DNA of 64,000 bases, taken from positions 11,656,001-11,720,000 of the forward strand of contig OZ004610.1 of assembly GCA_963924565.1 (NCBI GenBank), given 5' to 3'. The stretch comes from Ascidiella aspersa. Lineage: Eukaryota. How positions within the stretch are numbered: the first letter of the stretch is position 1; the number at the start of each line of letters is the position of its first letter. Below, in pieces: positions 1-64,000 of the stretch. The notes below the pieces were generated by a model. It searched no databases. It was given only the letters and a program-made list of their open reading frames with translations, and was not told where the DNA came from. The translations under genes were made by a program, and so were the position numbers.

Positions 1-684
1 ACGAAACTCGGTAGGTTTACTTTAAAATCCTTACTTTCCACAGTATTTAATCAACAGTCTGCATTCTGTGGCAGGTGCACACCTGAGATTTAAGCAATTA
101 GTGTGAATACCTAAATGATTGAATTATTACCTAAATTTCGAAAAAAATATATAGTTGTAGCACGATTCTTAACCTCCAGTATTCATAAAGCCCTAATTGA
201 ATCAGTTGCTGAGTTGTAAACATCTGGTGTGCATTAAACATTTGATTGCACACAAGCATGTCTAAAAATTGGAGCTACATGCCTTAAATGTCAATAAAAC
301 ATGCAAGAAAGGGCAACCAGGATAGACTAGAGCCTTCATAGAATTTTGAAAACACGTTTTGGCTAAAAAAACACTTATATTTTAAGGTATTGTTTTAATA
401 ATGCTTTTATTTTTATGGCTCATAGGTTTACTGACTACAGCTAACACACTTTTAAAATAATGTATGCAAAATATATTAATAAAACGTCTTATCCACCAAC
501 AAGACTTCTTCTTTCATAGAACTAAAAAACATGCAAACATGCTTTTATGTTTTTTTATATGTAAGGTCATGCAAAAAATGCATATTTCATTACTTTTATT
601 TTAACATTCTGGAGTGCCCTATGAATAAAAAACTATAAAGTGTAATAATTGTAATAAAATGATTGTATTTTACCTACCTTTTAG

Positions 685-1704
685 AGCCCAAATGAAACAT
701 GAGTTCTACCAATTGCCAGAAATCTATTCAGCCAACCATTATCCTGCTATTGATATACCAGTGAACTACACTTTGGTGCCTTTCAATAGCATTCATAATA
801 GGGTAAGAAGTCAGCATTGTACTGTACTATATTTTTTCTGTCTCTTAAACAATTTAATTTCACACCATTTTAGAAAAAACAATTTGTGATCTTTCTGGTT
901 AAATCTGCCCCAGACCACTTCAAAAGACGGCAAGCAATTAGGAAGACATGGGGAAGTATTAAAAGTTTGGAAAGACAAGAACTTGCTGTTATCTTTCTAC
1001 TTGGAAAAAGTACTCATTCAGTCACAGAAAGGCTGGTTAAATTGGAAAACCAATGTTTCGGAGATGTTTTGCAAACCAATATTGTGGATAGTTTTCACAA
1101 TTTAACTAAAAAAACACTATCTTCATTCAAGTGGATTTTAAAAAACCATGGTGCCCAAGCTTTATATTATATCCTTGCAGATGATGATTGTGTCATCGAT
1201 ATAGTAAGCACCATAAATTACCTTAAGGTCAATGGAGAACCAAGGAAGGCCTTGATGTATTGTGGATTCATGTTTGAAAAGAATGCTGGTGTTATAAGAG
1301 GTTCAGGAAAACACAGCCTTAGCCCAATCCAATATTCAATGGAAGTTTTGCCGGCATTTTGTCGTGGAGTTATGGTAGTGCTCACAAGGAAAATGGTGAC
1401 TGACTTATACTTGGTCTCCACAGTTACCAACTATGAAGCCTTTCCATTAGAGGATATAATGGTGTATGGCATACTCAGAGAAAAGCTAACCTACAGTAAT
1501 AACAGCATCCGAAAAGTTATGGATCAAGGCCATTCCTTGGTTTTCTATCCTTGGGATGATAGAAGCACAGTTGTTGCTAAAATGTTAACCAAATGGAAGA
1601 GCTATGCTTCCAAACTTAAATGGCGATATTTTAAAAAACAGCCAATTGTGAGTGGAAGAAGTTGTTTTAATTTTGACTTGGCTTTTCGCATTTTAAATAT
1701 TTAA
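685..1704 (+). CDS. GT31 family beta-1,3-galactosyltransferase-like glycosyltransferase (5' end/TM anchor not resolved)
   Basis: Exons 685-802 and 874-1704 join in phase 0 across a GTAAGA...TTTTAG intron (803-873). The protein has GT31 hallmarks: 'IFLVKSAPDHFKRRQAIRKTWG', 'VIFLLG', 'ENQCFGDVLQTNIVDSFHNLTKK', DxD motif 'ADDDCVID', 'PAFCRG' and 'PLEDIMVYG'. The upstream exon(s) with the type II anchor are uncertain (candidate 464-560). Confidence 0.85.
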
Positions 1705-2036
1705 AACATTGATATTTTATAGTACACACCTTGCTCCAACAGCAAAATTTTTATTTTTTTTTATTCTATTTAACTATTACAATTGCCAACTGTATTTATT
1801 TATTGTTTGTATTGCTTTATCGTTTTAACAGCCATATCTTTATATCTGACAAAATAAAATTTACAGATATCCTTTAAAATACTGTTTTTCTTACCATTCA
1901 CCACTGTTGCTAATTGTTTTTTTTGTTTATATATTTAGCGTTAACTTTTAAAAATATGATTTGAAACTTACTGTTTGCTTATAATCTTTATTTGGTGGTC
2001 CTAGTAGAAAATTATAAAATACCATATGACGAGATG

Positions 2037-2957
2037 CAGTGGCGTATCCAGGGGGGGTTGGGGGGTTCGGACTCCCCCCTTTTCGTAAGTGACATTATCG
2101 TTTTGTTTTTTGTTCGTTTTTGTCGGGGTTTAACTCACCGTCCGAAGCTGCGTGTTTTTTTAATGTAATTTGATCACGCGTCTTAAGCTAATGCGAAACC
2201 AAAATCAAACGCAAACCGCCCTTTTTCGTCTAGTTTTCTCTTTCGCCTTTGGTTAATCGTTCGGGTTGGCTGATCGGCAAGTGTGTGTTCGACAATTAAT
2301 AATATAAATTAAGCGGTTTCCGCTTTTTCTCGCGGAAAAACGGAAAACGTATTAAAAAATATTGGACATATATTTTTTAACATTTTTTATTTTCGGCAAT
2401 TTAATAAAACCTTGCAAGAAATTCAAAAGAAATGCTGTTATAGCAAAAAAAATCGCGCTCGCTTCGCTCACCAGGTGTGCCCTCACTTAAAAAGGTTATC
2501 AAACACCGAACTAGATTAAATAACTATTAAAGTTATCGCGTTTCTTCGAAGTAGTTGTATATGTCGCGCTAATCGAACAACACCCAGGAAAAAATCTTCG
2601 TTTAGTATTGCAAGTGGCGAAAGACGTGCTTGTAATGTAGCGTAGTCCCGTACATGGATCTACCAAAATCAATCACACATATTTCACGATCTTGGTTTAG
2701 TTTTTCGCCTGAAGTTAACGATTGCACGCTAAGCGGTATCGCAGCTGGCGCCTGACAGGAGTGTCGATAACGCACGTGTTCGCTTTGCGTGTCTCTTTTG
2801 CTGTACGTTAATTGGCTGTTTCTGATTATTTTTTTCTTATTTATGACGTCATTACCATCGCTATTTTATGACGCTATTAACGTCAGACGAAAAAACGGTG
2901 AATTCCCTAAGTTGAAAATTCGGGACCCCCCTTTTTGAATTTCTGGATACGCCCCTA
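2037..2957. mobile_element. Non-autonomous hAT-type DNA transposon (MITE)
   Basis: TIRs CAGTGGCGTATCCAG (2037) / CTGGATACGCCCCTA (2943-2957); flanking 8-mers ACGAGATG / ACCAGATG (7/8 match) act as TSD; subterminal G/C runs; no ORF; CpG-rich interior in CpG-poor left flank. Confidence 0.8.
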
Positions 2958-2989
2958 ACCAGATGTGACAGTGTTGTAATGACTTAACT

Positions 2990-3276
2990 CAGCGTGGTCA
3001 AAAAAAGGCCAAAGTTGGCCCACGAGTTCAGCTTTTTCAGCTTTGGTTCAACCTTGCTTATCACTTCAATTTTTTTTTTTTTTTTTTTGGTGTTGAAATT
3101 ATTTCATAACTACCGTAACTTAACAAAGATATACATTCCATAAAGTTAGTATATATGCAATAGACTATGTATAATTTTCCAGCAATAAGCCTAAGAATCG
3201 CAATTTCGACAATTGGCCCGCAAGATAAAATAGACCTTGTTTTTGGCCCACGATGAAAAGAAGTTGGACCACCCTG
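2990..3276. mobile_element. hAT-type MITE
   Basis: Imperfect TIRs CAGCGTGGTC / GACCACCCTG, with a perfect 8-bp TSD ACTTAACT at 2982-2989 and 3277-3284; internal repeated TTGGCCC(A/G)C motifs. Confidence 0.85.
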
Positions 3277-6003
3277 ACTTAACTCACTGTTTAAGTGGGC
3301 GAGTTTCCCAATTTTAAAAGTTTATCGTTTTATTTTAAACTTGATTTGGACTTCAGTTATTTTACAAATGACTTGTTTACAACACTGCCATGTAATGCCC
3401 GCTAAGTATACCTAAATTGTGTCTTTTATCGTCGTGAAATTCTATACATGCTTCCACGTTTGTTTATTATTATTTCGCATTTGCTCCCAAGTGTTCATTT
3501 CTATGAGCGGTGATATAAATATAACCACTGTAACGATGAATGAATTTTCTCTGTAGCATATTACATCCACTACATATGCACCGAGATGAACTCGTACCTA
3601 ATTAAATGCGATTTACGCCTGAATGAGCCAAGGGGATTTAAGGATTATGGTCTTTGGCAATTTATTTTCGTCGCCTGTAGTGCTTGCTTTACAACTGTGC
3701 CTGCGTGCAACTAAAATGGTTATAGTATTTCCGAAGGATTTAGCTGTTCGATCGTTTTATATCAACGCTTGTTATTGCACAACTTACTCAACTTGGGACA
3801 ATGTTATGTTTACGCACAAGCAACTAACTAATTTATCGTTTAAAAGAGCAGAAATGGAGAGTATTCTAGTTTAGAATGTCCGATATCAGATCTTAGTTTC
3901 GGACTTATTTATCCAATTAGGAAGCCTTTTAGTTATGATCTAAAACAGTTTGATGTCAAAAATATTTTCCTCCATATATAATAAGCATAAGTACATAAAG
4001 GTAGTATGATCTCTTAACACGGTAGTATGATCTCCAATCACACTTTGGATCCAAACCATGATATTAATACCTAGATTGCGGGGAAACTTCCTTCATCCTA
4101 ACAAATAAGTTGTTTTTTTACCATGCAGAACCCTGATGAGTATATTTAGTTCGCCTGACATGCTTGAGTACTGATATAGAGCCTCGAGAAAAAAGTTGAC
4201 GATAGCAATAAAACAAACAGATTGCGTTTTAAACGAGCGGGACTGAAAAGCTTACCGGCAGCCCTCGGGCATATATAGCAACAGTAATATTGTTGCGATG
4301 CTACGACGCCGACATGTTCCGCGATTACTTGGCGTTGCTTTAGCAGGGCGAATCAAACAAGTGATGGACGATTGAAAGGTAAGGTAGTGTTGGCGACGAA
4401 GGCCAAATAATAGAACACAACACGCTAGAAACGAACTAGACTAGACGTTTCAAATTACTTTCAGTCTGCTGACGTGCAGCGTGAGAGATAAAAAAACAGA
4501 CCCCTTTATTGGCAAGTAGGCCTAGGAGAGGAATTTGTTGGCGTAGTGTGAAATGTGGTTTGGTCAAGTAGGTGCAGCATAGGTGGAGCTCCAGCATTCT
4601 AATGAATCTGTACTTGGCTTGCAGAAATTCCCGATAAGGACAACCTTTTAGTCCTTCGAGAAAAATCAATTTTCGCTTCAGTGAAGCGCGAAAACAGCGC
4701 CTACAAGTTGTTGTAAGTACAGTTTACACGATCAAGTTTAACATCCAAAAAGTAACACTCTTGTTTGAGTGTTTCCTTAATATGCCTACTTTTGGTTACT
4801 ATGAATAGTACAAAGTACAAACCAACAAAAGACTTTCTTAAGTCATGGAAATAATGGGTCAATCAAATTTACTGCTTATGACCAGCCAGCATATAACGAG
4901 TAGACAACCTGGCGACAATAGGTCAGCTGTTTTTTATGTCTAGCTTTAAAAACTTTAGGACGCTATTCAAGGCAATAATACTTGAACATTTAAATTGTAA
5001 AAGCCTCTGCAACCAGTGCAAAATTCGCCTGGCCAATTTAGATAGTAAAACCGATGGTGTAAGTTAAAAAGACAACCGATTTGTATTTTACGTATAATTT
5101 TTTTCCATATTTAACGAGGAACTGTTCCCATTCGCATATATGTAAACAAAAATGACAGATAGTCGTAGGACAACATCATGTCCAAAATAAGAAAACGCAG
5201 ACTTTGCTATATGCAGATTTTGTTCCGACACAACAACACTCAGCAACTGCCGGGCCAATCGCGTATCAGTTTTCCGAAGCCGGAGGATTAGTGATATCTA
5301 TTTTTTTTAAACGGTCGGATGTTTCTAGTTTGCCAGTTGTCACGTTAACATCCGCTAAGCGTAAGCCCTAAACAGTGTCACACATGGATTCGGGCGATCT
5401 TATCTGCCCAAGGCGGCTTTCGTGCGAACTGAGAAGCAAAAAAGCATCAGCAGGTCCCCGGCGCCGGCTTTTTGATGTCATACAAGATTCATAACGAGAC
5501 GCCGACGATGATGGAGTGGCCTTTAAGAGAGCACAAACGAGCGTTCAGGCACTTGTGCGCCGTCCTGCTGTTGTCGGTTGTCGTGCCTGGCTGCTGTCGC
5601 CCCTGCACTAAGGTTAAAGCGCGGCATGTGTTGCGTTTTTTCCCGAAACGGCAAGTTTAAAAGGCCGAGGTCACTCCCTGGAGCTTGGAGAAGCGCTGTA
5701 ACGTACGAAGCGAAGTTCAATTTGTTGTGCATCATGCTTTAGAGCAGCAGCAGTGACAGTATGCAACGCCCGTATCGATTAGGCGCATTTGCTTTGCGTT
5801 TGCAATCGCGACGTCCCGAGAGCGCGCCGCGCTTGCTAATCCCGACGTCACCCCATTACTCAAGGGCACGCATTGACGCAGTAGTAATTTTGTGGCGCAG
5901 CGCCCGTCTCGCTGTTGGCCAAAGTGCTGGATAGGGATAACTGTACTACGCGCATCATACTAACGCGTTGCTGTTCTACTGGTGATAGGTCGCTTCTGTA
6001 GGA

Positions 6004-9000
6004 ATGCTGCAAAGCATGAATGAATCCGGAGACCTTTCCCCGCTGAACGCGGACCCGAAAACGTGCTGGGATGTGATTTTGCTCAACTCTGATAATCGCT
6101 GGCTGTCATCATACGTGGCCATTGGAGCTCTGGCCGTGGTTTCGTTCGTCAACCTGGTAAGCAGCGTTTGGTGCGCGGTCGTCATGCTGACCACACCGAA
6201 GCTGCAGAAACCGACTTGGCTTTTCAAGTAAGTGCTAGATAGTTTGCGAGCCAAGGGAGCACCGTTTATCGCCTGTATGTTAAACCGCGCCTACTACCGC
6301 TGAAACAAATTTCTGTTGAAACAATATGATGAAGTTTGTTATTAAATGTGTTTCTGCAACCTATTTTGTGGGGAGTCTGAATCACATTACCTGCCATGTG
6401 TTTATTACAAACTATGCCTTTATTAAGAATCGTTTTCGACCGACGAGTTTTAACTCGCCGTAACGAGCCTACAAGGTGTTTCATACACATTGTGCGGGTT
6501 GTTTTGGGTTGTTTGTCAACTTTTAATGTATGTTTGTAGGAAACCATGTGGTTGTAATTTAGGTATACGCTTTCTACGGCCAAGTTAAGGCCCTAATACT
6601 CCAGGACTCCGCGTCATTAGGGAAGGGCTATTTATACAACTGCTTAATGTCTGCCTGACAATAGTGGCAGTCTGTCTTGCAATATAAAAGCCGCATTTCA
6701 CGAGCTGTCGTTTGTCTTTGCAGAGGATCCATGGCGATAAAGGACATTCTCCTGAATACGACCATGTTGTGTTACGGGGTGTTGACCGTGGTGCCTGGGA
6801 CGGAACGAGTGCTGCCGTTAAAATTTTTCGCCAAAAACGGCAGTTTTATAGATCCGGTAAGTGGCACCTGATGTTGCTTTCTTTTGACTCCGAGCTCCAC
6901 GAATCCTATATTCTGGTTAATGTCTATATTTAGAAAAATATTTTAACCGGGTCAGATTTATTTATTCAAAGGCTCTTAACATGATTTGTGGAAAATCTCT
7001 TTTATAAATTAAGCCAGGTAATGTCAACTTTAAAAAATTTTCCTAGTTAAATTTTAGACGGTATTGCGTCTTTGTACATGTCATTGTTTTGAGGCTGAGC
7101 TTTACACTGCGCAAAACCTACCCGGTTGTTTACTAAGTCCTGTATATATATATTGCGCTGCACTTGCCATGCACGATGTTTACAACACGAAACGGCATGC
7201 CAGATGACAAGATGGTCTCGTATTCCTTTTGTGGCTAAATTGTATAATGCAACAACTTGGTGTCCAGATAAGTCAGGTAAGTCGCAAACTTACTTTAGTT
7301 TAAAAAACGAGCGTGGGGCCATATTATTAGCCTGGCACGTCTTTCTGCTGCTTATTGACCCATCAAGGCCGTGGTCACAACAACATTGACAACGTGAGGG
7401 CACTGCTCATTAGTTGACATTGTCGCGCACCCGCCAGACACCGGGGTACGCAATTGTTAAGGGCCCAGAGCGCAGGCTCTCGGCTTGGTTGTCTCCCCAA
7501 GGAAATTAAAAACCGCACGCGACGAACAGAGACTACTGTGCCAAGGCGGTAAGATGACTTATCGACCGTTGGCCAATAAATAGCTCTTCCGATTGAACAG
7601 GCGGCTCTTCCGGCGCTACGCAGCTTTGCTACTGCTCGAACGCAATTTAATAACTTTGGCAGAATTGTTTTTTTTTGTGATAAAAATAGATCAATATAGT
7701 TATCCCAGTCCAAGTGAAACACAAATGTTTTTGTGGACGGTAATTGTCCATACTGTATAGGCCTACCTATTTTTCAATTGTAGACAATCTCTAAAACAAA
7801 GAGTAACAACATTTGGGCCTATACGTATATACATAGCACAGCTGTGTGTGCGTAACTGCTATTCTGTTACAAGCTTATTTTGTACCTCCTGGGACCCGCA
7901 ATTAAACCGACCGATGCCAAACAATGTAGGCTTAACCCTAAACCATATAACTCCACATAAAATTACAAACGACCGCTGTTTCTAAGTTATTTTTATTTTT
8001 CTTGCAGGTCGAGTTTGCCTTTAACGTGGTTCATGTTACATGCATATCAGCATCTTTCATGCATTTGCTGTTGATTTGCCTCGACAGACATCAAGTCATT
8101 TCAAGGCCATTCAGGTAATAAAGGGACAATATTTGCATGTCAACCGTTTGCATTTGTCTCTGGATATCTTTTGAATCCGAAATGTCTATTTTCTTTAAAA
8201 CACGATCTTTATATTCAAAGCTGGAACTTTGGCCAGTCCAATCGATACCTTTTCTCTTTTTAATTATATCCTAACAAAGTAATTACTCGTTACTTGATCG
8301 ATATTTTTGTGTTTCAAGAACTGTTGAATTCCCAACTAAGAAATTATTTTAGTTTCAACTTGAAAGTATTTTAACTTCCTTACTTCTGAATCCTTCTAAA
8401 GAGTTTATCAACTATTATAGGCATAATGTTTAATTCTTCTTCTTCGAAATCTAATTAGATTTTGGACCTAGTATAAAGGTTACGGCTGTAGTCCATAATA
8501 GACATAGGTATTGTCACAGATGACGAAATTTATAGTATAAATGCAAAAAATACATGTGTATGATAGTATTTCAAAAAACAGAGAAACAATTTGTTTTTTT
8601 ACGAAATTAGGATCTCACAACTTGTATATTCCATAGTGAAGTTTTTCCATGTTCAAAATTTTATGCAAAAAAGAATATTGATTAAATAAAACGTTGATTT
8701 TTTGATATTTTTTTTCGTTATTTAAATTTTTAAGTTATTTAAATTTTTAAATAATGAGATGCTGCTTGTTTTTTATACGTCACGAAACTTGAATAAACAC
8801 GACTTTTGATGAACTATTTGCTACATTAAGTGACCTACAATGCAATAACTATTCTCAACATTTATTGACCCACATTTTTAGGTTTATTTCAACTTATATT
8901 GTATTCTACCAGAAACTTTATAAACCGGTTTTGAAAATGAAATTTAGTCGAACTAGAACTTTTACATGGTTTCGAACCGAAACCGGAACTGAACTGGATT

Positions 9001-12000
9001 CAAAAAATATCTTAAAAACAAAAATTATCCTAGATCTAGACAAAAAAACTCGATGTAACCCAAAACCTAGTGTATAGTCTGTTTTGTTTTCTAAATTAAA
9101 ACATTCTAATAGTGGTCGTAAATCTTTACGAAACGTGTAAAACAGAACATGCGTCGTTAATACCGCATCTTGTGAGTCTATATTGTACGGCGGAATAGGC
9201 AATTCACTTTGTTGTTTTGTGCAAATTCTCGAGACAATTTTACTATCGCTTTGACGTAGGTACGCGACCAAACAACGGTAATTGTCAACAAAATGGTTGT
9301 AAGTGACTTGAAGCCTATGTGTTCAATTCCAGTTTGGTCGTAGCAATCACACCCCATTAGAAATTTATGATGTGAATGAATAATGCATATATGCCTACTC
9401 AAACGGGCAACATATCTAAGCGCCTCTCGACTGTTTAAATTTAGCCTGAATAATCCATATGCCAGGATCACTGTAAGAGCGTATGGAGTTACATATGTAG
9501 TGTGAAGTGCCTGCGTTAGTGGCAAATTTATTGGTAGAGTCCCAGGCATACGTATTAAAGAGAGACCTTCGTTGGCCAGTGTCATACGAAAATACGAAAA
9601 TAGATTTATAAAAAAAACTTTAACAAAAGTTTTCACACTATTATAAATAACATGAAACGTAAAGGTTCAGAAACACTTTTGAACGTATACGAAACAAATC
9701 CATACAACTTTTCAAGTAAGTTCAAACATGAAAGCGTGATCCATTTTTATGAAATATCGCCAAACTCCAACGATATAATTGACAATAAGGGAAAAGAAGA
9801 AAAGAGACGTTAAATCTACTGACCCCTTCTAACTTTAGGTAAAGTTACAGGTTTCTCCTCATCTTTGCGTTTTCACCAGCACTCGCAAAATACGACATCT
9901 GTACATTGACAGGCGATCCCAGCGTTATAAAAGTCTCGCTGCACCTTTAGCACCATATATTAGTGGAGATGGCATGCCGTTCTAAACATTTTTATTAAGT
10001 TCACCCCTTGCCAATTGTCGTATGTTAAGGTACCACACGGGAGACCTGCTTCCAACCAAAGTGGCTCGGGTGCTGATCGCTTCGATTTGGACCTTTTCCT
10101 TCGTCATCGGCCTCAGTGTGTCTTCGGAATCCCTGGAGAGCGCCGAGCGCTCCGGTCGCCTGATAACCACCGGCACATTCTTCCCGATGTATGCGACACC
10201 TGACGTGCAAAAGTGGTTGATGGGTGGCGGCATGGCTCTGGTGTTCGGAGTCACCTGCGGACTAATTGCGGCCGCCTTGCACATTGTGAGTATAGCTGCT
10301 GATAAGCCTTTAGAACACTTTCGGCAGTTAACGCTTTTGGTGGTTTTACTTATCCCTATTATATTAAATCTCCTAACACGAGGAAAATCAAGAAGTCTCG
10401 TGGCACTTTTAGTACCGTTACACATATGAGTGGAGGTGGCTTTCCGTTCTAAACATCTTTATTAAGAACAGAATTCAGCCCCGAAGAGACCCCGGTTTTG
10501 CCGGCATTAGGTGGGACATTCTGTGTGTATATCAGATTTTCACCATTTATTTGGTAAAAATTTTGCACTGCGTTTTTCGTAAGCGGCCTTTATGGTATTG
10601 AACCAACAAAGAGCGTCAAAGTTGAAGTTAAATTCCTGGAATGAAGTTTCATAACGACTTCTCTCAAAAATGTTTCACCGTTGGTCCGACATCGACACCT
10701 TGAAATACCCACGTCATGAAATATTCAAAGCGCGATAATCTTCCGTTCGAACGTCTACAGGAGTACAAGCGGGCGAGGACGCGCAAAGCCGAACTGCTGA
10801 GTGGCAACGGGGCGCCGGAACCCCTACGGAGCAGGAACAACTCACTGTGCCACAATTCCAACAAGGGCAGGGCGCTGTACGCACGGGACTCCATCGACAA
10901 TTCTGAATCAGACGCCAACGAGTTTCTTCTCCGCGGCGGCGCATTCGGCTTCTCCGGCCGAGGTTCGTATGCGCTTCGTGAGCTTTGTAAATCTTTCAAA
11001 AGCAGCCTGTTCAACTTACAAATTTGATAGCATAACTTCATATTATGCATTGCCATTACCAACCAGCAAAATATGTTGGTATGATACACAAGCACAATTT
11101 GAGGACGCTTTCTCTTTACACTTGTAAATGGTTTATATAAAAAATGGTTGGAAAACTCCTAGTCTAGAAGGCTTGTTGTTTTTCGCGATTGGTTTTGTGT
11201 TATCCTTTCTAGTTTAATGTGTCAACAAAATCAGCATGCTGCAGTGAGACTGATTGTGGCATTTTGCCGCGACTAATAGGAGAGTTACATTTTTAATTCT
11301 CCCACTACGATTTCCCACTTAGTCATCCAACTCCGATAAAATTATAAACAGCCCCTTTGTTGTTCTCTAGTTTAACAAGATTAGTTTGCGAAAGCTTCAA
11401 ATAGCCTAGCAAGATTGAAAAGGGCATTTCTTAAAATCGCCTTTTAGTATAATCAGGTTGGAAGGGTCGATAATTTCGTATGTAGGAAGTCAATTTTGAT
11501 CAAATAGTAAATGTTACTCCATAAACACAAAACGATCGTTTAGAAAATCTGCCTGACCCATGAAACTCAACAAATAAATAATAAAACTGGGTAAATATAT
11601 TCAACTCTTTAAACGTTTTATAACATACCTTGCGATTGAAAAGATGCTAAAGCTTTTAGGACGGTAATTAACTACGGAAAAAATCTAAAGGGCTTTTAAT
11701 TAAGACTTTAATCAATATTTTGCATTTCTTAGCGTTTTTACAGTTATTGAAGCATGTCTATAGGCCTACATGACCAGATTTTGTTAACTGAATAATTCTA
11801 GTTTAAAAATTTAATGAGTTGCGGGCTTTGCGGCTAATTCTAATTCTAACTTAATTTGTGAATTGCTTGTGTGCTCTAATCCTAGTTCTAATCTACTTCG
11901 GATTTTACCCAAAATGCTAATTTGTCAAACTGTATTTTTAGTCATTCAGACAAACCAAAGAGTCTTAATTATGACTCTTTGGTTGGAACGACTTGTATCT

Positions 12001-13618
12001 TGTAAAAACTGAAATGCTCAAATTTTATCTAATTAAAAAAAAAGCTTAAATAAATCTAGTCGTCCAAGTCTGTACGTGACATGTATATCCTGGTTATTAT
12101 AAATCATGTTGAGCCTTTGAATTTACGCACACAGACTATTTGGACTAAATGGGCGTACATCAAAGCAAATGACTTCACTATAGAACTTGATTGACGAAAA
12201 ATCGACGAATTACACTAAAACATAATTAATTTGTAGTTTTCGCAAACGACCTAAACATTATAGATTATGCCATAACTAAATTACCTTGCAACTCTTCGCC
12301 ACAATAAGTGCCGTGAAAAAATTTTCAGGCCAAAATTTGGAACAATGTTAATAAATCTTCCTTACTCTTAGACCGTAATTTATTGTTTTCTGAAAAATTA
12401 ACATTACAAGTCAGAGATTGCGACGTTGGATTGCCAACCTTGATTGAAATGCACAAATTATATTAGAAACCGACATCCTTAGTTTTAACCGAACCATTTT
12501 CAATCACAACTTCGTTAACACAGACTTCGCCGGTCTTCGGCCCATCTCCAAGCCGTGGGCAACATTGGCAGCAGACGACGAAGCGACGTTCTTCACACCG
12601 GTTCACTACAGACCCAGCTTGCTGCGTCGCATCCGTGACACGTGGTCGCTCTACTGCGCCGCCATGTGTTTCTGCGCCTTCGCCCTCACCACGGTGGCGC
12701 CCTTCATCGCCATATCTCTGTCGAACAACGCCGCCGGTAAGCACTGGGTAGTCATAGAGATACTCGGTAAAGTTGTTACCATGTTCGATGACGTGTTGTG
12801 CTTGTTCCACACTGATGTAGCTTTAGTTATTTTGCACAATTTGAAGTTAATTTTATGCCATGGTAAACACCTTGATTTCATATCAAGCACTAACTTTGAC
12901 CGGAAAAAAGTTATAAGAATTGGTAGATTTCCTTGCTAATGATTTGTTTAAGGGTTAATTTTATTTTCGGGCATCTTACTATACCTATTTTAACACCACA
13001 AAATTTGGTAACGAATTATCACTTTTTAAATTGCGTTTAGTTAAAATAAACTTTTCCTAGGGATGTGCGGATTTTAGATCGCACCCGGGTAACTGAGGGA
13101 AATTGCAACTTTTATTTCAACAAACTTTCCCCAAAAGTAGACTACAGGTTATGCATCACTTGAAATAAATTCCGTCAGATCCTAAACTTTGCTAATTGAG
13201 AACATGTTTTAGGAACAAGCCTGCCGACTTTTGGTGGTTGTGTGGCGAACATGGTCGGTGAGCTGCTCTTTGTTGGCCAAGGAATATGCTACGTCACACT
13301 ATACCTCATCACTGATGACGTATTTCGGCCGTTCTACACTGGCCCACTTCGACTCTGCAGTTGTCCAGTAAGAGGAAAATGTAAAAGGCATAGTTATTAC
13401 AGTGACACGAAAACTTGCTTTAAGCAGCCACATTACATTTGCCGACATTTATCAGTTTTAAAAACGTCTTGCAACTGAACCACTGCATATCTTATGTTGA
13501 CTTAAGTATGTCGTTGCAGACCAGAAAAGGAGATCGGACAGCGGTCGAAGGAAAGGTTGACGATTTTCGGCGGGGAAGTGAAAACATTTCTTCGGCTCCT
13601 GCTCAAGAAGTGAGCTGA
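6004..13618 (+). CDS. Divergent rhodopsin-class (class A) orphan GPCR, 8 exons, ~462 aa
   Basis: Exons 6004-6227, 6724-6856, 8008-8114, 10030-10285, 10761-10962, 12524-12736, 13213-13367 and 13520-13618 are all GT-AG and phase-compatible. Seven hydrophobic segments; ICL1/TM2 'PKLQKPTWLFKGSMAIKDILL'; TM3 'SASFMHLLLICLDRHQVISRPFRY' (DRY variant); TM4 'IASIWTFSFVIG'; helix-8-like 'DDVFR'. Boundaries of exons 5, 6 and 8 are less certain. Confidence 0.85.
9931..10465 (+). repeat. ~70-bp imperfect direct repeat flanking GPCR exon 4
   Basis: AAGTCTCG...GCAC(C/T)TTTAG(C/T)ACC...AGTGGAG(A/G)TGGC...CCGTTCTAAACAT(T/C)TTTATTAAG occurs at ~9931-9998 and ~10393-10465. Confidence 0.8.
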
Positions 13619-14947
13619 GGTCCAATGCGATTACGCTGATCGCAGCTGTGTGAAGGTGTGTCAGGCTGCCAGTGTTGTAAACATGCCATTTTTAAATAAA
13701 TTAAGTCTTAGTGAATCCATTTGTGAAATAACTTATATCCAAGTCAAGTCTTTTTGAATAAATAAGAAGTCAAGTTCCAGTCATGGTCTAGTTCAAAAGT
13801 TGCTCAAGTGTCTTACAAAAACGTTAAAAAAATCAACAAGTATCTAAAACGCAACACATAGGCCTAGCAAGCAAATCAATATGTCTAAAATGTGAGATAA
13901 ATCAACCAATTTTATAAAAACCTTACTGAAAACCCAAATCAGTAAAGTCAAGTTATTACAACAATGCTAACTGCTTCTGTGGCTTTATAACCGTGTGAGT
14001 CGACTGAGTGCTATTCTTTGAGCCAGCATCGCTGTGCTGAAATACAAGAAGAAGCGAAGTTGTAGCATTGCCAGTTGAATAAGTTTGTTTGTCCACTCCC
14101 AATAGCCAGACAAAAGAATCAGTTTTAATAGGCTGACGAATCGTCCATGGTCGACGACGTTGTTGCTCTTGTGGGAATAAACAACTCCTAACTGTAAAAC
14201 TTGGTTTGAAATAACGCGGTTGTGGATGTTTTACTTTGATAAACAGCAGTAACTTTTTTAATGTTGCCCTTCACAGTATCAAACATACTTCAAATATGCG
14301 CTACCAGCAAAAAGTCATATGGAGGAGAACGCTTATTATCTGAAAACTAAGAGAGTGTCATTTCATTTGTCAAAATTATTGAATCAATTTGGGCGGAATC
14401 GGAAATATCTAGGTAAAAACACTATTTTTGCTATATTTCACAAATAATTTTCAAAATTACAGATTGTTTATTGAGAAGCAGCAAACAACCACACGTCCAA
14501 CACAGTCAATTAGCAGCACGAACAGTAAATACAGACTAAAAAAATGCAAACGAAAATAGATACAGTGAATCTATGGTGACCAACATAAAGCTATACAGGC
14601 TAAAGGAAAACTAAAAATAAAGTAAACTAAGAAACAGCACTCGCGATGGAAAATATCGCTACAAAAGATGGTCCTTAAAACAACTTTTTTTATTTAAAAT
14701 ACATTTTTAAAACCAGATATTGATTTATATTGTCTTACATTTTTACCGAATTCAAAAATATTACCGAACACAAAAATAAATGCAGAACATATAACATGCA
14801 GTTTGAAGATTGTACCGCTTAAAGAGGACGCACGTAAAATAACCACCGTATGGAACAAATACAGACAACCGCTGATATATTTTCGCAGGTGTTTGTATCA
14901 CGCGAGATCCAATGTCCGTCGTCGTCCGCCCAAAACTGTGTCAAAGG

Positions 14948-17900
14948 TCAGCGCCAAGCGGGAAGCGGCGGTTTGCCGGGAGACCTGGACAAAGACAATT
15001 CGCCAGTCCGACGCTCCTTGGTTATAGCGTTCGAAGTGGCGTCTCTGAAAGCAGAGGGGATCTGCGCAGGAAAAAGCGTTTCAATTTTTCGTTCGGGAAA
15101 CCGTCAATTTTCGTTGCCGTATCTCGCGCGCAGCATGCAATAAAGCTTTTTTCAAAATAAACAAGTTGTTCCGACCTGTTTTTCGAGCTGCGCTTTTGTT
15201 GTTTTTGCTGCTGCCAACGTATTGGCGCTTCCCAACGGGCTCGAGGTTTCGTTCGGTCGAATGGAACTCTGTGAGGCGAAATACATTTTTGCAGTTTACA
15301 CCATCGAAGAAAAAACAGCCGCCCCCGTTTTTCACACTGCTTTTTTGTGCCGGGAATAAATGTAAAATCCGACCGCTTGTTTAGTGGTCATGAAAAATAC
15401 GATCGAATAAGGACCGTTGTGCATAATCAATGGTCCAGAAAGCTGGCTTATACACCAAATGCCCTGGGAAAATATGCTAGTTATTTCGGCTTACAGCTGT
15501 GGAAGGTAAATCGATGTTACATGCAAATCGGAAATTGAAAGCACAAATAAATATACCACCTTTTTAATGGCAGATGCCACGACGATAATCATATGCAAAT
15601 ACAATTTATTAAATTAAAAAAAACATATCAGCGATATAAGCGAGTTACCATTATACCACCAAAGCCGAAATTGTAAATCAGTAGTAGCCGACTGAACTCG
15701 AAGTAAACATGTAACTTGTCGCAGGAATATAAAATATCCCTAGCAAAGCTCAAGCGCCTATATTTTAGCAACGCCTCTCGAAAAAGCATATTAAAAAAAC
15801 CCCAGAACTTACATTCACGCCGACCGGCACCTGCTTGTCTCGCAAGTAGTGGAGGAGCTGCTCAGCGGCAACTCGCGTTTCACCAGTCGGTGTGTCCGAG
15901 GCGCTGTAGAGGCCCAGCATACGCGAAATCTCGCCCATCTGAAACAAGACGAGCGCTGAACGAAAAGTCGAAGATTTTACACTGTTTAACTTGAATTTTT
16001 TTGGATTTGCTTTTATTTAGTGTTGTCCACATACCGAAGACAGTCTCTTTATATCAGTTGTTCTTAAACTAGGGTCCATGAACACCTTGGGGATACGTGG
16101 ACTAGTTTTAGGGGGTCAACGAACGTCTAATTGAAATATTTGTATATTGGAATGTAGTCAATTTTTCAAGAAAAATAGTTTAGGTAAAAATTAAAACTTT
16201 TTTGCACTGAATGTATTTATACTCAATTTTACTTTCACATTTTTTGGAACCGAAACAGCATATTTCTGATCTGACGTCTATTTGCAATGTGATGTCAATT
16301 TATGATGTCATTTCTAATTATGTCTTGCCAACGCTGGTCCACGCGAAACAAAAAAATAGGGGTCCGCGGTAATAAAAGTTTAAGAACCACTGCTGTAGAA
16401 ACACTATGTTTCTAACACAAGAGCTGGAGTAGATACAATGTGATAATACGGACCTGAGCGGGGCTGAAAACAGTTGCAGCGACGGGTGGTGTCTGCACGA
16501 TCGGTGGTGCTGTAGAGCCAGTGGTTGTCGGGTCTGTGGCGAAGCGAACGCTGTGTCTTGTTCGCTTGGACTGGTTCGCTGCCTTGCCAGCCTTTTGCTT
16601 CACGGGAGATCTGCACAGATGGAGAACATTTAACAAGCTTTTAACGTCAATGCCGCCTTGGATCAAACACTTACAAAACAGCGTGTTTGCCTAGATCAGA
16701 CCTGGGCAACATATGGCCCGCGGTTTTAAGCAGCAATTTAATCCGGCCTGTGGCTTATTTTTCTTAAAATACATAAGCTAAGCGAAAACAAGGGCGAGTT
16801 TCTATATGTTTGGGTTGTATCGTAAACATCTTTCCAGAGACGGATCTAGTCATGACCCGCCAAACTCTATTTTGAGCCTGTTTTAAATACTAAAATGGAA
16901 ATTGTTTAAAAATGGAAATTTGTCCCTCCACACAATTTTTAGGCACTGTGTCACTTACTCCAACGAAAGTTTAACAAACTTAGGCACTTAGCCATAACAT
17001 TTATGTATTTTTTACGATTCGGTCGAATGTATTCCGTCTTTAAAATATGAACGAAATACCAGATGTTTTCTAAACTCTGAATCAACTCCTAACGTAATAA
17101 CAAGTTCGTTAGCTTATTTGTCGTATTATAGTTAATGTGACGACGGTCACAACAAAGTACCAAACACGCACCTGCTGACAAGGGCAGGTGGTCTAGATGT
17201 CGGGACGGCTGGTACCTTGTCTTGCTTCACTGGCACCAGATCAGACGTGCCTGCTGGAAGCAACATATCAACACCTATTTTAAAACATCAACAACTATTT
17301 TAAAATATCAACCCCTATTTTAAAATATCAACATCTATTTTAAGTATTTGTTTTAGTGACAAAGCTCATTTCCAGCTACTAAGAAAATACAGAAAAGCGG
17401 CATTTTAGGTGGTTATTGTGCAGGCTAGGTGAATTCATGTGTTAGATTATATCAAACATTTAGGATATTGGGCTATTAAAGAACCTTCAGTTATCACCCC
17501 AAAACTTACTTCCTAAGTAGTGTAATACCTCAGAGGGTTGAAAGAAAGTGACCTTTATTAGTTAAGCCGCACACACACAGTATTTAATTTACGTAAATCT
17601 ATAGAACCGCTTTGCCGCTTTCTTTTTTATATCGAACATCGCTATACGGTTTTCGTTTGAATCTGACAGTCACGTATTTGTTTAGAAAAGAGGAATCAGG
17701 TGGCACTGTATAAAGACAAATTGTATTATCAATACAACTTTACAGTGTCTTTGTACAGTGCAAGCGGTTTCTTTCTACAATGTCTATATACAGTGCCACC
17801 TGATTCTTCTATTTAGAATTCGACAAATACGGCCATATATAGAGATTGTTTAGAAAAGAGCTCGACCAAAGTCAATCATAAGCCTTAAACGTTACCATTC

Positions 17901-20900
17901 GCTTGCTGGTTGAGGAGCTGCATCAGAGCGAGGGAGGTTGGGACTCCGCTAGGATCTCCTCCAGCCATCCGACGGTTCTCCTTGTCCTCTCCCTCCTTCG
18001 CTCCGGGCTGATGCTGGGATCCGGCAAGCTGACTGGTCCTGGACATGTTCAGGGGATCTCCCGGTGGACGCTCCAGCAACTGAATCGAGATCGAAGAGCG
18101 TTAATTATCCGTAGGCTGGGTTTGGTTGTTACCATTTACAAACGCCAACTGGCAGTTATCAAATTTTGTACCACGGGCTTTCGCAGCAATTTCAATAAAA
18201 GTACAAAATTCAGATGATGATATGCGTTATTGCTGAAAGGTTTCAAAAAAACTTTATTCATCAGATTCAGTTTAAACAATTGTATTCAAAGTTGTAAAAC
18301 TATTCCACCTTCAAATGACAACTACTTTGTTAAAAAAAGTCCCATGTTGTTTATCAGTTATGTTATGCAAATTATTCAAATTTTACAATCAAGCTAGGAC
18401 AAAATAATTGTGCTCAGAAGCGAAAAGCTCTGGTGCGCACACGTACCATCGAGATGTAGTGCTGTAGCTGTTTGTCGCGGTTATCTCCCTGCCCTCCACT
18501 TTCGCCCTCCAGATCAGTGACGTCGTGACATGTCGCTGGGTGCCTAAAAAACAGAAAGGAGAGCGCAACTTTAAGAGCGCAACTAAGATTAGAGCTAAAG
18601 GCGCACCTAGAGGTAAAAAAGGCTAAGTAACACTGAAGATTGGTGGTGCTATAAAACACAAGGTTATTGATCTAGATTCTAGAATCTGTTACGCATCAGA
18701 TGAGAGGTGTACCATACAAGTACAACGAAACACTTTTAGTTTCCCGTCGCGCGCAACACAAACAAGCAACGTTCTTTCAACCAAATATAAAGGAGACCTA
18801 CTGTCCGTTGGGTCACAATCAGGCGGTTATGACGTTTTCGCGAGTGAATACATTGCCCAGCAATAAGGTGGACGCGAAAAGAGCGCATCAGGAGTGTTTT
18901 AGAAAATCGGCGTCACGGATTTCCTCAGATTTTCGCGACGCGGCTGCGTTTGTGCATTTTATTCGATTAAACTTAGCGGCGCGGAAGCGACAATAAGCAC
19001 GAGGCACCGGGTTGGTCTTTGCGCCAGCGATCCACGCTGTATGAAATGCGAGCGAACGGCGCAATTACGGCTGGGCGTCATGATCGGGTGGCGTGCGCAT
19101 AATGCGGCGAAACTAATAAAACATAGTGTACAGAAGTTCGTCACACTTCGTGACTGTCGGCTTTTCGAATCCCCAATCGATTGAAAAAAATGTTCCGCGT
19201 GCAATGCAACTAAGCCGGTAAAAGTACGGTAGGAGATCGTCATTCCTTTCTCGTTGTTTTTTTAATGCAACCGATTAGAAAACGTTCTATACGTCATACT
19301 ATTAGCTGCGGTTTTTCGTCGTCATTTGTCTAATTGAATGCTGTCTGTGAACGGGAGCAACAATGCTATTTGGTAATTTTATTTACCAATCGATGTGTTG
19401 ACGACATTCAAAGGAGTTAATTTAGTATACCTCGGTATTTTTGATCAACAATTAAACTAGAGCCTATAAGCACGACCCATAGGTCAATAAACGTGTGTTG
19501 CGCATCGTTTAAGATCGTGCAACATTTTCCGTCTTTCTAATTAATTGATGGCCACAAAACTTCCGACCATTTTTTTCTAGATTAAAAACAAATAAATTTA
19601 ATCACAGGGTGCAAAACCACACAAGGGCAGTGGGACAAAAGCTGGCTAGGTTTAAAATGTCTAGCGTAACAGAGGTCGATAAGGTGTCACAAAAACAGGT
19701 TAAAAATGGAAGCAGGCCGTGGTGGACAATATGAGATGGGAAACGGGTTTCCTGCAATCTTCCTTCAACCCACATAATACACATTACTCAGACGACGAGT
19801 GGTTGTGTATGTACCGGTTGCATCGATGTTTAACAAATACAGCACTACAAGCACCGTGATACGACGTTTTGGTTGTAACAGAAGAGATAAAAAAAAATTT
19901 TGAGCTGTGGTAAACCACCGTCAAAATAAAGTTATATTTAACAGAACATAAATTGTGCGGCGCTTCGACACTAGTTGAGAAATAAAACTTTGTTTCGACA
20001 ATCATTAGAATAGATGTTCCCGCGGATACAAAAATAAAGATCGAATCCCTTGAGGTAAAAAAATATACGTTGTCATCAATTTTACATTGGAAGTGCTTCC
20101 TAGCTGTGCACCGCAAAACTTTACAGGTGTGTCGTAAGATCAGAAATCAGAATATGTAGACATTGGGCTTGATTTTCTTTGGTTCAATAGTCACACCGCC
20201 AATCAACCTAAAAGGCTACACTACAGCTTGAACTCTATCACCATTGTTTACGTTTACATGACCAAGAACAACAGCACTAGACCGCAATATAGGTTTCTGC
20301 AGTGGCAAGTCTTTGGAAATCAACGTAAAAATCTAAACACATGGGCCACAGAGACGGAGTTGAGTTTTTCCCGATTTTGCAGTTATACTTGCAAGCGCCG
20401 CGCCCATAATGTTATAACTCGCAAGCGCCGCGCCCATAATAGACGTAAACCAATGCGCCTAAACAAAAGAACAACAAAACTCACTGTCCGTGATTTGCTC
20501 CGGCCACTGCCTCAATCGGAAAACTAGCTTCCTGTTCGGCGTTCAGCCTCCCTTCTCCAAGCTTTTGAGCGTCGCTTACTGCCGTTTTGCTGGGAACTGT
20601 GAACGCGGGCAGATTCGGGATGAACCTCTGTCGCTGCTGATGCTGGTGTCCCGACTGCTGGACGCTCGACACCGTGCTGAGGAAACAACTTGTTGAATTT
20701 TCAAACCAGTGATACTGAGAGTATTCGGGCTTCTAGACGTCTTTATTTAAAGCTTTTATCAATTTAGTTCGCGTAATGTATTTATACGAAAACGAAGATG
20801 TGATGGATAAGTTTTATCATTTGCTTTTTAAAAGTTAAATTATTTTTGTCCTAAAATAGTCTGAGGCGACGACCACAAGAAGGTGCGAATGACTTTCCCT

Positions 20901-23900
20901 ACAGCAAATGGTCTGTTTACTTGCCAATAAATACTTTTAAAGCGAAACCTATAATTGTGTAATTGTAAAGTAAAACATGACGGTCAGCAAAAGCAATAAA
21001 ATCGTAATCATTTTTTTGAAGCCCAAACTATAGAAGGCTGCTTGATATACCTTGTGAGGGGGGCATTTAACAAAAACTTTTTAACCCCTGCTTGCGGTTG
21101 TGTATGTAATTAGGTCAAACACTTGAAGACAAAAGGCAAAACTATGCGTGGTTCGTGACTACAGGCATGTGCGCTATCAACCCACGCGGACTGATGATGA
21201 GAATAAAAGATGGACTTCATTTACTTTATCACTGCAGTTTTCGCATTTCGTGGACACAGATGGTTTAAAATTTAAAACAAATTATGTTTGTAACTTTCTA
21301 TGGAACAAAACATTCAGGAAAGTGTTCGACGAGATTTTAAACAGTCAAGCCCACGTAATTATGCGTATAATACCTACTTATCTGTTGAAAACATTGTTGG
21401 ATATAAAAAATGCATTTTTTCGGCAAAAATTAGACTCCAGCGACCTTACCACGAATAAAAATTTGTCAATCTTGGAATATGTTTCGCTGTAAATCATATA
21501 CACGAAATAAAGAGCAAAATAGTTATTTGTAGTACCTACCTTTGACTGATGCTGCTAATTAGGGAAAGATTGGGCAACGCGTCGCAATCGTCTTCAGTGT
21601 CGTCACAAAGCTGTGTTGCTGTTTAAAAACAAAGTTAAGGTATTTTAGCCACTTCAAAAGTTGTATCAGATGTTTAAATGCATCATGCCATTTACGTCAA
21701 GCATTACATACAAAGAAAAAGGAGGGTTCCACAGCTTTGCTAGTACAGGGGCATCGGTCATGTTACAAAAATGCATTGTATAAAAAAACGCGATTGCTGC
21801 TATAGTTTCACCTTAAAGGAGACCGGCCGTCGTTGACAAAATTACTTAAATTCGTTCTTGCGGAAACAACAGTGGACCGCGTCTCGTTCAAAAGACCGTA
21901 AAAGTTTACGAACCGTAAAATTTCCGGTGTGCGGTTAAATCATCCCCTGTTTGTTCAATTAGACAATAAAGCTGCTGGGTAAATACCAGGAACACCTAAA
22001 GTTAGCATCATACCACTTGCCACTGTAGGTACGGTTACAACAAGGTAAGGGATGCCCAATTCCCCCCTTTAACTGTTAGCTGTGAGAGCAACAGTTTTTC
22101 TTTTTTTAAACAAACCAAACATACTTCGCAGTATAAATGAGTAAATCACGGACACTTTGTACATTATAGGACTCTAACAATTTTTTGTACAATTGACAAA
22201 TAGAGCTTATATTCCCACCGCGATTTGCCAGGTCGCTCGACTGCAGCGGCACGAATGCGTGTGAAGAAAGCGACGGAAAGGAGTGGTATGATGACGTTAT
22301 CGCGGAGGAGTTTGACGTCATTTGCGGGTGAGGTGAGGCGAGATGATGAGCGGTCTTTGGCGCCTGGGAAACGATGGGCTCGAGTGCGTAGGAACTGGCA
22401 AAAAAGGGACGATTGTTAGTTCATGTTGAACACCTGAAGCTTTTTCAAAAGTTATGTCAACTCTAAAGTTTTCATTCTCATTCTTTGCGATTTTTCACTT
22501 GGCTCGACCATAAGAGATAGACGAAAATTTGGAATAAAATTCGAATTAAAATATGACGAAAAATCTTTATACCGGTTTCAGAATAATGCACACATTTAAA
22601 AAAGGTATATTATAGTATATATTAAAAGTATATTATTTAGGCCATACAATTGTCGAATAAATATTCCCAAACGACAATTCTTGGTATGCCGTTAAACTAT
22701 TCAAACCAAGCCTCAAGCATCTATAGCAGTGATTCTATGTCGGAGTGCCGCGGCACGATAGGGTGCTATTTTTAACGCTTAAGGGTCTTGAGAGATATTT
22801 TAAATTATTTAGGATTCCAATATTGGCTCTATTAGTAAGCTTCTTGACACAATTTTTTGTGTTCGATAAAAGTGCCAAGAATTAAAAAGGGTTTGTCAAC
22901 CTTGTTGCCCAGTTAATGTTCTGTTTCAATCAAGTTTAGTGTAACGTTGCAGTTAACCACTCAGCAAAAATACGAACAAGGGTGCCGCGAACTATTAATA
23001 ATTTCTGCAGGTTGTCGCAAGCCAAAACGGTTGCGAAACACTGGTCTATAGGCTTGGTGTAGTAAAAATATCAACCAGTAAACGCTGTAAACATTAAGTC
23101 AATCTATAGAAAAGCTGCAAAACATAAGTCCTCAATTAAAGAAAATACGTCACTAATAGCGATCTGTGCATTTACACGAGGTACAGGAAGTTACTCGCGC
23201 ATCTTAAGTGATAGCTGTATATTTCGTTTTTGATGGGTATGCGCACGTCAGACCTTCAGCAACGAGTAATGATTTGTTTGCATGAATCTTAAACCAATAA
23301 GACGCAAATAGTGATAGGAAATAGCTTAATCGTTGTATAGCCGAGTAACTATACGGTATTTGGAATATTCGATTAATGACGGGAAATTATTGCTATGACC
23401 TATTGGTAATACAGTCACAACAAAATTTATAAATCGCATAATGTAAATCTTTTGATTTTAAAACGCAACAAAAAGTTGTAGGTTGAGTTCAACACAATGC
23501 GTAGAAATAACACGGCGACCCAGACGCGTTTGAGTGTATTTTAGCCGGACAAAGTCGCGGTGAACTGCAACTGACCAAATTAAACAAGGTCGGCTTTCGT
23601 AAACCAGCGAAACTCGGCGAACGCTTAAATACACAACAAAAACAACCAGCGCGGGTATTTCTGAGAAGCGCGCTAACAAATATTTGTATCAAGCCGCTCG
23701 CCAAACAGAATTCTTTTGTTGTTTCAAACGTGTGGAGTTGGCTTCTATTCACAGATAAAGCGCCCACATCGCTCCCTCGAAGGTCTGGTTTAAGGTATCT
23801 GTCGGTCGACTCACTTAAGCAAAGGATAGTCAAAATTATGTAAACACAGAAAGCACGATTGTAGACTTTAACATAATCGAACCGGTAGTGTACGATGTCT

Positions 23901-26900
23901 TCTGTTTGTCAAGCGCAAAATAAGTTGTTTCTCAGTGTTGTGAGTACGGTAACTAAGAATGGTTGTCGACTATCCAACTATATAGGAGGAAGTTTAACTG
24001 GTTAACATACAACACATTTAAACGCCATCTTACGACCGACGAACATACACTTGATCACCAGCCAACAACCACCCGACCGACACCTCAAAACATTTTCTGA
24101 GATAACCATTAACTGTTTAAAAGCCATAACGCGGCCTACAAATATAACGAGTGATTTTCATTAGGTTAGCACACTCACGAAAAATAAACAAGTGAACATG
24201 TCAGTTTTATTTAGAAGTCGCCCGTGTAAATGAAAGGTGAAGGATTAGAACGCTGGGAAATGACATGTAGGCGCGTGTTCTGCTGTTTATATAAGTATGA
24301 ACAAGAGTTCCGAAGTGGGTGCGGCAACTAAGACCTGGAACGACGTTCAAGGGCGTGTGATTCTTTTTCGGCTATTGAAAAGCAACGCGCCAAATAAAGC
24401 CGTGATTGAAGTTCGATTATCCAGTTTAGAGCTGTCGCGAGCTTTAAAGGTCAATTGGTGCTTTAAATACCACAACATTGGCAAATATGTGATCCCTGCA
24501 TTGGAATGTGAACGTTGCCTAAAATATGACCGAAAGTCCATTTTTTGGGCAGTAACAATCTAGAAGTCGCTTTGTTATCTTTCATATCGTTCGAAGAAAA
24601 TAATTTCACTTGGCTATAGATCAGGGATTCTTGAACTTTTTTTATCGCGGACCCCTAAAGTTTTTTTTGGTTCGCGTGGACCACAGTAGGCAAGAAAATT
24701 TCAGATATGACGTCATAAATTTACGTCACAATACAAATAAACTTCATAAATATTTTGATTCGGTCCTAAAAATGTGAAAGTGAAATGGAGTCTAAATACA
24801 AGTGCAAAATTGTAGTTTTTTTAATTAAACTGTTTTCTCCTTACATATTAACTAGTATTTCAATTAGACCTCCGTGGGCCCCCTAAACCTAATTCACGGA
24901 CCCCAAGGGGTCTATGGATCCCAGTTTAAGAATCCCTGCTATGGATCGACGTTGGACAAGCAAAAGCCAGGAACTCGGTATGTTAACAATCAAATTTACT
25001 CTTGGCACCCAAACTTTCTTTTATACCTTGGCACTGAAGGATGAGAGTCGCTTTGCAACGAAGGAGTAGGAAGGGCTCCTGTAAGTTGCGACTGCCTCAA
25101 ACTGTGAAGCTGGAATAGAAAAAATACACGAGTCAGCGGTTAAAAAATAGGCCTCCACAATTTCAAGGCCGGACGTTTACATAGCCGTCATGTTAGTTAG
25201 GACAACACGGGGCGGTTAAAAGGCACAAGTTACCTGTTTTATTGGTGGAAACCAAACATATGGCCACCGCAATGGCAACAAGACTTAACCACAAAGTCGG
25301 AAGTTTTCGTAACCCACTCACATAGCCAAACCTGTATGATACCCGTTATTCTAACCTCTCGACGATGTGATTTGACCTTTTTATCAAGGTTTAACAACAT
25401 TTCTGAGGTAGGGGAACTTTAACAACATTTCTGAGGTAGAAATCGCTTTGCAAAGGCGTGGTTTACACTCCAGGCGCCTCGCCTCGCTTCGTGCAACGTT
25501 ATCTACTGTTTACCCAGGCGACAAAATACAACACTCGTATTTGCTCGACTCACCATGTCGGTGTGCTGTGCGCTGCCGGACCTGGTCAGAGTATGGGCGA
25601 GGACCGAACTGGAAAAGGCGTCGTTTTCCCGATGCCAGTTTGCACCAGGGCTGCCACTAATGACCGGCGGCCTCTGCGGTGTTTCCCCCGTTGTGGTGCC
25701 GACGATCTGGGTTGGGAAAAGTTTTTTGTGTTTTTTTTAGTTTTTGCAACTGCGACTAAATAATCGCGTGACAAGCGCATATGAACCAAGTCTTTGTAGT
25801 CTGCGAGTTATAAGTATATAAACCGTTATAATACAAAATAGAACAGGGCGAAAAATCTCACATCACTAATTTTAAATAATTATTTTGACGCACAGTTTAA
25901 AAGCGATAACAAAAAAAATATATCGGTAGACTATATAGGACAGCTAGGAAAAAACTCGAAGAAAGTACATAATTTTTTAACCTTAAATAAGGTCATTTAA
26001 ATAATCTATCACAAATTGCGGTACTGCGTTACTAAGTATAGGTAATAGATTGCGGCCTGGTGGGGTTTAAAATGTTGTTGATAACGATATGTTAATTAAG
26101 CACCTTGTGCTGTTGTCAGTATTTATACTACAGTAAGCGTGTCACCAATGATCGCGTAATAACGGTACGGCGACCTATACAGAAAGATTGTTCTAAATAT
26201 AGCGATCGCGTACACGCAATAAGGCAATGAAACCCAAACTTTTAAATTATAGATTATCAGGTATAAAATACAGCTGTATATCAACCCTAATGCAAACGTG
26301 TCAATATTACCTCGGTTTTGAACAAATGGTGTTTTTAACTTCAAACGCATATTCTGTTGAATCTAATGAATACTTTTTATCGACTTGTTTTCAAAAACTA
26401 TTGCCAATCAGCAAAAGTCTTACGCGTCGAAGTCAAAATCGACAGCGGATCGTAAAATTTCATCTTGTGTGGCACACTGTTTGAAAATTGGAAGCACAAA
26501 CCTGTAGCGTTTCGTTGTAATGAGCCTGCAGGAGGTTCTGCATCTTGGACATCATCAACTGGCGCAGGTTTTCGCTTTTGGTCTTCAGCCTGAATTTGCA
26601 AAGAACACCTTAAAGTAAGCTTAGCAGGGGAGTCCAAGTTTAACCAGCTGTGACCAATATAAGTGAACATTTAAAAATTACGACTTGAAACGGTTCGGTA
26701 GTTTGCCGGGGTAAGCTGTCTTTCCGATATTGGCCTAAAAACGCTGAAAATTTAGAACTGAGAGCTGGTTAAAAACGATGTGTGAAAAGCAATAAAACAT
26801 CACAAAAACCTCGTTTAAAGGTACGACAAGCAAATAGGAGGACATAGCTAATTTTTTAAATGGTCGTTTTGTAAAATTAAAAGTAACTAGTAGTCAGCAT

Positions 26901-29900
26901 CAGGAACTACGTTTAATAACGCAAAGTATGGTACCTTGCAAATTCTCGAGTGGAAAGATTGAAGCTTGACGATTTTTAAGAAAACGAACTGTTTAGGTTC
27001 GCCAAAAAAATACATTAGTATCAGCACATTAAATCATAACAACACAAAGTCGTCCGTGCTACGTAGCAGTTTTATCAAAAGTTAAATTGAGTGGTTGAGT
27101 TGCTTGAGTTTGCGCAATACAAAAATTACAAGGGTATATTAGTGAACACTTATTTGTTTATATTTGTATAATTGTATTGATGATATCCCTAAAAACATTT
27201 CAGAATGCACCCGTGAATGTCAGGTTTGACTGATTAGGTGATTAATCAACAGAAAGCGAAAAGTTGTGACTCTTTCCCAAGCCCAAGAAAGGGCGACCCA
27301 CTGAACTTGTTTACTCAGTTTAGAGGGATTGTTACGCGAAGGAAGATGCGAGCCGAGGTAAGTGCACAGGCGTTTACCAAAAACAGAGACTATTACAACA
27401 AGTGGCAGGTGCAACGGTGACGTACACCACAAAGGAAACAAACTATTCACTAATAACAAAAGAGAACTTGTTTGCACAAAAGTTTTAACACTAGGGTTGT
27501 TAAACTTTTTTTGCGCGGAACACTAAACAGTTCTTTTTACTTTACGTGGAACAGAGTCGGCATGGAATTTTTGAAATATGACGTCACTCATAAAACAAGT
27601 ATAGTTAGGAACCTCCTGTTTTCAGTCGAATTCATGCAAATATGTAACTGAAATCGATCCCAAATAACTTTAGACAGCAAAATTTTTTAATCAATTTCTT
27701 TTGTAAAATACACTGATGCGAACAAGCACACTGAAATAACAAGTGCTGGTTAATTTCAATAATTGCTGTTTTTATTATAAAATCAAAAAACCTTAGCTAA
27801 ACGTTTACTTTAAGTTTAATCACAGTGGAATAGTTTTTTTTACACGGATATTCAAATCACTAAATCGCTTTGTTTCCAACATAATGTGCGCTGGTCAAAT
27901 ATGATTATAAAAAATCATTTGGGCACTATAAAAATGGTAAACTAATGCTGCATCTTCATGTATCTATAAAGATGAAAATACAATTAGCCAACAATGCAAA
28001 GTACGACCAGTTCTAAATAAACAAACTAAAATATGGATTTTTTCCCAGGTTGTTTTTGAAACAGTGTAAAGGAAGGGGTCGTACAAAAAAAAATTGAGAA
28101 TGTCAGCTTGACAAAATCTGCCAAACGGGTGGGGCAGGCAACAACTCGCCCCACCGACCCACAAGCCACACTCACTTGTCGTTGAGTTCGCGTTCCTTCG
28201 CGGCCATAGTTTCCCGTGCGCTTGCCTCCCGCTTCTGTAGCTCGTCCTCGTAGCGCCTGCACTGGCTTTCCATCTCACGTTTGTGACCGTCGATGAATTC
28301 CAGCACCTGTCCGATTTGGAAATGTTGGCGAATTTTCGAGTTGCTTTCGCTGCGGCTTGGCTGAGCCGTGAACTCGGTCAAACCGCTTTGGAAACGCGCG
28401 GGAAATTAGAAGTAAAACGTTAAAACAAAAAGTCACCTAGGGCAGTGCTTTTCAACCTTTAAAAGAAGGGTTCGCACTCTTTTATTTCGGAATTTTTTAT
28501 CCGCACGATCGAATCAAGCACAGTAAATTTGCAACCATTAGCTTTCACTTATTTGTGAATTAACAATGGATGGGTTTGTGAATTAAAACCGTGAGCCAAC
28601 CGATATAAAACATATAGCTGCATTGAACCACTGAGAGATTATATTGCTGTATCTGTAATGTATAAGTGGGCGATCAGCTTATTTGATTACTGTGTTACAC
28701 ATAGTGAAAAATAGTAATATATGCATCATTTTTTTCTGCATACCAATTTTTTTATCCGCACAAGTGCGTACCATCCTACGGGTTGAAAAACACTCGCCTA
28801 GAGCAATTGCGACGAGCTGAATTTTTGTAGGTTTCTTTTTTAATTTAAACAAAAGTGCACATTTTTAAAATTTTCTGAGGGTTAAAATTAATCAAAATCT
28901 TAACGTGAAATATTAAATTTGGTCAAAAGTATTTCACAATGACTTTTTTAAATTGTAAGTTTCTTTCTTTGAATGTTGTAAAACAATGTATGGCAATTAT
29001 ATGAAGTTAATGGTAAAGATCGTGCGCCAAGGTTGGTGAATTTTGCGCTGCCCCGTTTGCCTGCTGGAAAGCTGATTTCGTCCGTACTATATATACGAAA
29101 ACGAAAAATTGGTATTTTCTAAAACGCTTAAAACTGTCTAGTTGTCCCAGATTGGCCAACAGCGACGATTAAGTAAACGGCCATGGAGAAGCTGACTTTG
29201 TGTAGCGATCAAACAAGAATATTTTGATTTGTGTTGTGCAAACATTGGTGCTGTGATATTTCGACTTAGATCTTTGAAATACAGTGTTGTGAAAATCAAT
29301 CAGTTTACCCCGGGTTACATTTAGTTATCTGGAGACAATTTCAGGCGTGTAATAACAGATACATCCATAAACCGGTTTACCGATAAAAATACATAGACTT
29401 CGAGCAGGATTTAACTCGTTAACAAGCACTCGAGACATTACACTCCAAAATCAAGTTGTGCTTCAGCAAAAGCGCAACAACTGAGAACTTTAGAAGTGAA
29501 AGCGCATGTTCGAAGGGAAGTGCGCTACAGGCGGTTGTCAGAGGAGAAAATTTACAGTTGCGTGTGCAGGGCGCGTGATTTAATGACCGGCGTGTAAATA
29601 TGCGACGTAAGAATGCGGCTATGTTTGTCGCTTGGTGGTTTTCGACTAGGTGAAACAATAGTTTTGCCGCCGTATCGTTGGTAGAGAGAAAATAACGGCA
29701 ATCACTACAGCACCTGCTTTTTGTGCGACTCCCGGATCGCATTTTCGTTGTCCTGAGCTTCCTGATGAACTTTAGCCAGCTTGTCGGAGACCTGTAAATT
29801 AACAGTAAATAAAAGTAATAAATACAATTCAGTTTATTAACCTGCGACGCTTCTAAAGCAGACGTCATATAAAAATAACTATTAAGTAGCAAGTTCAAAC

Positions 29901-32900
29901 ATTGTTGTTTTAGTAAGCCATGGCTGGCGAATGTAAACTATCGACAAAACCGCTGTAATCGCCTCAATACACATGTGTGTGTGATTATGGCTTGTGAACT
30001 ACAGGCAGCCACGTATATCCTGTTATTTAGGTTGGAGAATAACCCTCAAATTCGTTTATAAAAGAAGTCAAACAAGTTTAGCGTTGGCTTTCTTAACTGC
30101 ACAATTATAGCCTATGCTTTCCACATACTTAAAATGAACAAAAATTAAATTACGAATATAATATATGAGATCATCCGAATTGGAGTAGAAAAAATATGCG
30201 AAAAAAAGTGTTGTTAAATGAATTGTTTTCCGAAACGAAAGTTCGTTCAAGAAAAGTGGCTTTATAAATCAACAGACATCAAATTCAGCATCCTTGCTAT
30301 AATACGTTTAGCGCACTGTTTAATCCAAGATAACGACAGCACAGTGCCATTAACCACAGCAGAAAAAGACCACATCCAACATACCTTACCAACGGTCGCA
30401 TAAGACCAACATATCGCTGTTTTACGTTTGAGGCAACATAAACAACAAAACAAAGACGGCCGTCGGTTTCCAACGAAGAGTAGCGGGCGATTTTTGGCGA
30501 AAATCACATCTTCCGCTGTTTGTGGACTGCGGCATTCTTCCACATAAAATTAACGCTAAAGTGTTGAGTCGCATTTGAGAAAACGATATAGCAACGAGTT
30601 TACGAGTGGCAAACAATAATTAATTATGATTTATTTTCAGGCAAAAATCCGTTAAGCGTTTTAGTTTCATGGTAATAAACAAACTATACGCACTGTTTGG
30701 TGGACAATTAGGTGTGGCACACCGGTATATGACTTAATAGACTTCCGTTGAAACTCAACACGCAAAATGTATTTAAAACTCTATTTGCCAGTAAAGCGTA
30801 TGATCTAGTCTAGTCGACATGTTATGTAAAAACTAAGGTTGATAAAAAACGCGAACAATAAAGTGGGTTTCGCTTTAACTTGTATTAAGTAATGCGAACC
30901 AATGATAAATCCTATTTTTAGCAGCAAACTTAAGTTAAAACGTGTAGATAATATTAGTTTATGTTGTTCAGTGTTTAAAGGTTGTGAGCTCACATTTGTC
31001 AATTGACGATTGTTTAACATAATACGCAAGCGCGTGCTATAATTGACTATGGTTGTAAATAATGAATGAAACAAACCGTTACACAGAAAAATAACCAAGC
31101 CGTGAGCGCCGAGCAGCACTAAAAAAGTCGACCCCCAAAAAGGATTTGTATATTTACTTACAATTTTACTTTAATATAGAAAAAATATTAAGATATAATA
31201 ATAATATTAAATAGAATATAAAGGTGCTATCGCTGCAGTTTAAGCCTACAAGTTGTGAGAAGCCTTAACGAAACGTGTTGCCCCATCGCACAGTAAGCAA
31301 ACTCGCCGTTCTGTGAGTGTTTACAAAAAATAAAGTTTATAGAGCATTCCGTTGATTTATAAATTTGCACCTTGACCGAACCCTAGAATAACGATTCCAG
31401 GAGGGACCGATGTGTCAAGGTTGACTTTTCCAACACGTTTTTTTATTTGTACAGTCTCGGTATTTACTGCACGTCGGCCAGTGTTCATCGCTTCTTACCG
31501 GCATTCCGCATTGGATGAGAGATTACTCATCGCTTATAGGCGATCCCGTAAATCCGGGCCGCGATCCGGCCGTAACAATTTCGCCGTTATGACGAGCGCG
31601 CCGTACGTACGCAAAACCAACGGTCGTGCTTCACGCTTGGTTGGCAAAACGCACACGTCTCTCAAGCGACCGCACCGCGCGCAAGCACACACACGCACGC
31701 CCGCGCACTTTCTCGATTCGAGCCTCAGTGCCAGTACAGCAGTTGAGAGGCAAGGTGCCAGTCACACGTGCTTTTGGTCTAGCGTTTATGCAATGAGAAA
31801 GTGCTGTGGTTTATGGTTGTGCATACATAAACTAAATAAAGCTATCGAGTTCGGTTTGAATAGTTAACTTAACCTGCTACGAACAAGGCAGCTGAGTTTA
31901 ACAATAAAAGAAAAACATAGATTAGTTTGTTTGTTGTGCTGGGTGAATTGACCGTTTTATCACGGTATTCAAGTTTGCTTTATCGTACACTGCGTTGGTT
32001 TCAGAAAACAGTTCATACATTTTGAATTGTTTTGTAATATTTACATGATTTCCCCTTTCCCACGTCAATCAATCAGTCTGTACATGCGTGATAAATGAAG
32101 GATAAAATATGGTATGTTATCTATGCTAAACGAAAAAGCTACACTAAGTGGACCTAATTTAAGGTTACCAAACTGAATTTATGTCACTTCTTAACAACAA
32201 ATGAAAAAACAACAATAAATCTTCTGTCAGCGATATAATTTACCTTTTCAGATAAAACAAAACGCAAACTATCAAAGCGTGTCCGCAAAACAAAAACCCC
32301 GGCTATGCAAATATGCCTCGTGTGTTTTGTCGCGACGTGACACTTTCCATGGTACATTGCAGAGTTACTAGCATGTTGTCGCTACTGACCAAAAACAGCG
32401 TTAGGCGCCGATAGACAGTGGTGGTGGTCCGATTGACAATGCTTCGGTCCGGCAATCCGGGCCAACAAACTCGAAAACGATGAAGCTGGCCAAGTACAAG
32501 GGCGTCAATGTGCAGCGAATCGTCGGCGGCATCCTGCTCGGCTTCTTCAGCCGCATCGTTTATGAGCAGATCACGAGCGCGTCGCGACTGAGCAACAAGA
32601 AAACGCTCTCACTGGCGCAGGACCCGGACAACGCCAACTGCCCACCTTGCGCGCCTCAAACCTGCCCGCACTGCCTGCCGCAAAGCGTTGCCGGCACCTT
32701 GCCCACCGACGCCGCGCTGCCCTACAAACCAAAGGGTATGTACGAGGTGACGCGCTGGCTGTACTTCGACGAGAAGGCCGTCTACGATATAATCAACGAA
32801 GAGCCGCGCGTGCCGCTGAGCGGGCACTGGCGCGAGGACGCCAAGGCTGTGGCCCAGGTGGGCCTCGACTACATTAACGCCAACCAGATGATGGGCCACT

Positions 32901-35900
32901 CGTGGCAGCTGGTTGCGCTAAAGGACGGTTACGCGCGCACCGATTCGCAACGCGGAATCGATTACATGCTCGACCTGGTGGTGAGGCCCACAACCCTGAA
33001 CGTGAGCAAGTCGACTTTCGAGAGGACGTTTCGCGTGCGGATGGTACACCCCTTTGAGAACACCGAGCGAGCCAAGAGCCTGTCGGTGAAGAAGGAAGTG
33101 CAGGGCAAGATTAAAATCATCGTGCCTATATCCCATGTAAGTGAATGCGCCATATAAGCACGGTGCGTTTGACCGCGAATTGAAACATTCGCATGCTTGG
33201 CTAGGCGTTCCTAGAATGCTCTTGGTGATTCATTAAGCGATTTTTAAGTAAATTCCATAAAATATTGAACCTCTTGCTGCGCTGCTCTGGCAAAAGCTTG
33301 GCGAACCTATGTGTGAAAAAATGGTCACCTTTATAAATACCTGACAAAAAATATTTGATAGGCAAGACGCTTATTGCTCACCACCCATTATCTGGTGGTA
33401 TCTTATAATGTAAAACGTGTAGTATGAAGCATTTAAAAACGCCACCTATCAGTGTGAAGAGTAAGGAAATGACTGCATGAACAAGTAAAATTATTTGGTC
33501 ATTATAATAAGGGGGATCTGTTTTAGCGTCCTAATCCAACTAGCTCAATGCCGGCATTCACAACCCGTTTTGCATTCAGAAATCAATGTATGTTGAGAGT
33601 TTCATCGACGCGTATATCAAAGAAAAGCTGGACAGCCAAGTCGAGCTCATATTCGTGCTCTTCACCGGCATTCAGCTGAAAGACCGGGAGAACGCCAAAG
33701 CTCTCGCGGACAGAATAACAAAGAAGAGCAACGTTAAAAGCGTAATCAAGACCCTAGAGAAAGAAGGTAACATTAAACAGTAAACAGTGAAACAGTCGCG
33801 TAAGAAAAGGGGTGTGAAGTTTTTGTGTGTTTTTTGAACAGTGATTTCTGGAGTGGTTTTGCCTGAATATAAACGCAACTTAATCCTTCCAAAATAAGTT
33901 CGACAAACGCATTTTAGATTTTGTTCTTGTTATAGTTTTGCAGTAACACAAAACGATCCACAAATAATTTATCAACTTTCTAGTTTGTATAATAATTATT
34001 TTCTTTGCTTGGAATTAATGAAACAGGCTTTATTGGCTTTTAGTAGATTTTAGACATCTAGGTCATAGTCGTTCAGAAAAACGGTAAAAGTCGTTCACAA
34101 AAACTAACTGAAAAATCCGTATACAAATCGAGCCCGCCCTTTTTGCAATCTACTTTCCACCGCAGGCGAATACAACTACCTGAAGGGCGTCTACCACGGC
34201 GCGCTAAAAGCCGCGCAGAGCAGCGACATCGTGGTGGCGCTGACCGAGGACGTGCAGTTCTCCGAGCAGTTTCTCGTCCACTGTCGGGCCATCGTCGATC
34301 CAGGCAAGCGCGTTTATTTTCCCGTCGCCTTCGAACAATACGACCCTGACGTGATCGAGCGGGGAATGCCGCCGGGCAAGCCGAAGAACATCAACAAGAA
34401 GGACCACAACAAATTCACCGGCTACTGGGCGCACCGGACGCACGACTTTCTTTGCGCGCACCGCGTAGACCTGGTCGGCATTCTGTCCGGGTCGCGGCTG
34501 GACCCGGACGCGGACCAGGGCACCTGGGCTTACGACATGTTCCTGCGCAAGGAGATAAACGTTTTCTCCGGCATCGAGCCCAACCTGTTTCGCGTTCACA
34601 CCGACAAGAAGTGCGACAAGGCCAAGCTAACCGCCAGCCAGTACCTCAAGTGCTTCGAGGCCCAGGCAAAGTGCCTTGGTTCAAAGCCGGCCCTCGGTAT
34701 ACTGTACATTACCGAGGTGGTGCAAAAGAAAGTGAAGCACTGACCAACTTCTGGCTACGTTATTTCCCCATAAAGATAAAGCAAGCAAGCTATTGGCTAT
34801 TGTTTAAACTCCATATTTCCCTCTCGTTATGTATTTTGCTTATTTATGTTTATCATTATCATGTTTGTTTACAGGTGTGCAACAATGCTTGGAATATCGT
34901 ACTGGTCGCACATTTTTTGTATAGCTGTTTTAGCTGAATCCATTGCAATTGCATTTTTGTTTTCTTGCTTTAAATGTTTGCTCCTGTGCGTGTGTTCAGA
35001 GAATTGCCATGACTAGAAGAAATTACAATCTCTACTGTGCTACGATAATGCTGCTTGTCGTTCTTGCGCAAAGTATTCTTATTATTTAAATAAAGTTAAG
35101 CCGAAAAATGTGTAAATATTTGTTCCTGCGAATGCTAATAACGAGCAGATCCATCCAGCCCTAATAATCCTATTAAATATATTTAATACAATCCTGTAAA
35201 GAAACAGGTGGGTTCAGCTGCTAATTGGTTATTTTTATAATCTATTGCGGTACTTTGGCAATATAAAAAACTATTTAAAAACTAGACAGGGTGTGCGGTT
35301 TTTGTATATTTTGCTAGGGGGTTATAGCGCGGTTCTACTATATTATACCAGGGGGGGTATAGCGCAGTTCCACTATACTTTACCAGGGTGTTATTCCTTG
35401 GTTATTCTATATTCTTTCAACGGGTCTTATTTGTCAGTGTCCACATATACTCCCAATGTTGTGCTTCCAGTTTCGGTGCTTTAGCAGGCAAAAGCGGATG
35501 TGGCCCGAAGTTGCGTGTTATAGGTTGGACATGGTGCACTTTTACAAGATTGATTGCCAGTGGTCTTAATATAAATTTGGCTGCGAAGCAAACCTATAAC
35601 TTGTCTTTATAATTGAAAAATATTTGACAATTTTTTCTTGCACCCCTATACGCCTCTAATTGGGGACAAAAATCAATAGTGTGATGTGTTCGATTTAGTT
35701 ATTTACAGCTATCTACTCTAATCTAGCGGCATAAAACCTTCAATACAGAATTTGTTCATATCGCTTGCCTTATTCTGGCCGCGAAGCGGCTGGCTCCCTG
35801 CTGTGCTTTTTTTGTCCAGCGCGTGCAACATCCATTGTGCAAAGTGTCTCGTCTTAGTAATTAACTTATTGCTCTTACAAAACAACATATTTTACCGCCG

Positions 35901-36610
35901 CAAGTTTAAATAAAAAATCTGCCAGGCAGTGTGCACCACTTTGTTTGCAATTTTTTTTCCATCAAAAAATCACTTTAATTTCTATATTTTTGGTTAATTA
36001 TTTCCCCCCATGGGTTAATTATTTTGAGTTGAAGGTCAAAATTTTGCTGTGAAGCAACCTATAATTTGTCTTTATAATTGAAAACTATTTAACAATGTTT
36101 TCTTTAGTTTTTAGACACCTCTAAACACAAAAATGGCCGAATTTTAATTTTGCACCCCTAAAATACTCCCCTATTTTCAAGAGGTAAAATGTTTATTTTA
36201 ACATCAGCTTTAAATGGTTCTCTAACATTTGTGAAATTTTCAGATTTTTATGTCATTTCCTTCTAGTGTAAATATATCATTGAAATTTCCTAAAGTGTTG
36301 TGCTGTTTGACCCCCCGGATAAACAGTTCAGGTCTAATGTTTAAAATTTTGTTACTTAGCATTGTATATGTCATGTATCCATCATCCATAAATATATCAG
36401 ATTTTTTTTACATTTTTTCATCTCTGAAAAGTGCCGAAAACCAAAATTAACAAAAAATGTCAGTTTTACCCCCCTAAAAACCACCCCTTAGAACCTAGGC
36501 AATTTTTTTTTTATTAGAAACAACTTTGGGAGGGTATTTAACAGTTGTGAAAATTTCATGTTCCAACTATGTTTTTTTCCTTGTCAAAAGTGAGCCATAA
36601 AAATTGACTG

Positions 36611-36644
<34 letters not shown>

Positions 36645-39600
36645 ATTCGGATAAAAACAACATGTGTCCAAAAAAAAATTTTTTTTTTCGGGCCACATAA
36701 ATATACCTGGCGCTCGACGTTGATGTTGTGCTCTGCCTCCATCTTGCGGATAGTGGCGGCGTGTCGTGTTTCCACCAGAGACACTTGTGTGCGCATCGAC
36801 TCGAGCTCTCTACGCTGGGCTTCGAGCAAATCTTCGAGACGCCGCGTTTCTTGCAGAGTGGTTGACAACGTGCCTTGAAACTCCGAACATCTCTTTCGTT
36901 CGTTTTCAACATTAGCCTGCGTATGAAGAGAAACCTTACTTTTTTACCCAGGCTGTTAACCAAAGATGTTTTTGTACATCGGATGAATATATGTCCATCT
37001 TATAACGAATAAAAACACACGGTAATGCTAAATTGCATTTAAAATATTTAAACATATTTTTTAAGCATTTGCGGTTAATGTGGGCGCAAATGGCGGGCTA
37101 ATTTCTAAGAAATAAATTCAAAATGATTTCTAAGAAATAAATGCAAACAGGCTGGCAGAATCTTGCCAGCCTTCTGGTGGCAAGCATTTTTGGCATAAAT
37201 TCTTCGGTTTTTTGGTCGTGCCCCAAAACTTAAATGATGTGTTCGCCAAAGGAATTTATCAACCTTGTCATGTTTAGGCGATAAACAAGATTATTAAGTA
37301 AATGAATTAGCACAAAGTTGCGCCGAAGGCTCAAAATTTTTTGTAACATAAAGAAATACATATGGGGTATGCTGAAGTACAGTCTGGGGGACTCGGGGTG
37401 TACATGTCTGCTTTTCTTACTCGAACACTGTTACACATTGATAAGCTGTTTTGGGGCGAACTCATGTGCAGACAGTTAAAATCAGATTGAAAAGCGAGAA
37501 AAAAATCCTAAAATTGGGAGAAAACAATTTGTCCGTTTTTCTTACTCTAACACTGTTACATGGATAAGCTGTTTTGGGGCGAACTCATGTACATGCAGCT
37601 TAAAACCAGATTAAAAAGCGAAAAACAATTCTTAAAATTAGGGGAAACTTTTTTTTTGAACTGGGAGAAATTTTTAATAAAAAAATAACGGTGCCAAGTT
37701 AATAGAAATTGTTTGCCAAAATTAGAGCCACACAGTGAAGTGCAACATGCCATAGAATGCATAATATCTCTTGGCTGAATAGATAAGCTACAGAGACACA
37801 ACTATAGCTAATCGAGGCCGAAGTTCGCGAAATTTTTTTGCGTTTACGTAAATAAAACAGTCAAAAATATAGTTTAAGCCTTGGCCTAGTCTAGTGCATC
37901 CTCGTTATGCCCATCTGAATGCCATACCTGTCTATTTAACAGGAATGGCGACTGTCATGATTGTTTTTTCAACTCAATAAAGAAGTATTTGACAAATCAA
38001 GTAAAACAAATACACAACAGTTTCTGAAATTTAGTACTTTTTAAACTAATAAACAATTCATATGCCAAACACTTTTCCCTGCTAAACAATGTGCTTCATT
38101 CCTTAAAGCTACAAGGCATATCATCAACTTATATATATATATAGTTCAATTAGCTTTATAGGGACTCTTATGATGTTCCTTACTTGGAGAGCCGAACCCC
38201 CAACGGTTTTTAGCGCATCGCCATTGAATCCCTGATTACAATGGTTTTATTGGTTTGTTCTTTATATATTTTAGGGGTTGGTCTGGTTTTCCTGGTACGC
38301 CATGGTGAAGCGATGCTGGTGCGCCATGGTCAAGTTTCTTTTCTTTAAAAGCGCTACGTGGAAATTACTGCAGGTCGACTGTTAGGTTTGTATTCACTTT
38401 AGCAAATGGTGCGGATCCCCATTTAGTTTACTATTTTGTAACCACTGCCCGGTTAACCATTATTTCTCTTTTTCTTTTTTGAAACGGCCAAGAGGCTGCG
38501 TAGAGGTTTTTACTACCACTGTATAGCATTTATTACTGTTTTTGTTACCGCTGTTAGTATATCGTATTCAGACTTGTCAATACCGAGTAATCCGTCGATT
38601 AAGTAGAATTAAAAAAAATACGTAGCGGCTCTTTTTGTGTGACTAACTGAAACATGCAAAAGCAACGGGATACTGAATTAGTATCATGCTATTCTCCATA
38701 AAATTAACTAACAAGAACATGCTTTACAAATTTATGTTGATAACTAGACGTTTTGTCATCGAAAAGTTTATATTTGGATTTTAACAAAATAGCTTTATAT
38801 AATTATAGGTACAGCGAGCTTTTTTGGTCGCCCCATCACTATCATTAACCACTATAATCACAAAGCATCACTTTAATAAAAAAACAATGTGCTCTTTTTA
38901 GATTAGTGGAACTAAATTTAGCGAGGTATTTTTCGATGCAGTTTTAAAGCACATTAAAACTTTAAAACAATCATAAATAGCAGTGAATCGCAACAGAAGG
39001 TATTACGCACAAATGTCATAAAATAGGCCATTCTTCGGCCTATCATGCCGACGTAATTACGCTCTTTATGCTGATGACGAGCCGCTAACGCAAACAGATA
39101 ACGGCGGTAAAACTTGTGCTCTAAAAAATTGTACTTGCGGTGCTGCGTTTTGCATACAATTTATACGAAACTGATATTTATGAAATTTGCATCCTAAAAC
39201 GTTTAAATCTTGGTGTGTGCGCCTCTAAATTCAGTCAAAGCTTTAAATTTAACGAAGCGTGCTATATTGGCAAGCAGTTTTCAAGTCACTAAAATGATGG
39301 ATTGAGCAGCCGTCAAAAAATAAGAGCAGTTGTTCACTTGATGTCGATAAAATCCACTTCCCTTTATATTCGAACACATTTTTACGGATGAATGCGCGTG
39401 ATTTTGGCAAAAGTGAGATTAACGAGCGTTCCGTTTTTTATTAGCGTAGTACAAAACGAAACCCGAAAAAGCGCAAATTAAGGGGTATTTGATTTTTTTT
39501 TTGCAAAACGTTACATTTCCATGAAATACGCTTTTATCTATTGTAGGTAATAAGAACGAAGCTACCACGAAAGTTCACACACACACACACACATATATAT

Positions 39601-42600
39601 TTTCCCACAACCCCGATGAACTGCATTAATAGACGCAAGCGCGTCGTCGCGCAAAACGATAAATAATAAGCCGAAAGGCCTGGAGGTGACGCATCGCGGG
39701 GGAAATAGCGCGAAAGATGGGGAGAGGCGCAAAAAAACGATGACATATCGTCACTTCCTCGTGACGCGTCGCCAGCATAAGCAGGCACGCGATTAGCCGC
39801 GGCCGCATCACAATAGTGGCAACGCCGGAAGGCAGCAGCTGGGGACGAGGCCTCTGTCACACGCACGCGCGCGCGCGCGCAAATGCACCACTTATACTGT
39901 TGTCAGAGTTCGAACGCAAATCACCGCCGGCCCGAGTAAGCACCTTATACACGCGAGAGCGCTAAATACGGAAGGATCGATTCGCGGGGTTCAAGTCGCA
40001 GCCGCGCGTAAGGGAACGTCAGTTAATCAACGGCAAGCAAGCGGAGAGCACCGAAACTATAAGCGCAAAAAGGCAGGAAACTAAAGTGATAACTGAATCG
40101 ACAGCAAACAAGACAAGTCAAACGGCGGAAGCTGCACAATGAACCTAAGCACAACGGCATTCGCGCTTCTGTGTTTTTTTGCTTTAGTTAGCGGGGAGCC
40201 GGACACTTGTGCCTGTAGCCAGGCGATTTCGGGCGGCTGCCGGTGCTACAAGGACGGCTGGATGGACTGCGCCGCAGTGGGCCTGACCCGGATACCCGAC
40301 GACCTGCCAGCCTGTTCCAAGATGCTTTCGCTCAGTAATAACAGCATTACGCATATAGGTAAGTCCGCTTTTATGCTTCTAAATAGCTTTGCAAAATTTA
40401 AAGGTTAGAACGCCAAAGTTAAATTATCGATGTTAGGTTGCCCTAAATACATTTAGCGCTTTGAGTAAATTAAAATATCCTGTGACGACTGTACAGCAAC
40501 AAAGTTTAAGGCAGTTTGAAAATCTATTTACGACCAAAAAAAGTTAAAAATTTAACAGTAGAAACAGACGATTAAGGTTAATATGGATAATTTGGTACAA
40601 AAAAAGTGTTCAGAGTTTATTTAATATTGTTCAAAATAAAAAAATAAAATTAATGTGTTATTCATTTGTTTGGGTGCCTCAGCAATATCATACAACAGCA
40701 TTTTACCGCATAAAAGGGTTATTCGAGATAATTCTTGCCCTCCGGCCTGCAGTGACGTTCACAAAATGTTGCTTACAAGGCATGCTTTTTCTACCATTTC
40801 CCAGGCTCTACGGACCTTCGCGGCCTAAACAATGTGCTAGATATTCGACTTCAAAACAACAACATTACCATTATCGACGTTGGGGCCTTTGTCGATTTAA
40901 AAAGTAAGTCTCATATTGAACGCGAATGACCTAGCATTATAAAACTCAATGTTTGTTTAACTTAGTTTTTTTCTTCTAAAGTTGCCTGAAAAGGTAAATT
41001 GTTTATATTCACCCTGCTGTGACTATGTATCATTTTCGCACCATTATATGAACGCAAATCAAAACACTTTACTATTATGTTACTGTGAGCAAAAAAATTA
41101 CATAAACAGAGTGAGACGGAGCTTTTAATATAGGCGTTTATAGATACATTTACTGGTGGACTACAGAAAAAAATGTTGACCACACGTGTATCACCTTGCA
41201 CCTCGTGCATGTAGATTGTAAAGGGGATAACCTATGATTGTAAAGGGGATAACATATGTACATGCATAAACATAAACCTTTCTTTGTAAATACTTAGAAA
41301 CGTACATCTTGAGCGACTGTGACGCATCGAGTCACGTTTATTTATTTTCGACTGGCTGCGGCCAGTGGAACTTCAACAATTCCTTACTGAGAGGTATAAA
41401 ATGCAGTAAATCGTATTGCGTCACCGCTAAACGTGATTCGTTTTTGGCATGACTACCTTTGTTATAGTATGGCGACAGAACTTACGTTTCACTAAAACGT
41501 CATACAAAGAATACACTTATATCATAGGCGATCGGATGCACATATAAGCGGAATATCGCATCGCATGTTTGTTTTGCCAATTGTTGCCAAACATAACGTT
41601 TTAACACATTTATGCTGCATTTTTATGGCAATGTTTGAAATGCAAATGTTGTTTAAACACATCATTTTGTAATTTATTTGCGAAATTCGGGTTTGAAATG
41701 TACTATATGTGTTACGCCAAACTATCCAGAACTCTACTTAACGGCCTGTCGGATGCCCGAGCACTACACGAGGCGTATATTAGTGTTGTAATATAAGACG
41801 AAACAAGCGAACTTACATAAAGAATCATAAAACAATAAAAGGACTTCATATATAAGCGGCCAATGACTAAAATCGGGCGTAAACAATGACGATCTTAAAA
41901 GCTCCTAATCCCAGCCTTGCCCAAACCTGACTATCCTTCTATCAAGTGTTCCCAAAACCACAAGTGTAACGAAAAAGGTGTGATGGCTTCAATAACGAAA
42001 GATAAAAAGGCGTTAACAGCAAACGTGATTAGATAAAGTATATACAGGTGAACGGTGAGGTGGAGCGTGAAGAGGCAAGAAAAGTTAAGTGAGTGAAAAC
42101 GCATAGAAACAATAAGGCAAAAACAACATACAACAAACGTTAACTCATTTTGTGCAACATATGTATACGGTTTTAAGACCTTATTGGAGTAATTGTAGTC
42201 GTTATATGTTTTTGACCTTATAGTGTCTAACGATCACCATACCACATCTTCGATAAATTGAATTGAACCATATTTTTGAATGACAGATGCGACAACGTTA
42301 AATTTGAGCAACAACCGATTGACTACGGTTGACAAGTGCACCTTCCTAGGCTTGGTTTCGCTCACCAATCTCTTCCTAGACGGAAACAGGATAACCCAGA
42401 TCGCGGTTCGGGCTTTTGAAGGCCTGTCCAGCATCCAGTTCCTATCTATTGTCGACAACTCCCTGATGAGCTTTAGTGCAGAGTAAGCATACCGCTATCT
42501 CGTAATAATGTGAGCATTTAAAATTTGCAATGGTTTAAAAACAAACATTTTTTGATTAAATATGATAACTTAAAGAATATACTGTTGCTACCAAGCATTG

Positions 42601-45600
42601 TTTCAATGATCCCTTAACACAGGGGTTCTCAAACTTTTTTTACCGCAGACACCCTAACAATTTTTTTTGCTTAGCGTGTACTAGTGTGGGCATGATTTTT
42701 TTTTTACAGATAACGTCATCAATTGGCATCATAATAAAAATAGAAATTTATGCTTTTTTTTGAAAATTTATCACTTTTAAATAATACACTTATTTTTTTT
42801 TAACGATGGTCCATATTGCTATTGCTGAGATTTTAACTGTAAAAAGTTGCGGCCAGAAAGTTTCGTCTGTTTAATATCGCATGTACAATCGTTACAAGAT
42901 CGCTGTTCTTTTGTTTGTCCTATGAATTGAATTATTCTATTTTTACTATTTGCACAGCACTACTTTAATACACCATTTTTATGTTACAAGGCATTTTGCA
43001 CCAATTCGTGTAACGTTTTTACAGTTAAAAAGTCTATGCACCATTGCCTCATACAGTCAAGTTTGTTTTACAAGGTTTAATTTTGAGAGACCGCAGTTTA
43101 TTAACAGAGCGCAATTTCATACAAATCTGAACAAACGAACATAGCTAGTATAGCTAATTTTTTGGGAAACCGTCGGATTAATTATGTTTCGGCATACTAT
43201 ACGACTTATTTTAAATACCGCCCAAATACGTAGTTATATAGTATAATGCAAAAGACGGCTTAAATTCGCGTTTTCACAAAGGATTTTCGAACGTAGGTGG
43301 TTCCGCAACAAACCGAACCTGCTCTTCTTTCCCGACAAGGGCAACGCGTGGAACTGCACGTGCCAGCTGAGGGCGCAACAGCAACTCGTCAGGAGCTTCG
43401 CGGGTTTACTGGTGAGATCAGCGTTCAGCTTCTTGCGCTTGTACTGAGTCACAGTTGCCCCTTGTGTGCATTTAGGCAAATCTGGGCGCGCGTATTGTGA
43501 GCGCTGGTGTCCAGTCACCTCACGCGAAAAGTCACGACCGAAGGCCATGCCCCGGTCCCAGTTACTCGGGTTGAAATCAAGGGCGTGTTGTGAAAATCCA
43601 ACACTGACCAACCAAGAATAGTAAAAAAATAGGTTGGAAGTAGGGATGTTCAAAGTAGAATCCCAAGGTATTCTAGAATAATAGGTTTCGAATCTAGAAT
43701 AACGAATCAAGAATAGCGAATCCTAGTATATTTTTATTAAATTATTTAACCTCGATTTTGTTTGGGGAAGGGATTAATCTCAATCTACCCTACAGGACCC
43801 ACAATCACAGCAATAAATCGCCCAAACAATTTTCTAACATGTGTACATTATAATAAAAAAACTCTCTCATATGTTTAACATTCTTAACAACTGTCATCTG
43901 AATCCGTTCTGTAAACTGGAATATGTCAACTGTCCAGGTTGTGTCCAAAACTTATATTTTTGCCAATAGTGAGAAAATGCAACACTGCACACAGAAGTCT
44001 TAAGCAATTCGGTCCTGATTTTGAAAGCATTGTTAAGTCTTATTGCTTCTTTTTTGACTAACATGATCTTTTATGCAGTCAAATGATGCACTGCAAAGAA
44101 TACAAAGTTATTATTGACATAACGAATTCTTGACAATTACATTGTGCATAACTGCATAACTTCCCTGAATATTGGCCTAAAGTTGACCTTAAGTAACCCC
44201 ATAGCGCATTTTGTGGACGGCCAGCACGTTTTGAAACGCTATGTTACTTTTGCAACTTAACGCATTTAGGGAAATTGCGAAGTCCACACCAGACATTACA
44301 CGTTGGCGCTCGCCCAATAACGCTTGATTGACACTTAATTATTAGACGAACCTTATCGCGAGACGAGGTAATTGGTCGCCCGAAAAAACGCTGACACTGC
44401 ACTACGAGGTTACATTTAAAGCAAGCACTATAAATTGGTCGCCGCAGCGACAGGCCAACTTACCACACGCGTTTGTGCAATTAGGCGCAACAATCGGCGG
44501 TAAAACATTAAATTATATCGGTTCCAATTACCCGAAATAAATGGCAGAATTGGATTCGAATCCCATCTGGTTTCGAATCCAAGGATTCGATATTCTACTT
44601 TGAGCATCCCTAGTTGGAAGGTTAGGTTAGGGTTAAAAAACGTTTTTTATTTTGGTACGCTATTCCATAAAAAAGTTGTCGGTACAACATTTACGTTTCG
44701 CTCAATTTAAAAAAAGCTTTAAACTTGAAAACGTATAAAAAAACAAATCGTGTTTGGAAGAATACTATTAATTTTTTTAAGTGTATCTGAATCAACGCCC
44801 TCAAATATAATGGTGTAGGGTTTCCATGACAATAACAAACTTTTCTATTGATTATTGTACATCTTTGACAATTGGTGAAGACCACGTCAATTTGACCACA
44901 TCATTCTGTTATCTTGTCAAACTGCTTGTAATTAAATTACGACTGAAAATAAGTCGGCATACGCATGAACGTGATGTATCTAATAAACACGCATTTTTAC
45001 CCGAAATTTTAGCAATGATGATGCATTATTTAAAAATAGCCTATAAACGCTATTGAATTTCGAATAATTAATATGGCGTCCTAATCTACCAGTTTATCAT
45101 CAGGTTTATAATAAATATAGAATTCGTAAAACGTGGATTTTAATAAAACCTTCGGTTGGTTTTTAAATGGTGCATAGTTTGTCGTACAAATTAACAGCCA
45201 GTGCGAAAGTTAGCAGCCATTCATAGTCACACCATAAATAGAACAAAAAATATAGGGAAGGGATAAAACCATAAATATTATTTACTGCTTGACGTGTACA
45301 GGTTTACAGCAAACAAACAATCAAAAAAACAAAACTGCGCTAGTATTTGTGTGCAATAAAGACTAAAAGTATGCTAGTAATTGTGTGCAATAAACACTAT
45401 AACATTTTAATCATACATCCCACTTCGCGTCCATTTCTTGTGATAAAATTAAAAAAAATATCCTATTCCAGGAACACTGTCCAGGGGCTCTCGGCTCAGG
45501 AGGAAGCTTCTGCATAATGTGCAGCGGAAGCGGCCTATTGGCTGGCAAGGCACTAGCAACCGCCGCAGACGCCGACTTTGCGCATTGCGCCCAAGCCACA

Positions 45601-48600
45601 ACTACAACACCAGCTGAAGCAACGACGACCGGGCTTCAGCAAGCGACAACAACCGAGGCCAAGTTGTCCACATGGGACTTCACCGGCGTAACTTTGCCGT
45701 TCGAATTGGAAGGCGCCGCGGACGAGGAGTCTTGCGACACTTATGTCGCGAGAAAGTTGAGCATCGCGACAAAGACCCCCGTAACCGGTAACACGACTGT
45801 AAGCACCAATAAAGCGACTGAAGCGACCACCAAGAATATCGTGGTCACCCAAACAACCCAACACACCATAACGACCGGATCAACGTTGTCGGCCGCGTCG
45901 AGCGCCAGCGACGCTACAGTAACGGTTTCCCACTATCAGGGCCTCGCGCCGTGGGCCATTGCGCTGGTGGTGTTGGCCGTAGTTTGCATGATCGTTTTGA
46001 TCGCGGTCGTCATCGTGCTGCTGGTGCGCACCAGCGGCACCAAACGGCCGGCCAGAGGCACGGACACGACCACCAACGGCACCAGAGAGGAAAACGAAGT
46101 GTTTAACGCGAAACCGGACGTGCGACTGTAAGAACCACTGCGTCAATGCGAACATGTTCAAGAAGCGAAGCAAGCGAAAGTCGAAGGCGAGAATGACAGA
46201 ACGAAAGGGTGGATTCGTCACAAGACGATTCGGAAGAGAGATATCCTGTTGGCTCAACTTTTTTTGTATGGATTAGTATATATTAACAGTTTTATCTTTT
46301 ACAATGTACTTGATATTTTCCAATGTCTTCAGCATTCTTCCTGCATTATACTGTTGTATAACTCTGACTTTAATATTAATTTTAAGTTTGATACCAAACG
46401 ATACGCCATCATTTTTATTTTGTGTTTGCTGCCGTACATTGCCATTGCTATTTTTTTAAATAAATACGTTCCAAAATTGATGAACTCTTTTCAGAAGTAT
46501 GCAAAGAAAAAGGTTTAAAGTGCCAGTAAAACCAAACACTTGTAGAGAAGCGGTTTAAATATATAAATAAGTTAATTAATTATTCTAAAGCGTTTTGTTG
46601 GATACAAAACTAAGATAAATTTTAATGCAATTTTAAACTAATCAACAATTTCATGAAGCTTAGTAAACTTTTAATGATCTATTTATCTTAACTTTCATGA
46701 ATTTTATATTAATTAAGTCAAATAAGTGGATTACAAAATTTTAATTCTGGCCCACGATCTCCAGTGTTAACCATTTTTAGGACAGCAATCGCCAATCTCA
46801 ACTTAATTGCCCCTTTATGAAAAAGATTGACCCCCGGTTTATACACTGACAATACATTGTATTTTTATTATTAAAGGTGCATCTTGTGTGTAACCATGGT
46901 CATTTAATCAGTTTTGCAGCTAAACATGTACTCTTGAAATTGAAACTGACGATTCTATACAATGGGACCATAAAAGAAAAAAAATCAAATAACCTTTTCT
47001 TTTTCCAACTCCTCCTTATGTTTCTTCTCCAGTTCAATAATGCATTCCTCCCATTCCTCTTCTTTCTTTATAAATTCTAGCTTCTGCTTCTGTTTAAGAT
47101 TTAGCAAAAGCGGAGCGGTTAACAGAAAGTACTAGACATTTTTTATTTTTACTTTTTTACAAAATAAATTTTCCTTTTTTCATATTATTTTAAAACGTGA
47201 GCATTCAACTTTCTGTTGAACATAATTACCACCTCCCCACTCCTCAAGAAAATCTGGTTTACAAATTTTTATAAATAGTAGTTTACAAACTTCCATAATA
47301 GCGGACAGAGAATTGTTGGAGATTGGAAATTCACCTCACTAAGTTCTTCATGCTTCTCAGTTTCTGCTTTGAAATTGTTTCTGATCTCTAGGAGTTCATT
47401 GTTTTGGGCTTGCAGGTTTTTGATGGTTTCGTTTTTCTGATCGATGACTTTGGATATTTCTTCAGTCCTTGACTAATACAAAGTTTTTCGAGAAAATTTT
47501 TATTCTGATATCATATATATACAACGTTAAACCTAAAGAAATTTTAAAACAAGTGGCACCGTTGACAATTTGTCAATAGTACAACTTGTTTTCAGTTTAA
47601 CTTTAGATGGCTATTAACCACTGAAGAAAAATTACGGATATTAACCACTCAAGACAAAAATACGACTATCAATTACTAAAGAAATACGTTTATATGCCTG
47701 ACAAGAAAAATAAGTTATTTAACAAAGAGCGTGAGGTTTCACCTGATAGTTCTTCTTTGAAGTATTTTCCTCTTCCTGCAAACTTACTATCTTTTCCTTT
47801 TCTTCCACAAGCTCCTCTAGGACCTTAGCTAACTCATTTTCCAAATTTACAACCATCTAAAATACAAAAAGCAGATTAATGGCTGAGAAAATACATAGTA
47901 CTATCACAACTGGTAGTCTGAATGAAGTTGTACTTAAGATACAATATTTTTTCCGAATAATAAACTAGTATCTTAAATAACAGTTTTCCCCATTGGAATA
48001 CACGGCACTAAGTTCAAACTAACAGGGACAGGGTCTAGCCGATTTCCTTTGTCTACCAACCTCTTTTAGCCTGACAGTGTCTTCCATACAAGCCTCCTTC
48101 TCTTGTGTGAGTTGTGAAATTGTAGTTCCCAAGCTTGTCTCATGTTCCTTCCAGCCATCAACAACTTTTGCCAGAGTCTGTCAAGAAAAAATATTTTGTT
48201 GCATTTGCTCAAAACTAAAATACCAAAGATTAGTAAGTTTGGTACAAAATGCTCGCTAATTACAATACAGACACTTATAATTAACTAATTCCATACATAC
48301 TACAAAGACTAAATGATAGTAATGTTAGGTCGGATTATAAACGCCTAAGACAAGTTACTTTAAAAGTCTAAACCAAATTAGTTAAACTAATTTCAAGTTA
48401 CAATTGGTACCGTATTTAAATGTTAGGTGGATAACTACCTTGTCAAGTTGTTCAATCATGAGGTCTTTTTTACGTTCAGTTGAACTAGCAACTGCCAACT
48501 CCTGTTGAGTTTCTAGCATCTTTTTCTGCAACTTTTGAATTTGTTTTTCACAGTGCTTTCGTCGATACCTGCAGATAATCATATAAAATTATTAGAAAAA

Positions 48601-51600
48601 CTCTCAGTTTAGGTACTATCAAAGCTTGATTAATTGAAACAAATGTTTTAAACCTTTCTTTTTCGAGTGTATCTCTAAGAATTCCATTTTCAGCAGCTAT
48701 ACTGGAATCAATAGACGATCTGGCCGAGTCAGATCCGGTCGTTTTGCCGGATTTTAAGATGGAAAACAAGTCGGTTGTCAGACTCTCGGTCAGTTGCTTT
48801 GGAGGACTTACAACAGGGACCAGCTCTGACGGTTGCACACTGCACCAAAAATAATCAAGCCATTTCATACAACGAAAATGCTAGTTATGCTGATCGGAAA
48901 TGTGTACAGTGTTAACACAAAGGCAGCTTTTTAATTTATTTATTGTATGACATTGGTTTCACCAAAACAAGTTACAGCAAAAAAGTACGAAAAGGTTCAA
49001 ACAATCCGTTGTCACATTTTTAGTGGTGTGTTACACACACTAACTAATAATGTGACAGTTCAGCTTATAATTTTTATTTTTTTTTTGAACTGAGCAAAAA
49101 ATATATATACCGGAGCAAAGTAGCAGTATCAGCACTCCTGAAAGTATCTTCTTTACTTTCACTAGTTATATTGAAGCCAGATGTGTCTTGACCAGATGAA
49201 TTTAAAACAAGAGCTAAAAGTACAAATAAAGAGTGTTTTAAAACAGAAAACATTGTATTTTTTGTTAAAAAAATATTTTTAGAATACAAGCATTCACTCA
49301 CGCTCAATTTTTTTAGGATCAAGCATTGTTTGAAGGTGGTCTCTAACCGACATCATGTCCATAACAGCTCGTGATAGCTGGGGTTCTGGTTCCTTTTGTT
49401 GAATAGAAACCTGTGCAGTCTTTCCTTTACCTTTGGTTGGTTTAGGCTTGCCAGTAGTTGCGCCATGTGTTTTTTTGACATCCATCTTTGATGTAGGTTT
49501 TCCTAAATTTTGTCCTAATCCTGCTTGTTGTTTTTCTTGCACAGAAAACTGTGAATAAACAGAGTGTTATTAAAGTTAATAAGTCTTTAAAAAATATTGT
49601 GAAGTACCTGGACAGCCTTCCCACTCAGTTTTCCTTGTTTTGACAATCGTGACTTATCACCTGGGGCTCGAGTTTGCTTTTGAGGTAAAGCCCTAGTTGA
49701 CAGTTGGGTTGTTTGTTTGGAGGTGGCCCTTGGCTTCACTTTGGTTGAATTTTCACTTCCGGTATTATTTTCCCTGGACTGTGGATTTGACTGAGTTGCA
49801 GTTAAGTTGTGGGAAGAATTCAACTTGTCCTCACTGTTTAAACCACTAGTCGCAATATCTGTTTTCAGCAGAGAATAGAGACTTGCCAGTTGATCTGATG
49901 CACTCTTCTCTTTGTCCTGGCCCCTTTCAAGTTGCTTCATGAAATCAAGCAGCCTCTTGGTTTGGTCATCATTCAAAACAGACTCATCAACTGGCTTTTC
50001 AAGTTTAACATGCCTCTCCTTAACAGGCGACAAACCTCTCTTAATTGGTGATAATACAGATGGAAATTCACTTGAATGACATACATTTGGTCCATTGATG
50101 GAGTTATTTGCTTCATCTACAGATTCTGCATCTGTGGTCAATGGTTTATTTTCGTGTGGAAGTGATAGAAAGTTCCGCTTTTGCAGAACATTACCTGTAG
50201 TTGAGACAGAATTAGCACCAAGTTTCTCTTTTGTGGGTGCCATAAAATGCATTGTCTTTCCCATAATTTCCCCAGGAGATGATTGCCAGCTTGATTTAAT
50301 TTCAACTTCTTTTCGAAGGCTGGACGCCAAAGATTCTTGGAGAAAATTTTGGACTTTTTGTACAGATGCACTTATTGAAGCCTGATCAATGCTTTTGTAG
50401 GGGCTTTTTGTGGTTGACTCTTTGTATGGTGAAATGCTATCATCAAGCCCACTGAAAATAATATTAAAGGAATTGCACATTTATTACATAGCAATAAAAT
50501 GGATTATTATGTTCTGAGGTTTAGATCCTTTAAATTATTGAAACATTGTACAACACTAAGTCCTAAAAACATGTAATGCGACTTTTATAAGGCATCTCAA
50601 TTTGGAGGCATTCAAATACTGTACTCAGTAGAGCACTGATATATTTTTATAAAAAAACATATATTTACCCAGGTAACAAAGTAGTTATAAATCTTTATTT
50701 ACTTATGGATGTATTTGTACCTGGGTGGGCCAGGCAATAACCAAGGGCACTTCCTCAGCCTATTATACCAGGCTAACAATGTAATATAAGCAGAGGTAAA
50801 ACAACATTCCAAATGCTAACCCCCACCACCAACTACGTCTATGTATCATTAATATGGGGGAAATGCATAACCAAGGAGACCAGGCAAATATCCACTGTTG
50901 TACATAGTATGGCAGAATGCTGGCAACTTGGCGACTATGTCAGCCGAAGAATTAGCCAGGAAATCGAAGAAATTGATGCAAAAAAAAATAAAGTAAAAAA
51001 AAAATTTGAAAATTAAAAAAAAATTTACGCCATTTTGCAAAAAGTTACAGTAGTGTGAAGCACGTTGTTTGGTGAGAAAAAGCCAGTGTAAGGCATATAG
51101 ATTGTTTATTATTTTGAAAAGTACACACATTTGATTATACAATTGTTACATGTTGGCAGTTTTACTTTGAATTGGCAAGCACTTCTATATTGAGTTGATT
51201 TCCTGTATATTGAGTTGAATTCTCATTCCTGTTAAATGTACAGGTATAACAGTCGCATCGCAATATTAAGGATGTATTAGGCTATCCTTCTCCACCTAAG
51301 GCCTAAAGTATATTTTTGGTTGTTTAATTACACAAATGCAAAAAATTTCCGCACTTCGCGCAAGCTTTAGCCTGGTTTTGCTCGGTTTAAGTGTCTTTGT
51401 TTTCAACAAATCTATCCCAAAGGTAGTATGCATACTATGTGGCATGTTGCATTGTGACTAAGACAATTTATTAAATTTTAATTTTATTATAAATATCATT
51501 ATTTCGAGCAATATAAATTGAAAATTATCTTAATTTATCCAAAGAATATTTTTTTCGTGCTTTTCAATCTTGTTTTGAGCTGGACGTTTTCACACAAGTT

Positions 51601-52068
51601 CGCCTGAAAACAGCTTATCTATAACAGTTTTAGAGTAAGAAAATCAAACATGTACACCGCCAGACCCCAGGTTGTACCTTCACATGTCCCTTATGTATTT
51701 GTTTATGACTTAATGTCACAAAAATTTTTGCGGCTTTTGTTTGTTGTGGTAGGATTCTAAACCAGCGCCGTTATCTGTCCAAAACACAAGTCAAGTCATT
51801 AAAAAATATTGAATTAATTGAATTTAAGTCATGTCACAACTCACAACAGTGCAAATGGATTGCTATTTTTATTTCTCCAGCCAGTGACAATTATTATTTG
51901 TAAAATTAAGTAAATTATGTTACTTTATTTTAACAGGTGTAGCACAAATATACCTAACCTTAGAACAGAGGTGTCCCGCAGAAGTGTATTAATTGGTGTT
52001 CCAGGTTGTGAGTTGGGTAAAAGTTCAATACCACTTAACAGGTCTTCTTCTGATATTTGAGTTTCCAT
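14948..52068 (-). CDS. CNTROB: Centrobin (daughter-centriole coiled-coil protein), 26 coding exons, ~1374 aa
   Basis: Minus-strand exons: 52068-51959, 50451-49608, 49548-49302, 49213-49111, 48839-48654, 48568-48439, 48177-48061, 47856-47743, 47472-47335, 47089-46994, 36916-36707, 29791-29714, 28306-28176, 26589-26502, 25706-25554, 25109-25027, 22394-22219, 21618-21540, 20676-20485, 18543-18447, 18079-17896, 17250-17172, 16610-16454, 15938-15813, 15268-15176, 15061-14948. All are GT-AG, phase-compatible and open (4125 nt). Colinear centrobin-like blocks: 'LEKERYRRKHCEKQIQKLQ...QELAVA...RKKDLMIEQLDKTLAKVVDGW', 'MQNLLQAHYNETLQ', 'SHAFVPL', 'LQHYISMLLE', 'QMGEISRMLGLY...AEQLLHYLR' and terminal 'AWR*'. 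Confidence 0.9.
16055..16392. mobile_element. hAT-type MITE (family B, copy 1) in centrobin intron 23
   Basis: TIRs CAGTTGTTCTTAAACT / AGTTTAAGAACCACTG; reverse-complement homologue of 24622-24938 along its length; TSD degenerate. Confidence 0.8.
17267..17343. repeat. 20-bp minisatellite x~4
   Basis: ATCAACNNCTATTTTAAAA(C/T) is repeated about four times next to the acceptor of centrobin exon 22. Confidence 0.9.
17693..17806. repeat. Inverted repeat / fold-back element in centrobin intron 21
   Basis: GAATCAGGTGGCACTGTATA(A)AGACA (17693) pairs with TGTCT(A)TATACAGTGCCACCTGATTC (ending 17806); a partial third arm lies between; TGTTTAGAAAAGAG occurs on both sides (~17679, ~17847). Confidence 0.8.
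22727..23043. mobile_element. hAT-type MITE
   Basis: Ends CAGTGATTC / GAAACACTG; flanks ATCTATAG / GTCTATAG (7/8 TSD); internal GTGCCGCG motifs near both ends. Confidence 0.7.
24622..24938. mobile_element. hAT-type MITE (family B, copy 2)
   Basis: TIRs CAGGGATTCTT(G)AACT / AGTTTAAGAATCCCTG; TSD CTATAGAT / CTATGGAT; homologous to 16055-16392. Confidence 0.85.
27492..27590. mobile_element. Degenerate fragment of MITE family B
   Basis: TAGGGTTGTTAAACTTTTTT.GCGCGGAACACTAAA...CGTGGA...ATATGACGTCA resembles the left end of 24622; no right TIR found. Confidence 0.55.
28443..28795. mobile_element. hAT-type MITE
   Basis: TIRs CAGTGCTTTTCAACC / GGTTGAAAAACACTC; flanks ACCTAGGG / GCCTAGAG (6/8); subterminal TTTTTTATCCGCAC occurs twice. 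Confidence 0.7.
32480..34743 (+). CDS. Chondroitin polymerizing factor (CHPF)/chondroitin synthase-family protein, C-terminal domain only, ~473 aa; nested antisense in centrobin intron 11
   Basis: Exons 32480-33136, 33580-33766 and 34166-34743 (phases 0 and 1). Type II TM 'IVGGILLGFF'; CHPF/CHSY-like blocks 'YEVTRWLYFDE', 'GYARTDSQRGIDYMLDL', 'IKIIVPI', 'FSEQFLVHCR...GKRVYFPVAFEQYDP', 'GYW', 'VFSGIEPNL' and 'C...L...QYLKC...LGSKPALG'. Strong GC3 codon bias. Confidence 0.85.
35581..36160. repeat. Dispersed ~60-bp direct repeat, probably within a degraded transposon
   Basis: CTG(C/T)GAAGCAA(A)CCTATAA(C/T)TTGTCTTTATAATTGAAAA.TATTT.ACAAT occurs at ~35581 and ~36047; TGCACCCCTA follows each copy. 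Confidence 0.7.
37411..37640. repeat. ~125-bp tandem duplication
   Basis: TTTTCTTACTC.AACACTGTTACA....GATAAGCTGTTTTGGGGCGAACTCATGT...CAGATT.AAAAGCGA occurs at ~37412 and ~37537. Confidence 0.85.
39680..39960 (+). promoter_or_regulatory. Putative CpG-rich promoter of the nested LRR gene
   Basis: CpG-dense; GTGACGC motifs (~39687, ~39761) and an alternating CACACGCACGCGCGCGCGCGCGC tract (~39858-39880) lie 250-450 bp upstream of ATG 40139. Function is inferred from position. Confidence 0.4.
40139..46131 (+). CDS. Single-pass LRR receptor (SP-LRRNT-LRRs-LRRCT-Thr-rich stalk-TM-short tail), ~429 aa; nested antisense in centrobin intron 10
   Basis: Exons 40139-40358, 40805-40903, 42287-42482, 43297-43411 and 45472-46131 (phases 1, 1, 2, 0). 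Signal peptide; LRRNT 'CRCYKDGWMDCAAVGLTRIPDDLP'; LxxLxLxxN repeats; LRRCT 'GNAWNCTCQL...HCPG...FCIMC...C'; Thr-rich stalk; TM 'WAIALVVLAVVCMIVLIAVVIVLLV'. Confidence 0.9.
42620..42730. mobile_element. Truncated MITE family B left end
   Basis: CAGGGGTTCTCAAACTTTTTTTACCGCAGACACCCTAA...GCGTG...ACGTCATCAATT resembles the left end of 24622. Confidence 0.6.
43641..44612. mobile_element. Young hAT-type non-autonomous element (~970 bp) in intron 4 of the nested LRR gene
   Basis: TIRs TAGGGATG(T)TCAAAGTAGAAT / ATTCTACTTTGA(G)CATCCCTA; perfect 8-bp TSD GTTGGAAG (43633-43640, 44613-44620); subterminal (TTC)GAATC repeats at both ends. Confidence 0.92.
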
Positions 52069-52517
52069 GTTGAGCCCCTAACACACTACACCTAAAACAC
52101 GATTGTTCAGTTTTACAATCAATTGGATCTGTACTGCTTTTTAGCTTGGTTGGTAAAGCAAAGATACAACAATAACAAAACTGTTCTTCAGTCAACGTAT
52201 ATGTTTAAAAGGCAACGGAAAGTTTAACCGCCAAATGTTTATATTTCCTCACAAATACTCGGGCTAAATGACCGTTACACGAACACGATTTGCAATCCAT
52301 CTACTTGAATCGGTGTTGAATTAAGAGTGCGCAGCGTCCCTGGAGATTTTCCGTTTTTAAATCCTAAAATCGGACGTTTATTCGAAAAAAAAATGGATGT
52401 TAAAGCTACCATAACTTCTCATTCCCAAATTACTTTTCTGTACAAAATATTTTTTAAATGTATAATAATTGTAATGACCCTTGTTCTAAGAACAAGTCGA
52501 ATCATAAGGTTTCTACT

Positions 52518-53716
52518 GTAGGGGGTAGCCTTATTATGTGTTGTCATTTGATGACGTGACCCGAATTAAGCGCTGCCATTAGGCGTAAAATTTGAAGCAA
52601 CAAGTTTCCAACAAGAAAATTTTTCATCGTTGGATCAGGAAATTAGTTTGAACCTCGCAACTCAACAACTAAGCCGCAACGATCATCCGAAAAAAACTAA
52701 CAAGAAGAAGAAAAGACAGCAAATGAGCAACGAACTTTCCTCATCATTTGTATCGAAGAACCTTTTGTAACGAGCGCCCCTAACCAAATGTTCACAAGAG
52801 AACAAGCGCCGCCGATCAACAATTGGAGGAAACCGCACTGCAACGATGCAATCGCAATTCGTCGCTGGATGTCTTTGAAACTTTTGCTTAAACTACCGTG
52901 CTGAATAAACAAGGTGAATGTCAATTTATCTTACAAAATATCTATAAAAAATCTAACTTTAACGCCGAAGATCTGTTCATTTATGCTGTGAAACACGATT
53001 AATAACCGTAAAAATATAAATGTTAGAAATGCGCATATAAAGTTTTGATAATAGCGCTAAAACTTGTAAATATTGATTTTATTTTGTTGTGCACGAAACA
53101 TTTTTGTGTAAAATATCCAAATTCTTTTAAACATTTGTACGTTTTGGGGTTTTAGTTAGGGAAGTCTGAATCAAAATACGCACAACGCGTCTAGTTAGGT
53201 AGATTACAAAAACACGAGACGTAACATTCCTCGTAAAAGCATAATAATTTATCCGCGCGCGACACATATGCTTCAATTCGTGCAAGTCCAAACACGAATT
53301 TAGGGATAAGCCTATTACCTGCCTTTGTTAAAAGCAATAGCGAAAAAGCAGCAATTTAGAAGGTGTTTTTATGTACTGCGTTTTGAAAACTAACGAAATG
53401 TGTTATTTAACAACAACAAAAAAATAACTGCCTTTCTTTTGTTTTGTTTTCAAAGGTTTCCATTGTATTGCACGGTTGTGGACGACTGAACTTGACAAAC
53501 AACAGATCGAGATGTAGGCTACAGCAGTTCCTGTTGAACTTCGAAACACCAACGGAAGATTTTTCAACTTGCTGTTACATGTGCCAAATTTAACTCGTGA
53601 TTTTGTTTTGTCATGTTCATGTTGTTCACAATTTTAAGCACAAATCTTTTATGGCTGCGATAAATAATATGTAGGGGGTAGCCTTATTATTTGTTGTCAT
53701 TTAATGACGTGGCCCA
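52518..53716. repeat. Two copies of a ~48-bp motif upstream of centrobin
   Basis: TGTAGGGGGTAGCCTTATTAT(G/T)TGTTGTCATTT(G/A)ATGACGTG(A/G)CCC occurs at ~52518 and ~53670. Confidence 0.85.
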
Positions 53717-54326
53717 ATCGCAGACCTGTCATCATTAACATTGCTCGTAAAGTACCGGTAACACGAAGATGTTATTTGCATTCCGTTAACACGCCTCTGC
53801 TAAACGATGGCCAGGCGATGTGTACAAAAACTTAACGAAAGGATCTTAACTTATTTAACTGAACTGGAACTGACCTGGACAACCCACCCAACTAAAATAA
53901 TGTAACGGACAAAAATTATTAAGCTGGACCGTTAGTATTGGATCCTGGACTCTTTCACTACCAGTTTAGTCCTGCACTACCTCCATAGTCTAAAGAAGGA
54001 TCGAGTTATTTCATTATTATTTAACACTCGATTTCACGTTCGTAACAGCAATTCGAGTCTTAACACTTTGTCTTCGAGCCAAATACCGAGACTTTTTTAA
54101 TTATTTTAATACGTTTACAAGGCGCACTCGGGTAGGTTAATTAGATATTAAAATTATTAGACTATAATGTTATATTTGCCTGATTTTTGAGTGGCTGAAC
54201 AAAATGAAACAATCCGTGTGCTCTTCGTCACTATTGCATATTACGTTATTTTCGGGTGGGTTTAATTAAGAGGTGGTTGTAGACCGCTATCCGGATAGCG
54301 GTTAAATGGATACCCGAGGGTTGTTG

Positions 54327-54735
54327 CAGGGTTGCGGAGTCGAAGTCGGACTCTGAACTCGAGGAGTCGGTTTGTTTTGCTGGAGTCGTCCTCGGGACTC
54401 GAGTAAGACCACGTAAAACTACAGTAAGACCACGAAAAACTGTCCCGAGTCCGACATGCGCATGCGCAGTACCAAATTGTAAAACTGGTGTGGCCGCCAA
54501 CTGAAGGGAATGGGTATGGGAATAGCATATGGTGTAATATTTTCCAATCATGTACTGTATTGTCAGTGGATGAATTATACGATACCCCTAAAAGTGGATT
54601 GCTGAATATACACGATATTTTAGTTGCGTAAATTGGCGGAATAGCCTACAAGCTGTAGAGTCAGGGCAGGCCCCGGGACTCGACAAAATCGCACATTCGG
54701 GTTAATTTTTTTGCTAACCGATTCCGCAGCCCTGT
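54327..54735. mobile_element. MITE with GAGTC subterminal repeats
   Basis: TIRs CAGGGTTGCGGAGTCG / CGATTCCGCAGCCCTG; multiple GAGTC/GACTC units inside; TSD not convincing. Confidence 0.7.
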
Positions 54736-57700
54736 TTTTTTGCTATCTGATATCCGCATATAGCGTAATGTTACCGGTTGACCGGGTAGCATAGGTAACG
54801 TTTTGGTTTGTTTCTACACCTTTTTAGTTCTGTTTCAGCCCCTTTTCGCCAAAGTTCCTATAGGTGAATGTTTGCCCCAAAAGCCGCCCGGGGTGGCGGC
54901 AACTATAATGGTTTATATAAAGTAACTTAAGTTGAGAATTAACGCTTATTGTCAAATAAAGGAGACCTATAGGTCTACTTATACTTCCCAGGAAAATGAT
55001 GTTACTTATGACTGAACTATTGCTAAGTAGCTTATATCTGATTCAAACATTTATATCTTTTCTTGAACGATGCACTTCATGGCACTACACGTTCGGTAAC
55101 AATAAATTTCAGAGCATTTGATGTGATTTTTGCGTTTACATCGTCCATTTTGAAACAGTAAAGGCGCTGGTCGTCCCTTGACTGTTAAGCCGCTGATTGT
55201 GTTTGAAACGGGTTGACTTAATGGTCTCCCACAATAATTAAGATTATCAACTTATATTCTTATAAGGATAAGGTCTGTGTGAAAGCTACATTGCATCGAC
55301 TGGCGCGGTACAGATTATTATCGCTATTTATATCTGCGTGACTGTAATAAATCAAATCCAATTCTTTGTCTTGTAAGTTTTTCGTACAATGCAAATAAGT
55401 ATGTAACAAAAAGCAATGTTGTGTACTGCCAAACTGCATCCAACGTAAAAATAATCACGTTTGAAAATTTCCTAATGCATATTAAGTTGTAACATGTCAG
55501 TTTAAATTTGATAGCCTCATCAAAATTTGTTTGCCTCGTGGACAGCCCATGACTATAATAAATAAATGTGGCAAATCACATGCAAACTAAAAGTGATGTT
55601 ACGGATTGGTCAGAGGGCAAAATGATGTGAAAATATATTTTCAAATGGCATAACAGTTTTACATAGCCTAAGCCGAAACGTTGCACTACGTAGACCTAAC
55701 GCTACACATTCAGCAGGTATAAGCTATCAATTTCAAAACATGTGGTGGGTGTTTTTTTTATTTCGGTTTGATCAGAGAACATGTAACTTATATTGTAAAA
55801 TAGAAAATGCGATAATAAAAACGAAAAAAATATTTTGCAATTAACGTACTAAATTTGTTAAAAGACAGCAACATGCCCTCGTCTCCAGCTATATCCAGCC
55901 TTGTGAACACCTTAGTTAGTTTAAACTTTATTTTGCATCAGCCTGACCAAAATTATGTTGAAGGTAATTCAAATGGTTTGTAGAGAAGTAGGCTACCATT
56001 TTCCATCACGACATCCAACTAATTTATAGTGTAATTGGATAAACGGTATTAGGAGTGCATTTCTAGGACGGTACTGTAACTAAGCTAGCCGATTTTATTT
56101 AGAGCATAGCACAGCATAAAACGCATCATGGTAATCATGATAGATAAAAATCATCGTCTGAATGTAAAATAAATTTCTTGTTGTAAAAATGTAACATAAT
56201 TTTTTTTCTTAGAACGATGAAAATTTTCTTACTGGAACTCTAAAAATTTTTAGAGACTACGTCACAAAGTCACGTATAACTGGACGTCAAAACCGAATAA
56301 CCTTAGGTTGTCATTCGAAGTAAAACACGTTCAAGGAGATGGCGGGACGGCCTGGTATAAAGCGACAATGCCTATTGGAAAAAAATAATAGTTTTTACAG
56401 GTGATGGGTATCTGCAAAAATTTCATGTAACGCTGTTCCGACAGCAATTTTTTTTTACAGAAACGGCATTCTGAGACATTGCGGCTTGAGCCTAACTGCT
56501 AACAACTTTTGTATGCTCATCGTGTCGTGTTCTTGGCGATATGGCTTTCATTTGCCTTGCTGCTATTACATTGCACTTGTGGGAATTCGTGCATTTCAAT
56601 AATTGTTTTTAAATTAAAACCCGCTTAAATTATATGCGACACCCCGTCATACGAAAGCGAATCACTCGCAATGACGTCTACATTTCGATATTCGTTGAAC
56701 CAGGCTGTGATATCGCGTGACGCGTGATTAGCCAAAACGACTTACAATTGTATTCGAATTGGGTTTCGCGAATCACACTATAAATACGACTTAACACACG
56801 CACAGGCCACCAATTGTATAAAAACCAAGGTTTAAAATGGATATAGCTCCAGCGGTATGGTGTGACAACGTAATGTTATCACTTCAGGTCCTAAAAACAG
56901 AAATATTTTTATTTGCGGTCATATACGATAAGCGTTTTAGTGTAAAACACTTTGGTGTGCAATTGATGACGCGTCGACAAAAGCATTTTTTTTTCAGGGA
57001 AACTTTATCAGGCAATAACGAATTTCAATCACGAACGCTTGCTAAAATACCGTTACTTTTTCTACGTGTTTGATATTACTACTATTGGTAAGCGTTGCAC
57101 AACGGAAACATGGAGCGTTTCGAATGTACCAAGCAAATGGTTGTTTTACGACCATTCAATTGCGCTGAATGTAATGATTATTACAGAGGTCTAAAAATAC
57201 AACGAAATGAGTTCCCTTTACAAAAAAACAAGCTGGGTAATTTATAATAACAATTCTTATAAAGTTGTTGGCAGTCTGTGTAATTTCTGACAAACCTATG
57301 AACGAAAGGGATCGATAAACGTCAACAGTTTTATTTATTTTAACAGATAATTATCCACGAAATTAGGAGCGAACAAATCAAAACGTTTCAAAACTAAAGC
57401 GTGTTCTCAATGCGATGTGGATTGCAATTACATAATCAAAACTTCGCACTATCTCGTCATGCAATTGGCAAGAGCATCCATTTTCCACGGCCCGACCGAA
57501 TATAACGGAAAGGTCAATTGAGTCTTTGGTTTGTCGTGACCAGACTTGGAGTTTCACGAAGGGCGTCGACGGCAATTAAACGGCCAACGAGCAGCAAAAA
57601 GCCGCCTGTTCCCGTTTTTCCAGCGTTAACACATCCAGCGAGCAAAAGCCCGCCTGAGACAGCTTTCGAAGAAACCAACTAAGATGACGGCATGACGTTT

Positions 57701-58540
57701 GGTCGGCGTTCAAAAGTCGCTAATGCGTTCGCGCCACGACTTTCTTTGCGGACGAACCCGTGCATGGGTCAGCCCACTTGTCCCTTCCGCATTTCCCTCT
57801 GGCCGAACGCAGAACTGTGGTCTTCCCACGTTGGCGGTCGTGTCGATCACGCGGCATCAGAAGACGCAGGGGACCTAAACAAAGTCACAATTAATACCGC
57901 ATTTGTCGGCGCAGACCGCTGACGTTTTTAATTACGTAACACACGGGACGATGAAAAATGTCCATGCAAGGGTCAGAGCTGGTGTTGGGATGGCGTCATA
58001 CGAAACGTAGCGCACTATTTCATTTCCTGTCTAGCGCATGACCTCGCGCCGCATATACGCGACGGGGTTAAATCATACACCCGCCCGCGATTAACCGCGA
58101 ATCTGTAGTTTCAATCACCTGTATTGATATACAGAAGGCACGACATAAAAGAAAGCTTTTCGAATAGCCTTGTACAGAAAAAAAAAGTATTTTTAAGAAA
58201 TAAATTTGTCACATGTGGTACCGCCTTCCCATACAAATTTGAGCTCTTTAAAACAACAAAACAATTGCATTACATACACTTTTGAAACAATAACAAAACA
58301 TCACAATCAAATTAGTTTGATCCAACGAATATCGGATTACTGGCTACAAAGGTTAGGTCTTCAGAATTTCATAAAATGATTTGACGTATTGATTGATTGC
58401 CATCCAAGTCGTGACCAGAAATGACATTTGGGATTGTGCTACATTCTGTCCAATAAGTTGAGACGAATTTTCAGAAGGGCCATTATGCTGTTTTACATCT
58501 TGGTTGAAGCATCAAAGTTGGTTAAGTAAAATATCAAAGA

Positions 58541-60993
58541 ATGGTAGAAAAGTATAGAGTGTTTCTTTTGATTTTTGCCTTGTCAATTTTAAGTCCAGGG
58601 TTTTCAATATGGAGCTGTCCATCAGGATGTTCATGCTTTCGAGTATGTATTTTTATATATAATTGAGTCATAAAATATAATGGAATCATATCAATAATAA
58701 CATTAAATACTTATATAACTGTCTTACTTATGATGAACAACAAATACTCATATATATATATAAGCATAAACAAATTAAGCTTTTAGGTGTTTTTAAAGTT
58801 TAACGCACTATGAAACATAGAATTGATAAGCGTGGTCGTACTAAATAATCTTTATTAAAAAAACCTCTTTCTGTAAAAGGCTTTTCACAAATTATAGGTA
58901 ATATATGCAGTAACAAAGATACATGCATTTGTTTCAGGGTTATCTAGTTTGTTTGTCATCACAACAAAACCCCAGGAGTCAGATGCCCGAAACAATTCCA
59001 CCGAATGTCACCCACATATATCTGGACCGAAACCAAATCTCTGTGATAGAACATAGAGACTTCATGACACAGGAAAACTCAAGCCAGGATTTGCGATATC
59101 TTAGCATAATTAGCAACACAATAAAGGAGATCCAGCAAGATGCATTTCAACCGCTTACAAATTTAGAGACCTTACATTTGCAGGGAAACAAGCTGGCCAG
59201 AATTGACAGAAGCACCTTCAATGGTCTTACCAAACTTAAAGAATTAAATTTGCGGGATAATCTACTCCTAACAATTGCATGTGGAGCATTTTCAGGTATG
59301 CATGACCTGAAAACCTTAAATCTAGCCCTTAACAAACTTACTGGAATTAAAAACTGCACATTCAACGGATTAAGCAAGCTGAGTGAACTGGATCTTTCCA
59401 ACAACATTGTGACACATGTGGACTCAAATGCGTTCAGAAACATGAGGGTGTTAAACTACCTAAAACTTTATAACAATCATATATCCAAAATAAAATTTAC
59501 CTGGTTTACAGGCAAAAACTTAATCAGGGTACAGTTGATGGGTAACCCTTGGTTGTGCAGTTGTTCAACGATACAAGAGTACACAAACGCAAAAACATTC
59601 TTAGCCCGAAGCAGTTGTTCGAATATTGACAACATGTGTATTATATGTTATAAACCGCATGAGCTGCAGTCGCAACCAATCAATTCGGTAAACCTGACTA
59701 ACTGGAAGCAGTGCAAGTCAATCTGGCGACAGTCTTCTACTGTCATGTGCAACGCTAAAAAAACTAACTGCAAACTTACTGGCAGTGAAAATGAGACCAT
59801 TTGGAGAGACAATTTGCCCAGGACAGTTCAACAGCTCAACATCACCAAGAATGATTTACCAAGAATTACCAAAACCATTTTTAACAACCTTCAAGATTTG
59901 GTTCACTTGCAGCTTGTCTCCAACAATATTGTCACTATTGAAGACTATTCGTTTACAAATAACAACAAGCTTGAGGTGAAACAAACAATTAAGTAATCTA
60001 TCAAATTATCAATATATTTTGGTATTCAAAAAGTTGATTTCATATATTTTTTAATAAAGGTGATGGACTTACAGGACAACAACATAACAAATATTCAAAG
60101 AAATATGTTTCATGGTCTCACTAGTTTGGTCCAATTAAGCTTGCAGGTGAGTTAAGGGTACCTAAAATGTGAATTAATATTGAAATGAACAATAATATTA
60201 ATTAATATTTCAGGAGAACGCAATTAGTGGAACCTTAAAGAATCGAACATTTGAACTTCTACCATCATTATCATATTTAAACCTTGGTTCAAATCGAATA
60301 CAGGAAATAAAAGACTGTGCATTTTGCAATGTCACATTATTGACAGAGTTATTACTTCAAAATAATATAATTACCTTCATACATCCAAATGCCTTTTTGG
60401 TAAGTTTAAGTTTTAAAACACCTGCATTGCAGATAAGTAGCCTATATATATATAAGAAACACAATTATAGATTTCTAAGTTTAAGACATACTATCGTTAA
60501 ATTATATACTGTTAAAAAAATTGTATAATATATTTAAAAAAATATTGAGAAAATAAAATATACTTTGTAGGGCGTTAGAAAGCTTCAAACATTGAACATT
60601 GCCAACAATCAGATCACTTTCCTGGGACTTAAGCGGTTTGTAGACATGACTTTTTTAAACATCTTTAATCTCAACAACAATCCTTGGAACTGCACATGTC
60701 AGATGAAAAAGCAGCTGCAGGCGTTACTGCAAGGAATCAAGAAATCAGCTTCATGCAAAGACAATAACTTATGCATTAGATGCTTTACTCCAAAGAGTTT
60801 GCGCAATACCAATTTATTGGATCCTGAGCAAATGCTGAATTGCAATGTCACAAAGACAAGGCCAGCAATGTCAAAAAGCCCAGTGCTCTCCACAACTGCA
60901 TCAAATGCCATGACATCACCACAAAATAAAACCTTGAACAATATAATGATATTTTTACTGACTTCTATTTTTTTCACGATCTTTATTGGCTGA
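58541..60993 (+). CDS. Double-module LRR protein, probably GPI-anchored, ~611 aa
   Basis: Exons 58541-58642, 58938-59975, 60060-60146, 60214-60399 and 60571-60993 are all phase 0. Signal peptide plus 'WSCPSGCSCFR'; LRRs; LRRCT 'GNPWLCSC...CSNIDNMCIICYKP'; second N-cap and LRRs; LRRCT 'NNPWNCTC...CKDNNLCIRCFTP'; short S/T stalk; ends on a hydrophobic tail 'IMIFLLTSIFFTIFIG*'. Confidence 0.9.
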
Positions 60994-61733
60994 ATACTTA
61001 AACATGTACTAAGTTGTTGCAAGTAAATACAAACTAGTTTGTGGTAAAATTCCTAACAATACTCCACAAGGTTAGTTGATGTGTACATAGAGTTGGGAGA
61101 TGGGGGATTTTTCATCACAAAATGTACATCTCCAGGAAGACTGATTTTTTTTATTTTTTTTTATTTAAATTGTGTTAAAATTATGTTGGATGCTAGATCA
61201 TTCAAAAACGTTTGATGCTCAAATATTATGTAAATCTATGATATCACATTAATTAAGTCATTGATAAAGTGATTATGACCCCAAAATAAAGTGTGCACAA
61301 CAACTAATAAATTTAGACACTGTCATACTTCCTGCCATTGTAAACTTTTTTCTTATTTCCAAGAATTTTGCAATAATTAAGTGGTTAAAATAGTAAGCGA
61401 TTGTAATTTAATACTATTTACAACAATTGAATGTATTAATATGTGATACTATACATATCTCAATTATTTTTTACATTTTTAAGCTGTATAAAATGGAGGT
61501 TTCCAAGTGCCATGTTATCAGTTAAAATGGTCAGTGATAAAATTGTTGTGGCCCAGATGTAACAAAGCTTAGTTAAAGGTATAGATCAATGCAAGCTTGT
61601 TTTTAATAGACTGTTTTGGTTATATGAAATAAAGTTTTTTATTAAAAAATGTGTTGTTTTATTTTGCATATAGATAGAAGATATTTAATCTCTAAAAAAT
61701 TGTTAAAAAAACACAGCATACAACTATTATAAG

Positions 61734-63756
61734 ATGGTAGAACTGTGGTGGATGTTTCTTATTTTACCAATATTTGAAACAAGAACTGATTCTTTTGTGT
61801 TAGAAGCAAGAAAACCAGCTGATACCCAAGTGTTTAATGCTGATCACAACCCATCAATAAATATCAGAATAAAGCGCAGAGCAGGACAACTTTCCTGCAG
61901 TTTTGGACATTGCTTTGTACCTCCAAATCAAAATATTAATTTTATTCCTAAACAACAAGTACCACTTGATGTGGTCACCCTACAGCTTTCCAGAAACCAA
62001 TTTGAGTACATAAACCGATCAGATTTTGCCGGTAGAGTTAATCTAACAAAACTGCAACTATCTAGAAATCTTATTAAAACAATTGAAAACTTTTCATTTG
62101 TCAGCCAAGGAAATCTTATGGTAAGAAACATTTTGCTAAAAATACAACCAGTATATATGTTGTATATTTGCAAAAAAACAATACTGCTAGTTTTAAATTA
62201 ATTTCTTTTTTGCAGATTTTACAACTACAACACAACCGAATATCAAAAATCAGCCATGAGACTTTTCTTGGTTTATCAAAATTAAAGACATTGAACCTTG
62301 CTGTAAGTGTTAAAATAATGTTCCCACTACATATATTAAACTTATTTAAATTGCATAATCTCATCGTTCTTTTAATAACCATTCATTATTTTCAGAGTAA
62401 CAAGATCGCATTCATAGACAGAAAAATGTTAACTCCAATGAAAAGTTTGCAAACTCTTCATCTGGAAAACAATAAATTAGAACAGCTAAAAAACTGTACA
62501 TTCTGCGACTTGGTGCATTTAAAATCCCTGTTTTTAAATGCTAACAAGTTAAAAATTATTGACAAAGATACATTTCATGTAAGTACGACTTTGAATATAC
62601 ATAACAATGTTTGTATTATGAAATTTATTAAATTAATATAAATTTGACACAAATACTTAAAAAAACATTTTTTTCAGATAAATTAGACCAATATGTTAAT
62701 AATGGAGGTTTTAACAAAACAAAGAGTATACTATAAAAAATATTTTAGGCATATTTGAGATAAACATTTTTTCAGCAAATGCTATTTTTTTGTTAAAAAT
62801 TACAGGGGCTCTATGGGCTACAGCTGCTTTTCATTCAATACAACCAAATCTCACACTTTGAATTCTCTGGACTAAATTTTGCAAGTTCATCACTCAAATT
62901 AAAAACACACAATAACCCTTGGGACTGCACTTGTCAACTAAAGCAAGAGTTTGACAGTTTTATTTGGAACACATCTCTGCCTGTATCGTGCTTGACTCCA
63001 ACGGCGTGTGTCATTTGTTCGAGTCCAGACATATTTGCCAGTACCCCACTTCACAAAATCTCAAAAGTGGAACTACCCCACTGCACCCAACAGATATCAA
63101 CTGCTGCTGAAACAACCACAATGTTGACCATACAACCTTTACCAAATTCCAATATGTCAACTTTTACATTAATTTCAAGTACATCAAGTGCAGGTGCAAC
63201 AACTTCTGGTCCAATCAACTTATCTACAACGAGTTCTAATTCAACAGATTCAAGTTTACCAAATTCTGGTACAACAACTTCTGTTCCCACAAACTTTATT
63301 ATCACAACAAATTCTAGTTCAACAGAGTCTAGTTTACCAAATTCTGGTGCAACAACTTCTGTGCAAACAAGTTCAGTTATGACTATATTTTCTTCAATAA
63401 AAACAATGAAAACAGAAAGTTCCACTGATAAAAATGCCAGTCCCACTACTACAACTTCAAGCAATGCAAGTACAATGCAATCAACCAATGCAACTTCTCT
63501 TCTGGGTCAAAGCACAAACACAACTATTGTTTTTACCACAACTCCTACTTTCGGTGACAAAACTTCTTCAAAAGATGCAAGAGGAGAACCAGAAAAAGGG
63601 AACAAAGATAGTTCAGAGTTTACTGTGCCAAATAAAGAGCATTCAGTTCAAATTAAAATTGTGATAACAGTACTCATTAGTTCTTTGATTGTTATTGTAA
63701 TTTGTATCATGGCAATGGTTTATGTCCACCGAAGGCACACACATAATCATTTCTAA
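61734..63756 (+). CDS. Single-pass LRR-mucin-stalk receptor with putative furin propeptide, ~535 aa
   Basis: Exons 61734-62120, 62216-62302, 62396-62578 and 62806-63756 are all phase 0. Signal peptide; 'RIKRR'; LRRs; LRRCT 'NNPWDCTCQL...CLTPTACVICSSP...C'; ~190-aa S/T-rich stalk; TM 'IVITVLISSLIVIVICIMAMVYV'; 9-aa tail. Confidence 0.9.
63190..63375 (+). repeat. Coding 75-78-bp tandem repeat in mucin stalk
   Basis: GGT(G/A)CAACAACTTCT recurs at 63193, 63268 and 63346; 'SSLPNSG(T/A)TTSV' occurs twice. Confidence 0.85.
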
Positions 63757-64000
63757 GTTTGGATAATATATTATTTTGCAAAAAAATCCAACTAAATTGA
63801 ATTTTACAATTTTAAACTACATTTGTTCTTTTATTGTACAATTTTTCTTAAAAATAAATATAACTAAGCCAATGTTATTTGTTTTGCATTCATCTTTTAA
63901 ATTTCAAAACAAAACAAATATTGAGTACAAAATTTAACGGCAAAAGAGTGGTGAACATTAAATTTTATTATCCTATTTAGAAATGTACCTTATAAATAAT

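What the first reader, a model, noticed from the sequence alone, without database searches (positions are those of the whole stretch)
40139..63756. Local family of three VLR/GPIb-alpha-like LRR surface receptors with a shared atypical LRRCT cap (extra Cys pair around a variable loop)
Seen: all four LRRCT modules read N(P/A)WxCxC...C-x(4-10)-C(I/V)xC: CPGALGSGGSFCIMC, CSNIDNMCIIC, CKDNNLCIRC and CLTPTACVIC. This adds a Cys pair to the canonical 4-Cys LRRCT and encloses a loop that varies in length and sequence. All three proteins are SP-LRRNT-LRRs-LRRCT-S/T stalk-anchor with no TIR, Ig or kinase domain. Established: lamprey/hagfish VLRs and GPIb-alpha have this layout and use a variable LRRCT insert for ligand contact. 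Inference: a diverged germline-encoded recognition-receptor family (immune, allorecognition or adhesion). The sequence does not show VLR orthology or somatic rearrangement.
Basis: partly seen in the sequence, partly recalled or inferred. Interest (0 to 1): 0.75.

Follow-up and report, generated by a model that had tools for sequence, protein, structure and literature searches.

The report
Sea-squirt leucine-rich surface receptor family
Three real genes of an apparently sea-squirt-specific family encode cell-surface binding proteins with an extra pair of cysteines in their end cap; they look like lamprey antigen receptors in outline, but that outline and that cap also occur in ordinary adhesion proteins, and an immune role is unproven.

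Summary
The four six-cysteine LRRCT caps are real and lie in three intact spliced genes (A 429 aa, B 611 aa, C 535 aa). Corrections: B has two LRR solenoids and a GPI-like tail, C has a reduced LRRNT, and an unrelated gene separates A from B/C.

The only close relatives found are a Clavelina lepadiformis two-solenoid membrane protein and an unnamed fragment, both with the same cap. All seven units group together even with the cap insert removed (SH-aLRT 84). This points to one ascidian LRR-only family.

The cap is uncommon but not new: solved human NGL1-3 carry C-C-x2-C. The best fold matches are Nogo receptors, ahead of VLR and GPIb-alpha. VLR-defining features fail: germline genes are complete and the window holds no donor cassettes. 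Kinship to GPIb-alpha, NGL or SLITRK is unresolved.

Most likely these are non-signalling adhesion or recognition glycoproteins. One pro-recognition hint: differences between two Clavelina records cluster in the caps (6 of 114 vs 4 of 413 residues; post hoc).

The parts
40139..46131 (+). Gene A, 429 aa: signal peptide, LRRNT, about 5 LRRs, six-Cys LRRCT, 119-aa S/T stalk, TM, 33-aa tail. Exons 40139-40358, 40805-40903, 42287-42482, 43297-43411, 45472-46131
   Evidence: an X3 contig piece starts at the exon 5 border
43343..45588 (+). LRRCT of A (43343-43411 joined to 45472-45588); extra Cys pair 45478-45513 encloses 10 aa
   Evidence: junction inferred from splice signals, frame and alignment to the family
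45952..46029 (+). Predicted transmembrane helix of A
   Evidence: hydropathy
58541..60993 (+). Gene B, 611 aa: signal peptide, solenoid 1 (7 LRRs + cap), solenoid 2 (7 LRRs + cap), 32-aa S/T segment, terminal hydrophobic tail. Exons 58541-58642, 58938-59975, 60060-60146, 60214-60399, 60571-60993
   Evidence: X3 contig pieces end or start at 58642, 58938 and 60570 and run to 61623; solenoids match Clavelina solenoids 1 and 2 at 158 and 167 bits
59544..59714 (+). LRRCT B1; extra Cys pair 59616-59639 encloses 6 aa
   Evidence: AF2 model: helix, low-confidence loop, then the strand with canonical Cys3
60679..60843 (+). LRRCT B2; extra Cys pair 60754-60774 encloses 5 aa
   Evidence: last exon 44% identical to unnamed P0006
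60940..60990 (+). Terminal hydrophobic tail of B, GPI-signal-like (inference)
   Evidence: P0006 ends likewise
61628..61674 (+). Two poly(A)-type hexamers (61628, 61641) and a pyrimidine-AG site (to about 61674) between B and C; possible operon boundary (inference)
   Evidence: an X3 contig ends at 61623
61734..63756 (+). Gene C, 535 aa: signal-like start, segment ending RIKRR, 2-Cys N-cap, 7 LRRs, six-Cys LRRCT, 188-aa S/T stalk, TM, 9-aa tail. Exons 61734-62120, 62216-62302, 62396-62578, 62806-63756
   Evidence: 162 bits to Clavelina solenoid 2; three introns at the same places and phase as in B solenoid 2; splicing not shown by reads
62914..63084 (+). LRRCT of C; extra Cys pair 62989-63009 encloses 5 aa
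63658..63726 (+). Predicted transmembrane helix of C
   Evidence: hydropathy

Best explanation
A, B and C are members of an old ascidian family of LRR-only cell-surface glycoproteins that act as non-signalling adhesion or recognition receptors or co-receptors. SHOWN: the gene structures, the architecture, the kinship to the Clavelina two-solenoid protein, and an ordinary extracellular LRR horseshoe for B solenoid 1. INFERRED from known LRR receptors: an O-glycosylated S/T stalk (A, C) or a GPI anchor (B) presents the solenoid; the concave beta-sheet binds a protein or glycan ligand; with tails of 33, 0 and 9 aa, any signal passes through a partner. INFERRED: the two extra Cys pair with each other and staple a short (5-10 aa) flexible loop behind the cap helix, where it can trim ligand access but is not a long VLR-type hairpin. 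INFERRED history: B keeps the two-solenoid layout shared with Clavelina; C is a tandem duplicate of the second solenoid with stalk and TM; A split earlier.
For: Intact models. The Clavelina protein is the best hit of all four window units among the fetched proteins (151-160 bits for B1, B2 and C; 96 for A, next 87). A profile of the caps finds only it, P0006 and one weak SLITRK2 among 2,817 candidates. All 7 units form one group with the cap insert kept (73 rows; fork drawn at SH-aLRT 80) or dropped (40 rows; 84). A second shared trait, a Cys in a late LRR (KCTF, NCTF, DCAF, NCTF), is in 4 of 4 window units and both Clavelina units; a Cys in that 16-residue window was in 13 of 175 fetched caps, 3 of them Clavelina rows. 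AF2 with a 38-row alignment: pLDDT 89.4, pTM 0.89, loop residues 228-230 under 50. Top folds: Nogo receptors Z 27.8-28.8 (best: rmsd 2.2, 246 aligned), SALM2 27.5, hagfish VLRA 27.3, GPIb-alpha 26.9, NGL3 25.3. Rapidly diverging, lineage-specific LRR_Only genes are the norm (PMC2235866 passages).
Against: No ligand, tissue or function data. The disulfide and the direction of the loop were not measured (the model's coordinates are not returned). Tree support for the family is modest and unstarred, and A's membership is the weakest (about 30% identity, other intron phases). Sense-strand reads for C exons 2-4 were not seen in the 6% of X4 read. Differences between two Clavelina records are enriched in the caps, which fits diversifying selection as well as relaxed constraint.
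Confidence: 0.6

Rival explanations
1. Germline innate immune pattern-recognition receptors, working like amphioxus Bf66946 or a fixed VLR: the concave face and the stapled cap loop bind microbial surfaces, and the loop diversifies under selection.
For: Same outline as VLRB (LRRNT-LRRs-LRRCT-stalk-GPI; PMC13590357 passages). An amphioxus LRR-only protein binds peptidoglycan (PMC4731796). ESM features of B's last exon rank VLRB clusters first (0.97), though Slit scores 0.96. Clavelina differences: 6 of 114 cap residues against 4 of 413 N-cap plus LRR residues (Fisher p 0.009), and 5 of 54 in the inserts against 5 of 473 elsewhere (p 0.002) (post hoc, two records, no synonymous data).
Against: Only three genes in the window and one Clavelina cluster were found, with no sign of a large expansion (a word-limited search, and no genome was available). 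The loop is 5-7 aa in 6 of 7 caps. Concave-face LRRs are nearly invariant between the Clavelina records. No expression data by tissue.
Confidence: 0.25
2. Allorecognition or histocompatibility receptors that read self markers through polymorphic ectodomains.
For: Surface display without a signalling domain; divergence between paralogues; one listed Leu-to-Pro difference 3 residues before A's first extra Cys in X1 (position 43410).
Against: Listed X1 pieces over B/C differ from the window at 18 of about 5,450 letters (0.33%), against 43 of about 4,290 (1.0%) in the four listed pieces outside (longest pieces only, introns included, few haplotypes). The Clavelina records are 97-99% identical in the solenoids. 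Allorecognition loci are expected to be hyper-polymorphic (own knowledge).
Confidence: 0.05
3. Ig-less descendants of an NGL/LRRC4 or similar six-Cys-cap ancestor, acting in neural or developmental adhesion; the cap is then simply inherited.
For: The same extra pair in NGL1-3, amphioxus LRRC4C-like proteins (loop 2) and sturgeon P0075 (loop 8). A tree that holds all of these with the ascidian units is not rejected (p-AU 0.50). Amphioxus LRRC4C-like proteins are among the next-best hits of B2 and C.
Against: The free trees keep them apart. GPIb-like (p-AU 0.70) and SLITRK (0.69) sisters are equally not rejected, so the test has little power. No Ig domain in any family member.
Confidence: 0.1

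Closest known systems
Clavelina lepadiformis LOC143448660 (XP_076804597.1; uncharacterised)
   Same: Two tandem solenoids, both with the six-Cys cap (loops 5 and 7), the late-LRR Cys, S/T stalk; 34-38% identical to B1, B2 and C.
   Different: One protein with two solenoids and a TM; here B has two solenoids with a GPI-like tail, and C has one solenoid with a TM.
Nogo receptors RTN4R / RTN4RL2
   Same: Best fold match (Z 28.8, rmsd 2.2, 246 aligned). LRR-only, stalk and GPI anchor, no signalling domain (own knowledge).
   Different: About 26% identity; their extra Cys lie after the cap, not around this loop (own knowledge); orthology not tested.
NGL1-3 / LRRC4, LRRC4B, LRRC4C
   Same: Six-Cys LRRCT with the extra pair just before canonical Cys3; they bind ligand on the concave face (PMC3230378 passages).
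   Different: Loop of 0 (vertebrate) or 2 (amphioxus) residues; an Ig domain follows; separate group in both trees.
Agnathan VLRA/B/C and amphioxus Bf66946
   Same: Overall layout; variable stretch at the same chain position in the LRRCT (VLRA/B); fold Z 27.3 for 2o6q.
   Different: VLRs are assembled from an incomplete germline gene and cassettes; Bf66946 and, by that paper's account, VLRs have two LRRCT disulfides; VLRB has a Thr/Pro stalk and an 8-Cys tail.
GPIb-alpha and fish/shark GPIb-alpha-like proteins
   Same: SP-LRRNT-LRR-LRRCT-mucin stalk-TM; long Cys2-Cys3 spacing; tandem solenoids in fish and shark forms; fold Z 26.9.
   Different: Their insert has no Cys (5 of 5 GPIb-like rows); separate group in both free trees, although a sister position is not rejected.

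Membership tests
Extracellular LRR_Only receptors (Dolan et al. class) | Signal peptide, LRRNT, typical 24-aa LRRs, LRRCT1, no other recognised domain, TM or GPI anchor | tested here: met
   Cys2-Cys3 spacing of 27-33 fits the LRR-CT1 pattern (PMC2235866 section 27); C's N-cap has only 2 Cys
Variable lymphocyte receptors | Incomplete germline gene completed by somatic assembly | tested here: not met
   All three genes are complete ORFs with ordinary spliceosomal introns
Variable lymphocyte receptors | Flanking LRR donor cassettes | tested here: not met
   An HMM of 25 repeats over 2,788 six-frame segments: the 10 hits under E 1e-4 are all exon frames of A, B and C, the next is 0.059. Window only; no genome
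Variable lymphocyte receptors | Thr/Pro-rich stalk and (VLRB) 8-Cys C-terminus | tested here: not met
   Stalks are 34-45% Ser/Thr with 3-10 Pro; at most one Cys after the cap outside the TM
Variable lymphocyte receptors | LRRCT insert protruding over the concave face and contacting ligand | tested here: inconclusive
   Same chain position, but a longer helix (17 aa) and a short, low-confidence loop; coordinates not available
Variable lymphocyte receptors | Orthology by phylogeny; clonal expression on lymphocytes | not tested
   No VLR sequence was among the fetched proteins, so none is in the trees
GPIb-alpha | Four-Cys LRRCT with a long Cys-free insert | tested here: not met
   Family caps have six Cys; 5 of 5 GPIb-like rows have none in the insert
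GPIb-alpha | Grouping with GP1BA in a tree | tested here: inconclusive
   Apart in the free trees; a joint clade is not rejected and scored 7.1 lnL higher, p-AU 0.70
GPIb-alpha | Binding of VWF-A1 or thrombin; complex with GPIb-beta and GPIX | not testable with these tools
   Needs experiment
NGL / LRRC4 | Extra Cys pair before canonical Cys3 | tested here: met
NGL / LRRC4 | Ig domain after the LRRCT | tested here: not met
   S/T stalk or second solenoid follows; no Ig hit in the last exons or in the Clavelina protein
NGL / LRRC4 | Grouping with NGL in a tree | tested here: inconclusive
   Apart in the free trees; joint clade not rejected, p-AU 0.50
Toll-like receptors | Cytoplasmic TIR domain | tested here: not met
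   Tails of 33, 0 and 9 aa before the stop

The most novel reading that the evidence does not exclude
B and C form a small germline diversity cassette in the sister group of vertebrates. Their three homologous phase-0 introns would let B's first solenoid be spliced onto C's later exons. That gives in-frame 786-787-aa two-solenoid TM receptors (Clavelina's is 781 aa) with hybrid binding faces, besides GPI-anchored B and short C. The disulfide-stapled cap loop would be the selected, ligand-contacting variable element, an independent or ancestral parallel to the VLR and GPIb-alpha insert. In-frame joining was computed and follows from the shared phase; no such joint was seen in reads (low depth).
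Probability: 0.1. Interest if true: 0.75.

Novelty: new member of a known kind. Interest (0 to 1): 0.3.

Why it matters
As it stands, it adds an uncharacterised, apparently ascidian-restricted family to the large class of LRR-only surface proteins. It also shows that the six-Cys LRRCT known from NGLs can hold loops of 0 to 10 residues. It would matter more if the loop proved to be a selected ligand contact, or if B and C were cross-spliced: tunicates are the sister group of vertebrates, so that would bear on where the variable LRRCT insert of VLRs and GPIb-alpha came from. Both are directly testable.

Tried and rejected
1. No whole genome is held, so the family could not be counted genome-wide.
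2. Homologue search with B residues 130-275: 0 of 40 candidates passed. Search with Clavelina residues 180-600: 359 hits; the best 120 listed were generic LRR proteins (chaoptin, Toll, podocan) with no further named tunicate.
3. Single-sequence AF2 model: pLDDT 33.7, discarded.
4. The drop in X2 depth over 56.6-63.2 kb looked like gene absence. Rejected, because X2 holds 0.81 of the words of that stretch and the tool filters records.
5. No RNA holder was listed; this is not used as evidence.
6. The end of A's cap resembles LRRC26 (third hit of the cap profile in PDB, E 7.8e-5), but A's exon 5 start alone found no LRR chain (1 hit, E 0.7). Not pursued.
7. P0225 and P0056 share a CAFC motif but have four-Cys caps and no stalk; P0056 is a nematode-cluster protein. 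Not members. P0056 and P0078 sat next to the family but not.
8. My first cap regex flagged 7 of 131, two falsely (P0060) and missing the 0-residue loop; it was replaced.
9. AU tests rejected none of three sister hypotheses. Both trees are 'quick' trees; the careful search did not finish.
10. A PDB search meant to display whole GPIb-alpha and VLR caps gave alignments ending before Cys3, so their Cys count rests on fetched GPIb-like proteins and on PMC4731796.
11. Second ESM Atlas search: best 0.91 unnamed, the rest 0.89 or less; lead only.
12. Earlier findings of this scan: nothing.
13. Complex prediction was not used; no binding claim is made.
Full report
WHAT IS THERE. The window is animal DNA; no whole genome is held. 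Reading the sequence gave three plus-strand gene models, each with GT-AG introns and no internal stop. A (40139-46131, 5 exons, 429 aa) is signal peptide, LRRNT, about 5 LRRs (3 by strict regex, 5 in the alignment), LRRCT, a 119-aa stalk with 35% Ser/Thr, TM and a 33-aa tail. B (58541-60993, 5 exons, 611 aa) has two solenoids of 7 LRRs, each with its own cap, a 32-aa S/T segment and a hydrophobic tail at the very end. C (61734-63756, 4 exons, 535 aa) has a 2-Cys N-cap behind RIKRR, 7 LRRs, a cap, a 188-aa stalk with 45% Ser/Thr, TM and a 9-aa tail. All four caps have six Cys, with loops of 10, 6, 5 and 5 residues. Pfam on 7 exon-sized pieces gave LRR families as the only hits above curated cut-offs. 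An HMM of 25 repeats found no LRR outside these genes among 2,788 six-frame segments.

ARE THEY EXPRESSED. Four coded runs were laid on 43250-63249. X3 contigs behave like transcript contigs (inference): listed pieces begin or end at 45471, 58642, 58938 and 60570, the predicted borders, and the lengths left over fit the upstream exons. B's transcript piece reaches 61623, next to two poly(A)-type hexamers. In the 6% of RNA run X4 that was read, B has low sense-strand depth (0.45-2.7) and A almost none. The bins over C exons 2-4 had only opposite-strand reads (0.4-0.45). The one listed X3 piece over C runs 8 bases into intron 1. No splice joint of these genes was among the 15 joints shown of 299. 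So A and B are supported as transcripts; C's splicing is not shown.

RELATIVES. phmmer of B's last LRR and cap against 1.84 billion representatives gave 100 hits. Two carry the family cap: P0006 (unnamed, 44% identity, ending in a hydrophobic tail) and P0016, named Clavelina lepadiformis LOC143448660. P0016 is a 781-aa protein with two solenoids, both six-Cys capped, then stalk and TM. A profile of six cap segments returned only these two and a weak SLITRK2 among 2,817 candidates. B1 pairs with Clavelina solenoid 1 (158 bits); B2 and C pair with solenoid 2 (167 and 162); A's best hit is also solenoid 2 (98 bits, 30%). B2 and C share three phase-0 intron positions with 87-nt and 186/183-nt exons, so they are tandem duplicates. 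All seven units formed one group in a 73-row tree (fork at SH-aLRT 80) and in a 40-row tree without the cap insert (84). The second tree left out 33 of the rows I had not labelled; both are quick trees, unstarred at this fork, and contain no VLR. That the window is ascidian is an inference from this kinship alone.

IS THE CAP SPECIAL. Of 217 cap starts in 250 fetched proteins, 16 have C-x(0-12)-C-x2-C. These are 3 window caps (A's is split by an intron), P0006, 6 Clavelina rows, 3 amphioxus LRRC4C-like rows (loop 2), 2 bird LRRC4 rows (loop 0) and sturgeon P0075 (loop 8). P0075 is unnamed and flagged 'UNVERIFIED_CONTAM' by its source; I recall its N-terminus as IGSF10/MXRA5-type, untested. The solved chains 3zyi, 3zyo and 3zyj (NGL2, NGL3, NGL1) show the same extra pair. 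The passages I saw of the NGL structure paper do not discuss it (PMC3230378; supplements not read). Cys2-to-Cys3 spacing in the family is 27-33, against a median of 23.5 (range 15-39) in 144 other non-redundant caps, inside the published LRR-CT1 pattern (PMC2235866 section 27). The cap is therefore a minority chordate variant, not a new one. Whether it arose once or several times is open: joint clades with NGL plus P0075 (p-AU 0.50), GPIb-like proteins (0.70; the constrained tree scored 7.1 lnL higher) and SLITRK (0.69; 6.5 higher) were all not rejected.

STRUCTURE. AF2 on B solenoid 1 with a 38-row alignment gave pLDDT 89.4 and pTM 0.89: a regular solenoid, cap helix 209-225, a loop with pLDDT under 50 at 228-230 between the extra Cys (227 and 234), and a strand at 236-239 holding canonical Cys3. 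Foldseek and VIA rank Nogo receptors first (Z 28.8, rmsd 2.2, 246 aligned), then SALM2 27.5, hagfish VLRA 27.3, GPIb-alpha 26.9 and NGL3 25.3. The fold does not single out VLR or GPIb-alpha. The loop is at the chain position of the VLRA/B insert described in PMC4731796 (parts 1-2 of 5 read) and PMC13590357 (passages). But it is short, and its direction and the disulfide could not be measured.

VARIATION. This is post hoc, rests on two records, and has no synonymous control. Against allorecognition: listed X1 pieces over B/C differ at 18 of about 5,450 letters, against 43 of about 4,290 outside. Of 40 differences shown (of 484), two fall in A's coding sequence: one Leu-to-Pro just before the loop and one silent change inside it.

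HOW IT MOST LIKELY WORKS (0.6). These are non-signalling surface glycoproteins: a stalk or a GPI anchor presents the horseshoe, the concave sheet binds a protein or glycan partner, and the extra disulfide fixes a short flexible loop at the C-terminal rim. The architecture and fold are shown; anchor type, disulfide, ligand and partner are inferred. Rivals: innate pattern recognition (0.25), Ig-less NGL-like adhesion (0.1), allorecognition (0.05). B and C may be an operon, as B's 3' end abuts an AG site 60 bases before C's ATG. Ciona operons are juxtaposed in this way, but most lack AATAAA (PMC1488885 passages), which B has.

MEMBERSHIP AND NOVELTY. They meet the LRR_Only definition, a class in which TM and GPI forms, a tandem-solenoid form (Lrrc17) and fast lineage-specific divergence are all recorded (PMC2235866 passages; supplements not read). 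They fail VLR membership (complete genes, no cassettes in the window, no Cys tail), GPIb-alpha membership (six-Cys cap) and NGL membership (no Ig). This lowers 'is a', not 'works like'. I found no description of the family in searches (0, 3, 8, 0 and 0 papers; listings only, none about it by title or abstract start); the library lacks most subscription journals. The boldest reading not excluded is combinatorial B-to-C splicing with a selected cap loop (0.1; interest 0.75): the joins are in frame and give 786-787 aa, but no read shows them.

VERDICT. Observation partly confirmed, interpretation partly supported, new member of a known kind, interest 0.3.

Noticed in passing
window about 46500-52100, minus strand: Multi-exon coiled-coil gene between A and B, transcribed on the minus strand (X4; sequence). 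Its middle exons look like centrobin to me (label recalled, not tested; Pfam gave nothing for two pieces).
   Followed up: partly
window 56300-59500: Reads indicate a minus-strand transcript (X4 first mates on +; X3 pieces 56315-57358 and 57441-57875) with no ORF of 100 aa or more, apparently overlapping B's 5' end; perhaps a 5' UTR or antisense RNA from a shared CpG-rich promoter near 57.5-58.1 kb.
   Followed up: no
window 59280-59357, 60316-60327, 62495-62506, 42337-42339: Extra Cys inside the LRRs: a pair in adjacent repeats of B1 (also in Clavelina solenoid 1), CxxC in B2, C and Clavelina solenoid 2, and a single Cys in A. Possible further disulfides; A's Cys has no obvious partner.
   Followed up: partly
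window 61866-61880: RIKRR before C's N-cap, a furin-type site (own knowledge); the Clavelina inter-solenoid linker shares the preceding INIR but not the basic pair.
   Followed up: no
window 43641-44612, about 51000-51750 and 53000-54700: High-copy interspersed repeats (contig depth up to about 600,000 against about 110 for unique DNA), one filling A's last intron.
   Followed up: no
window 874-1704 and 32405-34743: A Galactosyl_T gene and a CHGN (chondroitin N-acetylgalactosaminyltransferase) gene.
   Followed up: no
P0005, P0007, P0011: Milkfish gp1ba and shark or ray GPIb-alpha-like records consist of 4-8 near-identical whole LRR solenoids in tandem; real tandem arrays or assembly artefacts.
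   Followed up: no
P0025, P0080 (amphioxus LRRC4-like): These keep only the extra Cys three residues before Cys3 and have another Cys about 12 residues after it, suggesting an alternative disulfide partner in the cap.
   Followed up: no
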